Source: Gammaproteobacteria bacterium
GTDB lineage: Bacteria; Pseudomonadota; Gammaproteobacteria; G965277405
Assembly (NCBI GenBank): GCA_965277405.1
Contig: OZ255726.1
Span: 1,636,580-1,700,579, forward strand
DNA length: 64,000 nt
Reading direction: 5' to 3'
In this document: one piece after another, positions 1-64,000 of the stretch
Position numbering within the stretch: the first letter of the stretch is position 1
Layout: each line of letters begins with the position of its first letter
Notes under the pieces: model-generated
The model's input: the letters and a program-made list of their open reading frames with translations, nothing else
What the model was told of the DNA's origin: nothing
The model's database searches: none
Position numbers and translations under genes: made by a program

Positions 1-1118
1 TTGGCTATGATGCCTTGGCAGATGACAACAGTTTACCACTGTTGCAGCTCGCCAATATTGACCCTGCGGCAATTGCGGGAGTATTAGGGAAAATCGACAT
101 TGCTACCACGCTGTTTATTGTCGTGTCAAAATCTTTGCAAACCCAGGAAACCCATGCAAATTTGCAGGCGATTCGCCAATATTGGCAGCTGCATTATCCT
201 GAAGATGCTTTTTGGCAGCAAGCGATTGCGGTGACCGCCGCTTGGCAACAGGCGTTGCAGCTTGGGTTTAGGACAAACGCGATTGTGCCGATGTATGACT
301 GGATCGGTGGGCGGTTTTCGTTGTGGTCTGCCGCAGGGCTGAGTATCGCCATAGCAGTTGGCTGGGTGGCATTTAGTGGCTTGTTGACTGGTGGTAATAT
401 TATCGATGAGCATGCCCAGCACAGCCCCGCACAACAGAATATGCCGCTGACTATGGCATTGCTTGGATTTTGGTATAAGCAATATTGGCGCTGCCAAACG
501 GAAGCGTTGTTGGTGTATAGCCATCGGCTGCGCAAATTTCCTGAATATTGCCAGCAGTTGACAATGGAAAGCAACGGCAAGAGTGTGGATATTGATGGCA
601 AAGTGATTCACTACCCAACCGCCAGCATTGTCTGGGGTGGGGAGAATACTAATGGACAGCACGCATTCCACCAACTCCTCCACCAAGGTAGCCATGTTGT
701 ACCAGCAGATTTTATTCTGCCTTTGGTAACGGATACGCTCGATGGCGTCGACACTGCAGCGATGCACGCTGCATTGGTCGCCAATGCTTTGGCGCAGGCT
801 AAGGCGTTTTCAGCAGGCGAGCAGCCTGATAATCCGTATGGACAAGTTCCAGGCAATAAACCGTGTTCAATAATTAGTTTTGGTGCTGTTTCACCAATTA
901 GTGTCGGCGGGCTTGTGGCGTTGTATGAACATAAAACCGTGTTTGAGGCGCTGCTTTGCAACATCAATCCCTTCGATCAATTTGGCGTATTACTTGGTAA
1001 AAAACTCGCAACAAACATATTAACCAGCATGCACAACAGCCAACAAACGGACGTATTAACAACACGGTTATTGCGGCGGCATCGCCAATATAACGCAACC
1101 TTAGGAAGCTCTGATTAA
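1..1118 (+). CDS. pgi: glucose-6-phosphate isomerase, 5' end upstream of window
   Basis: ORF is open to the window edge. PGI motifs ESNGKSV and GENTNGQHAFHQLLHQG are present. The last 6 codons (LGSSD) and the TAA stop lie inside the RE295 copy starting at 1101. Confidence 0.9.
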   Translation, partial: GYDALADDNSLPLLQLANIDPAAIAGVLGKIDIATTLFIVVSKSLQTQETHANLQAIRQYWQLHYPEDAFWQQAIAVTAAWQQALQLGFRTNAIVPMYDWIGGRFSLWSAAGLSIAIAVGWVAFSGLLTGGNIIDEHAQHSPAQQNMPLTMALLGFWYKQYWRCQTEALLVYSHRLRKFPEYCQQLTMESNGKSVDIDGKVIHYPTASIVWGGENTNGQHAFHQLLHQGSHVVPADFILPLVTDTLDGVDTAAMHAALVANALAQAKAFSAGEQPDNPYGQVPGNKPCSIISFGAVSPISVGGLVALYEHKTVFEALLCNINPFDQFGVLLGKKLATNILTSMHNSQQTDVLTTRLLRRHRQYNATLGSSD

Positions 1119-1394
1119 GTCCATGACGGGCGAGACGGAGAAAAAACGCTGATGAAACTTAAGCGCAGTGCGCAGATAATACTGGTGGTCGTGTGGGTGT
1201 TGCCAAGTGCGGCAACGACGTTAGCACAGCGTTTTTTGCCGTCGTTGTGTTGAATATACTTTGGGTTTGCTGCAGCGGTACTTGCTGTGTTGCATCCCTG
1301 GGCGTATATGCTACGGCATGCGCTTAGCGCCTTGCAATCATCAGCAATTGCAGGCAAACCCGCTCCAGCAGCGAGTTAATCAGAGCTTCCTTAG
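1101..1394 (+). mobile_element. RE295 element, near-full copy 1
   Basis: Left end TTAGGAAGCTCTGATTAAGTCCATGACGGGCGAGACGGAG, right end GCGAGTTAATCAGAGCTTCCTTAG (inverted repeat). Flanked by TTAG on both sides. Confidence 0.9.
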
Positions 1395-1395
1395 A

Positions 1396-1653
1396 TTTTT
1401 ATCTGGTGATGAATACACAATTGCTGATATCGCGACATATCCGTGGTATGGGACATTGGTCATTGGTGAGCAATATGATGCGCAAGAGTTTCTTGATGTG
1501 CAAGGTTATACGCATGTTGCGCGCTGGGCTAATGAAATTCACAGCAGACCTGCTGTCATTCGTGGCTCGCGAGTGAATACAGCATGGGGACCAGCAGAAG
1601 AACAACTACATGAACGCCACAGCGCTGCTGATTTTACTACGTGTCCCAAGTAG
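1396..1653 (+). pseudogene. C-terminal ~85-aa remnant of a YghU/nu-class glutathione S-transferase, N-terminal part replaced by RE295
   Basis: FLSGDEYTIADIATYPWYGTLVIGEQYDAQEFLDVQGYTHVARWANEIHSRPAVIRG resembles the recalled E. coli YghU C-terminal domain. The reading frame upstream of 1396 is repeat sequence, with no start codon or N-terminal GST domain. Confidence 0.7.
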
Positions 1654-1669
1654 TGTTCATGTTGATTTG

Positions 1670-2440
1670 TCAAAAAATATTGCGTTGCTGACGCAGGTAT
1701 ATAAACAGTTCAAACGCGGTTGCAATACCATGTGTTTTGCTAAATTTAGGCAGTAGTGCTTGGCAACGGAGAAATGGATTGATAGTGCGTTCAAGGCCGA
1801 CTGTGGTTGGCACGCTGGGAATATGCTGTTGCCGTTGTGCTATAACTTTGGCAGTGTGGGTTGTTATTGCTTGATTATCAGGGTCGAACTGCTGGGCAAA
1901 AGATAAGTTTTTTAACGTGTATTCATGCGCGCAATACAACAACGTTTCAGCAGGCATTGCTGCAAATGTTTGCAGTGTTTGGTATAAATCTTTGCCGTCA
2001 CTATCGTTGATGCGACCACAGCCGGCGCTAAAAATAACATCACCAGAAAACATCATTGGCGTATCGCCATCTTGGAATTGATAACTAATGTGTTCTCGCG
2101 TATGGCCTGGTGTGTCAAGCACATGGACTTGGTAGTCGAATATTTCAATCACATCACCACCACGCACAATTGTGCGTGTTTGTGGCAGATCTGGTCCATA
2201 TACTTGGGAGCAGCTTGGGTATTTTGTGAACACTGCATTGGTTGCGCCAACATGGTCGCTATGGCGGTGGGTGAGCAATATTCCAAGAACGTTATATTGA
2301 TGCCGTGTTAAAAATTCAAATAATGGCGCCGCCTCACCTGGATCAACAACCCAAACATCGGCTGAATCTGGCTTGGCAAGCACCCAGATATAATTGTCAA
2401 GCGCGCCGACGAGTGCAGGGATGGCGTGGATAGATAGCAT
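1670..2440 (-). CDS. gloB: hydroxyacylglutathione hydrolase (glyoxalase II)
   Basis: 256-aa ORF with the metallo-beta-lactamase motif LLTHRHSDHVGA and a typical GloB N-terminus and length. Confidence 0.9.
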   Translation of the reverse strand: MLSIHAIPALVGALDNYIWVLAKPDSADVWVVDPGEAAPLFEFLTRHQYNVLGILLTHRHSDHVGATNAVFTKYPSCSQVYGPDLPQTRTIVRGGDVIEIFDYQVHVLDTPGHTREHISYQFQDGDTPMMFSGDVIFSAGCGRINDSDGKDLYQTLQTFAAMPAETLLYCAHEYTLKNLSFAQQFDPDNQAITTHTAKVIAQRQQHIPSVPTTVGLERTINPFLRCQALLPKFSKTHGIATAFELFIYLRQQRNIF

Positions 2441-2455
2441 ATTGTGTGGAGTAGT

Positions 2456-2750
2456 TTAGGGAAGCTCTGATTAAGTCCATGATGGGCGAGACGGAGAAAA
2501 AACGCTGATGATAACTAGGCGCAGTGCGCAGATAATACTGGTGGTATTATCAAGTGCTGCAACGACGTTAGCGCAGCGTTTTTTCCCGTCCTTCTGTTGA
2601 ATATACTTTGGGTTTGCGGCAATTGCTGTGCTTGCTGTGTTGCATCCCTTGGCGTATATGCTACGGCATGCGCCTGCGGAATGCGCCTTGCAATCATCAG
2701 CAATTGCCATCAAACTCGCTCCATCAGCGACTGAATCAGAGCTTCCTTAG
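2456..2750 (+). mobile_element. RE295 element, near-full copy 2
   Basis: TTAGGGAAGCTCTGATTAAGTCCATGATGGGCGAGACGGAG ... CATCAGCGACTGAATCAGAGCTTCCTTAG. Sits in the divergent gloB / aminotransferase intergenic region. Confidence 0.9.
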
Positions 2751-2855
2751 TTTAGAGCTTGCCTAACATCTATTTTGGCAAGCCGCGCTTAGATTGTGTT
2801 ATGAGTGTAGTCATATCCACAATAGCTGATAATATGCTGCTGTACTAGACTCTTT

Positions 2856-4043
2856 ATGCAACACATGAACACAGCAAAACACCTCCGCAGTTTGAATCCA
2901 TTATTTATACCAGGGCCAACCAATATTCCATTGCGGTTGCAGCAAGCAATGCAGTATTGGGCCGCTGACCACCGCGCACCTGACTTTCATGAATTTATTC
3001 AGCCAATTTATGCTGGATTGTTGGATATTTTTAATAGCAAGGATGCTACGCCAATTGTGATCACCGCCAGCGGGACAGGGGGTTGGGAGGCAGCACTTAC
3101 TAATTTGCTGTCGCTTGGCGACAAAGTGGCGGCAACTAATAACGGCATGTTTGGGCAAAGGTGGATTGAAATGTGCCATGGTCTACAATACCGCGTACAA
3201 GAAGTGGCTGGAGTGTGGGGTGATGGTGCATCTGCATCCGCATTTGCCCAAGCATTGATTGACGATGCCAATCACGATATTAAAGCAGTACTCGTCACCC
3301 ATAATGAAACATCGACCGGTGTAACTTCTGATGTTGCGGCAATTCGTGCGGCATTGGATTCTGCAAATCATCCTGCATTGTTGTTGGTTGACTGTATCAG
3401 CTCATTGGCATCGATTGATGTGCAAATGGATGAGTGGGGTATTGATGTGGTGCTGGGTGGGTCGCAAAAAGGATTCATGCTAGCAACTGGAGCAACGGTG
3501 CTAGGTTTTAGCCCAAAAGCCATGGCGGCGATGGAACAGGCAGGTTCGCCACGCTCATTTTTTGATATCAAAGCCATGGTTGCAGCAAACAACGCTGGTA
3601 CCTTTCCGTTTACGCCGTCTATACCGTTGCTGGCGGGATTGAGAGAAAGCATTGCCATGCTGCTAGAAGAAGGGCTAGAAAATGTGTATGCGCGGCATAG
3701 GTTTATTGCTACAGGTGTCCGTGCTGCAATTGCAGCGTGGAGTTTGCAGCTGTGTGCCAACCATGCTGATGTATATTCTGATACCGTCAGCACAGTCATG
3801 GTGCCAGATGGTTTTGATAGCGAAAGAGTCGTACTGCAAGCATATGAAAAATATGGTGTCTCATATGGCGCAGGGCTTGGGCAAGTTGCAGGCAAAGCAT
3901 TTCGGATTGGGCATATCGGCATGATGACCGCCACCCAAGCTCTCGCTGGGATAGCGACGGCAGAAATGGCAATGGTTGATGTTGGTATCCAGATTAAACT
4001 TGGCAGCGGCATAACCGCCGCACAACAATGGTACATGCAGTAG
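2856..4043 (+). CDS. class V (AGXT-like) aminotransferase, serine-glyoxylate/serine-pyruvate type
   Basis: 395-aa ORF. The PLP-lysine context GGSQKGFMLATG and overall AGXT-family layout are present. An alternative start exists at 2865. Confidence 0.8.
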   Translation: MQHMNTAKHLRSLNPLFIPGPTNIPLRLQQAMQYWAADHRAPDFHEFIQPIYAGLLDIFNSKDATPIVITASGTGGWEAALTNLLSLGDKVAATNNGMFGQRWIEMCHGLQYRVQEVAGVWGDGASASAFAQALIDDANHDIKAVLVTHNETSTGVTSDVAAIRAALDSANHPALLLVDCISSLASIDVQMDEWGIDVVLGGSQKGFMLATGATVLGFSPKAMAAMEQAGSPRSFFDIKAMVAANNAGTFPFTPSIPLLAGLRESIAMLLEEGLENVYARHRFIATGVRAAIAAWSLQLCANHADVYSDTVSTVMVPDGFDSERVVLQAYEKYGVSYGAGLGQVAGKAFRIGHIGMMTATQALAGIATAEMAMVDVGIQIKLGSGITAAQQWYMQ

Positions 4044-4151
4044 TTGTGTTTGCGCGATCATTGATAAGCAGTACTCTTGTATCTTTGTTTTGTTGTTGTA
4101 TTTCCCGGTGGATTGCAGCCACGGTTGCGTAAAGCCAGCAAGCGCAGTTAT

Positions 4152-4171
4152 TGATGCTGGCTGATGCTGGC
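4152..4171. repeat. 10-bp tandem duplication TGATGCTGGC x2
   Basis: Read directly at 4152-4161 and 4162-4171. Confidence 0.8.
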
Positions 4172-4265
4172 CATTAACAGATGGAGCAAGCGTTGCACAG
4201 CAAATTAAAGTCAAATATCGCCAGATTACGACAAAAAATATACTGGCGATTCTCATCATTTTTAG

Positions 4266-4319
4266 ATAATCATGTTGCAATGCATAATCATGTTGCAATG
4301 CATAATAATGTAGCATTGC
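4266..4319. repeat. 18-bp tandem repeat ATAATCATGTTGCAATGC x2 plus a degenerate third unit
   Basis: Units at 4266-4283 and 4284-4301 are identical. The unit at 4302-4319 is diverged. Intergenic, upstream of cysS. Confidence 0.8.
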
Positions 4320-4508
4320 TTTACTATATGCTACATATCACATGGCTACACCAGCGCGTGTTGTGCCTGCATGTGGCAACGCTGCTTAATCAGCAAAAAA
4401 CACATGGAAACGACAACTTGTTCGTGTAAATTTTGTAGGGCGGTGTGGTATTTCTATCCCATCGTGCTGTATAGGGTTTTGATTTTTTAATGGATATGTA
4501 ACACCCCA

Positions 4509-5918
4509 ATGGTTGCAGATATATTTTTATACAACACACTAACGCGAAAAAAACAACGCTTTACTCCGCTGACACCAGCACAGATTCGCATGTATGTGTG
4601 CGGGATGACGGTGTATGACTTCTGCCACCTTGGCCACGCGCGGGTAATGGTGGTGTTTGATGCATTTGTGCGCTACCTGCGCCACCGTGGCTACGATGTA
4701 TTGTATGTGCGCAACATTACCGATGTCGACGATAAAATTGTTGCGCGCGCGGCTCAACGCAATATCAGCGCAGCGTCGCTCACGGATGAATTCATCAACC
4801 ATATGCACGATGACGAACGCGCCCTCGGCAATATTCCGCCCGATGTGCAGCCACGCGTCAGCGAGAATATTGACGCCATCATCGCGCTGATTAACACCCT
4901 CATCCAGCGTAATCACGCCTACGTTGCCTCAAATAATGATGTGTATTTTCGGGTGCGTTCGTTTACTGAATACGGTCAACTTAGCGGCAGAAATATCGAA
5001 CAATTACTCGTTGGTGCCAGAGTTGAGGCTTCAGCGCATAAAGAAGATCCGCTTGACTTTGCGTTATGGAAAGCTGCTGACAGCGGTGACGCGCGCTGGC
5101 AATCTCCATGGGGAATGGGGCGGCCTGGTTGGCATATTGAATGCTCGGCGATGTCCATGCGCACACTCGGGGAAACATTTGACATCCATGGTGGTGGCCC
5201 AGATTTAATTTTTCCCCATCATGAAAATGAAATTGCACAATCTTGCTGTGCTACTGGTAAGCCATATGCGCGGTATTGGATGCACATTGGCGCGATTGTT
5301 GTTGACGGACAAAAAATGTCGAAATCGCTAGGAAATTTTCATACAATTGCAGATTTACGCGCCCAATATCACCCGTTATTGCTCCGCTATTTCTTATTAA
5401 GCAGCCACTACCGCAGCCCTGTTGACTTTCAAACAGCCAATATTCAAGCTAGCAGTCAGGCGTTAAACCGCTTGCTATTGAGTCTGCGTAATCACGATAT
5501 TGCCAGCAGCGCGGATGAGGATGTGGCAACGAATGCATTTGCAACAGACTTTTACCAGGCCCTCGACGATGACTTCAACACTCCAGCGGCATTTGCCGTA
5601 TTGTTTGCGCTTGCCCGTGAACTCAATAAGGCAACAGCAGCTACTGCTGCTAGGCTTGCTGCAACACTCATCACCATCAGCGCCAGTATTGGTCTCGATC
5701 TTAGCAATCCAGAAACATTATTAAAATCGACATTAAAATCGGCGTCGCCGCAGCATGATTCTCTCAATGACCAACAAATTGCAGGGTATATTCAGCAACG
5801 CCAAGATGCGCGTTTAAACAAAAAATTTGCCGAGGCTGACCGGATTCGCGAGGTGTTATTGGCAGCGAATATTGTCATCGAAGATACCCCGCAAGGTAGC
5901 AGTTGGAGACGAAAATAA
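4509..5918 (+). CDS. cysS: cysteine--tRNA ligase
   Basis: HIGH-type motif CHLGHAR and KMSKS motif KMSKSLGN. 469 aa. Confidence 0.95.
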   Translation: MVADIFLYNTLTRKKQRFTPLTPAQIRMYVCGMTVYDFCHLGHARVMVVFDAFVRYLRHRGYDVLYVRNITDVDDKIVARAAQRNISAASLTDEFINHMHDDERALGNIPPDVQPRVSENIDAIIALINTLIQRNHAYVASNNDVYFRVRSFTEYGQLSGRNIEQLLVGARVEASAHKEDPLDFALWKAADSGDARWQSPWGMGRPGWHIECSAMSMRTLGETFDIHGGGPDLIFPHHENEIAQSCCATGKPYARYWMHIGAIVVDGQKMSKSLGNFHTIADLRAQYHPLLLRYFLLSSHYRSPVDFQTANIQASSQALNRLLLSLRNHDIASSADEDVATNAFATDFYQALDDDFNTPAAFAVLFALARELNKATAATAARLAATLITISASIGLDLSNPETLLKSTLKSASPQHDSLNDQQIAGYIQQRQDARLNKKFAEADRIREVLLAANIVIEDTPQGSSWRRK

Positions 5919-5920
5919 TA

Positions 5921-7498
5921 ATGCAAGACTCGACTCTACGGTTTAATAATTTTTTTACCCAAGAACTTCCAGCAGATAATGATCACAGCAATACCATTCG
6001 CCAAGTTGCAAACGCCTGCTTTTCTTGGGTCACCCCAACGCATTGCTCGCAACCAACGCTGCTTGCGCATTCAGCAGAAGTTGCAAAAATGCTGGCAATT
6101 CAAGTTGATGGCAGTTGGTTTTCTGATGTATTCGCTGGCAATAAAACTCTTGCAGGAATGCAGCCGTACGCGATGCGCTACGGCGGTCATCAATTCGGTA
6201 ACTGGGCAGGGCAACTTGGTGATGGTCGTGCAATTAACCTAGGTCAGTTGAATACAGCTGACCAGCAACACTTCACCTTGCAGTTAAAAGGAGCGGGGAA
6301 AACCCCATATTCACGCCACGCTGATGGCAGAGCCGTATTACGCTCCTCATTACGTGAATTCCTCTGCAGTGAAGCAATGCACCACCTTGGGATTCCAACT
6401 ACCAGAGCACTCTCACTCGTCCTCAGCGGCGATCAAGTTACCCGAGATATTATGTATAACGGCAATGTCGCAGCCGAACCTGGCGCCATCGTCTGCCGTG
6501 TTGCCCCGACGTTTTTACGGTTTGGTAGTTTTCAACTGCATACCGCCATGGGCGAACAGCTGCTGCTGCAACAACTTGCTGATTTCACCATTGCCCATTA
6601 CTTCCCAACTGTAGATGCGACCTCAGCAGAGAAATACATCCAATGGTTTGAGATAGTTGCCCAGCAAACAGCAAAAACTGTTGCCCATTGGCAGCGCGTT
6701 GGTTTTGTCCATGGTGTATTGAACACCGATAATATGTCGATAACTGGTGAGACAATCGACTACGGTCCATATGGATGGCTAGAGCCATACCAACCGAATT
6801 GGACACCAAATACTACAGACCGTGAATACCAGCGCTATGGATTTGCCAACCAACCGTATATCAGTCATTGGAATTTGGGAATGTTTGCCAACTCGCTGGT
6901 GCCGTTGCTGCGTGCAAGCAGCTCGTTGGTTGAGCAGCTCCAGCAAAAATTAGCAGGCTATCCAGGTGTGTATCAACACCATTGGCAGCACACTGCAGCC
7001 AGCAAGCTCGGGCTGGCGCGTTGGCAGAGTGCGTCTGACGAAAAACTCTACAGCACGCTAGAGCAATTGCTCGAACAATGCCAATTTGATTATGTGTTGT
7101 TTTTTCGCCAACTTGGCAATGCGCTGTCATTGCCAAATGACCAGGCGCTGCAACTCCTTGCGGCAACGAGCTATACAGCGCTGTCAACCGCACAACTCGA
7201 CGCTTGTCGCGATTGGTTGCGGCGATACCGTGCGCGTCTTGGTCGCCAAACAGCCCAGCAAATCACCGCGCAAATCACCGTGATGAATACAGTTAACCCA
7301 AAATATGTATTGCGCAACTACCTGGCGCATCAAGCAATTGAAGCCGCCCACGCTGGCGATTACAGCGTATTGCATACCTTGCAAGCGCTGTTGCGCACCC
7401 CATACGATGAACAACCAACCATGGAGCGCTTCGCAAAAAAACGCCCTGATTGGGCGGAAAACAAGGTCGGGTGCAGCAAATTATCGTGCAGTTCGTAA
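5921..7498 (+). CDS. selO: protein adenylyltransferase SelO (YdiU family)
   Basis: RYGGHQFGNWAGQLGDGRAI and HGVLNTDNMSI motifs. ATG at 5921 is preferred over the TTG at 5903 that overlaps cysS. Confidence 0.9.
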   Translation: MQDSTLRFNNFFTQELPADNDHSNTIRQVANACFSWVTPTHCSQPTLLAHSAEVAKMLAIQVDGSWFSDVFAGNKTLAGMQPYAMRYGGHQFGNWAGQLGDGRAINLGQLNTADQQHFTLQLKGAGKTPYSRHADGRAVLRSSLREFLCSEAMHHLGIPTTRALSLVLSGDQVTRDIMYNGNVAAEPGAIVCRVAPTFLRFGSFQLHTAMGEQLLLQQLADFTIAHYFPTVDATSAEKYIQWFEIVAQQTAKTVAHWQRVGFVHGVLNTDNMSITGETIDYGPYGWLEPYQPNWTPNTTDREYQRYGFANQPYISHWNLGMFANSLVPLLRASSSLVEQLQQKLAGYPGVYQHHWQHTAASKLGLARWQSASDEKLYSTLEQLLEQCQFDYVLFFRQLGNALSLPNDQALQLLAATSYTALSTAQLDACRDWLRRYRARLGRQTAQQITAQITVMNTVNPKYVLRNYLAHQAIEAAHAGDYSVLHTLQALLRTPYDEQPTMERFAKKRPDWAENKVGCSKLSCSS

Positions 7499-7604
7499 TA
7501 GTTTAAAAAAAATCCCCCAATACGCGATTATGGCGTATGATGAAATTATAAAATGTCTGCATCTGAGTTGCTGGCAAAAATCACAAACACATAAGGAGAA
7601 ACAT

Positions 7605-8639
7605 ATGAAAAAATCCATTCGCATACTGCGTATAATTGCCTGCTTAGCTATTGGCTTTAGTGCAATTTCAACGGCGTTTGCCGGAGCTACGATTGATGCC
7701 ATGAAAAAAAGAGGTAGCCTTAATTGTGGGGTTAACTCTGGATTGGAGGGGTTTTCTGCAATAGATTCTGATGGTCATTTCATCGGTTTTGATACGGACA
7801 TGTGTCGTGCAGTTGCCGTATCGATTCTTGGTGCTGGTGAAAAAGTTAATTTTATACCATTGACTGCGCAACAGCGTTTTACCGCGTTACAGTCTGGTGA
7901 GGTTGATATGGTTTCGCGTAATACGACATGGACATTATCACGTGATGCGTCGCTCGGTGGCATGTTTGCTGCTGTCACGTATTACGATGGGCAGGGGTAC
8001 ATGGTTCCTAAAAAATTGGGTGTTACCAGTGCTACCCAACTAAAAGGTGCGACGGTATGTGTTGAAGCCGGGACAACCACTGAAAAAAACTCAACTGACT
8101 ATTCGTACGCACATGGATTAAAATTAAAATCAGTTGTCTTTAATACTCTAGAAGCTGCTAGAGCGGCATATTTTTCTGGTCGTTGCTCTGTGTATACAAC
8201 GGATGCATCAGGGCTTGCTTCAACCCGCAACGCAGAAGCCAAAAACCCAGCTGATCATATTATTCTTCCAGAGATGATTTCTAAAGAACCTCTAGGTCTA
8301 ATGGTGCGGCGCGGTGATGATGAGTTTTTTACAATTGCCAAATGGGTAGTGTTTGGACTAGTTAATGCTGAAGAATACGGCATCACTCAGGCGAATGTAT
8401 TAGACAAACAAAAAAATGAGAAAGACCCTACTGTTATGCGCATGCTCGGCTCTTCTGAAGACACTGGTAGACTGCTCGGCCTTGATAAAGATTGGCTCGT
8501 TCGTCCCATCCTAGCTGTCGGCAATTATGGCGAGATTTTCGAACGTAACGTTGGTCCAAACACACCACTTGCACTGCCACGTGGTCTAAATGCTCTTTGG
8601 ACAGAAGGTGGCTTGATGTATGCACCGCCTATTCGATAA
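7605..8639 (+). CDS. aapJ: general L-amino-acid ABC transporter, periplasmic binding protein
   Basis: AAGGAG 7 nt upstream of the ATG at 7605. Signal peptide ends in AFAG. First gene of an aapJQMP-type operon. The track ORF 7305.. is a spurious upstream extension. Confidence 0.85.
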   Translation: MKKSIRILRIIACLAIGFSAISTAFAGATIDAMKKRGSLNCGVNSGLEGFSAIDSDGHFIGFDTDMCRAVAVSILGAGEKVNFIPLTAQQRFTALQSGEVDMVSRNTTWTLSRDASLGGMFAAVTYYDGQGYMVPKKLGVTSATQLKGATVCVEAGTTTEKNSTDYSYAHGLKLKSVVFNTLEAARAAYFSGRCSVYTTDASGLASTRNAEAKNPADHIILPEMISKEPLGLMVRRGDDEFFTIAKWVVFGLVNAEEYGITQANVLDKQKNEKDPTVMRMLGSSEDTGRLLGLDKDWLVRPILAVGNYGEIFERNVGPNTPLALPRGLNALWTEGGLMYAPPIR

Positions 8640-8832
8640 TTTCCCATGCGTACACTTTCTGCAGATTTACATAAACAACGATTAGCAACAACAGCAGTAT
8701 TGTCAATACTAGTATTGCAGTTGACATTTGCTAACCAGCGTTGTTGGAAAGTGCTTTATATGTAATTAGCAACCAAGGCTAGTATGACTGCTAGCCTTGT
8801 TTGTATTCAACATCGCAACATTGGGGGAATAT

Positions 8833-10002
8833 ATGGCTAGCAAGAAACAACCGTTTTCGTTGAATAGCAAAGCTACACGAGCTGTTATATATCAAATTAT
8901 TGTAGTCGCTATATTGGTCGCTTTTTTCTGGTATCTTGCAGCGAATACCATGGCAAATTTGGCTCAACGCGGTATACAAAGTGGTTTTGATTTTTTATCT
9001 GAGCCGGCAAGCTTTGATATTGGCGAAACAGTGATACCCTTTAACCCAATAGTGGACTCATACGCTAGAGCCTTTGTAGTTGGATTGCTAAATACCATCC
9101 GTGTCGCCATCGTCGGTCTATTTACTGCAACGATTATAGGTACACTCCTAGGTATAGGTAGATTTTCAAGCAACGCGCTTATACGTGGTATTTGCTATGG
9201 ATACGTTGAAACATTTCGCAATATTCCAGTGCTGCTGCAACTGTTGCTTTGGTACCTAGTATTTGTTGAAGTTCTCCCGCCACTGTTGGATGCGGTGATT
9301 ATTTGGGACGTTATTTATCTTAGCAAAGAGGGTTTCGCATTTCCTAGCCCAATTTGGGAATACGGGCATCTGACGCTGGGTATTGGGCTTATTGCTGGCT
9401 GTATAGCCGCATACACCAACACGAAAATTAAGTTACGCTCTTTTGAGCAAACAGGGGTATATCGCAATGTGACATTGGCTAACGTGTTATTTATTGTTGG
9501 TTTTACCCTGCTTGGCTGGGCAGTCGGTGGGTTCCCTAACGACTGGTCAGTCCCTGTACATGAAGGCTTTTCGCTGCAAGGCGGGATGACGTTGACCCCT
9601 GAATTCATGGCGGTTTATCTGGGATTGTCATTATATACCGCAGCATTTATTGGTGAAAATGTTCGCAGCGGGATTGCCGCAGTATCTTTTGGGCAATTAG
9701 AAGCTGCAAAAAGCCTTGGCTTGGCTGCGAAGCAATCGATGCGATTTATTATTTTCCCGCAGGCGTTGCGGGTAATTGTTCCTCCTGTAACTAACCAATA
9801 CCTCAACTTGACTAAAAACTCGTCGTTAGCTGTTGCGGTTGGCTACCCTGATATTGTTTCAGTTTCAAATACATCACTCAATCAAACTGGTCGTGCCATC
9901 GAGTGCATTACGCTTATTATAATTGCGTATCTTATCTTATCATTGGCAACATCAGCTCTTATGAATTGGTATAACAAGCGCGTTGCTATCTTGGAGCGCT
10001 AA
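8833..10002 (+). CDS. aapQ: amino-acid ABC transporter permease
   Basis: Multi-TM protein with a BPD-type permease core. Second gene of the operon. Start MASKKQ at 8833. Confidence 0.85.
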   Translation: MASKKQPFSLNSKATRAVIYQIIVVAILVAFFWYLAANTMANLAQRGIQSGFDFLSEPASFDIGETVIPFNPIVDSYARAFVVGLLNTIRVAIVGLFTATIIGTLLGIGRFSSNALIRGICYGYVETFRNIPVLLQLLLWYLVFVEVLPPLLDAVIIWDVIYLSKEGFAFPSPIWEYGHLTLGIGLIAGCIAAYTNTKIKLRSFEQTGVYRNVTLANVLFIVGFTLLGWAVGGFPNDWSVPVHEGFSLQGGMTLTPEFMAVYLGLSLYTAAFIGENVRSGIAAVSFGQLEAAKSLGLAAKQSMRFIIFPQALRVIVPPVTNQYLNLTKNSSLAVAVGYPDIVSVSNTSLNQTGRAIECITLIIIAYLILSLATSALMNWYNKRVAILER

Positions 10003-10003
10003 A

Positions 10004-11104
10004 ATGACAGCATTGTTTCAATCTATTCCTCCACGCCCAGCACCGTTTAGAACACAAGGTTTGCGCTTTTGGCTCAAAACAAACCTCTTCAATTCGCCAC
10101 TCAACATTGCGTTAACTACTGTAATTCTGCTAATCATTGGCTATAACATCCAACCATTTTTATCTTGGTTTGTCATCAACTCTGTTGTCAGTGTTGATGC
10201 TGATGCATGTCAGTTAGCACGTGGGGCTGGAGCTTGTTGGGGGGGGGTTGTCGAAAAATGGCGTGTCATTATCTTCGGCTTCTATCCACAAGATGAATTA
10301 TGGCGCCCTGAACTTGCTACATTGCTCCTTATAAGTTTACTCGCTGCCAGTTGCGTCAATGTTTTTTGGAATCGCTGGCTGATTGTAGCTTGGATTGTTG
10401 TTACAATTTTATTTTTCTGGTTGATGGGCGGTGGTTTTGGTTTGACTGAAGTCCAAAGCAATAAATGGGGGGGGCTGCCGTTAACAATCATGCTAGCTAC
10501 GTACAGCATCTCGCTTTCATTCCCGCTTGGTGTCATCCTAGCGCTTGGCAGAATGTCAAATCTGCCTACAATCAAATCGATATGTGTGGTGTTTATCGAA
10601 TTGATTCGTGGTATTCCTTTGATTTCTGTGTTGTTTATGGCAAGTTTTTTATTCCCATTATTCATGCCAATAGGTACATCACCAGATGTGTTAATACGCG
10701 TACTCGTGGGTCTAACTCTATTTTCAGCAGCGTATCTTGCCGAGGTTGTCCGCGGTGGATTGCAGGCAATTCCTAAGGGTCAAGTCGAAGCATCTGGGTC
10801 ACTCGGGTTGAGCTACTGGCAAATGCAAAGGAAGATAATTTTACCCCAAGCGCTGACGATGGTGATCCCAGGCATCATAAATAGTTTTATCAGCATGTTT
10901 AAAGACACTTCTTTGGTTACCATTGTCTCGCTATATGAACTCCTCGGCGCAACGCGACTTGCGTTTTATTCAGATGCTAACTGGCGCCCATTCATATTTG
11001 AAGGGTTCATGTTCATCGCCCTGTTATATTTTATTTTTTGCTTTTCTATGTCCCGCTACAGTTTGTACATAGAAAAATTATTATACCGCAGTAAAAAGCG
11101 TTGA
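10004..11104 (+). CDS. aapM: amino-acid ABC transporter permease
   Basis: Multi-TM permease. The ATG at 10004 directly follows the aapQ stop. Confidence 0.85.
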   Translation: MTALFQSIPPRPAPFRTQGLRFWLKTNLFNSPLNIALTTVILLIIGYNIQPFLSWFVINSVVSVDADACQLARGAGACWGGVVEKWRVIIFGFYPQDELWRPELATLLLISLLAASCVNVFWNRWLIVAWIVVTILFFWLMGGGFGLTEVQSNKWGGLPLTIMLATYSISLSFPLGVILALGRMSNLPTIKSICVVFIELIRGIPLISVLFMASFLFPLFMPIGTSPDVLIRVLVGLTLFSAAYLAEVVRGGLQAIPKGQVEASGSLGLSYWQMQRKIILPQALTMVIPGIINSFISMFKDTSLVTIVSLYELLGATRLAFYSDANWRPFIFEGFMFIALLYFIFCFSMSRYSLYIEKLLYRSKKR

Positions 11105-11116
11105 CCAGGACTACCA

Positions 11117-11860
11117 ATGACAGATAATATTATTACTTTTGCAAATGTGAATAAATGGTACAGTAACGACTTTCATGTGCTGCGTGATATTAGTTTAGAA
11201 GTCAACGTTGGTGAGCGCATTGTTATTTGTGGACCTTCAGGGTCGGGGAAGTCAACGTTGGTGCGGTGCATCAACCGTCTTGAAGAATACCAAGAAGGCA
11301 AAATAACTGTCGACGGTATTGAAGTAACCGACAACGTAAAATCGATTGAGAAAATCCACAAACTCGTCAACATGGTCTTTCAGGAATTCAATTTATTCCC
11401 GCATCTGACCGTGCTAGAAAATTTAACCCTAGCACCAATGTGGGTGTTAAAAATGCCACGCAAACAAGCAGACGAACGCGCCATGGAACAATTACAACGG
11501 GTGCAGATTGAAGAACAAGCTTATAAATATCCGCTGCAACTTTCTGGCGGGCAGCAGCAACGCGTTGCGATCGCCCGTGCGCTGTGTCTATCCCCAAAAA
11601 TCATGCTGTTTGACGAGCCGACATCTGCGCTTGACCCAGAGATGATTAAAGAAGTCCTCGATGTGATGGTTGGGCTTGCAGAGCAAGGAATGACGATGAT
11701 CGTTGTCACTCATGAAATGGGCTTTGCCCAAGCTGTCGCTGACTATGTTATTTTCATGGATGAAGGTCAAATTGTTGAACGTGCGCGCCCAAACGATTTT
11801 TTTAACAATCCGCAAAACGAACGCTCCAAAGACTTTCTTTCAAAAATTATCGGTAACTAA
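11117..11860 (+). CDS. aapP: amino-acid ABC transporter ATP-binding protein
   Basis: Walker [13 protein letters not shown] signature [15 protein letters not shown], Walker [12 protein letters not shown]. Confidence 0.92.
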
Positions 11861-11928
11861 CTTTTTATGCATCTACAACAAAACATGATTGACTATAAAG
11901 TTACCCCACCAGCACTGGCACAAATCGC

Positions 11929-12207
11929 ATGCATTTTATCATTATTGGACTATCAATCATCGTCCTCCTTGTTTTGGCGGTTGCTGCGTCGATTTATGCT
12001 CGTCAACGTCGCAATTATTGGCGAGTAGCTGCAACACTGATTATTCTTGGAGTTGCCGCGTTTATTGGCAGTAGTTTTACCACAAGCGAAATATTACCAA
12101 ACGGCATCCTCTACGCAGCGTATTTCTTGTTAACCCCGATCGGCTACCTCAGCGTGCTACTCGGAACCATCTGCGCAATAACCCTATATGTTATTCGTAA
12201 TAAGTAA
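11929..12207 (+). CDS. hypothetical small membrane protein (about 3 TM segments)
   Basis: 92-aa ORF with three hydrophobic stretches. No recognisable family. Confidence 0.4.
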   Translation: MHFIIIGLSIIVLLVLAVAASIYARQRRNYWRVAATLIILGVAAFIGSSFTTSEILPNGILYAAYFLLTPIGYLSVLLGTICAITLYVIRNK

Positions 12208-12412
12208 TAGCTATATAGCATACGGAAACATCTTACTGCTATTTAATGTCGCCGCATTGTTGCTAAAGTAGCTACCCATTTGCTCTTATCTCTTGGCAAA
12301 ACTTTACAAAATAACACCACCACCCCCGCATAATTTATTGAAATTAGTGAAGTCGCCAAATTAACGTCATCGATACGCCATGTTTTGTCGCAACTTAAGA
12401 CCTGGTTGATGA

Positions 12413-12540
12413 TCATTGGGACGCGAGATGTTCAAATAAGCGGGCAACTGCTTCGGCTCCTGGATCGATGTGTCCTGCTAGTTGCGCTGCGCTGATGTAT
12501 GCCGCGCGACCAGCGTTGGCTTTGACCAAGGTCGCGGTGT
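12413..12540 (-). pseudogene. C-terminal remnant resembling a Dak2/DhaL-type dihydroxyacetone kinase subunit
   Basis: My minus-strand translation is ..YTATLVKANAGRAAYISAAQLAGHIDPGAEAVARLFEHLASQ*. It resembles the (K)GRASY..G..DPGA motif of Dak2 domains. Nothing upstream is in frame, so it is a fragment only. Confidence 0.3.
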
Positions 12541-12695
12541 ATTGCCAAATTGCAGCAGCCCACGCAGGCGATTATAGCGTATTGCACACATTACAAGCGG
12601 TGTTGCGAACTCTCCCGTACGCTGAACAGCCAAACAAGGAATACCTCGCCCAAACACGCCAAAATTGCGCAAAAAACAAGCTCTGGCGCAGCTAA
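12541..12695 (+). pseudogene. duplicated 3' fragment of selO
   Basis: ..AAHAGDYSVLHTLQAVLRTLPYAEQPNKEY.. parallels the selO C-terminus IEAAHAGDYSVLHTLQALLRTPYDEQPTMERF (7331-7498). There is no 5' part. Confidence 0.75.
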
Positions 12696-12822
12696 TTATC
12701 GTGAAGTTCGTAATTATTCCTAAACAAAATACTGTAATTGGCAAAATGTACGCTAAAATAGCAATTTAAAAAATATCTGCAATCGGTGCAGGTAAAAATC
12801 ACTAAACTAAAAGGAGATATTC

Positions 12823-13860
12823 ATGAAAAAATTATTTTTCATTATAATCAGTACGCTTACGATCTTGGCTACTGGCTTAGGTATGGTTTCATCGGCGTTT
12901 GCTGGAGCCACGATCGATGCCATGAAAAAAAGAGGTAGCCTTAATTGTGGGGTTAACGCTGGGTTGGTTGGGTTTTCAGCGGTAGATTCTGATGGTCGAT
13001 TCTCTGGTCTTGATGCAGACGTGTGTAAGGCTATTGCCGCATCGATTCTAGGTTCTGGTGAAAAAGTTAATTTTGTACCATTGACTGCGCAACAGCGTTT
13101 TACCGCGTTACAGTCAGGCGAGATTGATATCATTTCACGCAATACAACATGGACATTGTCACGCGATGCTTCGCTCGGTGGCATGTTTACTGGTATCACG
13201 TATTACGATGGGCAAGGCTTCATGATTCCTAAAAAATTGGGTATTAGCAGCGCTATCAAGCTAAAAGGTGCGACGGTATGTGTTGAAGCTGGGACAACCA
13301 CTGAAAAAAACTTAACTGATTATTCGTACGCAAAAGGGTTAAAATTAAGACCAGTTGTCTTCGATTCTCAAGCCGCGGCTAGAGCGGCATATTTTTCTGG
13401 TCGTTGCGTTGCGTATACAACGGATGCATCAGGGCTTGCGTCAACCCGCAACGCTGAAGCCAAAAATCCAGATGACCATATAATTCTTCCAGAGATGATT
13501 TCTAAAGAACCGTTAGGTCCGATGGTGATGCGCGGTGATGATGAGTTTTTTACAATTGCCAAATGGGTAGTGTTTGGACTAATTAATGCTGAAGAATACG
13601 GTATCACTCAGGCGAATGTATTGGACAAACAAAAAAATGATAAAAACCCTACTATTATGCGCATGCTCGGCTCTTCTGAAGACACTGGTAGACTGCTAGG
13701 TTTGGATAAAGACTGGCTCGTGCGTGCCATCCAAGCCGTCGGAAATTATGGCGAGATTTTCGAACGCAACGTTGGTCCAAACACACCACTTGCACTGCCA
13801 CGTGGTCTAAATTCTCTCTGGACAGCAGGCGGGTTGATGTATGCACCGCCTATTCGATAA
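12823..13860 (+). CDS. aapJ: amino-acid ABC transporter periplasmic binding protein, paralog of 7605..8639
   Basis: AAGGAG upstream. The mature part is about 85% identical by eye to the first aapJ, and the signal peptide is diverged. Confidence 0.85.
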   Translation: MKKLFFIIISTLTILATGLGMVSSAFAGATIDAMKKRGSLNCGVNAGLVGFSAVDSDGRFSGLDADVCKAIAASILGSGEKVNFVPLTAQQRFTALQSGEIDIISRNTTWTLSRDASLGGMFTGITYYDGQGFMIPKKLGISSAIKLKGATVCVEAGTTTEKNLTDYSYAKGLKLRPVVFDSQAAARAAYFSGRCVAYTTDASGLASTRNAEAKNPDDHIILPEMISKEPLGPMVMRGDDEFFTIAKWVVFGLINAEEYGITQANVLDKQKNDKNPTIMRMLGSSEDTGRLLGLDKDWLVRAIQAVGNYGEIFERNVGPNTPLALPRGLNSLWTAGGLMYAPPIR

Positions 13861-13950
13861 TTGCCCAAGCGCGCACTTCTGCGGATTTTCATACACAACG
13901 ATTAGCAACAACAGCAGTATTGTCAATACTAGTATTGCAGTTGACATTTT

Positions 13951-14254
13951 CTAAGGAAGTTCTGATGAAGTCGCTGATGGAGCGAGTTTGCCTGCAATTG
14001 CAGATGATTGCAAGGCGCATACCGCAGGCGCATGTCGTAGCAAATACGCCAAGGGATGCAACACAGCAAACTTAAGCAATTGCCGCAAACCATAATATAT
14101 TCAACACAACGACGGGTAAATACGCTGCGATCGGTCGTTGCAGTACTTGATAATACCCACAAGTCACCACCAGTGTTTTCTGTGCATTGCGTATAGTTAT
14201 CATCAGCGTTTTTGCTCCGTCTCGCCAGTCATGGACTTAATCAGAACTTCTTAA
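13951..14254 (-). mobile_element. RE295 element, near-full but degenerate copy 3
   Basis: CTAAGGAAGTTCTGATGAAGTCGCTGATGGAGCGAGTTTGCC ... CGCCAGTCATGGACTTAATCAGAACTTCTTAA. Confidence 0.85.
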
Positions 14255-14306
14255 ATAGCAGCATTCCATTGAACGTCAAGGAATAAAACTTAGCAATAGC
14301 AAATAT

Positions 14307-14968
14307 TTGTATCAGCGGATTACGTTGCTACAAAGTGCTCGTCGTCCACGGCAGATGCTATCGCAGTACGCATTAGCGAATGGCACATATGCAACAGCAG
14401 AGGTTGCATATGCCGATGATGTTGCTGCGTCATCGCTGAGCAAAGATGATAAGTTGCTGTTTGGTTATGGCGCTACTGTTGTAACAGATGAACATGGCGT
14501 TATTTGTTGATACGCATACCAGCGCGATGGGAAGTTTGCAGATGGTATAGCAGCTGCCCCTATCAAAGCGGGACAAACGTTTGAGTATGATAAGGGAGCT
14601 GCCAGCAAAGCAAGTATTGCTACGTGATAAGCAAATTGATGATGGCATTATGCGTAAAAAACCACGCGGTAACGCAATGCCACACTGGCAAAAGGCTGGT
14701 AACCTGCTGATATCATCAAAACGCTTTGTGGTCGAGAGAACTTTCGCCGCAATGGAAAGGGTGTATGGTCTCCACCGCGCACGATATCTTGGCATAGCCA
14801 AACCATGCTGAGGTTGAAGGCGATGGCGTATGACTTGAAAAGGTTAGCAACTTATTATCAAGAACAGCAGCAGTATTGCTGCCATAAATTTAGGAAAATA
14901 TCCCAAAAAATCCCTGATAAATGGGCATATATGCGCTATTTTCGCCACATTCTGTGTTTCTTTCAGTA
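14307..14968 (+). pseudogene. IS5-family (DDE_Tnp_1-like) transposase remnant with frameshifts and stops
   Basis: VLLRDKQIDD.., ..RFVVERTFAAMERVYGLHRARYLGIAKP, then LKAMAYDLKRLA in another frame. No intact ORF. Confidence 0.6.
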
Positions 14969-15280
14969 AAAATCCCCAATTTGCAATTTTCTACTCTTCA
15001 AAGCAAAAAATGATGGGGTGTGGCAGTGGTCTTACTTCGTGCCAACGCATCGCGCGGACAGCGCACGGTATAGTCGACATCAGCCGCGTCACACTCTGCA
15101 ATTTGGACGAGTGTATCACCATCAATTGGGCTGATTGCCGCAGCCACTTTTGCTGACTTTTGCTGGATGATATTTTCCGCCAATAACACATACCTTTGAA
15201 TTTTAGCTGATGGACATATGGCTGCTATGAATATTGGTTGGAGGTAATACGCATACGCTTATTATAGGTAGAATGGTAAA

Positions 15281-16843
15281 TCAGTTGCGCAACGTTGTGC
15301 GGCTATGGCACTGGCGTGGTTGCATACTGCTGGCTATTGATATTTGACGAATAGCAATTTTACTATATGGATGCAGTGTTGTGACATCACCTATTTGATA
15401 TAATGGTCGCTGAACTAGCCGTTGTGCTGCGCTAAAAAAACTTGGGCAGTCTTCATGCACAGCGTCACAAACGGCAACAATTGCTGTATGAGTAATCTGT
15501 GTTGGGCTGACCCAAAGGTTGCGTTGTGGTTTATTGAGTGAATAGGTAGTTACCATCCCATCATCATATAGCGCAATTGCTGCTGGCAAATCATAATCAT
15601 TGCCAATATATAGCTCACCACTGCTATCAACGCCATGGCACGAACGCAGTTGCTGTATTTGCCGCGCAGTTTGTTGCCAACCCACCCACGCCATCGATTT
15701 ATCGGCAAAAGGCGAGTCAAACAGCGCCCGACCCCAATGGAAGCTGACATGTCCAAAAACAAATACAACCAATACTAATCCGAGCATGCCATTGACCCCA
15801 TACAGCCACACGCCCCATCTTGGGATGCGTTGCAGTGCGTCTGCCAGCAATACGTACGAAAAAATAATACCGATTCCTGCCCACTGTACATCCATATGTC
15901 CGCCGCGGGAGGTGGTATATACGCAGACTGCTAATACTGGCCACAACAAAAATTGCACCAAAATCATCACGCCTTGGCTGCGTTTAAACGTTGCCGCAGC
16001 AAAATACAATAATAACGGTAACGCAAGCACACCGTATACCAATAAACTGCTGATAAAAATTGCGGGCTTGGTGATATTCCATTCAGCTACAACACTGGCG
16101 CTGCGGTCTAATTGATAGCCAATATTTAACCAATCATTTTCAATATTCCACAACCAAAACGGTCCCATAACCATCAATACAATCAACGGCAGCGCGTACA
16201 CCTGCCACCGCAACCACAACCAGCGGTTCTCTCTTGCAGCAATTAACCAGCAATATATTGCAATACAAACAAACACGACCAAGAGCTTTGCCAGCCCAGA
16301 TAATCCCAGCAACACAGCTACTACCAATAGCCAATGGGCATTGTTACTACGGTAAAAAAGCATCAATGCCAGCAGCGCTGCTGCGGTAAAAAAATACATT
16401 GGCACATTGATTGTCATTAACAACCCTAATGCAAAAAAGTAGGGTGAAGACAATACGAGGGCAAGATAGCCGAATGCCACTTTGGCTGAATCAAACCCCA
16501 ACAACACAGAGGTAAAGAACATATATACTGCAGCAGACCATAGTACCAGCGCTGCCAATTTTACTGCTACAAAACCACTCAGCCCTGGAATTGCATCAAA
16601 CCCTGCAATCAACCATGCCACCATCGGTGGATGCTCTAAATACCCTCCTTGCAGCTGCAGCGACCATATCCAGTGATCAGCCATATCTGGATGCGCATCA
16701 ATCGTCATGCTATACAAACCGAGCACAACAGTATATATGGCAATAATCCATGCTCCAAGCACAAGCGGGTGTTGCTGGCGAATCCAACCGTTCATATTAC
16801 TATATTGAGTAGATGCTGCGGTTTCTAAAATATATTTGCACAA
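15281..16843 (-). CDS. GT39/ArnT-like membrane glycosyltransferase
   Basis: 520-aa polytopic membrane protein. The N-terminal loop HPPMVAWLIAG and the ArnT/PMT-like topology are present. The true start may be the internal MNGWIRQQ. Confidence 0.7.
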   Translation of the reverse strand: MCKYILETAASTQYSNMNGWIRQQHPLVLGAWIIAIYTVVLGLYSMTIDAHPDMADHWIWSLQLQGGYLEHPPMVAWLIAGFDAIPGLSGFVAVKLAALVLWSAAVYMFFTSVLLGFDSAKVAFGYLALVLSSPYFFALGLLMTINVPMYFFTAAALLALMLFYRSNNAHWLLVVAVLLGLSGLAKLLVVFVCIAIYCWLIAARENRWLWLRWQVYALPLIVLMVMGPFWLWNIENDWLNIGYQLDRSASVVAEWNITKPAIFISSLLVYGVLALPLLLYFAAATFKRSQGVMILVQFLLWPVLAVCVYTTSRGGHMDVQWAGIGIIFSYVLLADALQRIPRWGVWLYGVNGMLGLVLVVFVFGHVSFHWGRALFDSPFADKSMAWVGWQQTARQIQQLRSCHGVDSSGELYIGNDYDLPAAIALYDDGMVTTYSLNKPQRNLWVSPTQITHTAIVAVCDAVHEDCPSFFSAAQRLVQRPLYQIGDVTTLHPYSKIAIRQISIASSMQPRQCHSRTTLRN

Positions 16844-16901
16844 CGAGCAAATTTGATAGCAAATTTGATAATAGTGATGCTGATGCTAAACCCTTGGTGC
16901 A

Positions 16902-17193
16902 TAGGGAACCTCTGATTAAGTCCATGATGGGCGAGACGGAGAAAAAACGCTGATGATAACTAGACGCAGTGCGCAGATAATACTGGTGGTATTATCAAGT
17001 GCTGCAACGACGTTAGCGCAGCGTTTTTTCCCGTCCTTCTGTTGAATATACTTTGGGTTTGATGGTAGCGGTACTTGCTGTGTTGCATCCCTTGGCGTAT
17101 ATGCTACGGCATGCGCCTGCGGAATGCGCCTTGCAATCATCAGCAATTGCCATCAAACTCGCTCCATCAGCGACTTAATCATAGCTTCCTTAG
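16902..17193 (+). mobile_element. RE295 element, near-full copy 4
   Basis: TAGGGAACCTCTGATTAAGTCCATGATGGGCGAGACGGAG ... CATCAGCGACTTAATCATAGCTTCCTTAG. Confidence 0.9.
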
Positions 17194-17207
17194 CGGTGCA
17201 GCATCCA

Positions 17208-17226
17208 AAAATCAGAGCTTCCCTAA
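17208..17226 (+). mobile_element. extra solo RE295 right-end fragment
   Basis: AAAATCAGAGCTTCCCTAA lies 14 bp after copy 4 and abuts the rhodanese stop codon (complement of 17228-17230). Confidence 0.6.
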
Positions 17227-17227
17227 A

Positions 17228-17644
17228 CTACTTATTAACCGTTGGCAAATTTGCATCCTGCCAGCCAGCCATGCCACCAGCTAGACGTACCACGTCATAC
17301 CCTTGAATCAATAAATTCTCAGCAATACTGCGTGTTGACATTCCTGAATTGCAGACAAGAACCAACTTTTTATGGCGGTGCTTTTCAAAATAATGGTTTT
17401 GTTTTTCAATAGAAGTAGCAGGAAGATGTTCAGCGGCTGTGATATGTCCCGCACGAAAATCTTTTTCATTGCGAACATCAACGATCCAAACGTGGTCACG
17501 ATTTATCATAGTTACAAGTTGACTTGGCGATATACCTGTACCTGCTTTGGATTTTTCTAACACAATAATCGCTAGTACTACCGTCACGAGGCAGCCGACG
17601 AGTAACGGTTGTTGGTCAACAAAAAAAAGAAGTTTAGTGAACAT
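17228..17644 (-). CDS. membrane-anchored rhodanese-domain sulfurtransferase
   Basis: N-terminal TM segment, VDVRNEKDFRAGHITAAEHLP, and the active-site loop CNSGMSTR. Confidence 0.8.
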   Translation of the reverse strand: MFTKLLFFVDQQPLLVGCLVTVVLAIIVLEKSKAGTGISPSQLVTMINRDHVWIVDVRNEKDFRAGHITAAEHLPATSIEKQNHYFEKHRHKKLVLVCNSGMSTRSIAENLLIQGYDVVRLAGGMAGWQDANLPTVNK

Positions 17645-17691
17645 TATGGGGTCTCTGGGTAAATCTATACAGGTAGTAGTTTGTTGTAAAT

Positions 17692-17725
17692 GGCGATGAT
17701 TACAAGGCGCATTATGCTGAATCGC
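17692..17725 (-). mobile_element. short internal RE295 fragment
   Basis: GATGATTACAAGGCGCATT matches the right-arm complement GATGATTGCAAGGCGCATT with one mismatch. It overlaps the stop of the 17712..18296 gene. Confidence 0.5.
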
Positions 17726-18296
17726 TCGGTGTTGGCTTAGCGGTAGGCGGTATAGGAGCAGAAGAACTTACTTTTGGAGTTGTTGCTGTTGGCTGCGTCG
17801 ATGCTGATTTTGTTGCAGGACGTACTTTGTTTACTACAGCTGTTGTAGTTGTAGTTTTTTTCTCCTGCGTCTTGCTTGTTGGAGATTTTGTGCTATTTGA
17901 CTTTCTCACGGAAACTGTGCTAGCTGTTTTGGGCGTTAAATTAGCACTTGCTGCTGTACTGCTATTGCCAACATTCGAGCGGCTTGGAATAGGCGTACGG
18001 CTGTTCTGGTCAGCTGTTACTTGTGGCCATTCACCAAATGGAAATGGTTTGTTTGCTGAATTACTGCTGATATAACTCACAACCTGCTGTGAATATATAG
18101 CGAGAGATTCACCAAATCGACATAGCTTTTCTAGAGGTTCCTTACTAAACAGCAGCGCTAGCGACTGCACGATACCAATCAAAAACACTGCAATCTGCAA
18201 AATATACATTACCAAACAAAAAATGAACGTAAAAATTATACGCAGCCAACTTTCGCCATCCAGCAGATTACCGATTATTCCTGAACGTTTTTGCAT
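17712..18296 (-). CDS. DUF4389-like membrane protein with an S/T/P/K-rich low-complexity C-terminal tail
   Basis: Two TM helices, then ..KPFPFGEWP (pattern recalled for DUF4389). About 100 aa of low-complexity tail follow. Confidence 0.45.
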   Translation of the reverse strand: MQKRSGIIGNLLDGESWLRIIFTFIFCLVMYILQIAVFLIGIVQSLALLFSKEPLEKLCRFGESLAIYSQQVVSYISSNSANKPFPFGEWPQVTADQNSRTPIPSRSNVGNSSTAASANLTPKTASTVSVRKSNSTKSPTSKTQEKKTTTTTAVVNKVRPATKSASTQPTATTPKVSSSAPIPPTAKPTPSDSA

Positions 18297-18377
18297 AATA
18301 GTATGATGTTTTGAAAACTAGTATCATACACAAGATAAGATACTCTCGCCAATATTATGAGCTGTATTCAAAATCCG

Positions 18378-18677
18378 TAGGGAAGCTCTGAGTAATTCCA
18401 TGATGGGCGAGACGGAGCAAAAACGCTGATGATACTTAAGCGCAGTGCGCATTAATACTGGCGGGTCTTGTGGGTATTGCCAAGTGCTGCAACGACGTTT
18501 GCGCAGCGTTTTTTCCCGTCCTTCTGTTGAATATATAACGGTTTGCCTACAAGCGGTACTTGCTGTGTTGCATCCCTTGGCGGATAGCTAGGTCATGCGT
18601 CTGCGGTTTGCGCCTTGCAATCATCAGCAATTGCAGGCAAACTCGCCCCATCAGCGACTTAATCAGAGCTTCCTTTG
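18378..18677 (+). mobile_element. RE295 element, near-full copy 5
   Basis: TAGGGAAGCTCTGAGTAATTCCATGATGGGCGAGACGGAG ... CATCAGCGACTTAATCAGAGCTTCCTTTG. Lies upstream of rho. Confidence 0.9.
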
Positions 18678-18872
18678 CTGCTACTAGTGTATTTCGCCTT
18701 TACATGCTACAAAAGCTGTGATATTTTTTAAATAATTGCAATACACTTTATATTTTTATATTATTCCACGACAACAGTTTCTTCATGTTGTTTTCAATAT
18801 TCAATACCTGACAATCCACCGGCGAGCGTTGCAACGCCGACAACTCTTATTAGTAAACTCATCCACCACGAT

Positions 18873-20132
18873 ATGAATTTGAATGAACTCAAGCGTATGT
18901 CCATGCCCGAGCTGCTTGCTTTTGCAAAAGATAAAAACATTGAAAATATGGGGCGTTCGCGCAAGCACGATCTGATATTTGCGCTGCTCAAACACCACGC
19001 CAAACAAGGCGCAGAAATAAGCGGTAGCGGATCACTTGAAATACTGCAAGATGGCTTTGGCTTTCTACGTTCAAGTGATAGTTCATACGTTGCAGGTTCT
19101 GATGACATATATATTTCACCAAGCCAAATACGCCGCTTTCAACTACGCAAAGGGGATACTATTAATGGACTAATCCGTCCGCCAAAAGAAAACGAACGTT
19201 ACTTTGCCCTTCTCAAAGTCATCGAAATCAACTTTGAGAAACCTGAGAATGCGCAATCTAAAATTTTGTTTGAAAACTTAACCCCACTCTTCCCAGACGA
19301 ACATATCAAGCTTGAAGTCGACGGCATGTCGGATCGACAGGCACTCACTGGCAGAATGATTGACTTACTCTCACCCATAGGAAAAGGTCAGCGCGGCTTA
19401 CTGGTTGCGCCACCGAAAGCTGGTAAAACATTTATTCTTAAAAATATCGCCAAAGCAATTGAAAAGAACCATCCAGAATGCCATCTGCTGGTATTACTGA
19501 TTGATGAGCGCCCCGAAGAAGTTACTGACATGCAACGCTCTGTTAAAGGTGAAGTGACTGCAAGCACCTTTGATGAACCAGCAACCCGCCATGTGCAAGT
19601 TGCAGAAATGGTGATTGAAAAAGCTAAACGCCTCGTGGAACACAAGCGTCATGTCATTATTTTACTCGATTCAATCACCCGCCTTGCCCGCGCATATAAC
19701 GCAGTCATTCCATCATCTGGCAAAGTTTTGACCGGTGGTGTCGATGCCAATGCATTAGAAAAACCAAAACGTTTTTTTGGAGCCGCAAGGAATATTGAAG
19801 AAGGCGGAAGTCTGAGTATTATTGCCACAGCATTGATTGATACTGGCTCAAAAATGGACGAAGTTATTTATGAGGAATTCAAAGGAACTGGCAACATGGA
19901 GCTCCACCTTGACCGCGAAATTGCAGAAAAAAGAATTTATCCTGCGATCAACATCCGCCGTTCAGGTACCCGCCGTGAAGAGCTGCTCATCCCTGAAGAT
20001 ATGCTGAAAAAAATGTGGATTCTCCGAAAAATATTACACCCTATGGAAAACGTTGATGCCTGTGAATTCATCGTAAATCGACTAAAGAACAGCAAGGATA
20101 ACAACGACTTTTTTGCAATGATGAAAAAGTAA
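18873..20132 (+). CDS. rho: transcription termination factor Rho
   Basis: Typical N-terminus MNLNELK..., [11 protein letters not shown], Walker A PPKAGKT. 419 aa. Confidence 0.96.
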
Positions 20133-20136
20133 ATGC

Positions 20137-21792
20137 ATGGACGCCGATCTTAAAAAAAACTTCATATATACTCAAATTCAACAAGACATTGCAGCCGAGA
20201 TTATCAGCACCCCAGTAACGCGGTTTCCTCCAGAGCCAAACGGCTATCTGCATATTGGTCACGCCAAATCAATTTGTTTGAACTATGATATCGCCCGTGA
20301 CTTTGGCGGAGTATGCAACTTACGCTTTGACGACACCAACCCAGAAAAAGAAAGTACGGAGTTTACTCAAAGCATTGCTCATGATATTCACTGGCTTGGC
20401 TATGGCAGCAATACACAGCCGAAACAGACGTCCGCATACTTTGAAAAATTATATCAATTTGCCCACGACCTTATCCAGCAAGGTCTAGCGTATGTCGATT
20501 TTTCTTCGCAACTAAGCATGCGCAACATGCGTGGAACATTGACTACAGCTGGGGAAAACAGCCCTTATCGCGACACCAGCATCGCTGCAAACACGGCACA
20601 TTTTACCGCGATGTACGCTGGCAAACACCCAGCTGGTAGCTGTGTGTTGCGTGCTAAAATTGATATGGCGTCACCGCGAATGTCCTTACGGGATCCGACT
20701 ATTTACCGCATCAAAGACATGCAACACCATGCTACTAACAAGCGCTGGCATGTTTACCCAATGTATGACTTTGCCCACAGTTTAAGTGATGCAATTGAAG
20801 GGGTTACCCATTCGCTGTGCACCTTAGAGTTTCAAGATAACCGAATACTGTATGCATGGTTTATTCAAAAGCTTACCCCCACATCGCCAACGCGACAATA
20901 TGAGTTTGCTAAGCTGCGTCTTGAGCATACGCAACTCAGCAAACGCAAACTACAACAACTGATTGCAGAAGGCTTTGTTGATGGCTGGGACGACCCACGC
21001 ATGCCGACCATTGCTGGGATGCGTAAGCGTGGCTACCCAGCGCTTGCCATCCGCAACTTTTGCAACCAAATTGGTGTTGCCAGGATGGATAATTTGGTCA
21101 GCTATACACAACTTGAAAGCGCAGTGCGCGATGCACTCAATACTATAGCTACGCGTGCGTTAGTAGTGTTTGACCCTATTCGGATTGTCATCACCAATTT
21201 TTGCGCGACAGAAACATTGCGCATTGCCCGCCACCCCAATAATCCCGATGCAGGCTGTCGCGATGTGCCATTTACCCAAGAATTGTATATTGAGCGTGAT
21301 GATTTTCGTGAAAGAGCTAACAAACATTACAAACGGCTCGTGCTAGGAAAAAATGTCCGCCTGCGTGGCGGCTATGTCATCATTGCCGATGGATTGAAAT
21401 ATAATAACGCTGGCAACGTTGATACAGTGTATTGCCACTATGACCCGACAACGCTTGGCAATAACCCAGCAGATGGTAGCAAAGTACGCGGTGTTATTCA
21501 TTGGGTAAGCAAAACGCAGCATATTCCAATTGAAGTTCATCTGTATCAACGCCTATTCATAGATGCTATTCCTGATGACAGCCAACCACTTGCCCAACTC
21601 ATCAATCCCGACTCACACAAGATCACGACCGCGTATGCTGAACCGAGTATCGCAGCCGTGCCAAGCGACCATCATGTGCAATTTGAACGCGTTGGCTATT
21701 TCTATAAAGACCCGCGCGATCCAGATGCACATATATGGAACCGCAGCGTAGAACTCAAAGATAATTGGTCAACATCCCAATTTACAAGCTAA
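20137..21792 (+). CDS. glnS: glutamine--tRNA ligase
   Basis: HIGHAKS and LSKRKL motifs. 551 aa. The TAA stop (21790-21792) is part of the RE295 left end. Confidence 0.95.
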   Translation: MDADLKKNFIYTQIQQDIAAEIISTPVTRFPPEPNGYLHIGHAKSICLNYDIARDFGGVCNLRFDDTNPEKESTEFTQSIAHDIHWLGYGSNTQPKQTSAYFEKLYQFAHDLIQQGLAYVDFSSQLSMRNMRGTLTTAGENSPYRDTSIAANTAHFTAMYAGKHPAGSCVLRAKIDMASPRMSLRDPTIYRIKDMQHHATNKRWHVYPMYDFAHSLSDAIEGVTHSLCTLEFQDNRILYAWFIQKLTPTSPTRQYEFAKLRLEHTQLSKRKLQQLIAEGFVDGWDDPRMPTIAGMRKRGYPALAIRNFCNQIGVARMDNLVSYTQLESAVRDALNTIATRALVVFDPIRIVITNFCATETLRIARHPNNPDAGCRDVPFTQELYIERDDFRERANKHYKRLVLGKNVRLRGGYVIIADGLKYNNAGNVDTVYCHYDPTTLGNNPADGSKVRGVIHWVSKTQHIPIEVHLYQRLFIDAIPDDSQPLAQLINPDSHKITTAYAEPSIAAVPSDHHVQFERVGYFYKDPRDPDAHIWNRSVELKDNWSTSQFTS

Positions 21793-21970
21793 GGAACCTC
21801 TGATTAAGTCCATGATGGGCGAGACGGAGAGAAAACGCTGATGATAACTAGACGCAGCACTTGATAATACTGGTGGTCTTGTGGGTGTTGCCAAGTGCTG
21901 CAACGACGTTAGCGCCGCTTTTTTCCCGTCGTTGTGTTGAATATACTTTGGGTTTGCGGCAATTGCAGGT
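21789..21970 (+). mobile_element. RE295 element, left half only (copy 6)
   Basis: CTAAGGAACCTCTGATTAAGTCCATGATGGGCGAGACGGAG ... TTTGGGTTTGCGGCAATTGCAGG, after which similarity is lost. Confidence 0.85.
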
Positions 21971-22444
21971 CTATGCTGGTTTTGCTACAACGTTGTACAA
22001 TGGTTGGCTATCGTGAAAACACTGTTTGTATCAAGGTTTGAGCAGTATTCATGTGAAAAATTATTTACGGATGGTTGGCGAAAAAAACACCGAATTTCTG
22101 CTGGTTATGCTTGTTTTAACGTCACCGTTGTGCTATATACTGCAACAGTATAATCTCCAAAGTGCTGACTATTCGTGACTATTCACATAGCTACGAGTAG
22201 TCAGTTATATTGATTATTCATGGCGAAATCCATACGGGTGTTTGGAAGCGGCTGGTCAATCAGCCGCTTTTTCATCAACCACTATTTTATTAGAGATTTT
22301 GCCATTCCCTTTAATTGCTATAAAATATGCCAGCTACTGCGCGATGCGTAGTATTCATATAATAGTTGGTATTGTTACTGCACTATGGTTCAAGCTGACA
22401 ACCAGTTTATGTATTTGGCATCACTCACCGCCTAATACCACAAA

Positions 22445-22530
22445 ATATATTGAATACAGGGATGGAAAACGCTGCGCTGCGTCGTTGCAGCTCTTGGCAG
22501 TACCCACAAGAGCAACCAGTGTTAGTTGCG
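22445..22530 (-). mobile_element. degenerate internal RE295 fragment
   Basis: ATATATTGAATACAGGGATGGAAAACGCTGCGCTGCGTCGTTGCAGC resembles the complement of the central left arm. Confidence 0.45.
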
Positions 22531-22685
22531 TCCTTGGCTTAAATAAGCTTTGCATTATGCTTTTTTTATTGTATAGTAGAATATTCATATACATCTCGAC
22601 TGAATCAGTTTGCAAATTTTATTTGCAAATTGACATACAAACAAAATAGGCGGCTTTAGCTGCCTGTTTTGTTGTTTGGTAAGTA

Positions 22686-23060
22686 TTAGCCTAACAATTG
22701 CATGAATTTAGCAGATGGGCTGGTGCTTGGTATGTATCCATCTTTCACTGCGTCATCTTTCACTGCGTCTTCTTGACCAACTTACCTCAAAACCATTTGC
22801 ATAAATTGCTTTTCATGCGTTGGCAATTCACAGTTTGGCTGTTTGTTGACATAGATACATAAAAATCTAGCAATAGGATATTCACCAGACAATATATTTT
22901 CAGTTGAGGCCTTGTATGCTGTGCCACCTGTTTTTATTTGCAATTGGCAGCACGCTCGCGCTGCGGTAGCCAATTCCTGGATAGCCAATCCCAGCAACAG
23001 CAACTGCTGGCACTACTGCTGCTGAACTAGGATGCTCATTCACGATTTTATTGTAGTCAC
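22686..23060 (-). pseudogene. PstS-family phosphate-binding protein remnant (C-terminal part only; frameshift, in-frame stop, 15-bp tandem duplication)
   Basis: ..AGIGYPGIGY.. is in one frame and ILSGEYPIARFLCIYVNK..FMQMVLR* in another. After the stop comes VGQEDAVKDDAVKDGYIPS... The duplication TCTTTCACTGCGTC[A/T] x2 is at 22741-22770. The 5' part is cut off by RE295 at 23061. Confidence 0.6.
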
Positions 23061-23369
23061 CTTTGGAAGCTCTGATTAAGTCGCTGATGGAGCGAGTTTG
23101 ATGGCAATTGCTGATGATTGCAAGGCGCAAACCGCTAAGCGCATGACCTAGCTGCCAAGGGATGTAACACAGCAAGTACCGCTGCAGCAAACTGCTGTAT
23201 GTTGAACAGTATATTCAACAGAAGGACGGGAAAAAAGCGGTACTAACGTCGTTGCAGCACTTGGCAAAACACCCACAAGACCACCAGTATTATCTGCGCA
23301 CTGCGCTTAAGTTTCAGCAGCGTTTTTTATCCGTCGCGCCCATCATGGAATTAATCAGCGCTTCCTTGA
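23061..23369 (-). mobile_element. RE295 element, near-full copy 7
   Basis: GGAAGCTCTGATTAAGTCGCTGATGGAGCGAGTTTG ... CCCATCATGGAATTAATCAGCGCTTCC. Confidence 0.9.
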
Positions 23370-23458
23370 CGCTTTTGAAACGAAATAATAGAAGATTTCT
23401 GAATCACACCACAATCAATATTGATTGCCTGGCGGATTGTTTATCCTGCTGCCAACTA

Positions 23459-24480
23459 TCACGACCTGCCAGTTACGGTTGGTAAATACACAATTAAAGC
23501 GGCAGAAATTGAGCGTGTAGCACTTTCCCAAAGGTAGCTTGGGGTGTGATCCACCGCATAATAATCGATGGTTGCGTATCGCAACATCGGCTTCTTGAAT
23601 GTGGTTGGTTTGGCAAAAAAGAATCCCATTCCCTCGTCGCAACTGACATCAATAATCAGGCTATTGGGTTTGAGGCATCCGCGCTCTGCTGCGGTAACAA
23701 AATGGATAGGATGTTGAGTATCTTGAAAGGTGCCGTTGACGATGATATCTGATTCACCAATAAGGTCGGTCAGTGGGGAGGTAGCGCCATCGTGTTCAAC
23801 CAATACCATGCGTGCCTCGCCTGCGTTGCCGCTGCGAATTCTAACATAATTACAATCAAGCACCTCTTCACGTACCTCGTGGTCAGGGCGCTGAATGCAG
23901 ATGGTAATATCTCTAAAACCATCGCTTTAAGCGCGTATATCGCACCACGGCTGACTGCGCCAAAACCGAAAATAATAGTTTTGCGTTGATTGCCGTAATG
24001 CCCATCAATACCTTTCAATTGCAAGGCATGTATGACTGCGCAATACCCTGCCATTTCGTTATTTTTGTAAAACGTGTGGCGACCAATATGCCCGTTAGGA
24101 GACCAAATAAACATATCCTCAAAGGCAATGAGTGTTTGGTTACGATCGATAGCTGCTTGGGTGATATCTCGTTGCTGTACACAATGCACATAGCCCCAAA
24201 GTGTGCCCCCTTGGCGCAGCTGTATTAAATCGGCTAACACTGGCTTGTTAATAATCACCATGCCAATGTCTGCTAGTAATTCATGGCGTGGAGCAATACC
24301 ACCTGTTAGCGCAGCAATTTCTGCGTCTGCGATACCAAATGGAATACCATATCCCTTTTCAAATATAAGCTGGCGGCGTAGCCTTGCAGGAATGCGCGAC
24401 AAATGCTCTGGATGAATTGGATAGCGGCGTTCATCTTCTTTTTTGGAAGTTCCAATGACTCCCATTACTGTTGTATTCAT
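23459..24480 (-). pseudogene. AlaDH/PNT-family dehydrogenase (N5-(carboxyethyl)ornithine synthase / saccharopine dehydrogenase-like) split by a 1-nt frameshift
   Basis: ORF 23770..24480 is sensible up to ..FGFGAVSRGAIYALKA. ORF 23459..23863 in the other frame continues DGFRDITICIQRPDHEVREEVLDCNY... The frame switch is confined to AAAGCGATGG at about 23923. This could instead be a sequencing error. Confidence 0.65.
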
Positions 24481-24521
24481 GTGGCGCCACCTTGGTAAAC
24501 AAACAATGGGTTAGAGTTTAT

Positions 24522-24547
24522 GAGCGAGTTAATCAGCGATTCCTTAG
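24522..24547 (+). mobile_element. solo RE295 right end
   Basis: GAGCGAGTTAATCAGCGATTCCTTAG. It contains the ileS stop codon (complement of 24544-24546). Confidence 0.7.
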
Positions 24548-27363
24548 ACAAAATTCCTGTGCTCGCCAATGTCATCGGTGATGTTGGTATGGCAACGGTC
24601 ACATAATTCAGGATGCTTGGCATGTCGGCCAAGATCAGCTCTGCGGTGCCAACAGCGCGGGCATTTTTCTTCGATTACTGGAGTCATGCTGATGTGCAGT
24701 TCGTCGCCTAATTGCAAGGTTGCTTGCGATGTTATGAGAGCGAAACGCAACTCTTCACCGAGTTTTGCGGCGCTATCATACATTGCCTGTGGGGCAACAA
24801 TGGCGGCATGCAGCTCAAGCGATGAGCCAACACGCTGTTGTTTTGGTAAGTTGCGCATGGCTTCTATATGCTTGTTGCATTGTTCTTTGATGGCAAAAAC
24901 ATGTTGCCAATCGCTTTCATCCAATGACGAAGTGACACTTGGGAATTGATACGTTACCGCAAGAAAAACTGATGCTGGGCGAGTACCTGTTGCTGTGTGT
25001 TGTGGCAGTGTCAGCCAAATTTCTTCTGCAGTGAAGTTCAGACATGGCGCAATCCATCTGGTAAGGGCTTCAAGAACATGATGCATTGCCGTTTGTGCAC
25101 TACGCCGAGCCGGGCTATTGGCGGGCATGGTGTACAGGCGGTCTTTAATAATATCCAGATACAGTGCGCCTAAATCATGGTTGCAAAACCTTAGGATAGC
25201 CTGCGTTGTAGCCGCATAGTCGTACGCTGCTAATAAGCTACTGAGTTGTTGTTGCACAGCATGCGTACGGTTGATAATCCAGGCATCGATTGCTATCAGT
25301 TGGCTTGGTGCCACCAGATGGAGTATTCCATCAAAATCACTGGTGTTGGCAAGCAAAAAACGGCAAGTGTTTCTGATTCTGCGATACGAGTCACTCACCC
25401 GCTCTAAAATTTCTTGCGACAACGCCATTTCATGGCTGAAGTCTGTTGAGCAAATCCATAAGCGCAAAATATCTGCGCCGTATTGGTTAATAATCTGCTG
25501 TGGCGCGATGCCATTATGCAACGATTTCGACATTTTCCTGCCTTTACTATCAACTGTAAACCCGTGGGTAAGCACATTTTTATAGGGAGCACAACCGTTA
25601 ATTGCTGTTGAAATGATTATCGATGACTGAAACCAACCGCGGTGTTGATCTGAACCTTCGAGGTACATATCAGCAGGAAATGTTAAGTCAGAACGCGCGC
25701 GTAATACCGCTTCATGGGTGGCTCCTGAATCAAACCACACATCTAAGACATCGGTTGATTTCTGATATTGGTCGGCTTCGCTACCAAGTAACTCCGCTGG
25801 ATCAAGGTCAAACCACCCTTCGATACCGTGTTCGTGAATGATTGCTTCAATGGTAGTAAAAAACTCAATTGTGCGTAGGTGAAGTTCACCAGTGGTATTG
25901 TGGGTGAAAACTGGGATTGGCACACCCCAATTCCGTTGCCGTGAAATACACCAATCAGGACGGCTTGCAACCATGCCTTGCATGCGTTCTTTGCCCCAAC
26001 TGGGAATCCAGTGGACTTTTTCAACTTGGTCTAATACTTGCTGACTGAGAGGCTTGGCGTCGGTTTTGGCGTCCATCGCAACAAACCATTGTGGTGTTGC
26101 TCGATAGGCTGTTGGCACTTTATGCCGCCAACAATGCGGGTAGGAGTGTTGATGTTTTACGGCATTAAATAATGCGCCATTATGCTCTAATGTGGCGATA
26201 ATTTTTTCGTTAGCGGCATTGATATGCATCCCGCCGAATAATGGCATGTCTGCGGCGAACAGACCGTTTGCTTGCACTGGGTTATCAAATGCCACTCCAT
26301 ATGCTTGCGCTGTATAGAAATCATCGAGCCCATAAGCTGGCGCGCTATGGACTATCCCCGTGCCTTCATCCGCCAGCACATATTCTGCTAATACACACAG
26401 TGCCGTGCGTTCATACAGCGGGTGCTGCACAGTTTGGTGTTCAAATGCCTTTCCTGATATTGTGGCGACAATGCTAAAATTGCTCATGCCAAAGCGTTCC
26501 ATGGCGGTTGTCACCAGCGCGTTTGCCAGCACCAGCGCCTGTTGATTGCCGTTGGTTTGATAGACCACCAATGCGTATTCAATGTTTGGGTGAAAAGCAA
26601 TCAAGCGATTTGCCGGGATTGTCCACGGGGTAGTTGTCCAAATTACCGCAGTAATTGACTGCAATGGCTGGGTGTAGCCAAATAATGCGCTGATAGCAGC
26701 AGTATTGCTGAAGCGAAAACCAACATCAATAGCCGTCGAAGTGTGCGGGGCGTATTCAATTTCAGCCTCCGCCAAAGCAGAGCGGCATTGAAAGCAAAAG
26801 TGCACAGGCTTCTCGCCACGGCGCATATGACCATTGTTGATGAGCTTGCCCAATGCTCGCACGATTCCTGCTTCGGTTGCGTAGTTCATGGTTAAGTAGG
26901 GGTTTTCCCAGTCAGCAAAGATACCAAGGCGCTTGAATTCATCTTTTTGCTTGGCAATGTGCTTGTTGGCAAATTCCCTGCAAGCTTTGCGGAATGTTTT
27001 CGCGTCAACTTTGTCCCCCACTCTACCAATTTTTTTCTCAACATTGACTTCAATCGGCAGCCCGTGGCAGTCCCAACCAGGGACGTAGCTGATAGCTTTG
27101 CCGGCCATCAGCTGGGTTTTATTGATAACATCTTTCAATACTTTGTTGACAGCATGGCCTAAGTGAATATTGCCGTTGGCGTATGGAGGGCCATCGTGGA
27201 GAATGAACGAGTGTTGGCGTGACTTTCCTGCCGCAAGGATTTGTTGATATACGTCAATCGCTTGCCAATGTTTAAGAATTGCTGGCTCGCGCTGGGCAAG
27301 CGACGCCTTCATTGGGAATGATGTTTGCGGGAGGTTGAGCGTCGATTTATAGTCGGTATTCAT
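24544..27363 (-). CDS. ileS: isoleucine--tRNA ligase
   Basis: HIGH motif NIHLGHAV, KMSKS motif KMSKSLHN, C-terminal Zn finger CPRCW..CDRC. Start taken at MNTDYKSTLNLP. Confidence 0.95.
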   Translation of the reverse strand: MNTDYKSTLNLPQTSFPMKASLAQREPAILKHWQAIDVYQQILAAGKSRQHSFILHDGPPYANGNIHLGHAVNKVLKDVINKTQLMAGKAISYVPGWDCHGLPIEVNVEKKIGRVGDKVDAKTFRKACREFANKHIAKQKDEFKRLGIFADWENPYLTMNYATEAGIVRALGKLINNGHMRRGEKPVHFCFQCRSALAEAEIEYAPHTSTAIDVGFRFSNTAAISALFGYTQPLQSITAVIWTTTPWTIPANRLIAFHPNIEYALVVYQTNGNQQALVLANALVTTAMERFGMSNFSIVATISGKAFEHQTVQHPLYERTALCVLAEYVLADEGTGIVHSAPAYGLDDFYTAQAYGVAFDNPVQANGLFAADMPLFGGMHINAANEKIIATLEHNGALFNAVKHQHSYPHCWRHKVPTAYRATPQWFVAMDAKTDAKPLSQQVLDQVEKVHWIPSWGKERMQGMVASRPDWCISRQRNWGVPIPVFTHNTTGELHLRTIEFFTTIEAIIHEHGIEGWFDLDPAELLGSEADQYQKSTDVLDVWFDSGATHEAVLRARSDLTFPADMYLEGSDQHRGWFQSSIIISTAINGCAPYKNVLTHGFTVDSKGRKMSKSLHNGIAPQQIINQYGADILRLWICSTDFSHEMALSQEILERVSDSYRRIRNTCRFLLANTSDFDGILHLVAPSQLIAIDAWIINRTHAVQQQLSSLLAAYDYAATTQAILRFCNHDLGALYLDIIKDRLYTMPANSPARRSAQTAMHHVLEALTRWIAPCLNFTAEEIWLTLPQHTATGTRPASVFLAVTYQFPSVTSSLDESDWQHVFAIKEQCNKHIEAMRNLPKQQRVGSSLELHAAIVAPQAMYDSAAKLGEELRFALITSQATLQLGDELHISMTPVIEEKCPRCWHRRADLGRHAKHPELCDRCHTNITDDIGEHRNFV

Positions 27364-27550
27364 GCATGCATGCATTTATTAGTTAAAGTTAGCCATTGTA
27401 GGAATCGGCTGTAGTGACGCAAGGCGCTGCGCTGGATTTCACACAAAATGATGCGAAATTCCTTGTTGGCACCTACAGCCACAAAAGTTGTGCTGCAATT
27501 TTACTGTGAAATGGTTGTGGTATCTGGATTGCTGCCCATAATCAATTGGC

Positions 27551-27631
27551 GCGAGAGTGGCGGAATGGCAGACGCGCTGGATTTAGGATCCTGTGCCTTA
27601 GGGCGTGAGAGTTCGAGTCTCTCCTCTCGTA
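27551..27631 (+). tRNA. tRNA-Leu (anticodon UAG), class II with long variable arm, no encoded CCA
   Basis: Hand fold gives acceptor GCGAGAG/CTCTCGT, anticodon loop TTTAGGA, variable arm GCC-TTA-GGC and T-arm GAGAG-TTCGAGT-CTCTC. It closely parallels the recalled E. coli tRNA-Leu. There is one U-U mismatch in the anticodon stem. Confidence 0.8.
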
Positions 27632-27663
27632 TGATTGTTATTAGCAACCACCTAGAAATATCT

Positions 27664-29082
27664 ATGCAATTTGAAATCACTGATATTAGCAACCATCAGC
27701 AGCGTCTGATTGTGCAAATTCCACATGATACAATCGAAAGCAAAGCAGTCGCTGAGTTACAGAGTTTGCAAAAAAAAGCCAATATTAACGGGTTTCGACG
27801 CGGCAAGGCGCCGCTAGCACTCATCCGTAGACAGTATGGGGTTGATGCCACCGATACTGCGGTTGAACAAATTGCTAGAGACTTTTTAAACGAAGCGATA
27901 GCAACTAACAAAGCGCAGCCAATCAGCCCAGCAACTGTATCAATTGAGCCATTGGAAAGCGGTAAAGACGCAACAGTTGAGTTTGTATATGACGTATATC
28001 CTGAAGTAGAAATTGGCGATTTAAGTACACTAGCAGTCGTTGAATACCAAAGCAGCATCACCGATGAAGACATTGAATCGATGATTGAAGAAATGCAAGA
28101 GCAGGCAGGGAGTTATCATGCTGTTGAGCGTCCTGCTGCAAAAGGCGACCAAATCGTCTTTAGGTTTGTCAGGGATGACGCAGGCACAGCCATAACGGAC
28201 AGCAAACCAGAAGATGAAAAGCCTGAAGTTGCAAAGCAAGTAGAGTTTGTACTGGACGGCCAGCGCCTAGCAGCATACCCAGGATTTTCTCAGTGTCTTG
28301 GCGTAGTCAAAGGGAGTGATGTTACGGTTGATGTCGAACCGCTGCGCCAAGATAAAAATGGCAAAGCAATTGCATCAAGCGGCGATAATACTATAAAAAT
28401 ACACATTACTTGCATCAAAGAATTCCGCAAATCTGCACTGGATGAGGACTTTTACCAGCGTTTTGAAATCCCTGTAGACGCAGATAGCGACCCTTTAAAG
28501 CAGCTTATCGGTAAGTTGAGGGTGAGTTTAACATTGCAAAAAGAGCAACGTGTATTCGATTTATTGAGTAGAGAAATTGTCAAACAACTTGTTGATAATT
28601 TTGATTTTGGACTACCGCAATCAATGATAGCCAAGCAAGCCGAAGGCATGCGCCAACAATACATATCGCAAATGGTACAGCAGCAAATTGCTGCTGGCAT
28701 GAATCAGAAATTCAATTCTCAATATATTGATAATCTTGATGCGCACATCAAAGTTGAGCAATTTCTGCCACAAGCAAAACAACAACTTAAACAGATTTTA
28801 TTCCTTGAAAAAGTAATCAAGCAACAAAATATACAAATAGATGACACAGCTGTTGAGGCGCGGTTGCAAGAGGTTGCGGCAGAATATGGTGAACCAGAAA
28901 CATTTATTTTTGAGTATAAAAAAGACAGTAAAAAAATAGAAGATTTGCGCCAGATATTAAAAATTCGCCAAGCAATTCATTGGTTGAAAGCAGCGATGAA
29001 CGTACAAGCGCAACCTATTGGCTGGCAAGAGCTGCGTGCGCTTAAATCCCAAGTTTTCTCTGATGATGTCCATGATGGTTGA
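27664..29082 (+). CDS. tig: trigger factor
   Basis: Start MQFEITDIS.. Length and position upstream of clpP-clpX-lon fit. The track ORF from 27448 is a spurious extension over the tRNA. The last ~9 codons and the TGA stop lie in a degenerate RE295 left end. Confidence 0.9.
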   Translation: MQFEITDISNHQQRLIVQIPHDTIESKAVAELQSLQKKANINGFRRGKAPLALIRRQYGVDATDTAVEQIARDFLNEAIATNKAQPISPATVSIEPLESGKDATVEFVYDVYPEVEIGDLSTLAVVEYQSSITDEDIESMIEEMQEQAGSYHAVERPAAKGDQIVFRFVRDDAGTAITDSKPEDEKPEVAKQVEFVLDGQRLAAYPGFSQCLGVVKGSDVTVDVEPLRQDKNGKAIASSGDNTIKIHITCIKEFRKSALDEDFYQRFEIPVDADSDPLKQLIGKLRVSLTLQKEQRVFDLLSREIVKQLVDNFDFGLPQSMIAKQAEGMRQQYISQMVQQQIAAGMNQKFNSQYIDNLDAHIKVEQFLPQAKQQLKQILFLEKVIKQQNIQIDDTAVEARLQEVAAEYGEPETFIFEYKKDSKKIEDLRQILKIRQAIHWLKAAMNVQAQPIGWQELRALKSQVFSDDVHDG

Positions 29083-29124
29083 GACGGAGTAAATCAGCAG
29101 CGAGTTAACCAGAGGTTCCCTTAA
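29053..29124 (+). mobile_element. 72-bp internally deleted RE295 derivative (left arm fused to right arm)
   Basis: TTTCTCTGATGATGTCCATGATGGTTGAGACGGAG joined directly to TAAATCAGCAGCGAGTTAACCAGAGGTTCCCTTAA. Confidence 0.7.
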
Positions 29125-29383
29125 GGAACCTCTGGTTAACTCCATGATGGGCGAGACGGAGAAAAAACGCTGATGATAACTAGACGCAGTGCGCAGATAA
29201 CACTGGTGGTCTTGTGGGTGTTGCCAAGTGCTGCAACGACGTTAGCGCAGCGTTTTTCCCCGGCCTTCTATTGAATATATGATGGTTTGCCTACAATTGT
29301 TGCGCCTGCGGAATGCGCCTTGCAATCATCAGCAATTGCAGGCAAACTCGCTCCATCAGCGTCTTAATCAGAGCTTCCCTAAG
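29121..29383 (+). mobile_element. RE295 element copy 8 (both ends present, ~30-bp internal deletion)
   Basis: TTAAGGAACCTCTGGTTAACTCCATGATGGGCGAGACGGAG ... CATCAGCGTCTTAATCAGAGCTTCCCTAAG. It abuts the mini-element at a shared TTAA. Confidence 0.9.
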
Positions 29384-29399
29384 CACGGCGGCCGATAAC

Positions 29400-30032
29400 A
29401 TGGATACAATGAATACATCACACAACGATATAATAGCTCAACTTGTCCCAATGGTAGTAGAACAAACCAACCGCGGCGAGCGTGCCTACGACATATATTC
29501 GCGCTTGCTGAAAGAGCGTGTTATTTTTCTTGTTGGCGGCGTTGAAGAGCATATGGCAAACTTAATTGTTGCCCAATTGCTTTTTCTTGAGTCGGAAAAT
29601 CCAGATAAAGCAATTTCACTGTATATCAACTCTCCTGGTGGCGTTGTGACTGCGGGAATGGCAATATATGACACAATGCAATATATAAAATCTGAGGTTG
29701 CTACAGTATGTATTGGTCAAGCAGCAAGCATGGGTGCTGTGCTGTTAGCAGCGGGTGCAGCTGGTAAGCGGTATTGCTTACCGCATAGTCGAGTAATGAT
29801 TCATCAACCATTGGGCGGTTTCCAAGGTCAGGCAACAGATGTAGAAATTCATGCCCGCGAAATTCTCAAAGTCAAAGCAATGATCAATCAACTGCTTGCC
29901 AAGCATTGTAATAAAAAACCTAGCCAACTGGCTAAAGATACTGAGCGCGATAATTTTTTGAGTGCAGCAGAAGCGCAGCAGTATGGTTTGATCGACGAAG
30001 TACTATCGCAACGACCCTTAGGGAAGCTCTGA
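29400..30032 (+). CDS. clpP: ATP-dependent Clp protease proteolytic subunit
   Basis: Start MDTMNTSH.. Catalytic contexts [11 protein letters not shown] and MIHQPLGG. The last 4 codons (LGKL) and the TGA stop lie in RE295 copy 9. Confidence 0.93.
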
Positions 30033-30323
30033 TTAACTCCATGATGGGCGAGACGGAGAAAAAACGCTGATGAAACTTAAACGCAGTGCGCAGCTAATAC
30101 TGGTGGTATTATCAAGTGCTGCAACGCCGTTAGCGCAGCGTTTTTTCCCGGCCTTCTATTGAATATATGATGGTTTGCCTACAATTGCCTACAATTGCTT
30201 ACGCTTGCTGTGTTGCATCCCTTGGCGTATATGCTACGGCATGCGCCTGCGGAATGCGCCTTGCAATCATCAGCAATTGCAGGCAAACTCGCTCCATCAG
30301 CGACTTAATCAGAGGTTCCTTAG
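30018..30323 (+). mobile_element. RE295 element, near-full copy 9
   Basis: TTAGGGAAGCTCTGATTAACTCCATGATGGGCGAGACGGAG ... CATCAGCGACTTAATCAGAGGTTCCTTAG. It contains a small internal duplication, TGCCTACAATTGCCTACAATTGC. Confidence 0.9.
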
Positions 30324-30460
30324 GTGTAAATGCTACGGAGGTTGTTTAGACATCAGCTAACTAAGAAGCTGGTACTTTATTAGCTTACTAAACAAAGGAG
30401 TACAGCATGAACAACCCACATTATTGTGCCAAAACAACGTTTCATAGTCGAGAAGTTATG

Positions 30461-30496
30461 ATTCACAGGGTGCTTGTCGACAAGCACCCTGTGAAT
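30461..30496. repeat. perfect 36-bp palindrome ATTCACAGGGTGCTTGTC|GACAAGCACCCTGTGAAT
   Basis: Read directly: 18+18 nt with no loop and no following T-run. Confidence 0.9.
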
Positions 30497-30504
30497 CGTG
30501 TAGC

Positions 30505-30625
30505 CAACGATTGCTTACGCTTGCTGTGTTGCATCCCTTGGCGTATATGCTATGGCATGCGCCTTGCAATCATCTGCAATTGCAGGCAAACTCTCTGCAG
30601 CAGCGGCTTAAGCAGAGCTTCCTTG
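30505..30625 (+). mobile_element. RE295 element, right half only (copy 10)
   Basis: ATTGCTTACGCTTGCTGTGTTGCATCCCTTGGCGTATATGCTATGGCATGCGCCTTGCAATCATCTGCAATTGCAGGCAAACTC...GCTTAAGCAGAGCTTCCTTGG. Confidence 0.85.
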
Positions 30626-30665
30626 GGAACAGCTACAACCATTTAATGAACGACACGACAATTAT

Positions 30666-31979
30666 ATGAGTAATACTGGAAATTCAGGCAACAAAGTGGT
30701 GCATTGTTCGTTCTGTGGCAAAGCTGAAAACACAGTGCGCATTGTTGCAGGACCTGGAGTGACTATTTGTGAAGAATGCGTCAGCGTGAGCATGAGTATT
30801 TTAAGCGGAGAGCAGCAAGACCGAGGAGAACAGCAAGTTATAGAAAAAATGAAGTTGTTAACGCCGAAGCAGATGTATGCCAAACTTTCTGAACACGTCA
30901 TCGGTCAAGAAGGTGCAAAGAAAAGTCTAGCCGTTGCCGTATACAATCATTATAAACGGATTATAAACAAGCTAACATCGAAACTTGATGTTGAAGTAGG
31001 GAAAAGCAACGTGTTGATGATAGGCCCGACAGGATCAGGAAAAACGCTGCTAGCACAAACATTGGCCAAGACGCTTGATGTGCCATTTACTATTGCCGAT
31101 GCCACCAGCTTAACGGAAGCCGGCTATGTTGGTGAGGATGTTGAGCAAATTCTACAGCGCTTATTGCAACAATGCGATAATGACGTAGAGCGTGCGCAGC
31201 GCGGCATTGTCTATATTGATGAAATCGATAAAATTGCTCGCAAAAGTGAAAATATGTCGATTACTCGAGATGTTTCAGGTGAAGGTGTCCAGCAAGCATT
31301 GTTAAAGTTAATCGAAGGCTGTATTGCCATGGTACCACCACATGGTGGCAGGAAGCATCCAAGCCAAGACTTTATCCGGGTTGATACGACTGGTATTTTA
31401 TTTATTTGTGGTGGGGCATTTGATGGGCTCGCAGCGATTATCGAGCAGCGCACTGGGCAACAAGGAATTGGCTTTCAAGCAGAACTTGCCAACGATAACA
31501 CCCGTAGCGTTGACGAGATTTTAGCAGAGGTTCAGTTTGAAGATTTAATTCGATATGGGCTCATTCCAGAATTTGTCGGACGGTTACCGATGTTGGTGCC
31601 ACTGCAAACTCTTGATCATGCTGCGTTGCGTCGAGTATTAGTCGAACCAAAAAACGCTTTGATAAAACAGTATCAAAGCCTGTTTAACTTTGATGGTGTC
31701 GAGTTGGAAATCCAAGATGATGCGTTAGATGAGATTGTTGGCGACGCCCTGCGTCGCAAAACAGGTGCGCGTGGGCTGCGCTCAATTCTTGAGCAAACAT
31801 TGCTAGACCCGATGTTTGAAGTGCCAACAGATACTTCGATTACTGCTGTGAGAATATCTAAAGAGCAAGTACAGCAGAAAGCTCCAGCGTTGTATCTGCA
31901 TGGCAATAAAAAAACTGCAGTCAACAACAAAACACCAATCAGCAAAACACCAGTTAGCAAACATAGTTCACAATTATGA
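30666..31979 (+). CDS. clpX: ATP-dependent Clp protease ATP-binding subunit ClpX
   Basis: N-terminal zinc module CSFCGK..CEEC and Walker A GPTGSGKT. 437 aa. Confidence 0.96.
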
Positions 31980-34396
31980 TAGAAGTCCAGACAGATTATC
32001 TCGTTGAAAAAAATGATACGCTCGCAGTGTTGCCGTTACGTGGCACGGTTGTTTTTCCAAAAACGGATGAAGACATTCATGTAGGTAGAGACCTGTCTAT
32101 TGCTGCTGTGCACCATGGGATAAGGAATAATGGCTTTGTTGTTATCGTTTCTCAAATTGACCATGAAATTCAGTCACCAACGCATGCTGATTTATTTACT
32201 ATTGGCACGTTAGCGCAAATTACCAAAATTCAATCATTGCCTGATGACACCATGCAGGTGCATCTGACTGGTATTCGTCGAGTACATCTGACCATGGTAT
32301 GCGAAGGAAGCCCAATAATGGCAAAAGTCGAAAATCTTACTGTTGAACAAATCAACTTAGCAAAATTCGGCAAACTGATGGACGTGTTTGAAGAGCAATG
32401 CAAAGAGTCTGCGCAAATTGCTCGACAAGATATCAGTGATCTGTTTGTCTCACTTGAAGAGTACAAGAACCAGCCCAGTGCATACGTTGATACGGCGGTT
32501 AAGTTTTTAAATATCCCCGTGAAGCAAAAACAACAGCTCCTGGAACAGCTGAACCCGCATAAGCGCTTAGAATCGCTCATTAGTATGCTATCTACCCATC
32601 TTGACTTGGTCAAATTAGAAAGGAAAATCCAAAAACGAGCTCGCGGACAAATAGATAAAAACCAAAAGGAATATTACCTCTCGGAGCAAATGAAGGCGAT
32701 TCAAAAAGAAATGGAGTCGCTTGATACTAGCGATATAGAGAATTTTGAAGAGAAAGCCAAGAAGCTAGGGATTCACGCCAAAGGCAAAGAAAAACTGCTG
32801 CGTGAAATAAAACGCCTGAAACAAATGTCGTCGATGTCACCAGAGGCTGGTGTTATTCGCAGTTATATAGAATGGTTATTAGACGTACCGTGGAAAAAAC
32901 GCAGTAAGCTACACAGCGATATTCAACGTGCCGCGACGGTACTGAATGACGACCATTATGGTTTAGACGATATCAAACAACGTATTTTGGAGCATCTTTC
33001 AGCGTATAAACGCAGCGATAAAGTGCGTACTCCTGTCCTGTGTCTGGTAGGGCCTCCAGGTGTTGGGAAAACTTCATTGGGTGCTTCGATTGCCAAAGCC
33101 ACGAATAGAACACTTATTCGCATGTCATTGGGTGGGATGCGAGATGAAGCCGAGATACGCGGTCATCGACGCACATATATAGGTGCTATGCCTGGAAAAA
33201 TCGTCCAAAACTTAGTCAAAGCAAAGGTGAAAAACCCATTGTTTTTGCTCGATGAAATAGACAAGCTGGGTGCAGATTTTCGCGGCGATCCGGCGTCAGC
33301 GCTGCTTGAAGTCTTGGATCCAGAGCAAAATCACGCATTTATTGACCACTATCTTGAAGTTGAATGCGATCTCTCTGAAATTATGTTTATTTGCACCAGC
33401 AATTCTTTGCGTATTCCAGATGCATTGCGTGACCGCTTAGAAATTATTGAGCTGTCGGGTTATACCGAATATGAAAAACACAATATTGCCACTAAACATT
33501 TGCTGCCCAAAATACTCAAACAATATAAATTAACCAACACCATCAGCGTTACTGATGCGGCGATTCAAACGGTCATCAGCCGCTATGTGCGCGAGGCTGG
33601 AGTACGAAAACTTGAGCGCCAGCTTGAGAAAATTGCGCGTAAACATATCTTTTGGCTGGAGACGCAGCAAATTAAAGAATGTAAAAAAGTAATCACTCCC
33701 GCATTATTAAAAAAATATTTAGGCGTTGAACGCTATCAACACCTTGATGCAGAAAAAACTGATCAAGTCGGTCAGGCAACGGGACTAGCTTGGACACAAG
33801 CCGGTGGCGAGCTGCTCAATATAGAAACCAGTATTGTTCCAGGCAAAGGTCAACTCCAGCTGACAGGATCAATGGGTGACGTCATGCGCGAATCTGCAAA
33901 AGCTGCGATTACTGTGCTGCGGGGTAAATCTAATTTACTGGGTTTAGCAGACGACTTTTTTTCAAAAAACGACATCCACATTCACATCCCAGAAGGAGCA
34001 ACGCCCAAAGACGGACCAAGTGCTGGAGTGGCAATGTGTATGGTGTTGTTGTCTGTGTTCACCCAGCAACCTGTACGACATGATGTAGCGATGACAGGCG
34101 AAGTCACCATCCGCGGCAAGGTATTGGCTATTGGCGGGTTGAAAGAAAAATTACTAGCTGCACACCGTGGCGGTATTCGCAAGGTCATTATTCCAAAAGA
34201 GAATACCCGCGATTTAGACGAAATACCTAACAATATTTTGCAAGGTCTAAAAATACTGCCAGTAGCTGGTATCGATGAAGCATTCTCGCTTGGAATTAAC
34301 GGGTTTATCGATAGCTGGAGAGGCACAGGTATGCAGTATGCCCAGCTGTATTCGCATGAAAAGTTCGATGGATCACAGGTAACAAGCATGAACTAA
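31976..34396 (+). CDS. lon: Lon protease
   Basis: Walker [10 protein letters not shown] and protease motif PKDGPSAG. 806 aa. The ATG overlaps the clpX stop. The TAA stop (34394-34396) lies within a solo RE295 end. Confidence 0.96.
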
Positions 34397-34416
34397 GGAA
34401 GCTCTGATTAACTCGC
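34393..34416 (-). mobile_element. solo RE295 right end (inverted)
   Basis: CTAAGGAAGCTCTGATTAACTCGC. Confidence 0.75.
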
Positions 34417-34580
34417 AGCTCGTCTTTACCATATTTGCTATATGAAAATAGGGCAAAGACTTGCCGCAGTGTTGGCTTGGAATGACCAGACAAGATGATC
34501 CATTTAGCGTATCAACAGCTATGGATTGCCATTGCGCAAAGTCGCTTTTGTCACGCATCATAGGCTATGCCTAAGATTTA

Positions 34581-34631
34581 ACCAGCAATCTCTATATTTA
34601 CCTATATCTCAAATATAGAGATTGTGCTGGT
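34581..34631. terminator. long hairpin (19-bp stem with one bulge, 11-nt loop), possible lon terminator
   Basis: ACCAGCAATCTCTATATTT / AAATATAGAGATTGTGCTGGT. A T-rich stretch begins about 10 nt downstream, so this is not a textbook intrinsic terminator. Confidence 0.3.
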
Positions 34632-34824
34632 GATAATTCCATTTTATTTTAAGATATGCTAGTCGATTTTAATTTAAAAAATGCTTATCGAACACCTTGA
34701 GTTAGTCGAACTCCTTGAAAATAAACGAAAAACATTGTTACAATGCGGTTTTGTGTTGTATAAAACACATGATGTTTGAGTAGAAGTTTCCATTATTGTG
34801 AAAAAGCTTGTTAAGGATCCCAAA

Positions 34825-35094
34825 ATGAATAAAACAAAATTAATTGAATCAGTAGCTGAGCAGTCAGGTCTTTCAAAGGCACAAGCAGCGACGGCTGTTA
34901 ACGCAACACTGTGTTCAATAATTGATGCGTTAAAGGCAGGTCAGGATGTTATGATAGTAGGGTTCGGGGGGTTTAGAGTAAAATCTCGCGCAGCACGACA
35001 AGGTCGAAATCCAAAAACTGGTGAACCGATTCAAATTCCAGCAAGTAAGACTGTGGGTTTTAGAATCAGTCCTGCCGCGAAAAGCGATTTATGA
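34825..35094 (+). CDS. hupB: DNA-binding protein HU-beta
   Basis: MNKTKLIESVAEQSGLSKAQA.. and GRNPKTGEPIQIPA. 89 aa. Synteny lon-hupB-ppiD. Confidence 0.92.
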   Translation: MNKTKLIESVAEQSGLSKAQAATAVNATLCSIIDALKAGQDVMIVGFGGFRVKSRAARQGRNPKTGEPIQIPASKTVGFRISPAAKSDL

Positions 35095-35209
35095 ATAAAA
35101 AATACGCTCCTTCATCTGCTTAGAATACTGTGAATTCCACATAACTCCTCTTAATTAGCTTCCTTTACCCCAATAAGCATGGGCACATACAGCGCATGCT
35201 TTTATAATT

Positions 35210-37102
35210 ATGCTTGAATCTATCCGTAAACATTCTCGTGGTTGGATCGCCAAAACCATCATTGGGCTGATCGTTGTCAGTTTTGCTGCATTTGGCGTAG
35301 AACAGTTTTTCCAAAACGATGGGGCACAAGCAACAGTGCTTGCGATTAACGACCGTAATATTGACGCGTATACGTTTTCACAACTTTTGCAATCAAACCG
35401 TCGACTACTTGCCCAGCAATATAAAGTTGCAGCAACCGCCATCCCGCAACAACAGTTGGAGCAGTACACCGTCAATCAAGCAATTAGCCAGACGCTATAT
35501 CAACAAAAAATTGCAGCCCTTGAATTAACAGCTAGTCAAGCTGAGTTTGAAGCGGCTATTGTTGCAGATGAGCGGTTTCATATCAATGGGGGTTTTGATG
35601 AAGATGCGTTCACGAATGCAGCACGTGGACAGAGTTGGCCAGACTTTAAAAGCAACTACACTAGCATACTGGCATCACAACAGCTGGACACGGCAGTGCT
35701 AACCGAACCGCCAATAGTTGATAAACAAATATACGTCATGCTGCGCTTATTGTATCAAAAACGCAGCTTTGACATGATTAAATTGCCGTTGCATGTATTT
35801 CTTGATGGCGTAGCAGCAGATGAAACACGTTCACGAGCATATTATGAGACCAATACAGCACAGTATTTTAGTGACGAAAAAGTCCAGATAGAATATATAC
35901 AGCTTAGCCGTGAAGATCTATCTGCTGACGCATGGCCGACTGATGAAGAGTTGCAGTCTGCCCTTGCCGACCGCCAGCAGCAACAACCAGCTGCGTATAA
36001 TGTATCACATATTTTGCTAACAGCAGACGGTAGCGACGCCTTGGTTAATGCAGAAAAGGTGTATACCCAACTCACAGCAGATCCTAGCCAATTTGCAGAC
36101 ATCGCCAGCAAACAATCAATCGATACAGTCTCAGCTAATACTGGTGGCGATTTAGGAGATTTAAGGATTGCCGACATGGACCCTGCGTTTGTTGATCAAA
36201 TACAATTCATGGAAGTTGCTGAGATATCTCCGCCAATTTTAACCGATTTTGGCTATCACCTGATTCGGCTCAATAGCATCAAGCAAGCAAAGGATATTGA
36301 CAGCGATAATCTGACAGAAACTATTCGACAAGCATTACACCAACAAAAAATGGACGATACCATCAACACCCTTGCTGAAGAGCTCGCTGATGCGACATTT
36401 GCCGCAACAACACTAGAAGAACCAGCAAAACAATTCGGCTATACCGTGCAAAAATCTGGTTTTTTTAGCCAGGTAGCTGGTAATGAAACTGTCACGAAAA
36501 ACAGCAATGTCCGTGCACTGGCATTTAGTGATAAAATAAAAAATGCTGGACAGACAAGTGATATTGTCACGTTGGCAAATGGTCATAAACTAGTTTTTCG
36601 AGTTATAGACATCCAAGACAGCGCACAGCAACCGTATGCCGCAGTGCGCCATGCAGTTGCAAAAGATTGGCGGCAGTCTGTAGCAACAACACAGCGCAAT
36701 GCACTGATTAGCAGTATCAATGACACAACGGATATCAGTACAGATGCAACTGTCAGCTTGTCTGAATATCCCTCGCTGGCGTGGCAAACGATTACAGAGA
36801 GCGATTCTCAAGTGAATCCAGATGTGTCGGCAGACGTATTGCAATTTGTGTTTGGCTTGGCGGCAAACACCAAAAACAGTATGCAACAATACTCCTCTAA
36901 CAATACTACAGTGCTGATCAAACTTACCAATATTCACTATCCAGATAAAAACTCACTTATTGATGCGCAGCGGCTTGAAATGACACAATATCTTGAACGG
37001 ACTGTCAGCGAGAACACCATATATGGGTTTAATACTTCGTTGCGCAACAACGCCACAATAGTGGATCGCACCGACCGCACAGCAGAGGCTCTTGCGCGCT
37101 AG
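35210..37102 (+). CDS. ppiD: periplasmic chaperone / peptidylprolyl isomerase PpiD
   Basis: N-terminal anchor MLESIRKHSRGWIAKTIIGLIVVSF, a central parvulin-like segment (SHILL..GGDLG), and synteny. Confidence 0.85.
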   Translation: MLESIRKHSRGWIAKTIIGLIVVSFAAFGVEQFFQNDGAQATVLAINDRNIDAYTFSQLLQSNRRLLAQQYKVAATAIPQQQLEQYTVNQAISQTLYQQKIAALELTASQAEFEAAIVADERFHINGGFDEDAFTNAARGQSWPDFKSNYTSILASQQLDTAVLTEPPIVDKQIYVMLRLLYQKRSFDMIKLPLHVFLDGVAADETRSRAYYETNTAQYFSDEKVQIEYIQLSREDLSADAWPTDEELQSALADRQQQQPAAYNVSHILLTADGSDALVNAEKVYTQLTADPSQFADIASKQSIDTVSANTGGDLGDLRIADMDPAFVDQIQFMEVAEISPPILTDFGYHLIRLNSIKQAKDIDSDNLTETIRQALHQQKMDDTINTLAEELADATFAATTLEEPAKQFGYTVQKSGFFSQVAGNETVTKNSNVRALAFSDKIKNAGQTSDIVTLANGHKLVFRVIDIQDSAQQPYAAVRHAVAKDWRQSVATTQRNALISSINDTTDISTDATVSLSEYPSLAWQTITESDSQVNPDVSADVLQFVFGLAANTKNSMQQYSSNNTTVLIKLTNIHYPDKNSLIDAQRLEMTQYLERTVSENTIYGFNTSLRNNATIVDRTDRTAEALAR

Positions 37103-37202
37103 TATTATCGATAATCGTTCTTTTCAGCGCTATTGTGGCTGAATCACACAGCAAACGCGCTCGCAATTACCTAATCAATACTATCTGAGTGATATAGGTT
37201 TT

Positions 37203-37868
37203 TTGCCTATTAAGAATATGCAATTGCCACGTTGGTGCTTTGTGTGCCAAGCAGAACTTATTCACAGTCTTCCAATTCCAATCTGTCCAGATTGTCGCCG
37301 CGAACTTCCTTGGCTGCACGGTGACAATGCCTTGCAAGTCCTGATGATTGGCAGACCACAACATGGGGTAGTGCGTGCGCAACTTCGCAGTGTGTTTGCG
37401 TACGAAACACCTATACCACGTTTACTTACCAGTTGGAAAAAACACAATAATCAATTAGTTGGTAATTGGCTGATTCGCTTAGCGGTTGAGGCAACAGTTT
37501 TTGCTGCAACGCATATAGTGGTGCCAGTACCCCAACATTGGCGCACAATGTTATGGCGTGGCCACCAACCAACACGAACGCTAGCGTTACGACTTGCGCA
37601 ACATAACTATTGCAGCGTTCATGAATTACTCCAAAAAAAACGCAGCAATCCGCCGCAAAAAGGGCTGACAAACCCCCAACGTCGCATCAATGTTCGTGGG
37701 GTGTTTAAGGTGCAACAACCACAACAGCTGCAACAATATGTGGCGCGACCACTGTTGCTGGTTGATGATGTGATGACGACTGGTACCACCATCCGCGCCT
37801 GTTTGTTACAATGCTATCGTGCAGGATTTTGCCAATTGTCAGCATTCACGATAGCGCGGGTAGATTAG
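37203..37868 (+). CDS. comF: ComF-family phosphoribosyltransferase-like competence protein
   Basis: N-terminal Cys pairs CFVC..CPDC and PRT motif LLVDDVMTTGTT. The start may be the ATG at 37218. Confidence 0.75.
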   Translation: MPIKNMQLPRWCFVCQAELIHSLPIPICPDCRRELPWLHGDNALQVLMIGRPQHGVVRAQLRSVFAYETPIPRLLTSWKKHNNQLVGNWLIRLAVEATVFAATHIVVPVPQHWRTMLWRGHQPTRTLALRLAQHNYCSVHELLQKKRSNPPQKGLTNPQRRINVRGVFKVQQPQQLQQYVARPLLLVDDVMTTGTTIRACLLQCYRAGFCQLSAFTIARVD

Positions 37869-38131
37869 GAAACAGCCATAATTTGCAATACCATGCCAAT
37901 GGATCGCGCTAGCGATTGTAAGGCGTGAGTATAACTTGGTAATAAATCAGCGGCAGCAGCGCGGCTGTGTTATGGGCGTTTGCGGTAGGCGGTTTCTGTG
38001 CAGAGCAGGTGGCTGCATAATTAAATAAGTGTGGAATGCAAGAACAATAGCTGCGTACCCCTACCAATAGAGCGTGTAGAACAGTGATTCGCTGGTATAA
38101 CTTGGTAATAATAGTGGTTTTGTGAGTTGCT

Positions 38132-39631
38132 ATGGTGTTGGGTTTTGTGTATTCGCGCACCAATCATGGAATTAGTGCTCCGCTGGTGCGGGTGGAAGCC
38201 TTTATTAGCAGCGGTCTGCCACGTTTTGATATTGTGGGTCTGGCTGAAAAAGCAGTGCGGGAAAGCAGCGAGCGGGTGCGGTGTGCTTTACATAGCAGTG
38301 GATTTATTTTCCCCAGCGATAGCAGGATTACCATTAATTTATCTCCAGCAGATTTGCCAAAACATGGTGGGCGGTTTGATTTGGCTATTGCCTTGAGCAT
38401 ATTGTTGGCAACCGATCAAGCTGTCCTCAATGGTGAATTTGAGTTTTTTGGTGAGCTGGGTTTTGATGGCAGTATTCGGGCGGTACGCGGTTGCTTGCCA
38501 GCTGCGCTCGAGTGTTTTGGTGCCAAGCGGATTATTGTTGCACCCCATGCAAATATAGCAGAAATACAAGTAATCGAAGGGCTGCGGTATGTCAGTGTGC
38601 CAATGTTAGCTGAATTGGTACCATTATTGAATGCCACGAATGCCAAGATTTGCAACCCGCGCTATATACCGCCAGCATATCAAAGTGATTTGGCAGAAAT
38701 AAAAGGTCAACAGTATGCCAAACGGGCATTAGAAGTTGCCGCAAGTGGTGGGCATCATGCGTTGATGGTCGGTGCGCCTGGCTGCGGTAAAACAATGTTG
38801 GCGCAACGCTTGCCAAGCATTTTACCACCGTTAACAATGCAAGAAAAAATTACCACTGGCTGTGTGTATTCGGTGGTTGGAGAAGCGTTTGATTGGTCGA
38901 GCATTCAACGTCCGTTTCGTGGGCCACACCATAGTGCATCGAGCGCAGCGTTGGTCGGTGGCACCAGTCAGGCAACGCCAGGTGAAATAAGTCTTGCGCA
39001 CAATGGGGTGTTGTTTTTGGATGAGGCGACTGAATACCCGCGCAAAGTACTCGATTCCTTGCGTGAGCCTTTAGAGTCTGGAGAAATTGTAATTGCTCGG
39101 GCGCATGCCAAAGTTAAATATCCTGCACGGTTTCAGTTTATCGCGGCAATGAATCCGTGTCCATGTGGTTATTTGGGAACACCGAAGGCCTGCTGTCGCT
39201 GCAGTGACCAATCAATTGATGCGTTTCGTAACCGTTTATCTGCTCCGCTGTTGGACAGAATAGATATACAAATAGAAGTCGTGGCAACCAAGCCTGCAGA
39301 TATTGTGCAAGGGACTATAGTTGAAGAAAGCAGCGCGGTTGTGCGTGAACGGGTATTGCGGTGTTGGCAATTGCAACAGCAACGCCAAGGTGTTGTGAAC
39401 GCACAGATGTCTGTGAGCCAACTTGAACAACACTGCAAGCTTGATTTAGACAACCAACAGTTGTTGATCAAAGCGATGGAGGCGTTTTCATTATCAACCA
39501 GAGGCTACAGCCGCATTGTGCGGGTGGCACGCACCATCGCCGATATGGCGGGCTTAGCAGCCATTAGCAAGCCACAATTGATTGAAGCGATGCAATATCG
39601 TAGGTTTGATACGAATACTGCTCGTATGTGA
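38132..39631 (+). CDS. comM: Mg-chelatase-family ATPase ComM/YifB
   Basis: N-terminus VYSRTNHGISAPLVRVEA..GLPRFDIVGL, Walker A GAPGCGKTM and the CPCG motif. 499 aa. Confidence 0.9.
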   Translation: MVLGFVYSRTNHGISAPLVRVEAFISSGLPRFDIVGLAEKAVRESSERVRCALHSSGFIFPSDSRITINLSPADLPKHGGRFDLAIALSILLATDQAVLNGEFEFFGELGFDGSIRAVRGCLPAALECFGAKRIIVAPHANIAEIQVIEGLRYVSVPMLAELVPLLNATNAKICNPRYIPPAYQSDLAEIKGQQYAKRALEVAASGGHHALMVGAPGCGKTMLAQRLPSILPPLTMQEKITTGCVYSVVGEAFDWSSIQRPFRGPHHSASSAALVGGTSQATPGEISLAHNGVLFLDEATEYPRKVLDSLREPLESGEIVIARAHAKVKYPARFQFIAAMNPCPCGYLGTPKACCRCSDQSIDAFRNRLSAPLLDRIDIQIEVVATKPADIVQGTIVEESSAVVRERVLRCWQLQQQRQGVVNAQMSVSQLEQHCKLDLDNQQLLIKAMEAFSLSTRGYSRIVRVARTIADMAGLAAISKPQLIEAMQYRRFDTNTARM

Positions 39632-39749
39632 AACAAGCGCGGATTACTATTGCGGCTGTTGTGTGCAGCACATGTATGAAATATACGAAAAAACAATATG
39701 GGTGTTGTGCTAGAAATACGTTTGGCTATGATGCGCAACGTGAATAATT

Positions 39750-40262
39750 ATGATTAAGTTTTTGGTATACGCTGTTGTCTACATGCTGATTGCGCGGCTG
39801 TGGTTGCAGCTAGCACGAGCTGATTACTATAACAGTGTTGCCCAATGGATTATCCGCTTGACGCGGCCTGTTGATATATTACAGCGGCTAATACCAAACG
39901 TTGCCAATATCAATCTTGCGGCAATAGTAGCAGCGTATAGCGTTGGGCTGGTTTTTTTGTATGCCAGTGGTGTGACTGACCCTAAAACATTGCTGCTATT
40001 CCCACTATTTCAAACAATCCAGTTATTGTGTAATTTTCTGATTTATCTCACATTGGCATCAGTCGTTATCAGTTGGGTCGCACAGGGCAGTGACCATGAT
40101 GCTGTGGTTATTATTCGTCAAGCCAGCGAACCACTGTTGGGCTTGATTCGTTCTATATTGCCGTCATTCGGTGGCTTAGATTTTTCGCCAGTTGTTGTGA
40201 TGTTTGGTCTGAGTTTTCTGAAAAGCGGCTTGGACAACTTGTTGTTTCAGTTGCTTGCGTAA
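39750..40262 (+). CDS. yggT: YggT-family membrane protein
   Basis: 170-aa protein with about 4 TM segments and a duplicated YGGT-like layout. Confidence 0.75.
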   Translation: MIKFLVYAVVYMLIARLWLQLARADYYNSVAQWIIRLTRPVDILQRLIPNVANINLAAIVAAYSVGLVFLYASGVTDPKTLLLFPLFQTIQLLCNFLIYLTLASVVISWVAQGSDHDAVVIIRQASEPLLGLIRSILPSFGGLDFSPVVVMFGLSFLKSGLDNLLFQLLA

Positions 40263-40444
40263 TGTTCTGGCTTGCCGTGATTGGCGCTGTTTTGGTGTTT
40301 GAAAGCATGATGCCATTGGCATTCCCGCGCCAATGGCTGCGGACGCTGCTGGCGCTGATGTCGACCCCCATTGTAAAACTACGGCTGTATGCAGGAATCG
40401 TTTTTATTGCAGGGTTGGCTTTGATGTGGCTGGCAACGCAGTAG
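40262..40444 (+). CDS. DUF2065 (YjeT-like) small membrane protein
   Basis: 60 aa with two TM segments, ..FESMMPLAFPRQW... The position immediately upstream of hisZ-purA is typical. Confidence 0.6.
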   Translation: MFWLAVIGAVLVFESMMPLAFPRQWLRTLLALMSTPIVKLRLYAGIVFIAGLALMWLATQ

Positions 40445-40453
40445 CAGATAACA

Positions 40454-42918
<2,465 letters not shown>

Positions 42919-42919
42919 T

Positions 42920-44018
42920 ATGGAAATGGAACGCAATCAAATCAACAATGAAATAAAAAATCGTTTGGCGCAAGTACACGCGCTGCGGAGGTATCTTTGA
43001 CTACGATGCCAAACTGCAACGCTTGACGGAACTCAAAGATTTATTGAGCAATCAATCCTTGTGGCAGGACCGACAACGCGCACAACAACTCAGCAAAGAG
43101 GAAGCACACATTGATCGAGTCATTACCCCGATCAATCAAGCCTTGCAACAGCTCGACGCGCTCGACGAGTTGTTGGAAATGGCGTGCATGGAAAATGACG
43201 ATGCAGTTATTGCAGATGTTGTTGCGGATTTGCAAGGCGTGGGCAAAACTATTGATGATTTAGAGTTTCAGCGGATGTTCAATAATCCACATGACCCAGC
43301 CAATGCGTATATCGACATCCAAGCAGGATCTGGGGGCACCGAAGCGCAGGATTGGGCAAATATGTTGTTGCGGATGTATTTGCGCTGGGCGGAGTCGCAT
43401 CAGTTTAAAACAGAAATGCTCGATTATTCACACGGCGATGTAGCTGGCATTAAAAACGCAACAATTTTGGTGAGCGGGTCGTACGCGTTTGGTTGGGCAC
43501 GCACAGAAACAGGGGTCCATCGCTTGGTGCGCAAATCACCATTTGATTCAAACAGCAAACGCCATACTTCATTTGCCTCGGTATTTGTCTCACCAGAAAT
43601 TAACGATGATATTGAAATCGATGTCAACCCAGCAGATTTGCGGGTCGATACTTATCGCTCCAGCGGTGCAGGTGGGCAGCATGTCAACACCACAGATTCT
43701 GCGGTGCGGATTACCCATCTGCCAACGGCAACGGTTGTCCAATGCCAAAACCAGCGCTCACAGCATCAAAACCGTGATAAAGCGATGCAGCAGTTGCGCG
43801 CCAAGTTGTATGAAATTGAAATGCTAAAACAACGCGCGGAGCGCGATGAGGTAGAAGCCAATAAATCTGACATTGGTTGGGGCAGCCAAATTCGTTCATA
43901 TGTCCTTGATGATGCGCGGATTAAAGACTTGCGCACGGGGCATGAAACAGGCAATACTCAAGCGGTATTGAATGGTGATATTGACGCTTTTCTTATTGAA
44001 AGTCTGCGGACTTTATAA
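42920..44018 (+). CDS. prfB: peptide chain release factor 2, requires programmed +1 frameshift at 42998
   Basis: Frame 0 reads [26 protein letters not shown] then TGA. The +1 frame continues [13 protein letters not shown]... SPF (RKSPFDS) and GGQ (GAGGQHVN) motifs are present. Confidence 0.93.
42987..43001 (+). promoter_or_regulatory. prfB autoregulatory +1 frameshift site
   Basis: GGAGG TAT CTT TGA C: an SD-like element 3 nt upstream of the CTT-TGA-C slippery/stop context, as in E. coli prfB. Confidence 0.9.
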
Positions 44019-44665
44019 TGGCGCAGCAGCAACGTATCATCCCATCCCATGCTGGATTAGCGCTTGAACTTAGGCATGATGATTTTGGTATGCATCCACG
44101 TGCCATGGTTGTTTGTCATCCGCTGCCTACTGCAGGCGGTTCCATGGATAATAAAGTTGTCACGACAGTCCAGCGAGCCGCCCAATTGTGTGACATGCCG
44201 TGTGTGCGCTTTAATTTTCGAGGTGTTGGCAACAGTACCGGCACCTTTGATAATGGCGTTGGAGAAACCACAGATTTGCAGTCAACTGTAGCTTGGCTTG
44301 CCAACAACAGCAGCGTTGCATCAATCCTGCTGGCGGGATTCTCGTTTGGAGCTGCAGTAGCGCTGCGCGGTGTTGAGATGCTGGCGCTACCTGTCTGGCA
44401 CTTGTTGCTAGTCGCTCCGCCAATAGGAGTCAAAGAATATGTGTTTACTGAGCAATTGACTGTTCCAGCAACAATTATTCAAGGTGATGCTGATGAAATT
44501 GTTGATGCGAATAATGTGTTTAAATGGTCGCAACGTTGCGTGCCAGCGCCACAGGTTGTGCGGATGGTTGGTGCGAGTCATTTTTTTCATAGACGCTTGG
44601 TTGAGTTGCGCCAGCATGTGATAGATGAGGTGCTGCGACCTGCTCAGAAAACTCTGACTAAGTAG
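44018..44665 (+). CDS. alpha/beta-fold hydrolase
   Basis: 215 aa with nucleophile elbow GFSFGA. The ATG overlaps the prfB stop. The last ~7 codons (QKTLTK*) lie in a degenerate RE295 end. Confidence 0.65.
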   Translation: MAQQQRIIPSHAGLALELRHDDFGMHPRAMVVCHPLPTAGGSMDNKVVTTVQRAAQLCDMPCVRFNFRGVGNSTGTFDNGVGETTDLQSTVAWLANNSSVASILLAGFSFGAAVALRGVEMLALPVWHLLLVAPPIGVKEYVFTEQLTVPATIIQGDADEIVDANNVFKWSQRCVPAPQVVRMVGASHFFHRRLVELRQHVIDEVLRPAQKTLTK

Positions 44666-44712
44666 CCGATGAAGTGAGTTTGTTAGCAGATGCTGTTGTT
44701 GATGCCCGCACC
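44645..44712 (-). mobile_element. degenerate RE295 right-end fragment (inverted)
   Basis: AGAAAACTCTGACTAAGTAGCCGATGAAGTGAGTTTGTTAGCAGATGCTG compared with GGAAGCTCTGATTAAGTCGCTGATGGAGCGAGTTTGCCTGCAATTGCTG. Confidence 0.55.
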
Positions 44713-44867
44713 ATCACGAACACTTCTTTATGGTAATTGTGCGCGTGGAGTTTTGCAGCGATAGCGTTTGAAATTTGCAGTATTCATCGATATAATTCCT
44801 AGCAAACAGGTGTTGTTCTTGCTGGTAACATGTATTATTCGCAATATTTTACATTTAAATTGGAGTT

Positions 44868-45458
44868 ATGGGCATTATGTATACTAATAGAATTGCTTCA
44901 CAGGTATTGATTGTCGGTAGTGTTTTGCTGGCGGGCTGTTCATCTTCCCCTACCGTTCCCACGCAGGAAAAATGCGTGTTTCCAGACGCTGCGGGTGGTG
45001 ATGCTCCACTGTGGGTGTGTCATGAGCGTCTTGATGGTGGCCCAAAATTTCAAGCAATGGGAAGTTCACGACTAGGAGGAAACCGTTCACTAGCTGAGTC
45101 AAAAGCAACGGCTGTTGCACAGGTTAAATTGGCGCGGCGGATGAACAGCTCCATAAAAAACATGCTTGAAGGCTATGCCGCTGAAGTGGTATCAACCGAT
45201 GGCGATGTTATCAACACAGATAGCTTTGAAGAAACAACTCGGATTACAGTGAAGCAAAATATTATCGGCAGCCACATTATTCGAAAAGTGGTTAGTTCTA
45301 GCGGAGACGAACTGTATGTACTGATGGTAATGAATCCTGCTGATGTTAAGGAGGTGGTAGGCGAAGTTATCGATGTACTGGAACAGGAAAATAATCTGTT
45401 AAAGGGTAAGATGAACCTAGGCAATGCAATGAAACGCCTCGATGAGAAGGTGCAATAG
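44868..45458 (+). CDS. LPP20-like lipoprotein
   Basis: Canonical lipobox LLAGC (Cys24). LPP20-like pattern ..PLWVC..AMGSS...AESKATAVAQVKLARRM..LYVLMV. Confidence 0.65.
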   Translation: MGIMYTNRIASQVLIVGSVLLAGCSSSPTVPTQEKCVFPDAAGGDAPLWVCHERLDGGPKFQAMGSSRLGGNRSLAESKATAVAQVKLARRMNSSIKNMLEGYAAEVVSTDGDVINTDSFEETTRITVKQNIIGSHIIRKVVSSSGDELYVLMVMNPADVKEVVGEVIDVLEQENNLLKGKMNLGNAMKRLDEKVQ

Positions 45459-45530
45459 GTCGTTAGTGCCTGCATAGTCGTTAGCGTCCGCATAGTTAGC
45501 GCCCACATATATTATATTAGCGTCCACATA
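45459..45530. repeat. four imperfect ~15-18-bp direct repeats GTCGTTAGCGTCCGCATA
   Basis: Units at 45459-45476, 45477-45494, 45495-45509 and 45517-45530. They fill most of the gap between two lipoprotein genes. Confidence 0.75.
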
Positions 45531-45541
45531 TAAATGCCGCC

Positions 45542-45919
45542 ATGCGCCATTGTTTGTTGTTTGCTTTGGTATTGCTTCTTCCATCTTGCACACTATTTCA
45601 ACCGCATCCTCCTGAATGGATGAACAATCCACCAGCAAACAGCGGAGTTGGCATTGCTGGACCGAACATAGGCGGCATTCCCGCACAAATCAGCTTAGCA
45701 ACCCACCGAGCCAGTATTGATTATGCAAAAAGGAAAGGGTATCTGGTTGAATCATCAACTCTGGTTCGCGCTGGTGCTGATGGGAAGATTGAATGGGAAG
45801 AGCTAGAGGAGAATAGCAACGGGACTATGGAGGCAACTAAAGTGCAGGTAGAAGTGCGAGAACGTTGGTACGATGGGCATACCAACTACTATGTTCTGGT
45901 TACGGCAGTGGATGAGTGA
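45542..45919 (+). CDS. small exported protein, probably a lipoprotein, LPP20-like
   Basis: 125 aa. Signal peptide with LLPSC (non-canonical Pro at -2). Pattern ..PEWMNNPP..GVGIAG...ATHRASIDYAKRKG..YYVLV. Confidence 0.5.
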   Translation: MRHCLLFALVLLLPSCTLFQPHPPEWMNNPPANSGVGIAGPNIGGIPAQISLATHRASIDYAKRKGYLVESSTLVRAGADGKIEWEELEENSNGTMEATKVQVEVRERWYDGHTNYYVLVTAVDE

Positions 45920-46050
45920 TGGGGTTTTAGTTGGTATTCTAACCATTCATCCAATATTGATTGTTTGTAGGTTTGATTCAGCATTCTGGCAACGTGTGTT
46001 GCAACGAAAAATGCAAGTGATGAGTGATATTCACCAGTTTAAACGCCCAG

Positions 46051-46086
46051 CTAATAAGGAATCGCTGATTAAGCAGATGATTGGCA
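46051..46086. mobile_element. degenerate RE295 end-like fragment inside the cluster
   Basis: CTAATAAGGAATCGCTGATTAAGCAGATGATTGG compared with CTAAGGAAGCTCTGATTAAGTCGCTGATGGAG. Confidence 0.4.
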
Positions 46087-46246
46087 TATGTCGTGTAAAC
46101 CACTGCCAACGTTGTCAAACTATTGAAATATACTGAATGTTTTCGTACACTTGTCTGTGATTTTTGCTGTCTTTGCTCTAGCATAGTCTCTATAGCGTAA
46201 CAATTGTGCAGATTGATCAATACAACGCCACAGGAGGGGGACGTTC

Positions 46247-49123
46247 ATGCGAAACACCACACTCAGTACAACAGTAACTAGATTTGCCGTGTTCGTCAGT
46301 TGTATCCTGTTAGCCGTAGGCTGCGCTACACAGCAGGCTACACAGCACAAGCCACAGCAGGCTAGTCAACAGCACCAGCTACAGCAGGCAAAAAAACAGC
46401 ACCAGCTACAGCAAGCTCAACAGCACCAGCCCAACGCAGAGTTGCGGAACGCCACCAGAGTGGCGTTCAAGGAGCGAATCCGTGTTATTAAGCTGTTGCG
46501 CACCATTAATGGGCATAGTAACCATGTATACTCAGTCGCCTTCAGTCCAGATGGTAAGACCCTCGCCAGCGGATCTCGCGATGGTATTCTCAAACTCTGG
46601 AATCCGCGCAGCGGTAAGTTGTTGCGCTCCATGAATGGGCATAATAGTGACATGGTAACGTCAGTCGCCTTTAGTCCAGATGGTCAGACCTTCGCCAGCG
46701 GATCTGGGGATAATACTATCAAACTCTGGAATCCGCGCAGCGGCAAGCTGTTGCGCACCATTAATGGGCATAGTGACCATGTAGACTCAGTCGCCTTCAG
46801 TCCAGATGGTAAGACCCTCGCCAGCGGATCTCGCGATGGTATTCTCAAACTCTGGAATCCGCGCAGCGGTAAGTTGTTGCGCTCCATTAATGGGCATAAT
46901 AGTTACATGGTAACGTCAGTCGCCTTTAGTCCAGATGGTAAGACCCTCGCCAGCGGATCTCGCGATGGTATTCTCAAACTCTGGAATACGCGCAGCGGCA
47001 AGTTATTGCGCACCCTGAATGGGCATAGTGACCATCTATACTCAGTCGCCTTCAGTCCAGATGGTAAGACCCTCGCCAGCGGATCTCGCGATGGTATTCT
47101 CAAACTCTGGAATCCGCGCAGCGGTAAGTTGTTGCGCACCATGAATGGGCATAATAGTCACATGGTAACGTCAATCGCCTTTAGTCCAGATGGTAAGACC
47201 CTCGCCAGCGGATCTGGGGATAATACTATCAAACTCTGGAATCCGCGCAGCGGTAAGTTGTTGGGCACCACTAAAGTGCAGAGTAACGATGTATTTTCAG
47301 TCGCCTTCAGTCCAGCTGGAACCCTCGCCAGCGGATCTACTGATAATACTATCAAACTCTGGCAATTACCACCGAGGCTAGATGCCAATGACTTGAATAA
47401 TGACTGGAATAAGTTTGTCGTCAGTTGGAATCGTGGCGACGCAGGGCTAATAGAATTGTACCAGCTACAACGCAAATACCCAGAGGATGCCGTCATAGGC
47501 GATGCATACGTCAAAGCGAGTGTCGCTAGCCCCTACGAAAGTGGCCGAGTTGCTGTTTATTTGCACCGGCGGCAGCTTGACAGCACTAGCTGGCGGACAA
47601 CTACCGCCTTTATCCAACAACTGGCTTCTGACTGGCTCAACCTTAAGGAAATAATCAAACCAGCGAAAATCATAATGCCTACGTTACCGCCAGCTGTAGA
47701 GCTGACACAGGAAAATTGGGAAGGGGATAGTGAATTCGAAACTCGAGTTGCTCAGCTGAACAAGGCGCGTCAAGCGCGGATAAACCAACTTCAAGCAGAC
47801 TACAGACACAAGGTCGAAGTGCGCAACAGCAAAGTTAGCAAGCTTGAACGCCTACAACAGCAACGCCATAATCAACTAGCAAGCTATGTACAAGGCATAC
47901 TTGATTATAGCCTTGAAACGCAGCCGCCAGCACTAGACAAAGTAATAATCAACCAACAAACACTTGATCTTTATGCTGATCTGGTGTTCAAAGGAACCCT
48001 TGTTGGTCGCTATAAACTGGCGCAGGCGCCACTGAAGCTGCGCAAACAGGCTATGACTAACAGCAAAAGTGTGAAAGTTCTACCAAATATTGAGTTAAGC
48101 GACACCAATGATTTTCGTGTAACTTCAATCACTATCTTGCATGATGATCAAAGATGGCTAGCGCAGGCAAGCGAGCAGCAGCTACAACACACGAATACCC
48201 CTTTGGTTGCTACCATCGGCAACGCCGGCGAAACGCGTGAACTGAGTAGTATCTCCCTACTGCAAAAGCAAAACCCCAACCTAGTCGATGTCAACTCAGT
48301 GGGGACGGTTCAGTACAAAGACGGCACCACAGCACTCACCCGCTATCAAGACGATCTCACTCCGCTGGTGCAACAATTAGCCCAAGCACCAATAGACCAA
48401 AGCAAATGGCTGTTCGTCATCGGTGCAGAACGCTATCAGGAGACAGATAACATCCTTTTTGCCAGAAGAAGTGCCGAGAACTTTGCCCTCGCCGCCAAAA
48501 AATCACTTGGCATCGACGCTGGTCACACCATCACCCTCTACGACGAGCAGGCAACCAGTGGACAGATCAAAACCAAGCTCAAAAAGCTGCTGCGTGATGG
48601 CATTAGTTCAGGTGACAGCATTATCATTTACTACAATGGTCACGGCTTGCCGGTCAGAGAACAGGACGATACCCCCTATATGCTGCCGACCGATATGATT
48701 CCCGACTTTGTCAGCGATGAGCCTTTTTTTAAACTTGAAAATATGTATGCTTTACTCGCTAAATCGAAAGCAGGCAACGCAATAGTGATAATGGACAGTT
48801 GCTTTACTGGCGGCGCGGACGGCAGGTCAGTCATCAAAGGTGTGGCAGCAGCGAGGCTATCACCAAAAAAACTTTTGATAGACAAGAGCAAACTCATCGT
48901 TATGACAGCAGGGACAGACAAGCAATACTCCACCGCCTTCAAAGACAAAGGCTACCGACTTTTTAGCTACTACCTGATTAAAAGGCTGGTAGCAAACAAA
49001 CCGCAAACGGTTGAAGATTGGTTTGAATCGGTACAAAGTCAGGTCAAAACAACTTCGCGCCAAATAGGAGGCTCGCTCAGCTATCAGGATCCGCAGTTGC
49101 TGGGGAGCAATCAGCAGCTATAG
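46247..49123 (+). CDS. lipoprotein with Q-rich tether, seven WD40 repeats, long linker and C-terminal caspase-like (peptidase C14) domain
   Basis: Strong SD (GGAGGGGG). Lipobox LLAVGC (Cys26). Seven units of NGH..SVAFSPDGKTLASGS.D..IKLWN. The C14 pattern is WLFVIGAERY...IIIYYNGHG...AIVIMDSCFTGG, with the catalytic His and Cys present. Confidence 0.85.
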   Translation: MRNTTLSTTVTRFAVFVSCILLAVGCATQQATQHKPQQASQQHQLQQAKKQHQLQQAQQHQPNAELRNATRVAFKERIRVIKLLRTINGHSNHVYSVAFSPDGKTLASGSRDGILKLWNPRSGKLLRSMNGHNSDMVTSVAFSPDGQTFASGSGDNTIKLWNPRSGKLLRTINGHSDHVDSVAFSPDGKTLASGSRDGILKLWNPRSGKLLRSINGHNSYMVTSVAFSPDGKTLASGSRDGILKLWNTRSGKLLRTLNGHSDHLYSVAFSPDGKTLASGSRDGILKLWNPRSGKLLRTMNGHNSHMVTSIAFSPDGKTLASGSGDNTIKLWNPRSGKLLGTTKVQSNDVFSVAFSPAGTLASGSTDNTIKLWQLPPRLDANDLNNDWNKFVVSWNRGDAGLIELYQLQRKYPEDAVIGDAYVKASVASPYESGRVAVYLHRRQLDSTSWRTTTAFIQQLASDWLNLKEIIKPAKIIMPTLPPAVELTQENWEGDSEFETRVAQLNKARQARINQLQADYRHKVEVRNSKVSKLERLQQQRHNQLASYVQGILDYSLETQPPALDKVIINQQTLDLYADLVFKGTLVGRYKLAQAPLKLRKQAMTNSKSVKVLPNIELSDTNDFRVTSITILHDDQRWLAQASEQQLQHTNTPLVATIGNAGETRELSSISLLQKQNPNLVDVNSVGTVQYKDGTTALTRYQDDLTPLVQQLAQAPIDQSKWLFVIGAERYQETDNILFARRSAENFALAAKKSLGIDAGHTITLYDEQATSGQIKTKLKKLLRDGISSGDSIIIYYNGHGLPVREQDDTPYMLPTDMIPDFVSDEPFFKLENMYALLAKSKAGNAIVIMDSCFTGGADGRSVIKGVAAARLSPKKLLIDKSKLIVMTAGTDKQYSTAFKDKGYRLFSYYLIKRLVANKPQTVEDWFESVQSQVKTTSRQIGGSLSYQDPQLLGSNQQL
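46508..47375 (+). repeat. tandem 126/129-bp coding repeats (7 WD40 blades), near-identical at the DNA level
   Basis: Units start at 46508, 46634, 46763, 46889, 47018, 47144 and 47273. Alternating 126- and 129-bp units give a super-repeat of about 255 bp. Confidence 0.9.
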
Positions 49124-49140
49124 CACAAGCCAGACAAAGC

Positions 49141-50193
49141 ATGCAATCTCCTTGGCAGTTTGTCTGTATGGCAATACTCCTAAGTTGTTGCGCCACAAAC
49201 ACACCAACCCTAGAATATCCGCAGTGGTACAAAAGATTACCGCAGCAGCAAGGGATAGTGATTGGCTATGGCTATGGTTTGACAAAACAAGAAGCTCGGT
49301 ACAAGTCTTTTGATCATCTTCGTAACCAGCTGGGCGTCAGCGTACATTCCACTCAGGTTTTTTCTGAGTTTGAACGAATTACTAACATTGGCATTGATGA
49401 GTTCAGCGATACAAGGGCAGCAGAAGTAATTATTAATGCGGATATACACGGAGCCGTCCTGCGTAAGGCTGAGCAACGAGGCAGTTATTATTTCATCGCT
49501 TACAGCACTGATATCAGGTCGGTTCGGTCGCGTATTCTCGAAACCCCCAGTCTTTGTCAAGGAGCAAAGGCTGTCGGAATACACAGGCAGCAAAGCCTAA
49601 CAGGTTTCAAGCCATTCGCACCAATCACCCGAGATTTACAAGCAGATGGTTGCCCAGACAACTGGACTCTACAACGGCTGAATAATTCATGGTCTATTGA
49701 ATTGGCGGGACACAGTTTCCAGCTACCGAATGAGCAACTATGGCGTCTTACCCTTGCTATAGACAAGACAGATGAACTTACACTGCTTGACGATAAACAT
49801 CATGAACAGGAGAGTTTTCGTGCTGGTGAGCGTTATTTCGTTTCCTATAACAAACCAGTTAATAGCAACATGTACCTTTTTCTCGTTAACGAACTTGGTC
49901 AGGTTAATCTACTTGATCAATCCGAGGCCAAACAGCTACGCCGTGAGCGCTGGTTGTACCCCAATCCCGATAAATACGCTGGTGGTTTGATCGCAGCACC
50001 GAACTCAAGTGGATCAATACATAATGACTTAATAGTGGCAGCCGCTTGTCCTGAGACTATCCACTATCATTTTTCCTCCCTGACAAGTGCAAAACCTGAC
50101 CTTGCCGATGAAAGACTGTATGTTCTGGACCGATTGATCAAGGAAGTTGAGCATTGTTTGGTACATATGAGAAGCCTCAGGATAGTATTATAA
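49141..50193 (+). CDS. lipoprotein with LPP20-like N-terminal part and DUF4384-like C-terminal part
   Basis: Lipobox LLSCC. YGYGLTKQEARYKSFDHLRNQLGV is LPP20-like. FRAGERYFVSYNKPVNSNMYLFLVNELGQVNLL...IVAAAC fits the recalled DUF4384 pattern. Confidence 0.55.
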   Translation: MQSPWQFVCMAILLSCCATNTPTLEYPQWYKRLPQQQGIVIGYGYGLTKQEARYKSFDHLRNQLGVSVHSTQVFSEFERITNIGIDEFSDTRAAEVIINADIHGAVLRKAEQRGSYYFIAYSTDIRSVRSRILETPSLCQGAKAVGIHRQQSLTGFKPFAPITRDLQADGCPDNWTLQRLNNSWSIELAGHSFQLPNEQLWRLTLAIDKTDELTLLDDKHHEQESFRAGERYFVSYNKPVNSNMYLFLVNELGQVNLLDQSEAKQLRRERWLYPNPDKYAGGLIAAPNSSGSIHNDLIVAAACPETIHYHFSSLTSAKPDLADERLYVLDRLIKEVEHCLVHMRSLRIVL

Positions 50194-50290
50194 TGTTCAG
50201 GTGAAGCACTGAGTGTTGCGGTCGGATGTTATATGCAGATATGCTATGCTGGTCAACCCTGACCATTAGCCACATAACCATGAGAAAAAT

Positions 50291-51754
50291 ATGCGCATTT
50301 ACCTAGCACCTGTATTTGTGACAATCCTTTGGATTACTTCTTCTTCAATAACAACAACTTACGCTGCTAGCGATATTGAGCAGCGTAAGCTGCAGATGCA
50401 GCAGAGCATAAATAAGCAAAAAAAAATCTTTGCAGCTTACAAGCGCAATAGTAAAAACGAGTTTGAAGCCTATCGTGCCCAGCAACAGGAAACTTTAAAA
50501 AAAGCAATTAAAGAAAACTGGCGCCAATTTCAAATTTACAAAGCAGACTTCAGCTTGCTTGGCAACAAGCCGCAAAACCAACCAGCCTACGGCAACCAGG
50601 TTAAACATCAACTAGCAGCCAAATCACCAAATCTCAAAACATCAATTGTAAAACCTAGGGATGGTCATCTTTCACAGCAAAAAACAGCAAACACGCAGCC
50701 ACTTAATCTGTATGGAATGACGTTATCTATGCCTGTGGTCACGCAGCCAGTCATGTCAGCAGGAGCAGACAAACAGGCAATTACTGACTATCTACAAGTA
50801 AACCCAGATTACGAAAAAAAGTTAGTTGTGTTTGCCCGTGATACTGCAGAGCGACTCCACCTTGACGATTGGGGTACATACTTGCTGATGCGTGAAATAG
50901 CACGGCAGCTCTACCCAGATAGCTGGCAAACCAGACGCCTTGCCCAATGGAAATGGATGAATCAGCTTGGCTACGATCTGCGCATAGCCGAAACAAGCAA
51001 CGAATTACGTTTACTACTACCAGTCACCCAGACAATATATGGTCACTCATACATATTTATAGAAGGCAATAAATACTATCTTGATACCCCAGCTGGTAGC
51101 GACTTGCACACCTATCCACAACAATTTGATAAACTTGCAGCCATAGAGAATATCAACCCAACACAAGTGCGGTGGTCTGATGACAAGCAGAATATTCATG
51201 TTCGCCAGCTTGATTATTCCAACGATGGCGAACACTACCAAATTACGCTTAAGTTCGATATACGTACACTGCGGATGATGCAGGATTATCCGCAAATGAT
51301 TTTTTCTCGATATTTTAAAACACCTCTTTCGCCAAAACTTGAACAATCACTCAAAGATCAGCTCATGCCTGTGCTTGCAGGCAAGAGCAAATATCAGCAG
51401 GCAAGTCTGCTGCTTAAGTTGGTACAGAAATCTCTCGCCTACCAGACTGATCAACAACAGTTTGGCAAGGAAAACTACCTATTTGCCGAAGAATCTATAG
51501 GGTTTCCATATGCCGACTGTGAAGACAGAGCTATTCTGTATGCTTGGCTGGTGCATGAGCTGCTCGACCTTCCCTATCTGGTACTGCTATACCCTAACCA
51601 CCTGACTACGGCCATAGCTCTGAACGGAACAGGTGACACAATTCATTATGGCAATACCATCTATCTGATAGCTGACCCAACATACATAGGGGCACCAATC
51701 GGTAAAGCCATGCATCCGCAGATAGAGCCAAAGATTATTTATGCTTCACAATAG
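50291..51754 (+). CDS. secreted protein with C-terminal transglutaminase-like cysteine-protease fold
   Basis: Signal peptide ..TTTYAAS. Candidate Cys/His/Asp triad in YADCEDRAILYAWLV, YPNHLTTAIAL and LIADPTY. Confidence 0.55.
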   Translation: MRIYLAPVFVTILWITSSSITTTYAASDIEQRKLQMQQSINKQKKIFAAYKRNSKNEFEAYRAQQQETLKKAIKENWRQFQIYKADFSLLGNKPQNQPAYGNQVKHQLAAKSPNLKTSIVKPRDGHLSQQKTANTQPLNLYGMTLSMPVVTQPVMSAGADKQAITDYLQVNPDYEKKLVVFARDTAERLHLDDWGTYLLMREIARQLYPDSWQTRRLAQWKWMNQLGYDLRIAETSNELRLLLPVTQTIYGHSYIFIEGNKYYLDTPAGSDLHTYPQQFDKLAAIENINPTQVRWSDDKQNIHVRQLDYSNDGEHYQITLKFDIRTLRMMQDYPQMIFSRYFKTPLSPKLEQSLKDQLMPVLAGKSKYQQASLLLKLVQKSLAYQTDQQQFGKENYLFAEESIGFPYADCEDRAILYAWLVHELLDLPYLVLLYPNHLTTAIALNGTGDTIHYGNTIYLIADPTYIGAPIGKAMHPQIEPKIIYASQ

Positions 51755-51784
51755 AGCGTTGTTTTGGTGTTATACATGCGCTGT

Positions 51785-52039
51785 TGCGGTACTTGCTGTG
51801 TTGCAACCTTTGGTGTATATGCTCCGGCATGCGCCTGCGGAATGCGCCTTGCAATCATCAGCAATTGCAGCAATTGCAGCAAACCGTTGTATATTCAACA
51901 GAATGACGGGAAAAAACGCTGCGATAACGTCGTTGCAGCACTTGATAATACCACCAGTATTATCAAGTGTTGCGCTTCAGTTATCATCAGCGTGTTTGCT
52001 TAGTCTCGCCCATTATTGAGTTAATCAGAGCTTCCTTAA
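51785..52039. mobile_element. rearranged RE295 copy 11 (right-arm interior in + orientation fused to left half in - orientation; only one terminal repeat)
   Basis: GCGGTACTTGCTGTGTTGCAACC..CCTTGCAATCATCAGCAATTGCAG, then CAATTGCAGCAAACCGTTGTATATTCAACAGAATGACGGGAAAAAACGCTGCG...CCCATTATTGAGTTAATCAGAGCTTCCTTAA. Confidence 0.8.
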
Positions 52040-52048
52040 TAAGTTATA

Positions 52049-53137
52049 ATGACCCCATCTGCTCTATACCAACAAAAAATTGACACAGGCGAAATCTGTG
52101 CGGATTGCATACAACAGCAGGCTTTGGTTGAACTTGATGGCTTGCATCTGGCGGTTATTAGCTTTTTTGAACGCAGCCGTTCATTGCTGTCGTGGAAAAA
52201 GCCCAAGCAACCGCACGGGTTATATCTGTGGGGTGAGGTTGGTCGTGGCAAAACATTTTTGCTGGATTTGCTTTACGAATCATTGCCACATTGCCGCTGT
52301 CAGCGGATTCATTTTGCCCGTTTCATGCAATGGCTACATGGGCAATTACAATTAAGAGTTGGCAGTAAAAATCCACTGCAGCGGATTGCCGCTGCATATT
52401 GCAGGCAATATGCGGTGCTGTGCTTTGATGAGCTGTACGTCAATGATATTGGTGATGCGATGTTGTTGGGTGAGTTTTTTGCGGCGATGTATCGCCACGG
52501 GATGGTGTTCATTAGCACCTCAAATAGCCACCCAGATGATTTGTATAAAGAAGGGTTACAGCGCAGTCGGTTTCTGCCTGCTATTGCCAGCATTCATCAG
52601 CACAATACCGTCTATCATTTAGGCGGGTCCCATGATTATCGATTGCGCATGCTAACAGAAAATGCTTTATTTTATATCAACAGCGATGCTGCGCAAGCAC
52701 AGCAGCATATGCGGCTGTTGTTCACCCGCTTATCTGGCAACCAACAATTATATCAAGAAGATACTGTTGAGCTCACTGCGCGTCAAGTTGCCATAGTTGT
52801 CGCGTCAGATGAGGTGTTATGGATGACGTTTGCACAAATGTGTGAAAGTGCACGGAGCAACTTTGATTATATTGAAATCTCAACAAGATTCAAAATTGTC
52901 ATGCTTAGTCATGTCCCTAAAATTACCAATGACGATGCTGCTCGGCGCTTTGTTGGCTTGATTGATGAACTGTATGCAAGCCACACGGTGTTGGTGTTGC
53001 ATAGTTATGCGCAGCTTGACCAACTGTATAATCAAAAAAAATTAGCATTTGCTTTTCAAAGAACAATCAGCAGGCTGATTGAAATGCAATCTGATGCATA
53101 CGTTGCACTGTGTGCCATCGAGGCACGGTTGCAGTAG
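52049..53137 (+). CDS. zapE: AFG1-family ATPase ZapE
   Basis: Walker A GEVGRGKTFLLD and Walker B LCFDELYV. 362 aa. Confidence 0.85.
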   Translation: MTPSALYQQKIDTGEICADCIQQQALVELDGLHLAVISFFERSRSLLSWKKPKQPHGLYLWGEVGRGKTFLLDLLYESLPHCRCQRIHFARFMQWLHGQLQLRVGSKNPLQRIAAAYCRQYAVLCFDELYVNDIGDAMLLGEFFAAMYRHGMVFISTSNSHPDDLYKEGLQRSRFLPAIASIHQHNTVYHLGGSHDYRLRMLTENALFYINSDAAQAQQHMRLLFTRLSGNQQLYQEDTVELTARQVAIVVASDEVLWMTFAQMCESARSNFDYIEISTRFKIVMLSHVPKITNDDAARRFVGLIDELYASHTVLVLHSYAQLDQLYNQKKLAFAFQRTISRLIEMQSDAYVALCAIEARLQ

Positions 53138-53146
53138 CTTTGGTGA

Positions 53147-53851
53147 TTATAGTTGCCAGTCGATTGGTTGGATGGCGTGATTCTGTAAATATGTGTTGGT
53201 TGCTGAAAAAGGCCTGCTACCAAAAAAACCATTGTGTGCCGAAAAGGGTGATGGATGTGCGCTGGCAATAATGTGATTGTGGGTAGGGTCGATTCCTGCT
53301 GCCTTGCGTTGCGCGTATTTGCCCCAGAGGATGTATACAATGTTGTGGTGATGTTGTTGCAAACGCGCGATGATTTGATCAGTAATCCATTCCCAACCTT
53401 GCCCCGCGTGTGATGCGGCAGCGCCAGCGCGGACAGTCAGCACGCTGTTTAATAGCAACACTCCTTGTTGTGCCCATGCTGTTAAATCACCTTTTCCTGC
53501 GTTTTGAATAGATATATCCGCATACATTTCAGTATGGATATTGCGCAATGATGGCGGAATCTGTATACCATTTGCCACAGAAAATGCTAGCCCCATCGCC
53601 TGTCCTGGGCCATGGTATGGGTCTTGTCCGAGCATAACAACTTTCACAGTATCGACTGGCGTGCACTGCAGTGCTGTATAGATGAGATGGCGAGGTGGGT
53701 ATACGGTATGTTGCAGTTGTTGCTGTTGTAAAAAAGTTCCAAGTTGCAGCGCCTGTGGCTGGATTAGGCAGTCAGCTAGCAGTGACTGCCACGATGATTC
53801 AAGCACGGCTGTGATTGTTTCGATTGTCGAATTTGATGGGCAATTTTCCAT
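53147..53851 (-). CDS. ung: uracil-DNA glycosylase
   Basis: GQDPYHGPGQAMGLAFSV and HPSPFSA motifs. 234 aa. Confidence 0.94.
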   Translation of the reverse strand: MENCPSNSTIETITAVLESSWQSLLADCLIQPQALQLGTFLQQQQLQHTVYPPRHLIYTALQCTPVDTVKVVMLGQDPYHGPGQAMGLAFSVANGIQIPPSLRNIHTEMYADISIQNAGKGDLTAWAQQGVLLLNSVLTVRAGAAASHAGQGWEWITDQIIARLQQHHHNIVYILWGKYAQRKAAGIDPTHNHIIASAHPSPFSAHNGFFGSRPFSATNTYLQNHAIQPIDWQL

Positions 53852-53912
53852 GATGGCATTGGTAATGGCAGTAGTTTTTCGTACAATGGATTTTTTTATT
53901 CCGCATAAGTAT

Positions 53913-54509
53913 ATGGAAAAAATAATATATGGGCTGGTAATTACATTACTTGCTGGCTGTGGAGCATCAACGCCAACATTAGACGAAGTGCGTGCTGTAT
54001 CTGAGTGCTATTATCCAGATACTGTAGATGTTGAAGGGCCTGCTTGGGTGTGTGATGGTCCAGTTGATGGTGTTGCGCTCAAAGCAGTTGGTGTTGCTGA
54101 GCCAACGCAGGCAGGTTTTGCATTTCAACGCAGAATTGCACAAAATAATGCACAAATTGAGATAGCTGTGCGGGTTCGCAGCAGAGTGCGCGACATCATT
54201 CGGCAATATACTGAGCAAATCGGCAATGTGCCTGAAGAGCAAACGAATGCCGTGATTACAGTTACCACACAAACAATTACTGATGTGACGCTGCAGCAAG
54301 TAGAACTGTTCGCAAGTATCAAATCCCCGAATAATTATTTCTATGTGTTGATGGGGATTACCGATGATAATTTTAATGCGTTTTTAGATACCGCATTACG
54401 CTCTAGCATACAACAGAATGCTGATGACTGGGGAGCATTTCTAGATTTACACAATCAAGATCAGGAGTTACTTGCAAAAGAACTTATTACAAAAGGAATA
54501 GGTTCATAA
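53913..54509 (+). CDS. LPP20-like lipoprotein, paralog of 44868..45458
   Basis: Lipobox LLAGC. CYYPDTVDVEGPAWVCDGPVDG parallels CVFPDAAGGDAPLWVCHERLDG. ..FYVLMGI. The track ORF from 53682 is a spurious extension antisense to ung. Confidence 0.6.
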   Translation: MEKIIYGLVITLLAGCGASTPTLDEVRAVSECYYPDTVDVEGPAWVCDGPVDGVALKAVGVAEPTQAGFAFQRRIAQNNAQIEIAVRVRSRVRDIIRQYTEQIGNVPEEQTNAVITVTTQTITDVTLQQVELFASIKSPNNYFYVLMGITDDNFNAFLDTALRSSIQQNADDWGAFLDLHNQDQELLAKELITKGIGS

Positions 54510-54645
54510 ATTATTGCAAAAAAGCTATCACATATGTATTGGTTTCTATACATTACCCATACTTGCACTACAACTCAGCATGCCACTGATGCAAGTTTCT
54601 TTCATAACCCCGTGAGTGTAGTCGCGGAAAACTGGTAATAATTAT

Positions 54646-56319
54646 ATGTCAGACTCATTTGCTCAGCTCGTTGAGAACCAAGAATTTTCCATTCCTGATT
54701 ATAAGATTGGTTCGATTATCGACTGTACAGTCCTTCGTGTTGAAAAAGATTTCATCACTGTTGATTCTGGACTCAAATCAGAAACATACATCCCCGTTTC
54801 TGAGTTTATATCCAAGAAGAATGGCAACACAGATGTAAACATAGGCGATATAGTTAAAGTGATTCTTGAACAATACGAGGATGGCTTTGGCGTTACGACC
54901 TTGTCGCGTGAGAAAGCGCAAGAACAAGAAATTTGGATGAAGCTTGACGAAGCGCACCGTGAGCAAAGTAATATTGAAGGCGATATTTTAGAGCGCGTAA
55001 AAGGCGGATTTAGTGTGATGATAGGTGCACTCCGCGCGTTCTTGCCAGGATCACTTGTTGATTCTCGACCGATTCAAGACCCAGAGTCACTCGAACACAC
55101 CACCAGCTTATTTAAAATTGTTAAGATGGATCGTGAGCGCAATAATATTGTGGTTTCGCGGAAGGCAGTGCTTGAAGAAGAAAACTCTGCTGAACGCGAA
55201 GCGTTACTGGAGACTTTGAAAGAAGGTGCTATCTACAAAGGTATTGTGAAGAACTTGACAGATTATGGTGCGTTTGTCGATTTAGGTGGCATTGATGGCT
55301 TGCTACATATTACCGATATGTCATGGCGTAGAATTCGCAATCCAAGTGAAATGGTTGCGATTGGTGATGAAATCGAAGTCATTGTATTAAAATACGTTGC
55401 AGAAGAACAACGGGTATCGCTGGGGCTACGCCAGTTACAACCAAACCCATGGGAAAACATTGAGGAGCGGTTTATGATTGGCAACAAATATACTGCAACA
55501 GTAACCAATCTTACCGACTACGGTTGTTTTGCAGAAATTGAAGACGGCATCGAAGGCTTGGTGCATGTGTCTGAAATGGACTGGACAAATAAAAACATCC
55601 ACCCTTCAAAAGTCGTGACTGTTGGCGATGAAATTGAAGTGATGATGTTGAATGTTGACAAAATGAGTCGACGCATTTCTCTTGGTATGAAGCAATGTAC
55701 GGCAAATCCATGGGAAGAGTTTATTAATAAATACCAAGCAAACGACACAATTAAAGGCCCCATTAAATCTATCACGGACTTTGGTTTGTTTATTGGTCTT
55801 GAAGGAAATATTGATGGGCTGGTGCATCTCAGTGATATTGACTGGGCGTTACCTGGCGAAGAAGCCATCAAACAGTATTCTCGCGGAATGGAAATTGAAG
55901 CGTTGATATTGAATATAGATGGTGAACGTGAACGGATATCATTGGGCATTAAACAGCTGCGCAATGATCCATTTATCACCTTCACCACGGTAAACAGTAA
56001 AGGTTCAATTGTTATTGGCAAAGTGACTGCAGTTGATGAGCGCTTGGTAACGCTTGAGCTAGAACAACATGTGATAGGTACTGTTAAAGTTGGTGAGTTG
56101 AGCAGAGATAAAGTCACCGACGCCACGACAGCAGTAGAAATAGGCCAGACAATAGAAGCTAAAATTTTACTGATTGACAGGAAAACACGTTCAATAAGTT
56201 TGTCTGTGCGTGCGAAAGACATTCAACAAGACAAGCAAGCAATGCGTGATCTTAATAAGCAGTCTCCCAAAGTTGCGACAATCGGCGATTTGATTAAAGA
56301 ACAAATTGTGGATAAATAA
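54646..56319 (+). CDS. rpsA: 30S ribosomal protein S1
   Basis: 557 aa with six S1-domain repeats (G..V.G.V..L.D.GAFV.L type). Confidence 0.96.
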   Translation: MSDSFAQLVENQEFSIPDYKIGSIIDCTVLRVEKDFITVDSGLKSETYIPVSEFISKKNGNTDVNIGDIVKVILEQYEDGFGVTTLSREKAQEQEIWMKLDEAHREQSNIEGDILERVKGGFSVMIGALRAFLPGSLVDSRPIQDPESLEHTTSLFKIVKMDRERNNIVVSRKAVLEEENSAEREALLETLKEGAIYKGIVKNLTDYGAFVDLGGIDGLLHITDMSWRRIRNPSEMVAIGDEIEVIVLKYVAEEQRVSLGLRQLQPNPWENIEERFMIGNKYTATVTNLTDYGCFAEIEDGIEGLVHVSEMDWTNKNIHPSKVVTVGDEIEVMMLNVDKMSRRISLGMKQCTANPWEEFINKYQANDTIKGPIKSITDFGLFIGLEGNIDGLVHLSDIDWALPGEEAIKQYSRGMEIEALILNIDGERERISLGIKQLRNDPFITFTTVNSKGSIVIGKVTAVDERLVTLELEQHVIGTVKVGELSRDKVTDATTAVEIGQTIEAKILLIDRKTRSISLSVRAKDIQQDKQAMRDLNKQSPKVATIGDLIKEQIVDK

Positions 56320-56328
56320 ACTAACAAC

Positions 56329-56628
56329 GTGAAAAAAAGTGAAATTCATCTGGATCTGGTAAAACAATTACCTGCTCTTGACCATGGTAAAGCCCAGTTG
56401 GCTGTGGATGTGATTATTGCAACGATTGCAAAAGGTCTGGCAGATGGTGATTTTTTACACGTTAAAGGTTTTGGTAGATTATACATGCGTGCCCGCAAAC
56501 CGTGTACGTTATACAACCCAAAGCTGAATAAAAAAGTAGAAGTTGGTCCGCGACTTACCTGTTTATTTCGACCTGCAGCATCTTTACAGCAACGTTTAAA
56601 TAACAACGTTACTGGGCAATATGATTAG
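56329..56628 (+). CDS. ihfB: integration host factor beta-like (HU/IHF family), divergent
   Basis: GTG start. VKGFGRLYMRARKP..NPK..KKVEV..RLTCLFRPAASL parallels the IHF-beta layout. The position after rpsA supports the call. Confidence 0.75.
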   Translation: MKKSEIHLDLVKQLPALDHGKAQLAVDVIIATIAKGLADGDFLHVKGFGRLYMRARKPCTLYNPKLNKKVEVGPRLTCLFRPAASLQQRLNNNVTGQYD

Positions 56629-56938
56629 GTTGATCAAACGGTTATGCTATGTTGCTATAATTGTATTACTGTTTTTTTTGGCGATGTTATTTACTCGCAA
56701 CAATGCAACAGAGCTTGTCATAGATTTTTGGGTGTGGCAAACTCCGCCTGTCTACGCTGGGGTGTGGTTCATCATTATTTTTGTTGCAGGCATGACCCTG
56801 ACGGCTATTCCTTGGGCTATCCAGCGCAGTTTTTATCGTCACAGCGTTACCAGCCTCAAACGCAAGCTGGCAGCAGCAAACACGCTTAAGGAACCTCTGA
56901 TTAATTCCATGATGGGCGAGACGGAGAAAAAACGCTGA
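56621..56938 (+). CDS. lapA: LapA-like (YciS/DUF1049) inner-membrane protein with RE295-derived C-terminal tail
   Basis: Two TM segments and synteny after ihfB. The last 17 codons plus stop ([17 protein letters not shown]) are read from the RE295 left arm. Confidence 0.65.
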   Translation: MIRLIKRLCYVAIIVLLFFLAMLFTRNNATELVIDFWVWQTPPVYAGVWFIIIFVAGMTLTAIPWAIQRSFYRHSVTSLKRKLAAANTLKEPLINSMMGETEKKR

Positions 56939-57174
56939 TGATAACTAGACGCAGTACGCAGATAATACTGGTGGTCTTGTGGGTATTGCCAAGTGCTGCA
57001 ACGACGTTATCGCAGCGTTTTTTCCCGTCCTTCTGTTGAATATACTTTGGGTTTGCTGCAGCGGTACTTGCTGTGTTGCATCCCTTGGCGTATATGCTAC
57101 GGCATGCGCCTTGCAATCATCAGCAATTGCAGGCAAACTCGCTCCATCAGCGAGTTAATCAGAGCTTTCCTAAG
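56886..57174 (+). mobile_element. RE295 element, near-full copy 12
   Basis: TTAAGGAACCTCTGATTAATTCCATGATGGGCGAGACGGAG ... CATCAGCGAGTTAATCAGAGCTTTCCTAAG. Confidence 0.9.
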
Positions 57175-57201
57175 CTATAACGCAACACAATAGTTTTGCT
57201 G

Positions 57202-57927
57202 ATGGCGCTGTATTGTATTGCCGATCTTCATCTTGACACGCCAACTCATAAAAATGCGCGCTTTGAACAATGGTGCACGGCTATTCAAAATGATTGCGAG
57301 CATTTATATATTCTTGGTGACCTGTTTGAAGCATGGATTGGTGACGATGCTATGGTATCGTGGCATCAGCAAATTGCTCAGATGCTGGCAACTATGTCGT
57401 ATGCTATTTCGCTTCAGCACGGCAATCGTGATTTCTTGTTAGGACAGCAGTTTGTAGCACTTGCTGGCGCACAGTTGCTTGGTGATGTGTATTACCGACA
57501 GGCATCGTCGCAGGCTCAGGCATTGTTAATGCTCCATGGTGATACGTTATGCACTGATGATGTGCAGTATCAACAATTACGCCAACGGCTACGTAGTCAA
57601 CAATGGCAAGAAACATTTTTGCAAAAAAGTGTGGATGCACGTGCTCAAGAAGCGCTTGATTTGCGCAAGCGCAGCAAGCAAGCCGTTCAGGAAAAATCAC
57701 CAGCAATTATGGATGTCAATGCCGCCGCATGTGCGGCGCTGTTTGCCCAGTATCCATCCGTTAATTTAATGGTGCATGGGCATACGCATCGACCTTTTGT
57801 ACATATATATCCTGCCGATAAACATCGTATTGTTGTGGGTGATTGGCGCGAAGCAGGTTTTTATTTTGCGCGGGTTGATGCGCATGATTGCACATTGCAT
57901 TATCAGGCTTGGCATGAGGTAGATTAG
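57202..57927 (+). CDS. lpxH: UDP-2,3-diacylglucosamine diphosphatase
   Basis: IADLHL, GDLFEAWIGDD, GNRDFLL and HGHTHRP metallophosphatase motifs. Confidence 0.92.
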   Translation: MALYCIADLHLDTPTHKNARFEQWCTAIQNDCEHLYILGDLFEAWIGDDAMVSWHQQIAQMLATMSYAISLQHGNRDFLLGQQFVALAGAQLLGDVYYRQASSQAQALLMLHGDTLCTDDVQYQQLRQRLRSQQWQETFLQKSVDARAQEALDLRKRSKQAVQEKSPAIMDVNAAACAALFAQYPSVNLMVHGHTHRPFVHIYPADKHRIVVGDWREAGFYFARVDAHDCTLHYQAWHEVD

Positions 57928-57936
57928 CCGTATATG

Positions 57937-58060
57937 CAATTTGCTGACGCTTGCTGGCCATCCCTTGGCGTATATGCTACGGCATGCGCTTAGCGCCTTG
58001 CAATCACCAGCAATTGCTAATTAACTCGCTCCATCAGCGAGTGAATCAGAGCTTCCTTAG
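57937..58060 (+). mobile_element. RE295 element, right half only (copy 13)
   Basis: ..CATCCCTTGGCGTATATGCTACGGCATGCGCTTAGCGCCTTGCAATCACCAGCAATTGC...CATCAGCGAGTGAATCAGAGCTTCCTTAG. Confidence 0.85.
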
Positions 58061-58480
58061 CTACAACGAAGATTTACTCTTTGCTGATTTAGAGCAATTT
58101 AAGCAAAAACTGGCTAACTGGTTAGGGAAACTCTGATTAAGTCCATGATGGGCGAGACGGAGAAAAAACGCTGATGATAACTTAAGCGCAGTGCGCAGAT
58201 AATACTGGTGGTATTATCAAGTGCTGCAACGACGTTAGCGCAGCGTTTTTTTCCGTCCTTCTGTTGAATATATGATGGTTTGCTGCAATTGCTGCGCTTG
58301 CTGTGTTGCATCCCTTGGCGTATATGCTACGGCATGCGCTTAGCGGTTTGCGCCTTGCAATCATCAGCAATTGCAGGCAAACTCGCTCCATCAGCGACTT
58401 AATCAGAGCTTCCTTAGTGTGGTACAACTATGAGCGACCTCATCATTCACATAACAAAAACCACCTATTCAAGCTATGCT
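58061..58480 (+). pseudogene. rve-type (IS3/IS481-like) transposase C-terminal remnant, split by RE295 copy 14
   Basis: The left piece is ..YNEDLLFADLEQFKQKLANW (58061-58121) and the right piece is VWYNYERPHHS.. (58418-). Removing the element restores ANWLVWYNYERPH in frame. Confidence 0.55.
58122..58417 (+). mobile_element. RE295 element, near-full copy 14
   Basis: TTAGGGAAACTCTGATTAAGTCCATGATGGGCGAGACGGAG ... CATCAGCGACTTAATCAGAGCTTCCTTAG, with TTAG on both flanks. Confidence 0.9.
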
Positions 58481-58580
58481 ACTCTGTCAACCTCAGTGCA
58501 ATATGTATTGGACGCATACACACACTTGAATTGGTGGTTTTAGGTCGTACAATACCCATACATTTATTTTGGAGACACAC

Positions 58581-59237
58581 ATGCAATTACAATCTCAGAC
58601 TACGGTTCGGGCAACAACGCTCACAACGAATAAGGTTATTCGCAATACCTATATGCTGTTATCTACGACGTTAATTTTTAGCGCAATAACGGCGACGTTT
58701 AGCACCATCATGCAAGTCCAACAAGTAAACATTTTTGTATTCTTAATTGGAGCATATGGCTTGATGTTCTTAACGTCGCGTTTGCAAAATAGCCCATGGG
58801 GCCTTGCATGCGTATTTGGTTTCACGGGTTTTCTTGGGTATACCTTAGGACCTTTGCTCAATATGTATTTGGCAATTCCCAGTGGTGGTGAAACGATTGC
58901 TATGGCGCTGGGAATGACTGGTGTAATCTTCTTAGGTTTGAGTGGCTATGCGCTAACAACACGCAAAGACTTTAGCTTTTTAAGTGGGTTTTTATTTGCA
59001 GGGGTATTGGTGTTGATATTGGCAATGGTTGTCGGGATGTTTACGAATATCCCAGGGTTACATTTGGCTATTTCTGTTGGCTTTGTGTTGTTTTCAAGTG
59101 CTGCTATTTTGTATCAAACCAGCCAAATGATTCATGATCCTAATGCAAATTACATCATGATGACAATTGGTTTATATACCCAGATCTACAATTTGTTTGT
59201 TAGCTTGCTCTACATACTAGGTGCAACCAGAGATTAA
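58581..59237 (+). CDS. Bax inhibitor-1/YccA-family membrane protein
   Basis: About 7 TM segments. N-terminus ..NKVIRNTYMLLSTTLIFSAITA and a C-terminus typical of BI-1 proteins. GGAGA lies upstream of the ATG at 58581. Confidence 0.85.
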   Translation: MQLQSQTTVRATTLTTNKVIRNTYMLLSTTLIFSAITATFSTIMQVQQVNIFVFLIGAYGLMFLTSRLQNSPWGLACVFGFTGFLGYTLGPLLNMYLAIPSGGETIAMALGMTGVIFLGLSGYALTTRKDFSFLSGFLFAGVLVLILAMVVGMFTNIPGLHLAISVGFVLFSSAAILYQTSQMIHDPNANYIMMTIGLYTQIYNLFVSLLYILGATRD

Positions 59238-59437
59238 GGGTTTCAATAAAACACTGGAATTTGCTGGTTTTTTTATTGGCAATGGATGTTTAATCCTGCA
59301 TTGTTGTCTGCTATAATTTATTAAAAATATATTGCAAAAACCAAGCATCGCGAGCAACTCTTTCAATAATAAAATGTGTGTAAATAACAACAATACATTG
59401 TTTTTGCTAAAGTCAGTAGTTTCTTATAGACAGTACA

Positions 59438-60124
59438 ATGTTCACATTACAAATTTCAATTTTACGCTGGGGGGTTGCACACACTGCCGTTGTTATAACA
59501 ATGCTGTTAGGCGCAACCGTATCGCGGGCAGCAAATATTGAAGGTGCGGTAGAGAATGTCGGTGGCGGTATTGCGGTTGTTGCCTCACATAGCGCAGCTG
59601 GGTTGAGCAATACAGGTTTCCCAACACATCTTTTCATCCAGGGTGCTAATAATTTAATACGGGTGGAATATTTAAAGTATGGTACATATTCCAGTACGGC
59701 TAGTGCCAGCACAGATTATCAAAACGAAGCAGTACTGGGGTATGCAAACTTTGAATATTTATTGCGTGCGCGTAGAGGCTCAATTTTGGGGAGAACAAAA
59801 CTGTATGGATCGGTTGGTCTTGGGCTATTTCGTTCTACAGTAACAAACTTTAGTTCTACAGCAGTAAACCCTGGGCTAATTAACTTCTCAAATGTCCAGC
59901 ACAATAAATCAGATTATAATATTGGTTTTACTGTTGCAGGCGGTATGCGTTATTTTCTTGACCCGAAATTTTTTATTGGTGGTGAAATAAAATATTTGAA
60001 TGCATACATTCAATATGATAAAGGAACTGTGTCAAAACGTGATATTGGCGGAATATTCTTCAATGTATTACTCGGCTACCGGTTATCAAGCAGTGCTGAT
60101 GTCAGTCAAAAAGTTGATACGTAA
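59438..60124 (+). CDS. putative outer-membrane beta-barrel protein
   Basis: Signal peptide ..TVSRAANIEG. Alternating beta-strand pattern with aromatic girdle residues (GGMRYFLDPKFFIGGEIKYL). No family is certain. Confidence 0.5.
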   Translation: MFTLQISILRWGVAHTAVVITMLLGATVSRAANIEGAVENVGGGIAVVASHSAAGLSNTGFPTHLFIQGANNLIRVEYLKYGTYSSTASASTDYQNEAVLGYANFEYLLRARRGSILGRTKLYGSVGLGLFRSTVTNFSSTAVNPGLINFSNVQHNKSDYNIGFTVAGGMRYFLDPKFFIGGEIKYLNAYIQYDKGTVSKRDIGGIFFNVLLGYRLSSSADVSQKVDT

Positions 60125-60184
60125 CATTAAGCAGTACATCCATACAATGCTGGTATCATCCATCCATCGTACAGTTCTTGTAGC

Positions 60185-61639
60185 ATGCAGCGACGCATCC
60201 GTCGAGTAGCGAGTCATAAGTTTATTGGTGATCTAGATACCGCGCTGACATCGTATATTAAAATAGCGAATACCAAGAACAGCTTTATATTTGAATCGTT
60301 GCAAGGTGGCGAGTTATGGGGACGGTATTCATTTATAGGTCTGCCCAGCAGTGAATTTATTACGGTTACCTGCGGCGTACTCAACCATCAAGCTGGAACA
60401 CAAACTGTGTATGCAGGCAAGCACAATGATCCCTTTGCATACATCGAAAAATTCATAGATAGTTGGGTTATAGAAACTGATGAAGCGCTGCCAAAGTTTG
60501 CTGGCGGGCTTGTTGGCTATATTGGCTACGACTGCATCGGTTATATAGAAAAAAAATTACTCAGCCAACTGCAAAAACCTGACACGGTTGGCGTGCCTGA
60601 TATTTTTTTGCTGGTGTGTGAAGAGTTATTGGTTATTGATAACATCAGCCATACACATCAGTTCATAAAATTATATAACCCTGAGTTGATAGATCATAGT
60701 CAAGCGGCAGCAACCTTGCATGGATATGAAGCGCAAATGGTCAAAAGCTCGGTTTGCTACACTGATTTTGCTACCTTGCAATATAGTAATGCCAGCATTT
60801 CACCAGAAGATGTACACGCGACCAGCGATTTTAGTGAACATGACTATAAAGCGGCGGTCGAAATAATAAAAAAACACATTCAAGCTGGTGATGTAATGCA
60901 AGGGCTACCATCACAGCGGATGGCAATTCCATGGCGTACCAATCCCATTCAGTTATACCGTGCATTGCGATTTATCAACCCATCACCGTATATGTATTAC
61001 ATCAACTTTGGTGATTTTAGCGTTGTTGGTGCAACACCTGAAGTATTGGTGCGTTGTCAAGATAATCAGGTGGTGATTCGCCCCATTGCAGGCACAAGAC
61101 CGCGTGGTGCAACTCCAGCCGCAGATATAGCTATGGAACAAGAGTTATTGGCAGACCCCAAGGAGCTTGCTGAACATACTATGCTGATTGATTTAGCTCG
61201 TAACGATGTTGGCAAGGTCGCAAAGATAGGTAGCGTGCTGGTGACTGACACCATGTTCATCGAGCGCTATTCGCATGTGATGCATATTGTCTCAAGTGTT
61301 AGCGGTAGATTACGGGCAGATACTTCGACGATAGCTGTGTTGCAAGCGGCATTTCCAGCAGGAACGCTGAGCGGTACTCCTAAAGTCCGTGCGATGGAAA
61401 TCATCAATGAAATTGAACCATATAAACGCGGTATCTATGGTGGTTGTGTTGGCTTTTTAGGGTGGAATCAGAGCCTGGAGATGGCAATTGCAATTCGTAC
61501 TGCGATTATTAAAGACGGTATGTTATATATTCAAGCAGGCGGTGGGATTGTTGCAGATTCTGACGCTGAAAATGAATGGCAAGAAACCTTAAACAAACGC
61601 AAAGCGATGTTTCAAGCTGTGAAAATGTGTAATTTTTAA
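60185..61639 (+). CDS. trpE: anthranilate synthase component I
   Basis: FIFESLQGGELWGRYSFIG (LLES-type feedback region), GTLSGTPKVRAMEII and GGGIVADSD. Confidence 0.92.
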   Translation: MQRRIRRVASHKFIGDLDTALTSYIKIANTKNSFIFESLQGGELWGRYSFIGLPSSEFITVTCGVLNHQAGTQTVYAGKHNDPFAYIEKFIDSWVIETDEALPKFAGGLVGYIGYDCIGYIEKKLLSQLQKPDTVGVPDIFLLVCEELLVIDNISHTHQFIKLYNPELIDHSQAAATLHGYEAQMVKSSVCYTDFATLQYSNASISPEDVHATSDFSEHDYKAAVEIIKKHIQAGDVMQGLPSQRMAIPWRTNPIQLYRALRFINPSPYMYYINFGDFSVVGATPEVLVRCQDNQVVIRPIAGTRPRGATPAADIAMEQELLADPKELAEHTMLIDLARNDVGKVAKIGSVLVTDTMFIERYSHVMHIVSSVSGRLRADTSTIAVLQAAFPAGTLSGTPKVRAMEIINEIEPYKRGIYGGCVGFLGWNQSLEMAIAIRTAIIKDGMLYIQAGGGIVADSDAENEWQETLNKRKAMFQAVKMCNF

Positions 61640-61657
61640 GAATGCAGACAGTTATGC

Positions 61658-61958
61658 CTAAGGAAGCTCTGATTAACTCGCTGATGGAGCGAGTTTGCCT
61701 GCAATTGTTGATGATTGCAAGGCGCAAACCTCTAAGCGCATGCCGTAGCATATACGCCAAAGGATGCAACACAGCAAGTACTGCTGCAGCAAACCCAAAG
61801 TATATTCAGCACAACGACTGGAAAAAAGCGGTACTAACGTCGTTGCAGCACTTGGCAGCACCCACAAGACCACCAATATTATCTGCGCACTGCGTCTAGT
61901 TATCATCAGCGTTTTTTCTCCGTCTCGCCCGTCATGGACTTAATCAGAGATTCCCTAA
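61658..61958 (-). mobile_element. RE295 element, near-full copy 15
   Basis: CTAAGGAAGCTCTGATTAACTCGCTGATGGAGCGAGTTTGCC ... CGCCCGTCATGGACTTAATCAGAGATTCCCTAA, with CTAA on both flanks. Confidence 0.9.
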
Positions 61959-61996
61959 CGCTAGCACGTGTTGCTATTGCGCGTATTACTATCTGG

Positions 61997-62569
61997 TTAT
62001 AAATGACTTGCGACAAAATCCCAATCTATTAAATTCCAAAACGCCTGGATGTACAAAGGACGAGCATTGCGGTAATCAATGTAGTAGGCGTGCTCCCAAA
62101 CATCACAAGCAATAAGTACCGTATGGTTGTGTTTGATTGGCGTATCAGCATTACTGGTGCTGGTTATTTTTAACTTGCCGTCTTCTTCAATCAACCATAC
62201 CCACCCTGAACCAAAAACGGTAATGGCTGTATTGTTGAATTGTTCCTTAAATTGTTCAAACGAGCCAAATTCAGTTGCTATGCGCTTAGCAAAAATCCCT
62301 GTTGGCGCGCCGCCGCCAGCTGGGCTGAGACAATGCCAATAAAATGCATGGTTCCACATTTGTGCAGCGTTGTTAAATAAGCCGCCATCGGCCTTGTGGA
62401 TGATGGCTTCAAGGGTGAGATGCTCGTCATCAGACCCAGCAACGAGTTTGTTGAGATTGTTGACGTATGTTTGGTGATGTTTGCCATAATGATAATCTAG
62501 AGTTTCGGTAGAAATATGCGGTTGTAATGCATCTCGGCTGTAAGGAAGTGGGGGGAGTGTAAAAGCCAT
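61997..62569 (-). CDS. sodB: Fe superoxide dismutase
   Basis: AFTLPPLPY, HYGKHHQTYV and DVWEHAYY. 190 aa. Confidence 0.95.
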   Translation of the reverse strand: MAFTLPPLPYSRDALQPHISTETLDYHYGKHHQTYVNNLNKLVAGSDDEHLTLEAIIHKADGGLFNNAAQMWNHAFYWHCLSPAGGGAPTGIFAKRIATEFGSFEQFKEQFNNTAITVFGSGWVWLIEEDGKLKITSTSNADTPIKHNHTVLIACDVWEHAYYIDYRNARPLYIQAFWNLIDWDFVASHL

Positions 62570-62673
62570 GATTAATCCTAAGTTACAGTGGTAAATGTGC
62601 CAACATTAACCCAATGTGGCAGGTGTACAGTATACAATCGTTGTGAATTTGCTCATCCTCTTGTTACTGTATT

Positions 62674-63462
62674 ATGACTAGACCAACAATCAACCCAGCT
62701 GGAGACAATACCTCGTTACGTCCAGCACCTCGGCAAACGAAAACAACATCAACTGGGGGCAATATTTTTCTATTTTTATTGATTATTGCGCTAGGTATTG
62801 TTGCTGTTTGGCAATATCTACAGCTTGATGCTTATCGGTTGAGTAATGAGCGACGCAATCTCGTGTATGAAGTCAATCTTAACAGAATATTAGATGGATT
62901 AAAAATTACTGGTAAAAGTTTTGATGAAATAGGACAAGAACGCCGTACGCGCAGTGATTTTATTGATGATGAAATCCGTAAATTGTGGGCAGTCGCCAAT
63001 AAACGCAATAAAGGCAACATAGCCTTGCTACAAAAATCCATAACTCGGCTTGATGCTGAAAATGCGCAGCAAAGTGATGATTTTTTTAAAAAAATAAACG
63101 CCGTGTTGGCACAAACCAAGGCTAATACAAAGTCAATAACCGGCCTGGGTGAAATCACGGCAAATAACACCACCACATTAACCGATAACTTGTTGACGAT
63201 TCGCAGCGAGGCAGAAGCTGATAGAAATGAGTTACGCCTGTTAGTTGTTGAAAATTCCAAGTTAATCTCAAAAGTGCAGTCATTAGATAGGGTCAATGAG
63301 CATATCGCAAAAATGCAAAAATCGGTTGATTCAGTCAACGCGCAGCGCCGGTCAAGTAATAGCAGAATTATCGAATTGCGCCAAGAAGTAACGTTGCTAA
63401 AGGCGCGGCTGAATGCTATAGAAAATTCACAACCATTTCCCAGTGTGAATGTAGCGCAATAA
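62674..63462 (+). CDS. hypothetical membrane-anchored coiled-coil protein
   Basis: One TM segment (IFLFLLIIALGIVAVW) followed by about 210 aa of heptad-like, charged sequence. No family recognised. Confidence 0.45.
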   Translation: MTRPTINPAGDNTSLRPAPRQTKTTSTGGNIFLFLLIIALGIVAVWQYLQLDAYRLSNERRNLVYEVNLNRILDGLKITGKSFDEIGQERRTRSDFIDDEIRKLWAVANKRNKGNIALLQKSITRLDAENAQQSDDFFKKINAVLAQTKANTKSITGLGEITANNTTTLTDNLLTIRSEAEADRNELRLLVVENSKLISKVQSLDRVNEHIAKMQKSVDSVNAQRRSSNSRIIELRQEVTLLKARLNAIENSQPFPSVNVAQ

Positions 63463-63482
63463 ATAATACGGCAAAGAAAAAA

Positions 63483-64000
63483 TTATTCGTTGCCAAATAC
63501 AGAAGCAACGTTATGAATAATCATCGGGTCTGGTTTTTGCAACAGTTCTTCATTTTTATTGGAATACGGCAAGCGTGTCAGTAAGTCACGCATACAGTTT
63601 ATTCTGGCGCGTTTTTTATCATCAGATTTGACAACAATCCAAGGTGCTTTTTCAGTGTCTGTTTGATGAAATAACGCCTCTTTGGCTTGGGTATATTTAT
63701 CCCATAGTCTGATTGAGCTTTTATCAATATCACTCAATTTCCATTGTTTCAATGGATCATCAGCGCGTTTTTGAAACCGTTCCGCTTGTTCTTGTTTGGT
63801 TACTGAGAACCAATATTTGTAAATACGAATACCTGAATCAACCCACATTTCTTCAATTATCGCAACTGTCGACATAAATTGTTGGTGTTCTTCGTCGGTA
63901 CAAAAGCCCATAACTCGCTCTACCCCAGCGCGGTTATACCATGAACGGTCAAATAATACTATTTCCCCGCTAGTTGGGAAGTGTTGTACATAGCGTTGAA
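63483..64000 (-). CDS. ppk2: polyphosphate kinase 2, 5' end beyond window
   Basis: The frame is open to the window end. ..FPTSGEIVLFDRSWYNRAGVERVMGF.. and ..KQWKLSDIDKSS..WDKYT are typical PPK2. Confidence 0.88.
   Translation of the reverse strand, partial: QRYVQHFPTSGEIVLFDRSWYNRAGVERVMGFCTDEEHQQFMSTVAIIEEMWVDSGIRIYKYWFSVTKQEQAERFQKRADDPLKQWKLSDIDKSSIRLWDKYTQAKEALFHQTDTEKAPWIVVKSDDKKRARINCMRDLLTRLPYSNKNEELLQKPDPMIIHNVASVFGNE

Follow-up and report, generated by a model that had tools for sequence, protein, structure and literature searches.

Prevalence and divergence of the RE295 repeats

What sort of sequence can recur so often along a bacterial chromosome that it reaches the stop codons of housekeeping genes? 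Within the 64-kb stretch of gammaproteobacterial DNA analysed here (the window), a repeat designated RE295 is dispersed between genes and at gene ends in both orientations, and the question is whether it is a mobile element, an RNA gene, or something else. An earlier note on this DNA, made from the sequence alone, claimed at least 11 near-full copies and at least 12 halves, solo ends, or fragments; all 11 and all 12 were recovered, with the exact limits of the full copies set by blastn, nhmmer, and a covariance model. Together, the 11 full copies (254–301 bp) and the ~12 fragments or solo ends amount to 4,219 bp, i.e., 6.6% of the window, in line with a hand tally of ~4 kb (6–7%), and 27% of its non-ORF DNA; half of the intergenic gaps (18/36) hold RE295 sequence. 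A single family of this kind hence takes approximately one-quarter of the noncoding DNA seen. The earlier note called such a density, measured here on 64 kb only, unusually high for a bacterial chromosome, and a 2024 review concurs, stating that prokaryotes have shown nothing like the 8–10% found in plants (PMC10969869).

The full copies are pairwise 81–96% identical (mean, 89%), and with copies differing by 4–19% and many of them truncated, collapsed, or rearranged, the family looks old and decaying. Some interior blocks are unusually invariant among the window copies, e.g., GCGCCTTGCAATCATCAGCAATTGC, in which 2 substitutions were found versus 19 expected. Comparison of ORFs across copies revealed no conserved reading frame, as had been noted for the short ORFs, and a tblastn search of the window, which spans 64 kb of the ~2.17-Mb contig, detected no IS5-type transposase, consistent with the earlier reading that no transposase with matching ends is present there. 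RE295 itself has no match outside the window in the other sequences searched.

Terminal repeats and target sites of the IS5 type

The terminal repeat of RE295, GGAAGCTCTGATTAAGTCC (18–19 bp), is that of IS5-group insertion sequences, with 14 of the first 19 nt matching the left end of IS5. Allowing at most 2 mismatches, the window contains 29 occurrences of the 18-nt end pattern versus 0.01 expected from shuffles. A longer element with the same ends and a transposase, for which the earlier note had proposed a search, was found in another genome (L053, positions 378–1560). This autonomous IS of 1,183 bp has RE295-type ends, is flanked by GTAG/GTAG, and encodes a 318-aa transposase that matches NCBIfam NF033581 (IS5 family; E = 6e-108) and shares ~50% identity with those of IS5 and ISKpn26. 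The ends of RE295 are near-identical to those of this IS and of its counterpart in L114, with only two variable positions differing; beyond the ends, only ~35 nt beside the right end resemble the L053 element.

Elements of the IS5 group generate 4-bp duplications at YTAR-type targets. Among the full RE295 copies, four display perfect 4-bp flanking duplications: TTAG/TTAG at 2460–2746 (+, the reference copy), 30022–30319 (+), and 58126–58413 (+), and CTAA/CTAA at 61662–61954 (−, between convergent genes). One further copy is flanked by TTA(G)/TTAG, four share three of four bases, and two have flanks that do not match, including the copy at 23065–23365 (−). The flanks are of the TTAG, CTAA, or TTAA (YTAR) type. 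RE295 is hence short (<500 bp), multicopy, and devoid of a transposase gene, with 18–19-nt inverted ends paired in every predicted fold and with target-site duplications at its flanks; these properties support its identification as a real MITE of the IS5 type, a non-autonomous transposon of ~290 bp, and the earlier description as MITE-like and non-autonomous is upheld by the IS5-type ends, the YTAR duplications, and the lack of a conserved ORF or transposase.

A two-hairpin core maintained by compensatory changes

Folding predicts a terminal stem that closes two separate ~100-nt hairpins (a three-way structure), with z-scores of −9.4 to −11. In the reference copy, the left terminal repeat occupies 2460–2477, hairpin A ~2490–2590, hairpin B ~2609–2717, and the right terminal repeat 2729–2746, with hairpin B being approximately the reverse complement of hairpin A. 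Stable folding, as anticipated in the earlier note, is therefore predicted, but the single long hairpin envisaged there gives way to this two-hairpin arrangement. Within the window copies, covariation is weak, with 2 compensatory pairs and many single-sided breaks.

Elements of other genomes and of metagenomes score 73–129 bits with our covariance model, R1. Across 34 independent elements, ~90% of pair cells are paired versus 36–38% in slid controls, and 108 of 109 pairs display compensatory change on both sides, counts that are somewhat inflated because these cross-genome alignments come from fitting the sequences to the model's own structure. Shuffles give a covariation score of 0.17, and the real alignment one of 0.77. 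Alignment-free folding recovered the terminal stem plus two hairpins of 96–119 nt in 31 of the 34 elements (one with a larger insertion). The second metagenome scan was baited with a core motif, meaning that conservation of that motif in part reflects sample selection. Base pairing in the core is kept by compensatory changes across genomes, and RE295 is a MITE with a structurally constrained core. Covariation had been named in the earlier note as a sign against a mobile repeat; that sign is present among the relatives in other genomes, but it does not overturn the mobile-element reading, because the termini of these two-hairpin relatives are likewise inverted and their flanks are of the TAA/TAG type.

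Neither the plasmid collection searched nor a set of eight autonomous IS5-group elements contains the core; in the latter, R1 reached at most 11.8 bits with filters off. Since those eight elements lack it, the core is not simply what remains of the ends of a parent IS, and an origin of the RE295 interior by deletion within a parent IS was rejected.

RE295 at the ends of housekeeping genes

RE295 elements sit at gene ends because their target contains TAA or TAG. For three genes, the stop codon exactly abuts the element end: a left half (terminal repeat, hairpin A, and spacer; 21793–21985, +) lies directly 3′ of the glnS stop TAA, a solo terminal repeat (24526–24543, −) adjoins the ileS stop codon, and a solo end (34397–34420, −) lies directly 3′ of the lon stop TAA. 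For at least five others, the stop codon lies within element sequence. The pgi frame ends at TAA 1116–1118, inside the left terminal repeat of the full copy at 1104–1390 (+); the tig stop (29080–29082) is contained in a collapsed element made up of a degenerate left end and a right terminal repeat (29058–29119, +); the clpP stop TGA (30030–30032) falls in the left terminal repeat of the copy at 30022; an end fragment (44646–44700, −) holds the stop codon of ORF 44018–44665; and ORF 56621–56938 (weak LapA-like match) enters the full copy at 56890–57169 (+) by 49 nt. In addition, a right half (57924–58056, +) begins at the stop codon of ORF 57196–57927, and a solo terminal repeat remnant (17208–17222, −) is situated 5 nt past the stop codon of a rhodanese gene. 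A full copy with an internal deletion of ~45 nt in hairpin B (29125–29378, +) separates tig from clpP, and a right half (hairpin B and right terminal repeat; 30502–30622, +) lies upstream of clpX. RE295 is in this way present within classic housekeeping operons (tig-clpP-clpX-lon), with the last codons of several essential genes rewritten.

The remaining full copies are located at 16905–17189 (+; 96% identical to the copy at 2460), at 18381–18673 (+; between divergently oriented genes), and at 13955–14251 (−), where the element adjoins the exact end of homology between two paralogous gene tails (8657–8734 and 13877–13954); homology between the paralogous sites is lost at the insertion point, and no clean insertion is seen. 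Decay is apparent in a weak internal fragment of the hairpin B region (17672–17725, −), an internal hairpin A fragment without ends (22439–22545, −), a degenerate solo terminal repeat with 4 mismatches (46058–46075, +), and a rearranged copy (51780–52035, −) that retains an intact left end and hairpin A but has an inverted hairpin B interior and no right end. Such a load of RE295, taken with remnants of genes and an IleRS sequence that is very isolated, fits a small genome under erosion.

Explanations for the RE295 family

The very strong predicted stability of RE295, the covariation and architecture kept across the 34 elements of other genomes, and the unusually invariant blocks in the window copies would all be accounted for if RE295 were mainly a multiplied structured noncoding RNA gene or cis-acting RNA, its terminal repeats providing nothing other than a closing stem. 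We regard this as unlikely. Save for the two variable positions, that closing stem matches the terminus of a genuine, transposase-bearing IS5-family element, and the copies carry target-site duplications, occur in both orientations and in every intergenic context, and are accompanied by numerous halves and solo ends. Promoter-like and terminator-like sites are not enriched; in Rfam searches, only a tRNA reached the gathering score in the window, no relevant match was returned for RE295 or for a relative (L088) at E values up to 10, and none was returned for four metagenome elements at E values up to 1. Moreover, hairpin B is the reverse complement of hairpin A. The forward and reverse strands of the external elements fold about equally well, and there is therefore no preferred RNA strand.

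As a long, hairpin-forming intergenic repeat of high copy number, in which pairing is maintained by compensation as has been reported for REPINs (PMC3116915), RE295 might also be viewed as a palindromic element of the REP/REPIN type, mobilised by a RAYT transposase (IS200/IS605-like Y1). This is very improbable given the 18-bp terminal inverted repeats of a DDE-type IS and the 4-bp duplications, together with a unit of ~290 bp that is not a doublet of 20–40-bp REPs. To our knowledge, neither such terminal inverted repeats nor 4-bp duplications have been reported for REPINs. Open frames of 44–91 codons in most copies, with a similar reverse-strand peptide in four, could point to a family of small protein-coding genes or the remains thereof, akin to the DUF1658 peptides in QMITE1 of Coxiella; nevertheless, owing to indels, the longest open stretch varies between copies in frame, strand, and extent, and conservation tracks base pairing rather than codons, rendering this possibility extremely improbable. 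High density, and nothing further, would speak for assembly or duplication artefacts, the chance of which is next to negligible; the copies differ by 4–19%, and they are not assembly duplicates because each has its own unique flanks in conserved housekeeping loci.

We instead favour, with a probability of about 80% for the explanation as a whole, RE295 as an IS5-type MITE that is moved in trans at YTAR sites and carries an inherited two-hairpin core. An IS5-group DDE transposase encoded outside the window would bind the terminal repeats and insert the element at TTAG, CTAA, or TTAA, duplicating 4 bp; the unequal flanks of some copies are consistent with mutation or with recombination between copies. 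Insertion exactly at a stop codon leaves that codon in place in the left copy of the duplication, and stop codons in two frames are present within the terminal repeat itself; insertions at the extreme 3′ ends of genes would therefore be tolerated and have built up there and in other intergenic DNA. The core would descend from an IS5-type MITE lineage that is widespread, of which the ~160-bp members with the same ends have one hairpin and the ~250–300-bp members two. Its hairpins, formed in single-stranded DNA or in RNA of either strand, would help the element to propagate or to be tolerated, this being the direction of selection that we infer; they might bring the two ends together or, alternatively, provide a compact structure in read-through transcripts.

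More tentatively, at worse than even odds, the core with its two hairpins could itself be a functional module of structured nucleic acid (acting as ssDNA in transposition or as RNA in host transcripts) that has persisted across many bacterial lineages in IS5-family MITEs, swapping terminal repeats to suit the local transposase. This would amount to a MITE superfamily defined by structure rather than by ends, of a kind absent from Rfam and from the literature searched. MITEs are usually regarded as transient deletion products whose ends define them; in this case, it is the interior that is conserved and covaries, and the ends that vary. If true, this would bear on what, besides terminal repeats, makes non-autonomous elements successful, with the core offering a concrete structure for probing a role in transposition or transcript processing.

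Relationship to known repeat systems

IS5 of E. coli and other IS5-group IS elements share with RE295 the terminal repeat form GGAAG..T..GA..AAGTCC and the 4-bp YTAR-type duplication; RE295 differs in being ~290 bp, without a transposase, and with an interior formed by the two-hairpin core. ERIC, Correia (NEMIS), and REPIN elements are likewise short, hairpin-forming intergenic repeats, and conservation of pairing has been described for ERIC. It has also been reported for REPINs (PMC3116915). REPINs are RAYT dependent and, unlike RE295, are not known to have terminal inverted repeats or duplications. Correia elements duplicate TA, in contrast to the IS5-type ends and YTAR duplications of RE295. 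In Coxiella burnetii, QMITE1 and QMITE2 similarly inhabit a small gammaproteobacterial genome, adopt stable hairpin folds, and overlap functional genes at their 3′ ends (PMC5896051). They differ from RE295 in size, ends, and duplications (QMITE1, ~400 bp with a 21-bp terminal inverted repeat; QMITE2, ~190 bp with 7–9-bp direct repeats), and together constitute 0.9% of their genome compared with 6.6% of our 64-kb window for RE295 (PMC5896051); no sequence similarity was seen or is claimed.

MITEs of ~160 bp from other Gamma- and Betaproteobacteria (e.g., L029, L047, L097, L098, L100, L136, L140, and L148) share several features with RE295: GGAACCTCTGATTAAT/GTC as the terminal repeat, flanks of the CTAA/TTAA type, and a hairpin A module in which the motif CAAGGCG...GCAAC is conserved. 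These differ from RE295 in having one hairpin module instead of two in inverted orientation, and those with RE295-type ends align to its ends and hairpin A only. Two-hairpin elements of ~250–300 bp occur in Halothiobacillus (L068), in Thiomicrorhabdus (L050), and in further genomes and metagenomes (e.g., L088, L094, L095, L096, L121, L123, L172, and L191), one of them (L094) with a CTAG flank. They share with RE295 the terminal stem, the ~100-nt hairpin, the short linker, and the second ~100-nt hairpin, as well as core motifs, whereas many of their terminal repeats are quite different (e.g., TACTCTTTCAACTTAATTTTGAC, GAGCCTGTTATGAAC, GAACGTGTTTACGATC, and GCCCTTTACCCATAAGTC), some of their flanks are 3-bp TAA/TTA rather than 4-bp, and their sequences are much more G+C-rich.

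Copies of RE295 in the window

Inspection of 2460-2746 and 1104-1390 shows the RE295 unit, which runs from GGAAGCTCTGATTAAGTC to GACTTAATCAGAGCTTCC. The same set of copies was recovered in three ways: by blastn (with the 2460 copy as query), with an nhmmer profile, and with a covariance model. Full copies number 11 (1104, 2460, 13955(-), 16905, 18381, 23065(-), 29125, 30022, 56890, 58126, and 61662(-)), in line with the at least 11 near-full copies that an earlier note had counted from the sequence alone; all fragments listed there were also recovered, even the weak pieces at 17208 and 46058. Identity among full copies is 81-96% (mean 89%), and the 18-nt end occurs 29 times in the window at ≤2 mismatches versus 0.01 times in shuffles. 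In total, the pieces amount to 4,219 bp (6.6% of the window), which bears out a hand tally of ~4 kb and 6-7%; they constitute 27% of the window DNA outside long ORFs and are present in 18 of 36 intergenic gaps. The surroundings are an ordinary gammaproteobacterial chromosome stretch, encoding pgi, glnS, ileS, tRNA-Leu, tig-clpP-clpX-lon-ppiD, and rpsA.

Incomplete forms include halves at 21793, 30502, and 57924, as well as a collapsed piece at 29058-29119. In the rearranged copy at 51780-52035, the inner part of hairpin B runs opposite to the remainder of the element and the right end is gone, an outcome that recombination between palindrome arms would be expected to produce.

The host itself seems to belong to a gammaproteobacterial lineage that is deeply isolated and has a small genome: among 5.8 billion proteins, the best non-self homologue of its IleRS (ileS, 24544-27375) reaches only 53% identity, and the contig carrying this gene measures 2,174,577 bp. 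Elsewhere in the window, 46247-49123 encodes a 958-aa WD40-repeat protein, unusual for a bacterium; its gene contains DNA repeated in tandem, in units of 255 nt (46490-47299, 92-94% identical) and of 126-129 nt, which suggests that the blades have expanded recently.

Assignment to the IS5 group

A scan for the end pattern, with one genome per species, detected the RE295-type terminal repeat (GGAAGCTCTGATTAAGTCC) at no fewer than 116 loci in many phyla; the RE295 interior was absent from all 116 among the matches listed. The matches listed include numerous unrelated MITEs, none of them a copy of RE295. The repeat is also found at the ends of numerous unrelated short elements, 63-400 bp long and most often 150-161 bp, with hosts in the Acidobacteriota, Oscillospiraceae, Deltaproteobacteria, and others, and a full IS with transposase was present at only 4 of the 116 loci among the matches listed. 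Two loci, L053 and L114, carry a 1,183-bp element with RE295-type ends (GGAAACTCTGATTAATTCC) and GTAG on both flanks. Its 318-aa gene matches NCBIfam NF033581 "IS5 family transposase" (E = 6e-108), and the encoded protein shares ~50% identity with the IS5 and ISKpn26 transposases. RE295 agrees with IS5 itself at 14/19 positions of the latter's left end (GGAAGGTGCGAACAAGTCC).

A 4-bp YTAR duplication is the pattern associated with the IS5 group. Among the 11 full RE295 copies, flanks are TTAG/TTAG in three, CTAA/CTAA in one, and TTA(G)/TTAG in one; four others have three of four bases in common (TTAA/CTAA and similar), and the flanks of the remaining two are unrelated. A tblastn search of the window with the L053 transposase returned nothing for an IS5-type transposase (best E = 1.3), and no reading frame is conserved across the copies. 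RE295 is thus a non-autonomous MITE of the IS5 group, i.e., IS5-type ends and YTAR flanks on a unit with neither a transposase in the window nor a conserved frame. The MITE-like, non-autonomous interpretation of the earlier note therefore holds, along with its statements that no transposase with matching ends lies in the window and that the short ORFs are not frame-conserved. The partner transposase of RE295, if still existing, is outside the 64 kb.

Fold and conserved core

As DNA or RNA and on either strand, the 2460 copy folds far better than shuffles (z -9.4 to -11). In the predicted fold, the ends pair over ~28 bp, closing a junction with hairpin A (element positions ~31-131) and hairpin B (~150-258); the single long hairpin proposed previously gives way to two separate ones. 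The two hairpins share a conserved motif, which hairpin B carries in reverse complement (GGCGTTGCGG...CCGCGCCTTGC, against GCAAGGCGCGG...CCGCAACGCC in hairpin A). Substitutions are distributed unevenly along RE295, with the block GCGCCTTGCAATCATCAGCAATTGC containing 2 versus 19 expected, a deficit still significant when allowing for ~260 windows.

Covariation, suggested earlier as a check, gave a result that depends on the sample: it is weak among the 11 window copies (two compensatory pairs, many one-sided breaks), which is what one expects of recent common descent, and strong across lineages. In alignments that were all fitted to the model, eight lineages represented by one strand each have 91% of 813 cells paired and 86/109 pairs changed on both sides, versus 36-41% and 22-31 pairs when partners were slid; across 34 lineages, for which the metagenome sample was picked by core motif, 90% are paired and 108/109 pairs changed on both sides. 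A counting tool applied to the stored alignment, which includes both strands of each element, returned 90.2% paired and a covariation score of 0.768, relative to 53% in shuffles and 36-38% with slid partners (scores 0.17 and about 0.1). When folded without an alignment, 31/34 elements formed a terminal stem and two hairpins (nearly all 96-119 nt long), usually with a 7-9-nt mini-hairpin between the two. Given how large the effect is and what alignment-free folding shows, we accept that base pairing in the core is conserved across relatives.

Relatives in other genomes and metagenomes

Elements of 260-276 bp with the ends of RE295 are present in Halothiobacillus (L068), Thiomicrorhabdus (L050), and Burkholderiales and other MAGs (L088, L095, and L096). 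These have motifs in common with RE295, and their stems diverge in sequence with complementarity kept; R1, a covariance model that combines the window copies with the predicted fold, scores them at 73-119 bits. The score is 116 bits for an L094 element whose ends differ (TACTCTTTCAACTTAATTTTGAC) and whose duplication is CTAG. Elements of ~160 bp with RE295-type ends score 55-75 bits, with the alignment covering the ends and hairpin A only, hairpin B being absent. These two modules, with B carrying the A motif in reverse complement, make RE295 a relative of the widespread MITEs that have a single module.

With the core motif as bait, a metagenome scan recovered 120 loci, among which are ~30 full two-hairpin elements (R1, 48-129 bits) with many different termini and flanks that are mostly TAA, TTA, TAG, or CTAG. 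No transposase was found near any of the ~45 recovered elements. RE295 itself was not found outside the window in the end-pattern loci listed, in metagenomes searched with an RE295-specific 25-mer, or in 72,556 plasmids searched by blastn, the last also yielding no match to the L088 element. Two metagenome elements with both hairpins (L217 and L231) lie in DNA of 77-80% G+C; the core therefore spans a very wide range of base composition. At L096 (1440-1839), a two-hairpin member has an extra structured insert of ~125 nt between the hairpins, which may be a nested insertion.

Position relative to genes

In glnS, ileS, and lon, the TAA stop codon directly abuts an RE295 end and is itself the left copy of the duplication. 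For pgi, clpP, tig, and the ORFs at 44018-44665 and 56621-56938, the stops lie 11-49 nt within RE295 sequence, such that their last residues are element-encoded; the terminal repeat carries stop codons in two frames (GAT TAA; CTC TGA). The stop of the ORF at 57196-57927 is at the edge of a fragment, and that of a rhodanese gene is 5 nt ahead of a solo end. Since the target contains TAA or TAG, insertion at gene ends follows, and we attribute these positions to a preference for the target together with the survival of insertions that do no harm. A scan of the tig-clpX region for promoter- or terminator-like signals detected no enrichment and none prominent in the RE295 pieces. The tig-clpP-clpX cluster, usually compact, is here broken up by four pieces totalling ~730 bp (29040-30660).

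Paralogous solute-binding-protein genes (SBP_bac_3; 7305-8734 and 12823-13954) are 85% identical over 300 nt. Their tails (8657-8734 and 13877-13954, 78 nt) are 95% identical, with homology reaching as far as the CTAA at the start of the 13955 copy and no further, which hints at a MITE-associated rearrangement; as homology ends at the insertion point, tail 8657-8734 was rejected as an empty site. Directly after pgi and the MITE at 1104-1390, the sequence at 1395-1653 encodes a glutathione S-transferase reduced to its C-terminal domain and, lacking the N-terminal one, is probably a gene remnant. Placements between divergent genes and between convergent genes, two pieces in the clpP-clpX gap, the half, collapsed, and rearranged copies, and the loss of homology at 13955 together point to an old family that has also been recombining.

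Discussion

To the earlier MITE reading, these results add an IS5-group assignment with YTAR duplication, an explanation for the gene-end positions, a corrected two-hairpin fold, and widespread membership; i.e., RE295 belongs to a widespread set of IS5-type MITEs in which the interior, not the ends, is conserved and covarying. In our preferred reading, hairpin formation in single-stranded nucleic acid would help RE295 to be mobilised or tolerated. That RE295 is mainly an RNA gene is much less likely, as the copies have IS5-type ends, are flanked by duplications, occur as fragments, and display no strand preference. On the last point, G-U outnumber A-C pairs 37:13 in external elements, an outcome favoured by the model, and forward versus reverse folding energies differ in sign between lineages; a preferred RNA strand based on the G-U excess was accordingly rejected, and the evidence does not single one out. 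The dyad symmetry, with B resembling the reverse complement of A, fits a constraint on both strands.

Regarding the origin of the hairpin-forming core, derivation from the ends of a parent IS is unsupported in the eight autonomous IS5-group elements tested with filters off (core absent, best 11.8 bits). Rfam gave no match to the core at gathering or permissive thresholds, and by-eye likenesses to a dif/Xer site, an integron attC site, and 5S, SRP, or RNase P RNA were too weak and were dropped. No description of the family turned up in literature searches, whether these used the terminal repeat, the core motifs, or the topic of structurally conserved IS5-type MITEs. The nearest published parallel is provided by the QMITEs of Coxiella (PMC5896051), which differ from RE295 in size, ends, and duplications, yet like RE295 overlap the 3' ends of genes.

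Follow-up and report, generated by a model that had tools for sequence, protein, structure and literature searches.

A cassette of about 7.1 kb from a gammaproteobacterium carries five genes (g1 to g5) that are functionally linked; since the genes travel together as a block and members of their families are found together in several phyla, the linkage is not due to chance. The products, all of which look exported, are three Lpp20-type lipoproteins, a WD40-caspase lipoprotein, and a secreted transglutaminase-like protein. The cassette lies in a 64,000-nucleotide stretch of DNA, referred to here as the window. A literature search returned no published description of the five-gene set, and no described function was found for the set or its co-occurring parts, as an earlier note on this DNA had supposed.

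All five open reading frames are on the plus strand, and their coordinates and intergenic gaps (83, 327, 17, and 97 bp) match the earlier note exactly. Each translation also bore out its claim of an export signal on every product: a lipobox was read in g1 to g4 and a signal of the signal-peptidase-I type in g5. The features are as follows.

44646-44698, no strand, weak 53-nt repeat fragment at the left end of the cassette
44686-51808, plus, whole cassette, the block common to the window and two related metagenome contigs with differing flanks
44768-44796, plus, candidate promoter-like site 5′ of g1, TTGAAA-17-TATAAT, 11/12 matches
44868-45458, plus, g1, Lpp20-family lipoprotein, 196 aa, lipobox LLAG/C
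45542-45919, plus, g2, small Lpp20-like (SHS2-type) lipoprotein, 125 aa, lipobox LLPS/C, PxW..NP motif
46247-49123, plus, g3, WD40 propeller, middle module, and caspase-like domain, 958 aa, lipobox LAVG/C
46325-46480, plus, g3 Gln-rich low-complexity tether, residues 27-78, read from the translation
46481-47371, plus, g3 seven-blade WD40 propeller, seven PF00400 repeats
47678-48181, plus, g3 conserved middle module, residues ~478-645, nearly invariant alignment columns
48392-49120, plus, g3 caspase/metacaspase-like domain (C14, clan CD), from NF047832, Foldseek, and invariant His/Cys
49141-50193, plus, g4, lipoprotein with N-terminal Lpp20-like and C-terminal DUF4384-like parts, 350 aa, lipobox LLS/C
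50291-51754, plus, g5, secreted protein, 487 aa, signal ...TTYA/AS
51784-52042, no strand, pieces of a dispersed MITE-like repeat of 296 bp, directly next to the right cassette end
53913-54509, plus, g6, second Lpp20-family lipoprotein, outside the cassette, PF02169 at 1.7e-6

The site at 44768-44796 is a candidate only, because the total of promoter-like sites in the region is not above that of shuffled sequence.

Domains of the five proteins

Family comparisons recovered the Lpp20-like domains that had been called in g1, g2, and the N terminus of g4, i.e., in three of the five cassette proteins. g1 matched a PF02169-positive lipoprotein that adjoins g5 homologues (blastp, 1.7e-18), and a family profile that includes g1 matched the Helicobacter pylori Lpp20 structure 5OK8 at 2.1e-13. 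Every member of the g1 family has the lipobox Cys. A GGAG sequence sits 5′ of the g1 start at 44868; Met4, at 44877, is an alternative start, and the relative of g1 in contig L169 was called as 193 aa. g2 aligned with a family of small lipoproteins of 127 to 155 aa that occurs beside Lpp20 and g5 (hhalign, 98.15% probability, E = 6.5e-14), and its lipobox Cys is at least 90% conserved. For g4, the proposed Lpp20-like and DUF4384-like parts were found in the family (PF02169 in 50 and PF14326 in 22 of 53 members), but g4 itself had no Pfam match. An exhaustive search returned 71 relatives of g4, and its N terminus aligned with the small Lpp20-like family at 96.9% (hhalign).

g3 is preceded by a strong AGGAGG ribosome-binding site, and the lipobox Cys is the majority residue in both the g3 and g4 families. 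The Gln-rich tether is partly encoded by a 27-nt tandem repeat (four copies at 46330-46430, detected with TRF). Seven PF00400 repeats at residues ~79-375 (E = 1.3e-93) confirmed the WD40 propeller. Part of the stretch of about 330 aa described as a linker is a conserved helical hairpin and beta domain and not a plain linker. The hairpin is long, contains the motif LPP..L.Q..FE...EFE.RV......R...I..LQ..YR..VE.RN, and is followed by six strands; an AF2 fragment model placed helices at 114-178 and strands at 182-261, with pLDDT mostly 81-95. This middle module is common to the whole g3 caspase family and was not detectably related to Lpp20, DUF4384, or the N-terminal helix of g5.

The C14 assignment of the C-terminal domain was less straightforward. 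PF00656 did not match g3 itself even at E ≤ 10, but it matched 46 of the 75 members of the g3 caspase family, and NCBIfam model NF047832 matched g3 at 1e-14, with a score below that model's cutoff. YYNGHG and DSCFTGG of g3 align with Metacaspase-4, and the AF2 model matched MALT1, metacaspases, and caspases in Foldseek (E of ~1e-8, probability 1.0), confirming the caspase fold. The dyad residues His799 (codon 48641-48643) and Cys852 (codon 48800-48802) are invariant in a 28-sequence alignment of relatives, and the domain is predicted to be catalytically competent. The earlier note had described the known bacterial WD40-caspase proteins as cytoplasmic. As a general statement this goes too far; a survey from 2012 had already recorded metacaspases that are exported or membrane associated (PMC3501461).

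In g5, a long helix at the N terminus is followed by a middle domain and, at the C terminus, by a Cys-His-Asp domain of transglutaminase/LapG-like type. The transglutaminase-like call holds for the fold of the AF2 model (pLDDT 89.8) and for the catalytic residues, but not at the level of sequence profiles: g5 had no Pfam match and belongs by sequence to neither the PF01841 nor the BTLCP family. The best PDB matches of the model were LapG, a putative Cys protease, menin, VASH1, and a TGase, all with E > 0.001 (Foldseek). His437 (51599) and Asp462 (51674) are invariant in the family and Cys410 (51518) is at least 90% conserved, in the motif DCEDR...H...ADPT, from which catalytic competence is predicted. 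There are at least 257 homologues; among the 120 matches listed, 119 have no Pfam domain listed.

Mobility of the cassette and variability of the propeller

Two metagenome contigs share the same five genes with the window and no others. L169 shares 44686-51808 at 95.3%, and L087 shares 44798-51875 at 92.7-92.9% (blastn); beyond the block, only dispersed-repeat copies match. The cassette is flanked by an alpha/beta hydrolase gene and zapE in the window, by IS elements and Cas9 in L087, and by pyrF and a Mu-like prophage in L169. The repeats at its borders were found by blastn of the copy at 58121-58416 against the window, and in L169 two repeat copies in opposite orientation bracket the cassette. 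These three insertion contexts show mobility better than base composition does. The WD40 region is indeed GC-richer than its surroundings (0.508; mean of the window, 0.452 [SD, 0.032]), and GC3 is raised across all of g3, but the horizontal origin read from this has only a weak hint in its favor.

The WD40 propeller is the hypervariable part of the cassette. Its amino acid identity to L087 and L169 is 56-74%, compared with 94-100% for the caspase domain; where the propeller diverges, the remainder of the cassette is 95-100% identical. The propeller is encoded by near-identical repeats of 126/129 nt, within which 255-nt higher-order repeats are 92-94% identical. Variation clusters at a few repeat positions, with entropy peaks at GHSxxVx, SGSxDxT, and WNxxSG. 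dN/dS is 0.48-0.77 in the propeller versus 0.07-0.09 in the caspase domain; dS is raised in the propeller too and the repeat alignment is ambiguous, so recombination or shuffling of the repeats, and not positive selection, may account for the divergence. The N-terminal domain also differs across the caspase family (n = 75), with Lcl_C in 17 members, ankyrin in 8, and WD40 in 7, and at nine loci two or three caspase-family ORFs lie within 6 kb.

Recurrence of the gene pairs in other genomes

The earlier note took the genes to form one functional set, and a survey of other genomes found conserved co-occurrence of its parts. In 52 of 78 loci, the caspase gene has a g4-family gene no more than 1.6 kb away, and in 43 of these the g4-family gene is the downstream one. 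The pair occurs in Campylobacterota, Spirochaetaceae, Vibrio, Photobacterium, Shewanella, and Burkholderiaceae; on a Sulfurimonas plasmid, RefSeq names its members "caspase family protein" and "LPP20 family lipoprotein." The g4 family is a conserved partner of the caspase gene. The association of DUF4384 with C14 proteins, which the earlier note had proposed, is real here and is also found in the literature (PMC7475262).

g5 is paired with Lpp20-type genes. Among 80 metagenome loci, 33 have such a gene within 3 kb of g5; when only the 35 loci with 3 kb or more on each side are counted, 18 do. It also adjoins the g5 homologue in three of four further contigs looked up. The Lpp20 partner that g5 homologues have in other genomes has its closer orthologue in the window in g6, rather than g1 (blastp, 1.9e-31 with the Lpp20 protein of locus L006 and 4e-9 with g1). 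g6 is a possible partner and not part of the mobile block.

The caspase-g4 and g5-Lpp20 modules meet repeatedly. In locus L032, the caspase, a g4-like gene, and g5 follow one another as they do in the window; in L022, g5 is ~3 kb upstream of the caspase; L129 carries Lpp20-like, long g5, CARDB-C14, and DUF4384 genes. A more distant C14 protein is encoded within 6 kb in 9 of 80 g5 loci. The complete five-gene combination is rare, because only 2 of 78 caspase loci have g5 within 10 kb. The five-gene cassette contains no NTPase or regulator, as had been stated, but lytic transglycosylases, FecR proteins, or CHASE2 cyclases are encoded in other versions of the neighborhood. Since related loci have signaling partners, the absence of a regulator is a trait of this cassette and not of the system family.

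Possible functions

The explanation that we favor, tentatively and at a little under an even chance, is that two enzymes, an orthocaspase targeted by its WD40 propeller and a thiol enzyme, sit on an Lpp20 scaffold tethered at the outer membrane and cleave or modify an envelope or incoming protein. Chance adjacency of five unrelated genes for exported proteins is very improbable and is already contradicted by the conservation data. The full set is found only in close relatives, with partial sets in L032 and L022, and the 327 bp separating g2 from g3 leave room for two transcription units; yet the block has been inherited whole in three contexts, the gene pairs are linked again in other phyla, and an Lpp20-like domain is common to three of the five proteins. 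A more serious rival, still somewhat unlikely, is housekeeping envelope machinery: Lpp20 lipoproteins with g5 (or a lytic transglycosylase) would remodel peptidoglycan and the outer membrane, tether them, or lend support to a trans-envelope or flagellar structure, with the caspase as a processing or maturation protease and WD40 as one docking domain among several. SLT-family lytic transglycosylases occur in 12 caspase- or g5-anchored loci, and some share the g5 N-terminal helical region. Lpp20-g5 lies between dnaE and metG/sulP in two beta/gammaproteobacterial contigs, where it looks like core genome, and flgH is directly upstream of g5 in five loci. The 146 sampled genes flanking caspase loci have ordinary housekeeping, metabolism, and transport functions. 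H. pylori Lpp20 binds FlgP and FapH and interacts with flagellar motor accessory proteins, and HP1457 is described as a homolog of LpoB linked to peptidoglycan synthesis; however, the bacitracin resistance of an H. pylori lpp20 mutant is wild type (PMC11756786). Housekeeping is also at odds with a cassette that is mobile in this lineage and with a caspase family that is patchy, swaps N-terminal domains, and has several copies per locus; hypervariability of the propeller between near-identical cassettes would be unusual for a housekeeping docking domain.

These last traits would suit periplasmic surveillance or immunity, the defense-specific version of the explanation that we favor. A variable WD40 (or ankyrin, Lcl_C, or CARDB) domain would recognize an invading protein (e.g., phage ejection or tail proteins, T6SS or bacteriocin toxins, or a periplasmic predator), which the caspase and g5 would destroy or cross-link. 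The clustered variation and the dN/dS of the propeller, its mosaic alleles in otherwise near-identical cassettes, plasmid occurrence, MNT-HepT toxin-antitoxin pairs adjoining or inside five loci, and a restriction-modification gene set near the L001 copy all point this way. We nevertheless consider it unlikely. The defense reading of the earlier note gained no guilt-by-association support: PADLOC models matched none of the five proteins, the sampled neighbors of caspase loci showed no defense-gene enrichment, and the raised propeller dS fits recombination as well as an arms race. We know of no precedent for periplasmic caspase-based defense, which also counts against it. Quite improbable is extracytoplasmic signaling, with the protease and Lpp20/FecR as a regulated-proteolysis input to a CHASE2 adenylate/guanylate cyclase or c-di-GMP enzymes. 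Genes for FecR-domain proteins (12 loci), CHASE2 cyclases (5 loci), and GGDEF-EAL proteins (6 loci) do adjoin Lpp20/g5 or caspase/g4 modules (e.g., L033, L035, L038, L137, and L144), but FecR and SLT profiles find no FecR or SLT gene in the cassette or the 64-kb window, the five cassette proteins have no cyclase domain, and the cassette moves in this lineage without such a partner.

Under the scaffold explanation, the five genes would make up a single functional unit, exported and mobile. Lipid anchors would fix g1, g2, and the N-terminal half of g4, probably to the inner face of the outer membrane, as judged by the E. coli +2 rule. The Lpp20 fold is SHS2-like and is common to ring-forming FlgP and to FlgT (PMC12222027). 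This likeness, together with the binding of FlgP and FapH by H. pylori Lpp20, suggests that the lipoproteins could form a scaffold in the manner of the FlgP, FlgT, and Lpp20 assemblies under the outer membrane. We infer a complex in which the two thiol enzymes, g3 and g5, dock onto this scaffold, with protease rather than transamidase chemistry. g3 would be an orthocaspase-type Cys protease whose target is set by an exchangeable, fast-diverging WD40 propeller on a flexible Gln-rich tether, and its middle module, together with the adjoining g4, may act as a dedicated partner or regulator of the caspase. g5, being LapG-like/transglutaminase-like, may cleave or transamidate an envelope protein or a peptidoglycan-linked substrate. 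The net effect would be that a variable periplasmic or envelope protein is cleaved or modified once it is recognized; this protein may be one of the cell's own surface proteins or a foreign one entering the cell.

Five genes inherited as one block

The earlier note had proposed that five co-directional genes at 44868-51754 encode an exported gene set. All five open reading frames (ORFs) were confirmed there on the + strand, separated by gaps of 83, 327, 17, and 97 bp. g1 and g2 are predicted to encode Lpp20-type lipoproteins, g3 a 958-aa WD40-caspase lipoprotein, g4 an Lpp20-DUF4384 lipoprotein, and g5 a secreted transglutaminase-like protein. Each product does have an N-terminal export signal, either a lipobox (LLAG↓C in g1, LLPS↓C in g2, LAVG↓C in g3, and LLS↓C in g4) or, in g5, a signal-peptidase-I-type signal (TTYA↓AS). 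The lipobox Cys is kept in the families of g1, g2, g3, and g4; lipidation itself is predicted from sequence.

Two related contigs from one metagenome, L087 and L169, carry the same five genes between unrelated flanks. In the window, the shared block spans 44686-51808 in comparison with L169 and 44798-51875 in comparison with L087; homology starts 21 bp past the stop codon of the upstream hydrolase gene and ends 54 bp past that of g5. The cassette lies between an alpha/beta hydrolase gene and zapE in the window, is flanked by IS1595 and DDE transposases and Cas9 in L087, and in L169 is set between pyrF and a Mu-like prophage. We conclude that the five genes are one unit, inherited as a block.

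A 296-bp MITE-like element is present in ~14 copies across the 64-kb window, one of which abuts the right end of the cassette. The element is also found in L087 and L169, with copies flanking the cassette; in L169, two oppositely oriented copies bracket it.

Copies of the MITE-like repeat in the window
58121-58416, reference copy, 296 bp, terminal inverted repeats of ~35 bp
about 1104-1393, further copy
about 2456-2749, further copy
about 13952-14245, further copy
about 16902-17192, further copy
about 18378-18675, further copy
about 21790-21966, further copy
about 23065-23365, further copy
about 29121-29381, further copy
about 30018-30322, further copy
about 51784-52039, further copy
about 56886-57167, further copy
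about 61659-61959, further copy

A plasmid search returned only one plasmid for g3 and only one for g5. The WD40 region of g3 is GC-richer than its surroundings (1.75 standard deviations above the window mean), as had been noticed by eye, and this is weak evidence of horizontal transfer.

A strong ribosome-binding site, AGGAGG, precedes g3, and GGAG precedes g1. A promoter-like site with 11/12 matches lies 5′ of g1 and a weaker candidate 5′ of g3. Since promoter-like sites are no more numerous in the region than in shuffled sequence, either one or two transcription units are possible.

Several further ORFs lie in or near the block. An 87-aa ORF at 45873-46136 (+), with no export signal, extends from the end of g2, which it overlaps, into part of the 327-bp gap between g2 and g3. 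In the same position, a 103-aa gene is called in L087 and none in L169, and the ORF is probably spurious. A 92-aa ORF at 51741-52019 (+) falls almost wholly inside the right-border copy of the MITE-like repeat and in all likelihood is not a gene. Between ung and rpsA, 2.1 kb beyond the downstream end of the cassette, lies a second Lpp20-family lipoprotein gene, g6 (53913-54509, +). Its product matches PF02169 directly and, compared with g1, is nearer to the Lpp20 proteins that accompany g5 homologues in other genomes; a longer g6 ORF starting at 53682 is probably an over-extension. The S1 protein aligns over the whole 557-aa bS1 chain of PDB ribosome entries, presumably those of E. coli, at 667 bits, which makes a gammaproteobacterial source plausible. 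Upstream, a release-factor-2-like ORF at 43023-44018 (+) has a TTG start and lacks the usual N-terminal part. A programmed +1 frameshift is known for prfB and would fit this ORF.

Domain families of the five products

The earlier note had described g3 as a seven-blade WD40 propeller, a linker, and a C14 caspase domain with a His/Cys dyad. The propeller was recovered as seven PF00400 repeats (E = 1.3e-93), and whole-propeller models also scored above their cutoffs. PF00656, the Pfam model of C14, did not match g3 itself even at E ≤ 10; it matched 46 of 75 members of the g3 family, the best at 1.6e-24. Of the profiles suggested for this protein, one found its target and the other reached only the family. 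The best NCBIfam match of the caspase domain, NF047832 (“caspase, EACC1-associated type”), covered residues 724-930 with an E value of 1e-14 and 54.5 bits, far under its cutoff of 140. An AF2 model of residues 381-958, made with an alignment of 28 relatives (pLDDT, 80.5; mostly 84-97 in the caspase part), has the caspase-hemoglobinase fold and matched MALT1, yeast, plant, and Candida metacaspases, and caspases 1, 7, and 9 (E = 1e-8 to 1e-6; probability, 1.0). The HYSGHG and DSCHSGG motifs of Arabidopsis metacaspase-4 align with YYNGHG (His799) and DSCFTG (Cys852) of g3, and both residues are invariant among the 28 relatives. We conclude that g3 has the C14 fold and the dyad, but the curated models do not place it cleanly in the family. 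The Asp before Ser-Cys in g3 (MDSC) resembles the DSC of metacaspase-4. DSC is typical of Arg/Lys-specific metacaspases, and the likeness may bear on the P1 specificity to be predicted for g3.

The supposed linker is present but is not a plain one. Residues ~478-645, between the propeller and the caspase domain, hold a ~65-residue helical hairpin and a six-strand beta domain, conserved and confidently modelled, and this middle module is the hallmark of g3's caspase family. No homology of its beta domain to Lpp20 or DUF4384 was detected (probability ≤5%). The idea that the N-terminal helix of g5 is the same docking motif as the hairpin was rejected (hhalign probability, 0.5%).

Like bacterial orthocaspases and metacaspases with WD40, TPR/Sel1, or FGE-sulfatase domains and DUF4384, g3 has the caspase-hemoglobinase fold and the His-Cys dyad in YxxGHG...DSCxxG, and the cassette shares with them accessory protein-binding repeats and, at the level of the g4 family, an association with DUF4384. 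Those WD40-caspases for which detailed descriptions exist are cytoplasmic proteins, in many cases joined to NACHT/STAND NTPases, whereas g3 is a predicted lipoprotein and no NTPase is present. The g3 propeller is N-terminal, on a Gln-rich tether, with the hairpin and beta module before the caspase domain; the DUF4384-like part is predicted on a separate Lpp20-fused lipoprotein instead of being fused to the protease. Surveys have noted DUF4384-orthocaspase fusions (PMC7475262) and exported metacaspases (PMC3501461).

The cassette also resembles NTP-dependent conflict systems that have caspase-like effectors and WD40/TPR sensors (Kaur, Burroughs, Iyer and Aravind 2020) in its sensor-repeat and caspase logic and its hypervariable repeats. 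It differs in having no EACC1 component and no STAND or other NTPase, with all parts predicted to be exported. The absence of an NTPase from the gene set had been claimed earlier, and no P-loop NTPase domain (NACHT, NB-ARC, or AAA) was found in the five proteins; an AFG1-like ATPase gene at 52049-53137 is outside the shared block. Because there is no NTPase and all parts carry export signals, the cassette is not a STAND/EACC1 conflict system.

Searching Pfam, NCBIfam, and the PDB directly with the sequences of g1, g2, g4, and g5 gave nothing usable; family-level and profile-profile searches were needed in their place. g1 alone has no Pfam match. A 20-sequence family profile that includes it matches the Helicobacter pylori Lpp20 structure 5OK8 over its full length (2.1e-13), by which g1 is a true member of the Lpp20 family. 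g2 matches a family of small Lpp20-like lipoproteins of 127-155 aa that adjoin Lpp20 genes (hhalign, 98%). For g4, a word-indexed search returned only its own cluster and an exhaustive HMMER search returned 71 relatives. PF02169 (LPP20) was matched by 50 of 53 relatives, and the g4 N terminus aligns with Lpp20 families (hhalign, 96.9% and 92.1%). PF14326 (DUF4384) was matched by 22 of 53 full-length relatives (best, 3.2e-8) and not by g4 itself, which has no Pfam match; the DUF4384-like part suggested for g4 thus stands at the level of the family. By profile match and lipobox, all three proteins would be Lpp20-type lipoproteins, as first proposed.

g1, g2, and the N terminus of g4 share their domain with H. 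pylori Lpp20 (HP1456); FlgP and FlgT, SHS2-like proteins of the flagellar disk and ring at the outer membrane, are also close. Being lipoproteins and having several paralogues per locus are further common traits. H. pylori Lpp20 has no assigned function (PMC11756786), and the accounts of its operon that were consulted mention neither a caspase nor a transglutaminase-like partner. In FlgP, a beta-hairpin insert serves ring formation (PMC12222027).

The g5 family has at least 257 proteins, mostly 450-560 aa among those listed, and 119 of the 120 shown have no Pfam domain listed. In a 55-sequence alignment, Asp409, Asp412, Arg413, His437, and Asp462 are invariant and Cys410 is ≥90% conserved, giving a conserved Cys-His-Asp triad in that order. 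Foldseek searches with an AF2 model (pLDDT, 89.8) placed LapG, a putative Cytophaga cysteine protease (3isr), menin, VASH1, and the transglutaminase 4xz7 at the top, all of one fold class; probabilities reached 1.0, with E ≥ 3e-3 and TM scores normalized to the target of ≤0.5. The transglutaminase-like C terminus seen earlier is therefore supported by its triad and, tentatively, by fold-class matches, none with E < 0.001, and not by the PF01841 profile: neither PF01841 nor PF06035 nor any other relevant Pfam family matched at E ≤ 10, and NCBIfam gave nothing relevant. A Spore_GerAC match (E = 2.2) is spurious. Since g5 does not match these models, it belongs to a separate, unnamed family within the fold class. 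Taken together, the folds first assigned to the five products hold, those of the DUF4384-like part of g4 and the C terminus of g5 tentatively.

LapG, the bacterial transglutaminase-like cysteine proteinase (BTLCP) of LapD-LapG-LapA adhesin release, is the best structural match of the g5 C-terminal domain (4u65_E, 4fgo, and 4fgp; probability, 0.98-1.0; TM normalized to target, ~0.49; E = 3e-3 to 4e-2). Both have a Cys-His-Asp triad, and LapG is periplasmic and g5 predicted to be exported. g5 exceeds LapG by ~300 aa and has a long N-terminal helix and a middle domain. Its sequence matches neither the transglutaminase-core nor the BTLCP models, neither a LapD-like receptor nor a LapA-like adhesin is encoded nearby, and the partner conserved with g5 is an Lpp20 lipoprotein. 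As modelled, g5 is LapG-like in fold, but its sequence places it outside BTLCP and Transglut_core. A long form of 860-930 aa occurs in 23 of 80 metagenome loci (L089, L097, L121, L129, L139, and others). No Pfam model matches its C-terminal extension, and its gene neighbors often encode C14 proteins, either short or CARDB-fused, and DUF4384 proteins of 280 or 512 aa.

Propeller divergence and linkage in other genomes

In protein comparisons of the window with L087, identity is 100% for g4 and g5, 98.5% for g1, 95% for g2, and 94-100% for residues 701-958 of g3. For the WD40 region, identity is only 56-64% with L087 and 60-74% with L169. The dN/dS ratio is 0.48-0.77 in the propeller and 0.07-0.09 in the caspase domain; dS is also raised in the propeller, where alignment of the repeats is uncertain, so recombination or repeat shuffling contributes. 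Entropy was computed over 28 repeats of four alleles and peaks at the pair of positions that follow GHS and at the one before SVAFSP, with further peaks at the residues flanking Asp in SGSxDxT and after LWN. From general WD40 structure, we take these positions to be the D-A and B-C loops that form the top face. The blades at 46490-47299 are alternating 126/129-nt units in three 255-nt higher-order repeats that are 92-94% identical, which argues for recent homogenization, a sign of recent amplification or gene conversion.

The family defined by the middle module and caspase domain has 176 relatives in species-representative genomes, mainly of Campylobacterota, Spirochaetaceae, Vibrio, Photobacterium, Shewanella, and Burkholderiaceae; the best match in the scan of GTDB representatives is 44% identical. 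The neighborhood survey that the earlier note had called for revealed linkage of both kinds. A g4-family gene lies ≤1.6 kb from the caspase gene, usually immediately downstream, in 52 of the 78 loci kept, and 12 of the other 26 are short contigs with <1.5 kb of flank on at least one side. The N-terminal domain of the caspase protein varies (Lcl_C in 17/75, ankyrin in 8/75, and WD40 in 7/75), and in nine loci two or three ORFs of the caspase family lie within 6 kb. RefSeq annotates one such caspase-g4 pair, carried by a Sulfurimonas aquatica plasmid, as “caspase family protein” and “LPP20 family lipoprotein.” An Lpp20 gene lies ≤3 kb from a g5-family gene in 33 of 80 metagenome loci, in 18 of 35 with good flanks, and in 3 of 4 contigs looked up; these loci often also encode a 50-57-aa lipoprotein, a small Lpp20-like protein, and a FecR-domain protein. 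The two modules meet in a Sulfuricurvum locus, L032 (Lcl_C-caspase, g4-like, g5, then two Lpp20 genes), in L022, and in L129 (Lpp20-like, long g5, CARDB-C14, and DUF4384). Nine g5 loci carry more distant C14 proteins.

De novo clustering of neighbors around both kinds of anchor gave lytic transglycosylases in 12 loci, FecR in 12, CHASE2 cyclases in 5, GGDEF-EAL proteins in 6, and FlgH in 6. Some of the transglycosylase (SLT) partners have the N-terminal helical region of g5. The flagellar L-ring lipoprotein gene flgH is directly upstream of a g5-family gene in five loci and near the caspase gene in one (L108, L130, L131, L161, L022, and L020), which may be lineage-specific synteny or a functional hint. 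Pairs of a FecR-domain protein and a CHASE2 adenylate/guanylate cyclase stand beside Lpp20/g5 or caspase/g4 modules in L033, L035, L038, L137, and L144, and a 172-218-aa family (x184, with an APSWY-type motif) also recurs. A FecR-partner profile had no meaningful match in the PDB, and we therefore make no link to H. pylori HP1454. MNT-HepT toxin-antitoxin pairs (nucleotidyltransferase and HepT RNase) lie between or adjoin caspase and g4-family genes in five Campylobacterota loci, among them L032 (11448-12117), L039, L061, and L069. In L008 (8096-8737 and 8818-8982; also in L006 and L007), the last 25 residues of Lpp20 recur in the 50-57-aa lipoprotein whose gene separates those of Lpp20 and g5, with 72% identity in L008, a likeness in sequence that suggests a shared short interaction motif; the window cassette has no equivalent gene.

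Possible functions of the cassette

The earlier note knew of no described function for this gene set, and we found neither a function for it nor an account of the set itself in the literature on LPP20 with caspase/DUF4384, LPP20 with transglutaminase-like/FecR proteins, or periplasmic WD40 caspases. The cassette combines three Lpp20/SHS2 domains, two intact thiol catalytic centers, and an exchangeable, fast-diverging binding domain, with linkage across phyla and with export read from sequence signals. By analogy with FlgP rings, FlgT, and the interactions of Lpp20 with FlgP and FapH (PMC12222027, PMC11756786), the Lpp20-domain lipoproteins would form an outer-membrane-anchored scaffold. This scaffold would position the WD40-targeted orthocaspase g3, with g4 as its dedicated partner, and likewise the LapG-like g5, and the two enzymes would cleave or modify a periplasmic or envelope protein. 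We put this mechanism forward tentatively, as the likeliest reading and a real possibility.

A housekeeping role in the envelope or peptidoglycan is favored by the presence of SLT partners, by flgH next to g5, by Lpp20-g5 pairs in core-genome positions, and by the housekeeping character of neighboring genes; it seems to us rather unlikely. Surveillance or immunity would fit the variability of the propeller, the domain swapping and paralogue expansion, the mobility, and the nearby toxin-antitoxin pairs; against it, none of the five proteins matched PADLOC-DB 2.0 at E ≤ 1, and the 146 genes flanking caspase loci in an uncontrolled sample are housekeeping genes, giving no support for a defense island. 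We consider such a role unlikely. Its most specific form would be a new class of periplasmic, outer-membrane-tethered surveillance, in which a hypervariable repeat sensor, WD40 in this cassette and ankyrin, Lcl_C, or CARDB in others, is fused to a caspase-like protease and sits with a transglutaminase-like enzyme on an Lpp20 scaffold, recognizing and inactivating foreign proteins as they enter the periplasm. This, too, is improbable in our judgment. If it is true, the caspase/WD40 immune systems of the cytoplasm would have an extracytoplasmic counterpart that works without an NTPase, and the Lpp20 family, long unexplained, would gain a first function.

Lpp20 of H. pylori has long been studied as an antigen, and no function has been assigned to it; exported caspase homologues of bacteria have been catalogued and are not known to have been explained. 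Through the cassette, Lpp20-type lipoproteins are genetically tied to a pair of thiol enzymes and to a recognition domain whose divergence far outpaces that of the remaining unit. The hypotheses are testable in carriers that can be cultured: Vibrio chagasii, Photobacterium, Shewanella atlantica, Aliivibrio wodanis, and Sulfurimonas aquatica. Should the sensor reading be true, caspase-based recognition and proteolysis would reach the bacterial periplasm; if the housekeeping reading is true, the cassette would represent a new outer-membrane/peptidoglycan remodelling module that is widespread in Proteobacteria and Campylobacterota.

Follow-up and report, generated by a model that had tools for sequence, protein, structure and literature searches.

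The gene g3, which lies in the 64-kb stretch of gammaproteobacterial DNA analysed here (64,000 nucleotides, hereafter the window), encodes a predicted WD40-caspase lipoprotein, and structure modelling shows its repeat tract as a seven-bladed WD40 propeller that is closed and belongs to the 'recently amplified' (WRAP/HIC) type. We consider it probable, on balance, that this is a recognition-type propeller that has been concertedly diversified and that serves as the sensor end of an exported caspase-fold protease. Near-identical WD40 blades whose hypervariable residues lie on the top face are a hallmark of the fungal NLRs that act in allorecognition and of the WRAP/STAND proteins of cyanobacteria, proposed forerunners of modules of eukaryotic innate immunity, and to our knowledge such repeats report to a cytoplasmic NTPase switch in all described cases. 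The repeat phenomenon itself (WRAP propellers, HIC repeats) is already known; the extracytoplasmic, NTPase-less caspase context predicted for it here appears to be new.

The seven-bladed repeat array of g3

The features of g3 are as follows.

46247-49123, + strand: g3, encoding a 958-residue predicted WD40-caspase lipoprotein, with an AGGAGG Shine-Dalgarno sequence 8 nt upstream
46247-46324, + strand: signal peptide with lipobox LLAVG/C26 and Ala at +2, as read from the sequence
46330-46430, + strand: Gln-rich linker between lipid anchor and propeller, a 27-bp tandem repeat in 4 copies
46493-46618, 46619-46747 and 46748-46873, + strand: WD40 blades 1-3 (126, 129 and 126 bp)
46874-47002, 47003-47128, 47129-47257 and 47258-47380, + strand: WD40 blades 4-7 (129, 126, 129 and 123 bp)
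46493-47380, + strand: the seven WD40 blades together (residues 83-378), ordered A-B-A-B(chimera)-A-B-C and modelled as a closed 7-bladed WRAP-type propeller
47726-47920, + strand: long single helix (residues 494-558), coiled-coil-like and conserved in the family (AF2 on alignment A1)
47930-48169, + strand: beta-sandwich domain (residues 562-641; AF2 model)
48386-49120, + strand: Peptidase C14 (caspase-fold) domain (Pfam PF00656)
48641-48643, + strand: predicted catalytic His799, in a YYNGHG motif
48800-48802, + strand: predicted catalytic Cys852, in a DSCFTG motif

Tandem Repeats Finder reports the array at 46489-47338 with a period of 129 (6.7 copies, 85% matches) and also with a period of 255 (3.3 copies, 91% matches, score 1446), the latter confirming the two-blade amplification unit proposed in an earlier note on this DNA. 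The array does lie at the range given there (46508-47375), although its span in blade register is slightly wider (46493-47380), and there are seven units as described, those of 126 or 129 bp being units 1-6 and unit 7 having 123 bp. The A units (1, 3 and 5) share 95.2-98.4% DNA identity and the B units (2, 4 and 6) 90.7-95.3%, with 84.1-90.5% between A and B units and 69-73% between unit 7 and the others. The near-identity at the DNA level to which the note had drawn attention is thus found in blades 1-6 (84-98%), which have few synonymous differences, as do the blades of high-internal-conservation (HIC) and WRAP repeats. Units 1-6 have 43 codon columns, of which 25 are invariant in every base, another 15 differ in amino acid (or through an indel) and the remaining 3 show synonymous differences only; a one-codon indel separates A-type from B-type blades.

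Blades 1-6 differ mainly in two places, just behind the GH dipeptide and at the b-c turn. All of the patches quoted previously (SNHVYS, NSDMVTS, SDHVDS, NSYMVTS, SDHLYS and NSHMVTS) are present, as are both the RDGIL and the GDNTI variants, but the switch between these two does not track the A-B alternation, which is broken by unit 4; this unit is a chimera, since it joins a B-type first half to an A-type RDGIL second half. The differences are likewise concentrated in the two patches but not almost confined to them, with scattered substitutions at columns 4, 5, 16, 23, 25 and 39.

The Pfam WD40 family (PF00400) matches seven stretches (E 1.3e-93), made up of GH...WD units of about 40 residues, and the AF2 model of the propeller (pLDDT 89.2, pTM 0.87) contains 28 strands forming seven blades. 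Foldseek aligns the model with 7-bladed WD40 structures at TM 0.85-0.98, including the 7-bladed WRAP-T (7big; TMt 0.98, 59% identity), and the top PDB match by phmmer is 2ymu_A (the Npun_R6612 WRAP; 1.9e-240, Foldseek identity 55%).

The caspase domain, its family and the five-gene cluster

Residues 701-958 of g3, scanned alone, match PF00656 at 49.6 bits (cutoff 21.4), and the closest structures by Foldseek are the MALT1 paracaspase (TMt 0.72), Yca1 and caspases. The His and Cys motifs are found in 75 and 76, respectively, of 77 homologues with constant spacing, and both residues and their neighbours are invariant in alignment A1; judged by its sequence, the domain is apparently an active protease. 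The protein is predicted to be exported and lipid-anchored, and most full-length homologues also begin with a signal or lipoprotein sequence. No NTPase family was found in g3 with Pfam, NCBIfam or PADLOC, either in the whole protein or in residues 375-958, and in the AF2 model the helix and beta-sandwich, without a STAND NTPase, lie between propeller and caspase. We therefore rejected an NLR/STAND-type sensor, as g3 is without an NTPase domain and is predicted to be exported instead of cytoplasmic. The PADLOC scan gave a single weak generic caspase match for g3 (PDLC02987, 1.2e-6) and none for the four neighbouring genes of the cluster.

The family to which g3 belongs comprises 77 database homologues and 251 genomic relatives, and is spread over Campylobacterota, Vibrionaceae, Shewanella, Spirochaetia and others. 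Its members carry WD40, ankyrin, Sel1, DUF1566 or FGE-sulfatase modules at the N-terminus, and g3 has the same plan, in which a signal peptide comes first, a variable binding module follows, and helix, beta-sandwich and C14 domain make up the C-terminal part. Exchange of the WD40 module for others while the rest is kept fits a constant protease with a swappable recognition module. In 51 of 79 loci, the window among them, the caspase gene is immediately followed by a g4 homologue in the same orientation, and of 14 members of this partner family 12 match LPP20 and nine DUF4384. The caspase family is widespread but uncharacterised, and its LPP20-DUF4384 partner is constant.

The other features of the cluster are listed below.

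44768-44796, + strand: promoter-like site TTGAAA-17-TATAAT upstream of g1 (11/12, consensus match only)
44868-45458, + strand: g1, first gene of the cluster, a 196-residue predicted lipoprotein with an LLAGC lipobox
45542-45919, + strand: g2, a 125-residue predicted lipoprotein with an LLPSC lipobox
46455-47545, + strand: inter-locus hypervariable stretch, the propeller and ~165 nt downstream, mosaic among loci
49141-50193, + strand: g4, a 350-residue lipoprotein, divergent member of the LPP20-DUF4384 family
50291-51754, + strand: g5, last gene of the cluster, a 487-residue predicted secreted protein
51783-51807, + strand: terminator-like hairpin (consensus scan only) immediately 3' of g5, where the inter-locus homology ends

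Promoter-like sites are not above shuffle expectation in this region. The product of g1 has no match in Pfam, NCBIfam or PADLOC and only a weak one by hhalign to the LPP20 profile (prob 25%), and for g2 hhalign likewise gives a low probability (29%) against the LPP20-DUF4384 profile. The window's g4 is below the Pfam threshold and is assigned to its family by BLAST linkage only (BLASTP to an annotated LPP20-family lipoprotein, 2e-9). For g5 there is no Pfam, PDB or PHROG match, and it has homologues near the caspase gene in just two distant loci.

Variation among blades and among loci

We compared the window with three related contigs from one metagenome assembly (L001, L002 and L003). The flanks differ at each of the four loci, which may be paralogues in one genome or alleles or strain variants. 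In a sliding identity profile L001-L003 match the cluster (44686-51808) at 97-100% identity apart from 46455-47545, where identity drops to 62-85%, and the homology stops at about 51808; the four clusters are alike almost throughout and the WD40 domain is nearly their sole difference. Identity of g5 in L001-L003 is 99.6-100% and that of g1 in L001 and L003 is 92-99%, and the Gln-rich linker varies in length among the four loci.

Blades from the four loci group by locus rather than by position. Between loci, blades at the same position are no more alike than blades at different positions (e.g. 79.9 vs 80.9%), the nearest neighbour of each blade is usually within its own locus, and only blade 7 retains positional orthology. 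Several blades of the window carry RDGIL and an extra Asn, which are specific to it, and other motifs recur in the blades of one locus, PAGN in L001 and both NTRSGK and AGGGGT in L002; the SNHVYS patch is in blade 1 in the window and in blade 4 in L001. The blades are most like those of their own locus and not like same-position blades elsewhere, and therefore evolve in concert, as the earlier note had proposed, the arrays of close homologues having been homogenised independently as in WRAP and HIC repeats. Near-identical blades also occur in distant members of the family, with mean blade identities of 83% (P0060) and 82% (P0064), and the same positions vary. The expansion and contraction to which the array was thought prone is not seen among the four loci, since all have exactly seven blades.

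Six of the seven a-priori HET-E sites fall among the 15 variable columns (hypergeometric P = 0.0045), a concentration that is not due to chance. Entropy calculated over 24 internal blades from the four loci is highest at six columns, x11, x12 and x14 (after GH, around the invariant V13), x30 and x33 (around the invariant D31), and x40, with 2.9-3.3 bits at columns 11, 12, 14 and 30, 2.2 at column 33, 1.8 at column 40 and at most 1.25 at the others. These six correspond to HET-E positions 11, 12, 14, 30, 32 and 39, an overlap with a chance probability of ~1e-6. In the AlphaFold model the d-to-a loop holds x11 and x12, strand a has x14 as its second residue, and the b-c turn holds x30 and x33, so that, mapped by DSSP strand positions and canonical WD40 topology, these five lie in top-face elements as had been predicted; the exception is the moderately variable x40, which is in the c-d loop and is the sole bottom-face site. 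In HET-E it is the d-a loop and the b-c turn, both top-face elements, that carry the selected positions (PMC1805685).

The ratio of pN at the four a-priori HET-E codons to pS at the other codons is 6.5 in the window and 3.9, 2.2 and 1.7 at the other loci, and pN/pS at the remaining blade codons is 0.3-0.7, all by simple pairwise counting on sequence-exchanging repeats that is not tree-aware and with the hypervariable sites near saturation. By this simple count, which takes no tree into account, the array has the top-face hypervariable sites with a non-synonymous excess that mark HIC repeats. The proposal of HET-E-like concerted evolution with diversifying selection is borne out in that the same codons vary, non-synonymous changes are in excess and blades group by locus; part of the pattern would be expected under relaxed constraint alone, because top-face residues are the least constrained in any WD40 blade.

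Such variation could also serve evasion, the propeller being a putative surface-exposed target (e.g. a receptor for phages, or an antigen recognised by a host or a predator) that varies to escape recognition. We regard this as unlikely. The protein is a predicted lipoprotein on a long flexible tether, antigenic variation classically affects proteins that are exported or lie at the surface, and only one domain varies between otherwise identical loci; however, it does so only at canonical ligand-contact positions, and the other exposed parts hardly vary, neither the a-b loop SPDGKT nor most of the c-d loop and of outer strand d. The propeller also shares its polypeptide with a conserved protease that appears to be active, and other protein-binding modules can take its place; both features fit a recognition module better than an evasion target.

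The Lupas group reads propellers of this kind as recently amplified (PMC6805158, PMC9218822), and the 255-bp period and the very low synonymous divergence of the window's blades (pS 0.08) suit a young array. It is nonetheless quite improbable that recent amplification accounts for everything, i.e. a young two-blade amplification followed by neutral mutation without diversifying selection or ongoing conversion. At the four a-priori sites non-synonymous divergence reaches 6.5 times the value for synonymous divergence in the same blades; only two nucleotides distinguish units 1 and 3, both non-synonymous and both inside the patch; the first codon position of column 11 holds all four bases (NAC, giving N, D, Y or H); and the same sites vary in the three other loci and in distant homologues. 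Exchange after amplification is moreover required by the chimeric unit 4 and by the patches that recur at other blade positions across loci. For the debate over whether such arrays reflect 'recent amplification' or 'concerted evolution plus selection', the g3 array is a clean case from bacteria.

Short reads cope poorly with repeats of 126-129 bp at 84-98% identity, and Illumina assemblies have misreconstructed such WD40 arrays (PMC12222747), so that the array might be some other repeat structure, collapsed or mis-joined. This is very unlikely, as the frame is intact over 958 codons, the blade count is exactly the seven that the closed propeller, itself a high-confidence prediction, requires, each of the three related loci, assembled independently, likewise has seven blades including a distinct closing one, and the 2.17 Mb contig of the window suggests long-read data. 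Targeted hypermutation by a diversity-generating retroelement (DGR) or similar mutator, by which related conflict-type sensors of multicellular bacteria are diversified (PMC10907252, PMC7159879), is hardly credible here, as the 64-kb window has neither a reverse-transcriptase YxDD motif in its long open stretches nor a template repeat outside the array, and substitutions extend beyond adenine-templated positions (G/C/T/A at one site, CGC to GGG, GGT to AAT).

Possible role and relation to known systems

In the history we favour, of a concertedly diversified recognition propeller, it is well supported that blades would have been copied over one another, by two-blade duplication and inter-blade gene conversion, and that blade segments or patches would have been exchanged among several copies of the five-gene cluster, leaving the scaffold nearly identical even at synonymous sites. 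Selection would keep or favour amino acid differences at some five residues of each blade (x-x-V-x behind GH and x-D-x at the b-c turn), which in the model line the top, ligand-binding face, and the outcome would be otherwise identical clusters whose propellers present different binding surfaces.

The propeller would then be the variable recognition module of an envelope-located sensor-protease, which its lipid anchor and Q-rich tether would place in the periplasm or at the outer membrane, beside the LPP20-DUF4384 lipoprotein. A polymorphic protein ligand on the top face could control the His799/Cys852 caspase, possibly by oligomerisation through the long helix, and the caspase might then cleave a target in the envelope; candidate ligands are phage or toxin components on their way into the envelope, or polymorphic proteins on the surface of adjacent cells. 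We propose tentatively, as a possibility that falls well short of likely, that the cluster is an NTPase-independent extracytoplasmic receptor-protease, in which a WD40 top face diversified by shuffling blades among several copies of the cluster detects polymorphic foreign or non-kin proteins that arrive in the periplasm or at the outer membrane, and fires the caspase on an envelope target.

The polymorphic proteins in such a reading could come from phage components, toxins, epibionts or neighbouring cells, and the cleaved target could be the LPP20-DUF4384 partner or another.

The HET-E-style evolutionary pattern, at the same codons, is seen on a predicted lipid-anchored, exported caspase without an NTPase. 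If the propeller is a ligand sensor, diversifying recognition would be coupled to caspase proteolysis in the bacterial envelope too, and the four natural variants, which share their backbone and differ in the propeller, would be a ready specificity panel with which to find the ligand. If the extracytoplasmic receptor-protease reading is true, HET-E-style hypervariable recognition would exist outside the cytoplasm and apart from STAND ATPases.

The closest match in sequence and fold is to the WRAP proteins (WD40-family Recently Amplified Propellers), reportedly described by Chaudhuri in 2008 and Dunin-Horkawicz in 2014, such as Nostoc punctiforme Npun_R6612 (PDB 2YMU; 55-59% identity). Near-identical 7-bladed units, few synonymous differences and independent homogenisation in close homologues are common to both. 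The WRAP propeller forms the C-terminal end of a STAND ATPase that is cytoplasmic and whose operon also encodes a TIR/caspase STAND protein, whereas that of g3 is N-terminal in a predicted exported lipoprotein without an NTPase and is joined to a caspase through the helix and beta-sandwich. The amplification unit also differs, being here two blades with a 1-codon A/B indel.

Podospora anserina HET-E/HET-D/HNWD proteins (PMC1805685, PMC2873952, PMC12222747) have concerted HIC WD40 repeats as here, share with g3 the top-face hypervariable codons 12, 14, 30 and 32, plus 11 and 39, and likewise exchange repeat material among several members or loci. These fungal HET-NACHT-WD40 proteins are cytoplasmic and vary in repeat number (two propellers), in contrast to the fixed seven blades, bacterial origin, predicted export, caspase effector and lack of NACHT of g3. 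The likeness to HET-E and conflict-system sensors drawn in the earlier note extends to the variable codons and the concerted repeats but not to an NLR/STAND NTPase or, given the predicted export, to location.

Prokaryotic metacaspases/orthocaspases (Asplund-Samuelsson 2012, PMC3501461) combine C14 with WD40, Sel1, TPR or FGE-sulfatase much as g3 does; WD40 is their commonest partner domain (10.9%), and some have N-terminal signal-like helices (PMC3501461). That survey does not describe the sub-family of binding module, long helix, beta-sandwich and C-terminal caspase or its downstream LPP20-DUF4384 lipoprotein, or near-identical blades bearing hypervariable sites (PMC3501461).

The two-gene EACC1-caspase system resembles the g3 cluster in having a constant membrane- or envelope-associated component and a caspase with a highly variable module, and the best NCBIfam match of the g3 caspase domain is caspase_w_EACC1 (1e-14). 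We rejected it because the score of 54.5 bits is far under the family cutoff of 140 and there is no EACC1 gene upstream, the upstream genes (small predicted lipoproteins) having no NCBIfam match to the EACC1 single-TM domain. In the EACC1 system the variable module is the C-terminal effector, whereas in g3 it is N-terminal and sensor-like, and the constant partner is the downstream LPP20-DUF4384 lipoprotein.

Apaf-1 propellers are among the PDB sequence matches of the g3 propeller. In the Apaf-1 apoptosome WD40 propellers sense a protein ligand and so control caspase activity. Apaf-1 is cytosolic and depends on a STAND ATPase and a separate caspase, whereas g3, with no NTPase, would carry sensor and protease on one predicted exported polypeptide.

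Anatomy of the blade array and fold of the propeller

The near-identical WD40 blades lie within a single open reading frame, the third of five same-strand genes (g1-g5) that form a cluster in the window:

46247-49123, + strand, g3, 958 aa, holding the whole array

Tandem Repeats Finder places the array at 46489-47338, with a period of 129 (6.7 copies, 85% matches) or of 255 (3.3 copies, 91% matches, score 1446), and in the blade register there are seven units across 46493-47380 with lengths of 126, 129, 126, 129, 126, 129 and 123 bp. At the DNA level, units 1, 3 and 5 (type A) share 95–98% identity and units 2, 4 and 6 (type B) 91–95%, the A and B units are 84–90% identical to each other, and the closing unit 7 is ~70% identical to the others. 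Among the 43 codon columns of units 1-6, 25 are fully identical, 15 show amino-acid or indel variation, and three vary only synonymously; just two nucleotides separate unit 1 from unit 3, each a non-synonymous change within the patch following the GH dipeptide. An earlier note had described an array of near-identical blades with focused variation, which these comparisons confirm, and every patch string quoted there, together with an RDGIL/GDNTI switch, is found in the units. The switch does not track the A-B alternation, as the first half of the chimeric unit 4 is of type B and its second half, with RDGIL, of type A, and the variation is mostly confined to the patches as described, apart from a few single substitutions elsewhere.

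Pfam recognizes seven WD40 repeats (E 1.3e-93), and an AlphaFold2 model of aa 68-390 made with no alignment (pLDDT 89.2, pTM 0.87) has 28 strands arranged as seven four-stranded blades. The nearest solved structure is the designer 7-bladed WRAP-T (TMt 0.98, rmsd 1.0 Å, 59% identity), whose natural parent, Npun_R6612 of Nostoc punctiforme (2YMU, a 'highly repetitive propeller'), is 55% identical (phmmer 1.9e-240); WDR5 is next among solved structures at ~35% identity. WRAP denotes a 'WD40-family Recently Amplified Propeller', a known class with near-identical blades (PMC6805158, PMC9218822), and the repeat phenomenon is itself already known, both from WRAP propellers and from the high-internal-conservation (HIC) repeats of fungal NLRs. 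A search with just the WD40 domain yielded no further alleles, only generic WD40 proteins of cyanobacteria at 55–62% identity.

Upstream of the propeller, a 27-bp tandem repeat at 46330-46430 (4 copies, 80% matches) encodes a Gln-rich tether running from the lipid anchor to the propeller. The tether differs in length and sequence among the window and three related loci (L001, L002 and L003) in one ENA metagenome assembly, ERZ26859072, making it a lesser, second tract of variable length in g3.

Blades without positional orthology, an inter-locus island, and placement of the variable sites

The cluster (44686-51808) is 97–100% identical to L001-L003 in each 100-bp bin except across an island at 46455-47545, comprising the propeller and ~165 nt, where identity is only 62–85%. 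Within the island the blades lack positional orthology: blades at the same and at different positions are equally similar between loci (e.g. 79.9 versus 80.9% for the window and L001), and a blade usually has its nearest neighbor in its own locus. The closing blade 7 alone retains positional orthology, that of the window being 88% identical to its counterpart in L002. Several motifs are private to a locus yet common to several of its blades, including RDGIL and an extra Asn in the window, PAGN in L001, and NTRSGK together with an AGGGGT deletion in L002, and identical patches recur at shifted positions between loci, with SNHVYS in window blade 1 and L001 blade 4. The same concerted pattern has been described for close WRAP homologues by Pereira and Lupas and for the NWD family by Paoletti et al.

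The ~65 residues following the propeller (47346-47545) are also divergent among the loci, in mosaic fashion: the window and L002 have PPRLDANDLNNDWNKFV in common, the window and L003 have KYPED..AYVKAS, and L001 and L002 have KYPTNTSIAAAYAR. The mosaic sequences indicate recombination among copies of the cluster. The flanks beyond the cluster differ at all four loci, one dispersed repeat family is common to all of them, and a single purA sequence of the window's lineage is on record; the four loci are either paralogues or strain alleles.

Per-column entropy was calculated from the aligned internal blades (24 from the four loci together), whose pattern is G-H-S-x11-x12-V-x14-S ... G-S-x30-D-x33-T. 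Columns 14, 30, 12 and 11 have entropies of 3.27, 3.20, 3.16 and 2.92 bits, columns 33 and 40 have 2.23 and 1.79 bits, and all remaining columns are at or below 1.25 bits. In Podospora the WD40 NLR HET-E has four strongly selected codons in the form of two pairs, each flanking a conserved residue; the d-to-a loop holds one pair and the b-c turn its counterpart, and both pairs are on the top face used for interaction (PMC1805685). In today's numbering the set with high dN/dS is 10, 11, 12, 14, 30, 32 and 39 (PMC12222747). Under a register inferred by setting G-H at positions 8-9, the six most variable columns correspond to HET-E positions 14, 30, 12, 11, 32 and 39, an overlap with a chance probability of ~1e-6; in the window alone, six of the seven a-priori HET-E sites are within the 15 variable columns (P = 0.0045). 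DSSP assignment of the AlphaFold2 model places x11 and x12 in the d-a loop, x14 at position 2 of strand a, and x30 and x33 in the b-c turn, so that these five are in the HET-E top-face elements, as the earlier note had expected; x40, in the c-d loop, is the sole bottom-face site of the six.

Neutral recent amplification is a less likely, rival explanation for such an array. Because conversion homogenises whole blades, divergence at neutral sites is not expected to exceed that at synonymous sites within the same blades. In simple Nei-Gojobori counts of differences between blades within one locus, made without a tree or recombination model and with the hypervariable sites near saturation, the ratio of pN at the four a-priori HET-E codons to pS at all other codons is 6.5 in the window, 3.9 in L001, 2.2 in L002 and 1.7 in L003, and pN/pS at the other codons is 0.3–0.7. 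This non-synonymous excess argues for diversifying selection at the level of codon counts and, with the lack of positional orthology, supports the reading of concerted evolution combined with such selection that had been proposed from the window.

We infer that blade-to-blade duplication and conversion, together with exchange among loci, probably keep the scaffold uniform, and that selection probably keeps differences at ligand-contact residues. More tentatively, the propeller may serve for recognition in a sensor-protease located in the envelope, where ligand binding at the top face could control the caspase domain of g3, possibly by oligomerisation through its long helix. Evasion by a surface antigen or receptor is a less likely, rival account of the variability. 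An assembly artefact is an unlikely origin for an array with seven blades at each of the four loci, a number presumably kept constant by ring closure, and DGR hypermutation is likewise an unlikely source of the variable patches.

A predicted caspase lipoprotein with a conserved LPP20-DUF4384 partner

From the N- to the C-terminus g3 has a predicted signal peptide with a lipobox (LLAVG-C26), the Gln-rich linker and the propeller. These are followed by a helix of 65 residues, a beta-sandwich and a caspase domain, as modelled by AF2 from an alignment of 13 homologues (pLDDT 81.6). The caspase domain passes Pfam PF00656 (49.6 bits versus a cutoff of 21.4) when aa 701-958 are scanned alone; no Pfam match was obtained with the C-terminal 584 aa taken together. 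It superposes on the MALT1 paracaspase, the yeast metacaspase and caspases, and the motifs of His799 and Cys852 are present in 75 and 76 of 77 homologues, respectively, at constant spacing, both residues being invariant in alignment A1. No profile library scanned detected an NTPase domain in g3, and for this reason an NLR/STAND sensor was ruled out; the earlier interpretation is supported overall apart from this sensor type. An exact-protein look-up of g3 found nothing on record.

The family defined by the C-terminal module has 77 database matches and 251 genomic relatives, in Campylobacterota, Vibrio/Photobacterium/Shewanella, Spirochaetia, Burkholderiaceae and others. Its members mostly begin with a signal or lipoprotein sequence, and at the N-terminus they carry a WD40, ankyrin, DUF1566, Sel1 or FGE-sulfatase module. 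In two members, P0060 and P0064, the blades are near-identical (mean identity 83% and 82%) and variable at the same positions, and P0015 has ordinary blades (39%); homogenised propellers therefore recur in the family without being universal. P0015 is one of two WD40-caspase paralogues in a spirochaete genome (Spirochaetaceae OZ245056.1, loci L007/L009), where the other, P0008, has blades that are fairly homogeneous (mean identity 66%) whereas those of P0015 are divergent, a natural contrast for when homogenisation operates.

A same-strand lipoprotein gene lies directly downstream of the caspase gene in 51 of 79 loci, and among 14 of these lipoproteins 12 match LPP20 and nine match DUF4384. BLAST linkage places g4 of the window in this LPP20-DUF4384 family, and in Sulfurimonas aquatica an annotated 'LPP20 family lipoprotein', with which g4 was compared, is beside a 'caspase family protein'. 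The target of the caspase may be in the envelope, and is perhaps this partner. Searches of g1, g2, g4 and g5 against Pfam, NCBIfam, PADLOC, PHROGs and PDB sequences gave nothing usable, and hhalign of g1 and g2 with the LPP20-DUF4384 profile was weak (probability 25–29%). Among plasmid-encoded proteins there was a single match, in Sulfurimonas, informative only through its annotation, and megablast of the cluster against plasmids gave none. The five same-strand genes and the following patterns are compatible with a single operon, as judged from their sequences:

44768-44796, near-consensus promoter (pattern match only)
before g3, Shine-Dalgarno sequence (pattern match only)
51783-51807, hairpin (pattern match only)

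WD40-caspase fusions are known among prokaryotic metacaspases (PMC3501461). In the literature searched, including that on caspases with lipoproteins, LPP20 or DUF4384, no description was found of a system combining an exported, lipid-anchored, NTPase-less propeller-helix-beta-sandwich-caspase protein, a constant LPP20-DUF4384 partner and several near-identical clusters differing only in the propeller. The EACC1-caspase two-gene system is the nearest conceptual relative, although by the tests applied the window cluster does not belong to it.

Genome surroundings

The window has a GC content of 45% and its contig is 2.17 Mb. The nearest relatives of purA (41467-42918) among ~5.8 billion proteins are 52–53% identical, in various Gammaproteobacteria, and the GTDB species set has no close relative of the caspase gene (best match 44% identical); the window's lineage is therefore without close sequenced relatives, and its placement goes no further than a divergent gammaproteobacterium. 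A dispersed intergenic repeat of ~300 bp is present in 13 full and three partial copies in the 64-kb window:

1104-1394, 2456-2751, 13951-14245, 16902-17193, 18378-18675, 21790-21966, dispersed repeat copies
23065-23365, 29121-29381, 30018-30323, 30510-30624, 51784-51870, dispersed repeat copies
51859-52046, 56886-57167, 57935-58060, 58101-58420, 61658-61959, dispersed repeat copies

The copies are 76–94% identical, are in both orientations, and are found also in the L001-L003 contigs; an Rfam scan returned one tRNA only and no family for the repeat. Copies abut the 3′ edge of the cluster and in L001 flank both edges (8183-8418 and 15555-15708); the cluster may therefore have been duplicated or moved by way of these repeats. 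The L001 cluster adjoins the end of a Mu-like prophage (16364-22853; repressor, transposase, TniB-like ATPase and Gam), and that of L003/L082 (ctg9634_9x_l) is surrounded by transposases of the IS1595 and IS4 types and is separated by 4 kb from a type II CRISPR-Cas9/Cas1/Cas2 locus (L082 16902-21310). The window prfB gene (RF2) has the classical +1 programmed frameshift site CTT TGA C at 42995-43001, where the upstream frame stops after ...RRYL and the main ORF (43023-44018) runs on in the +1 frame.
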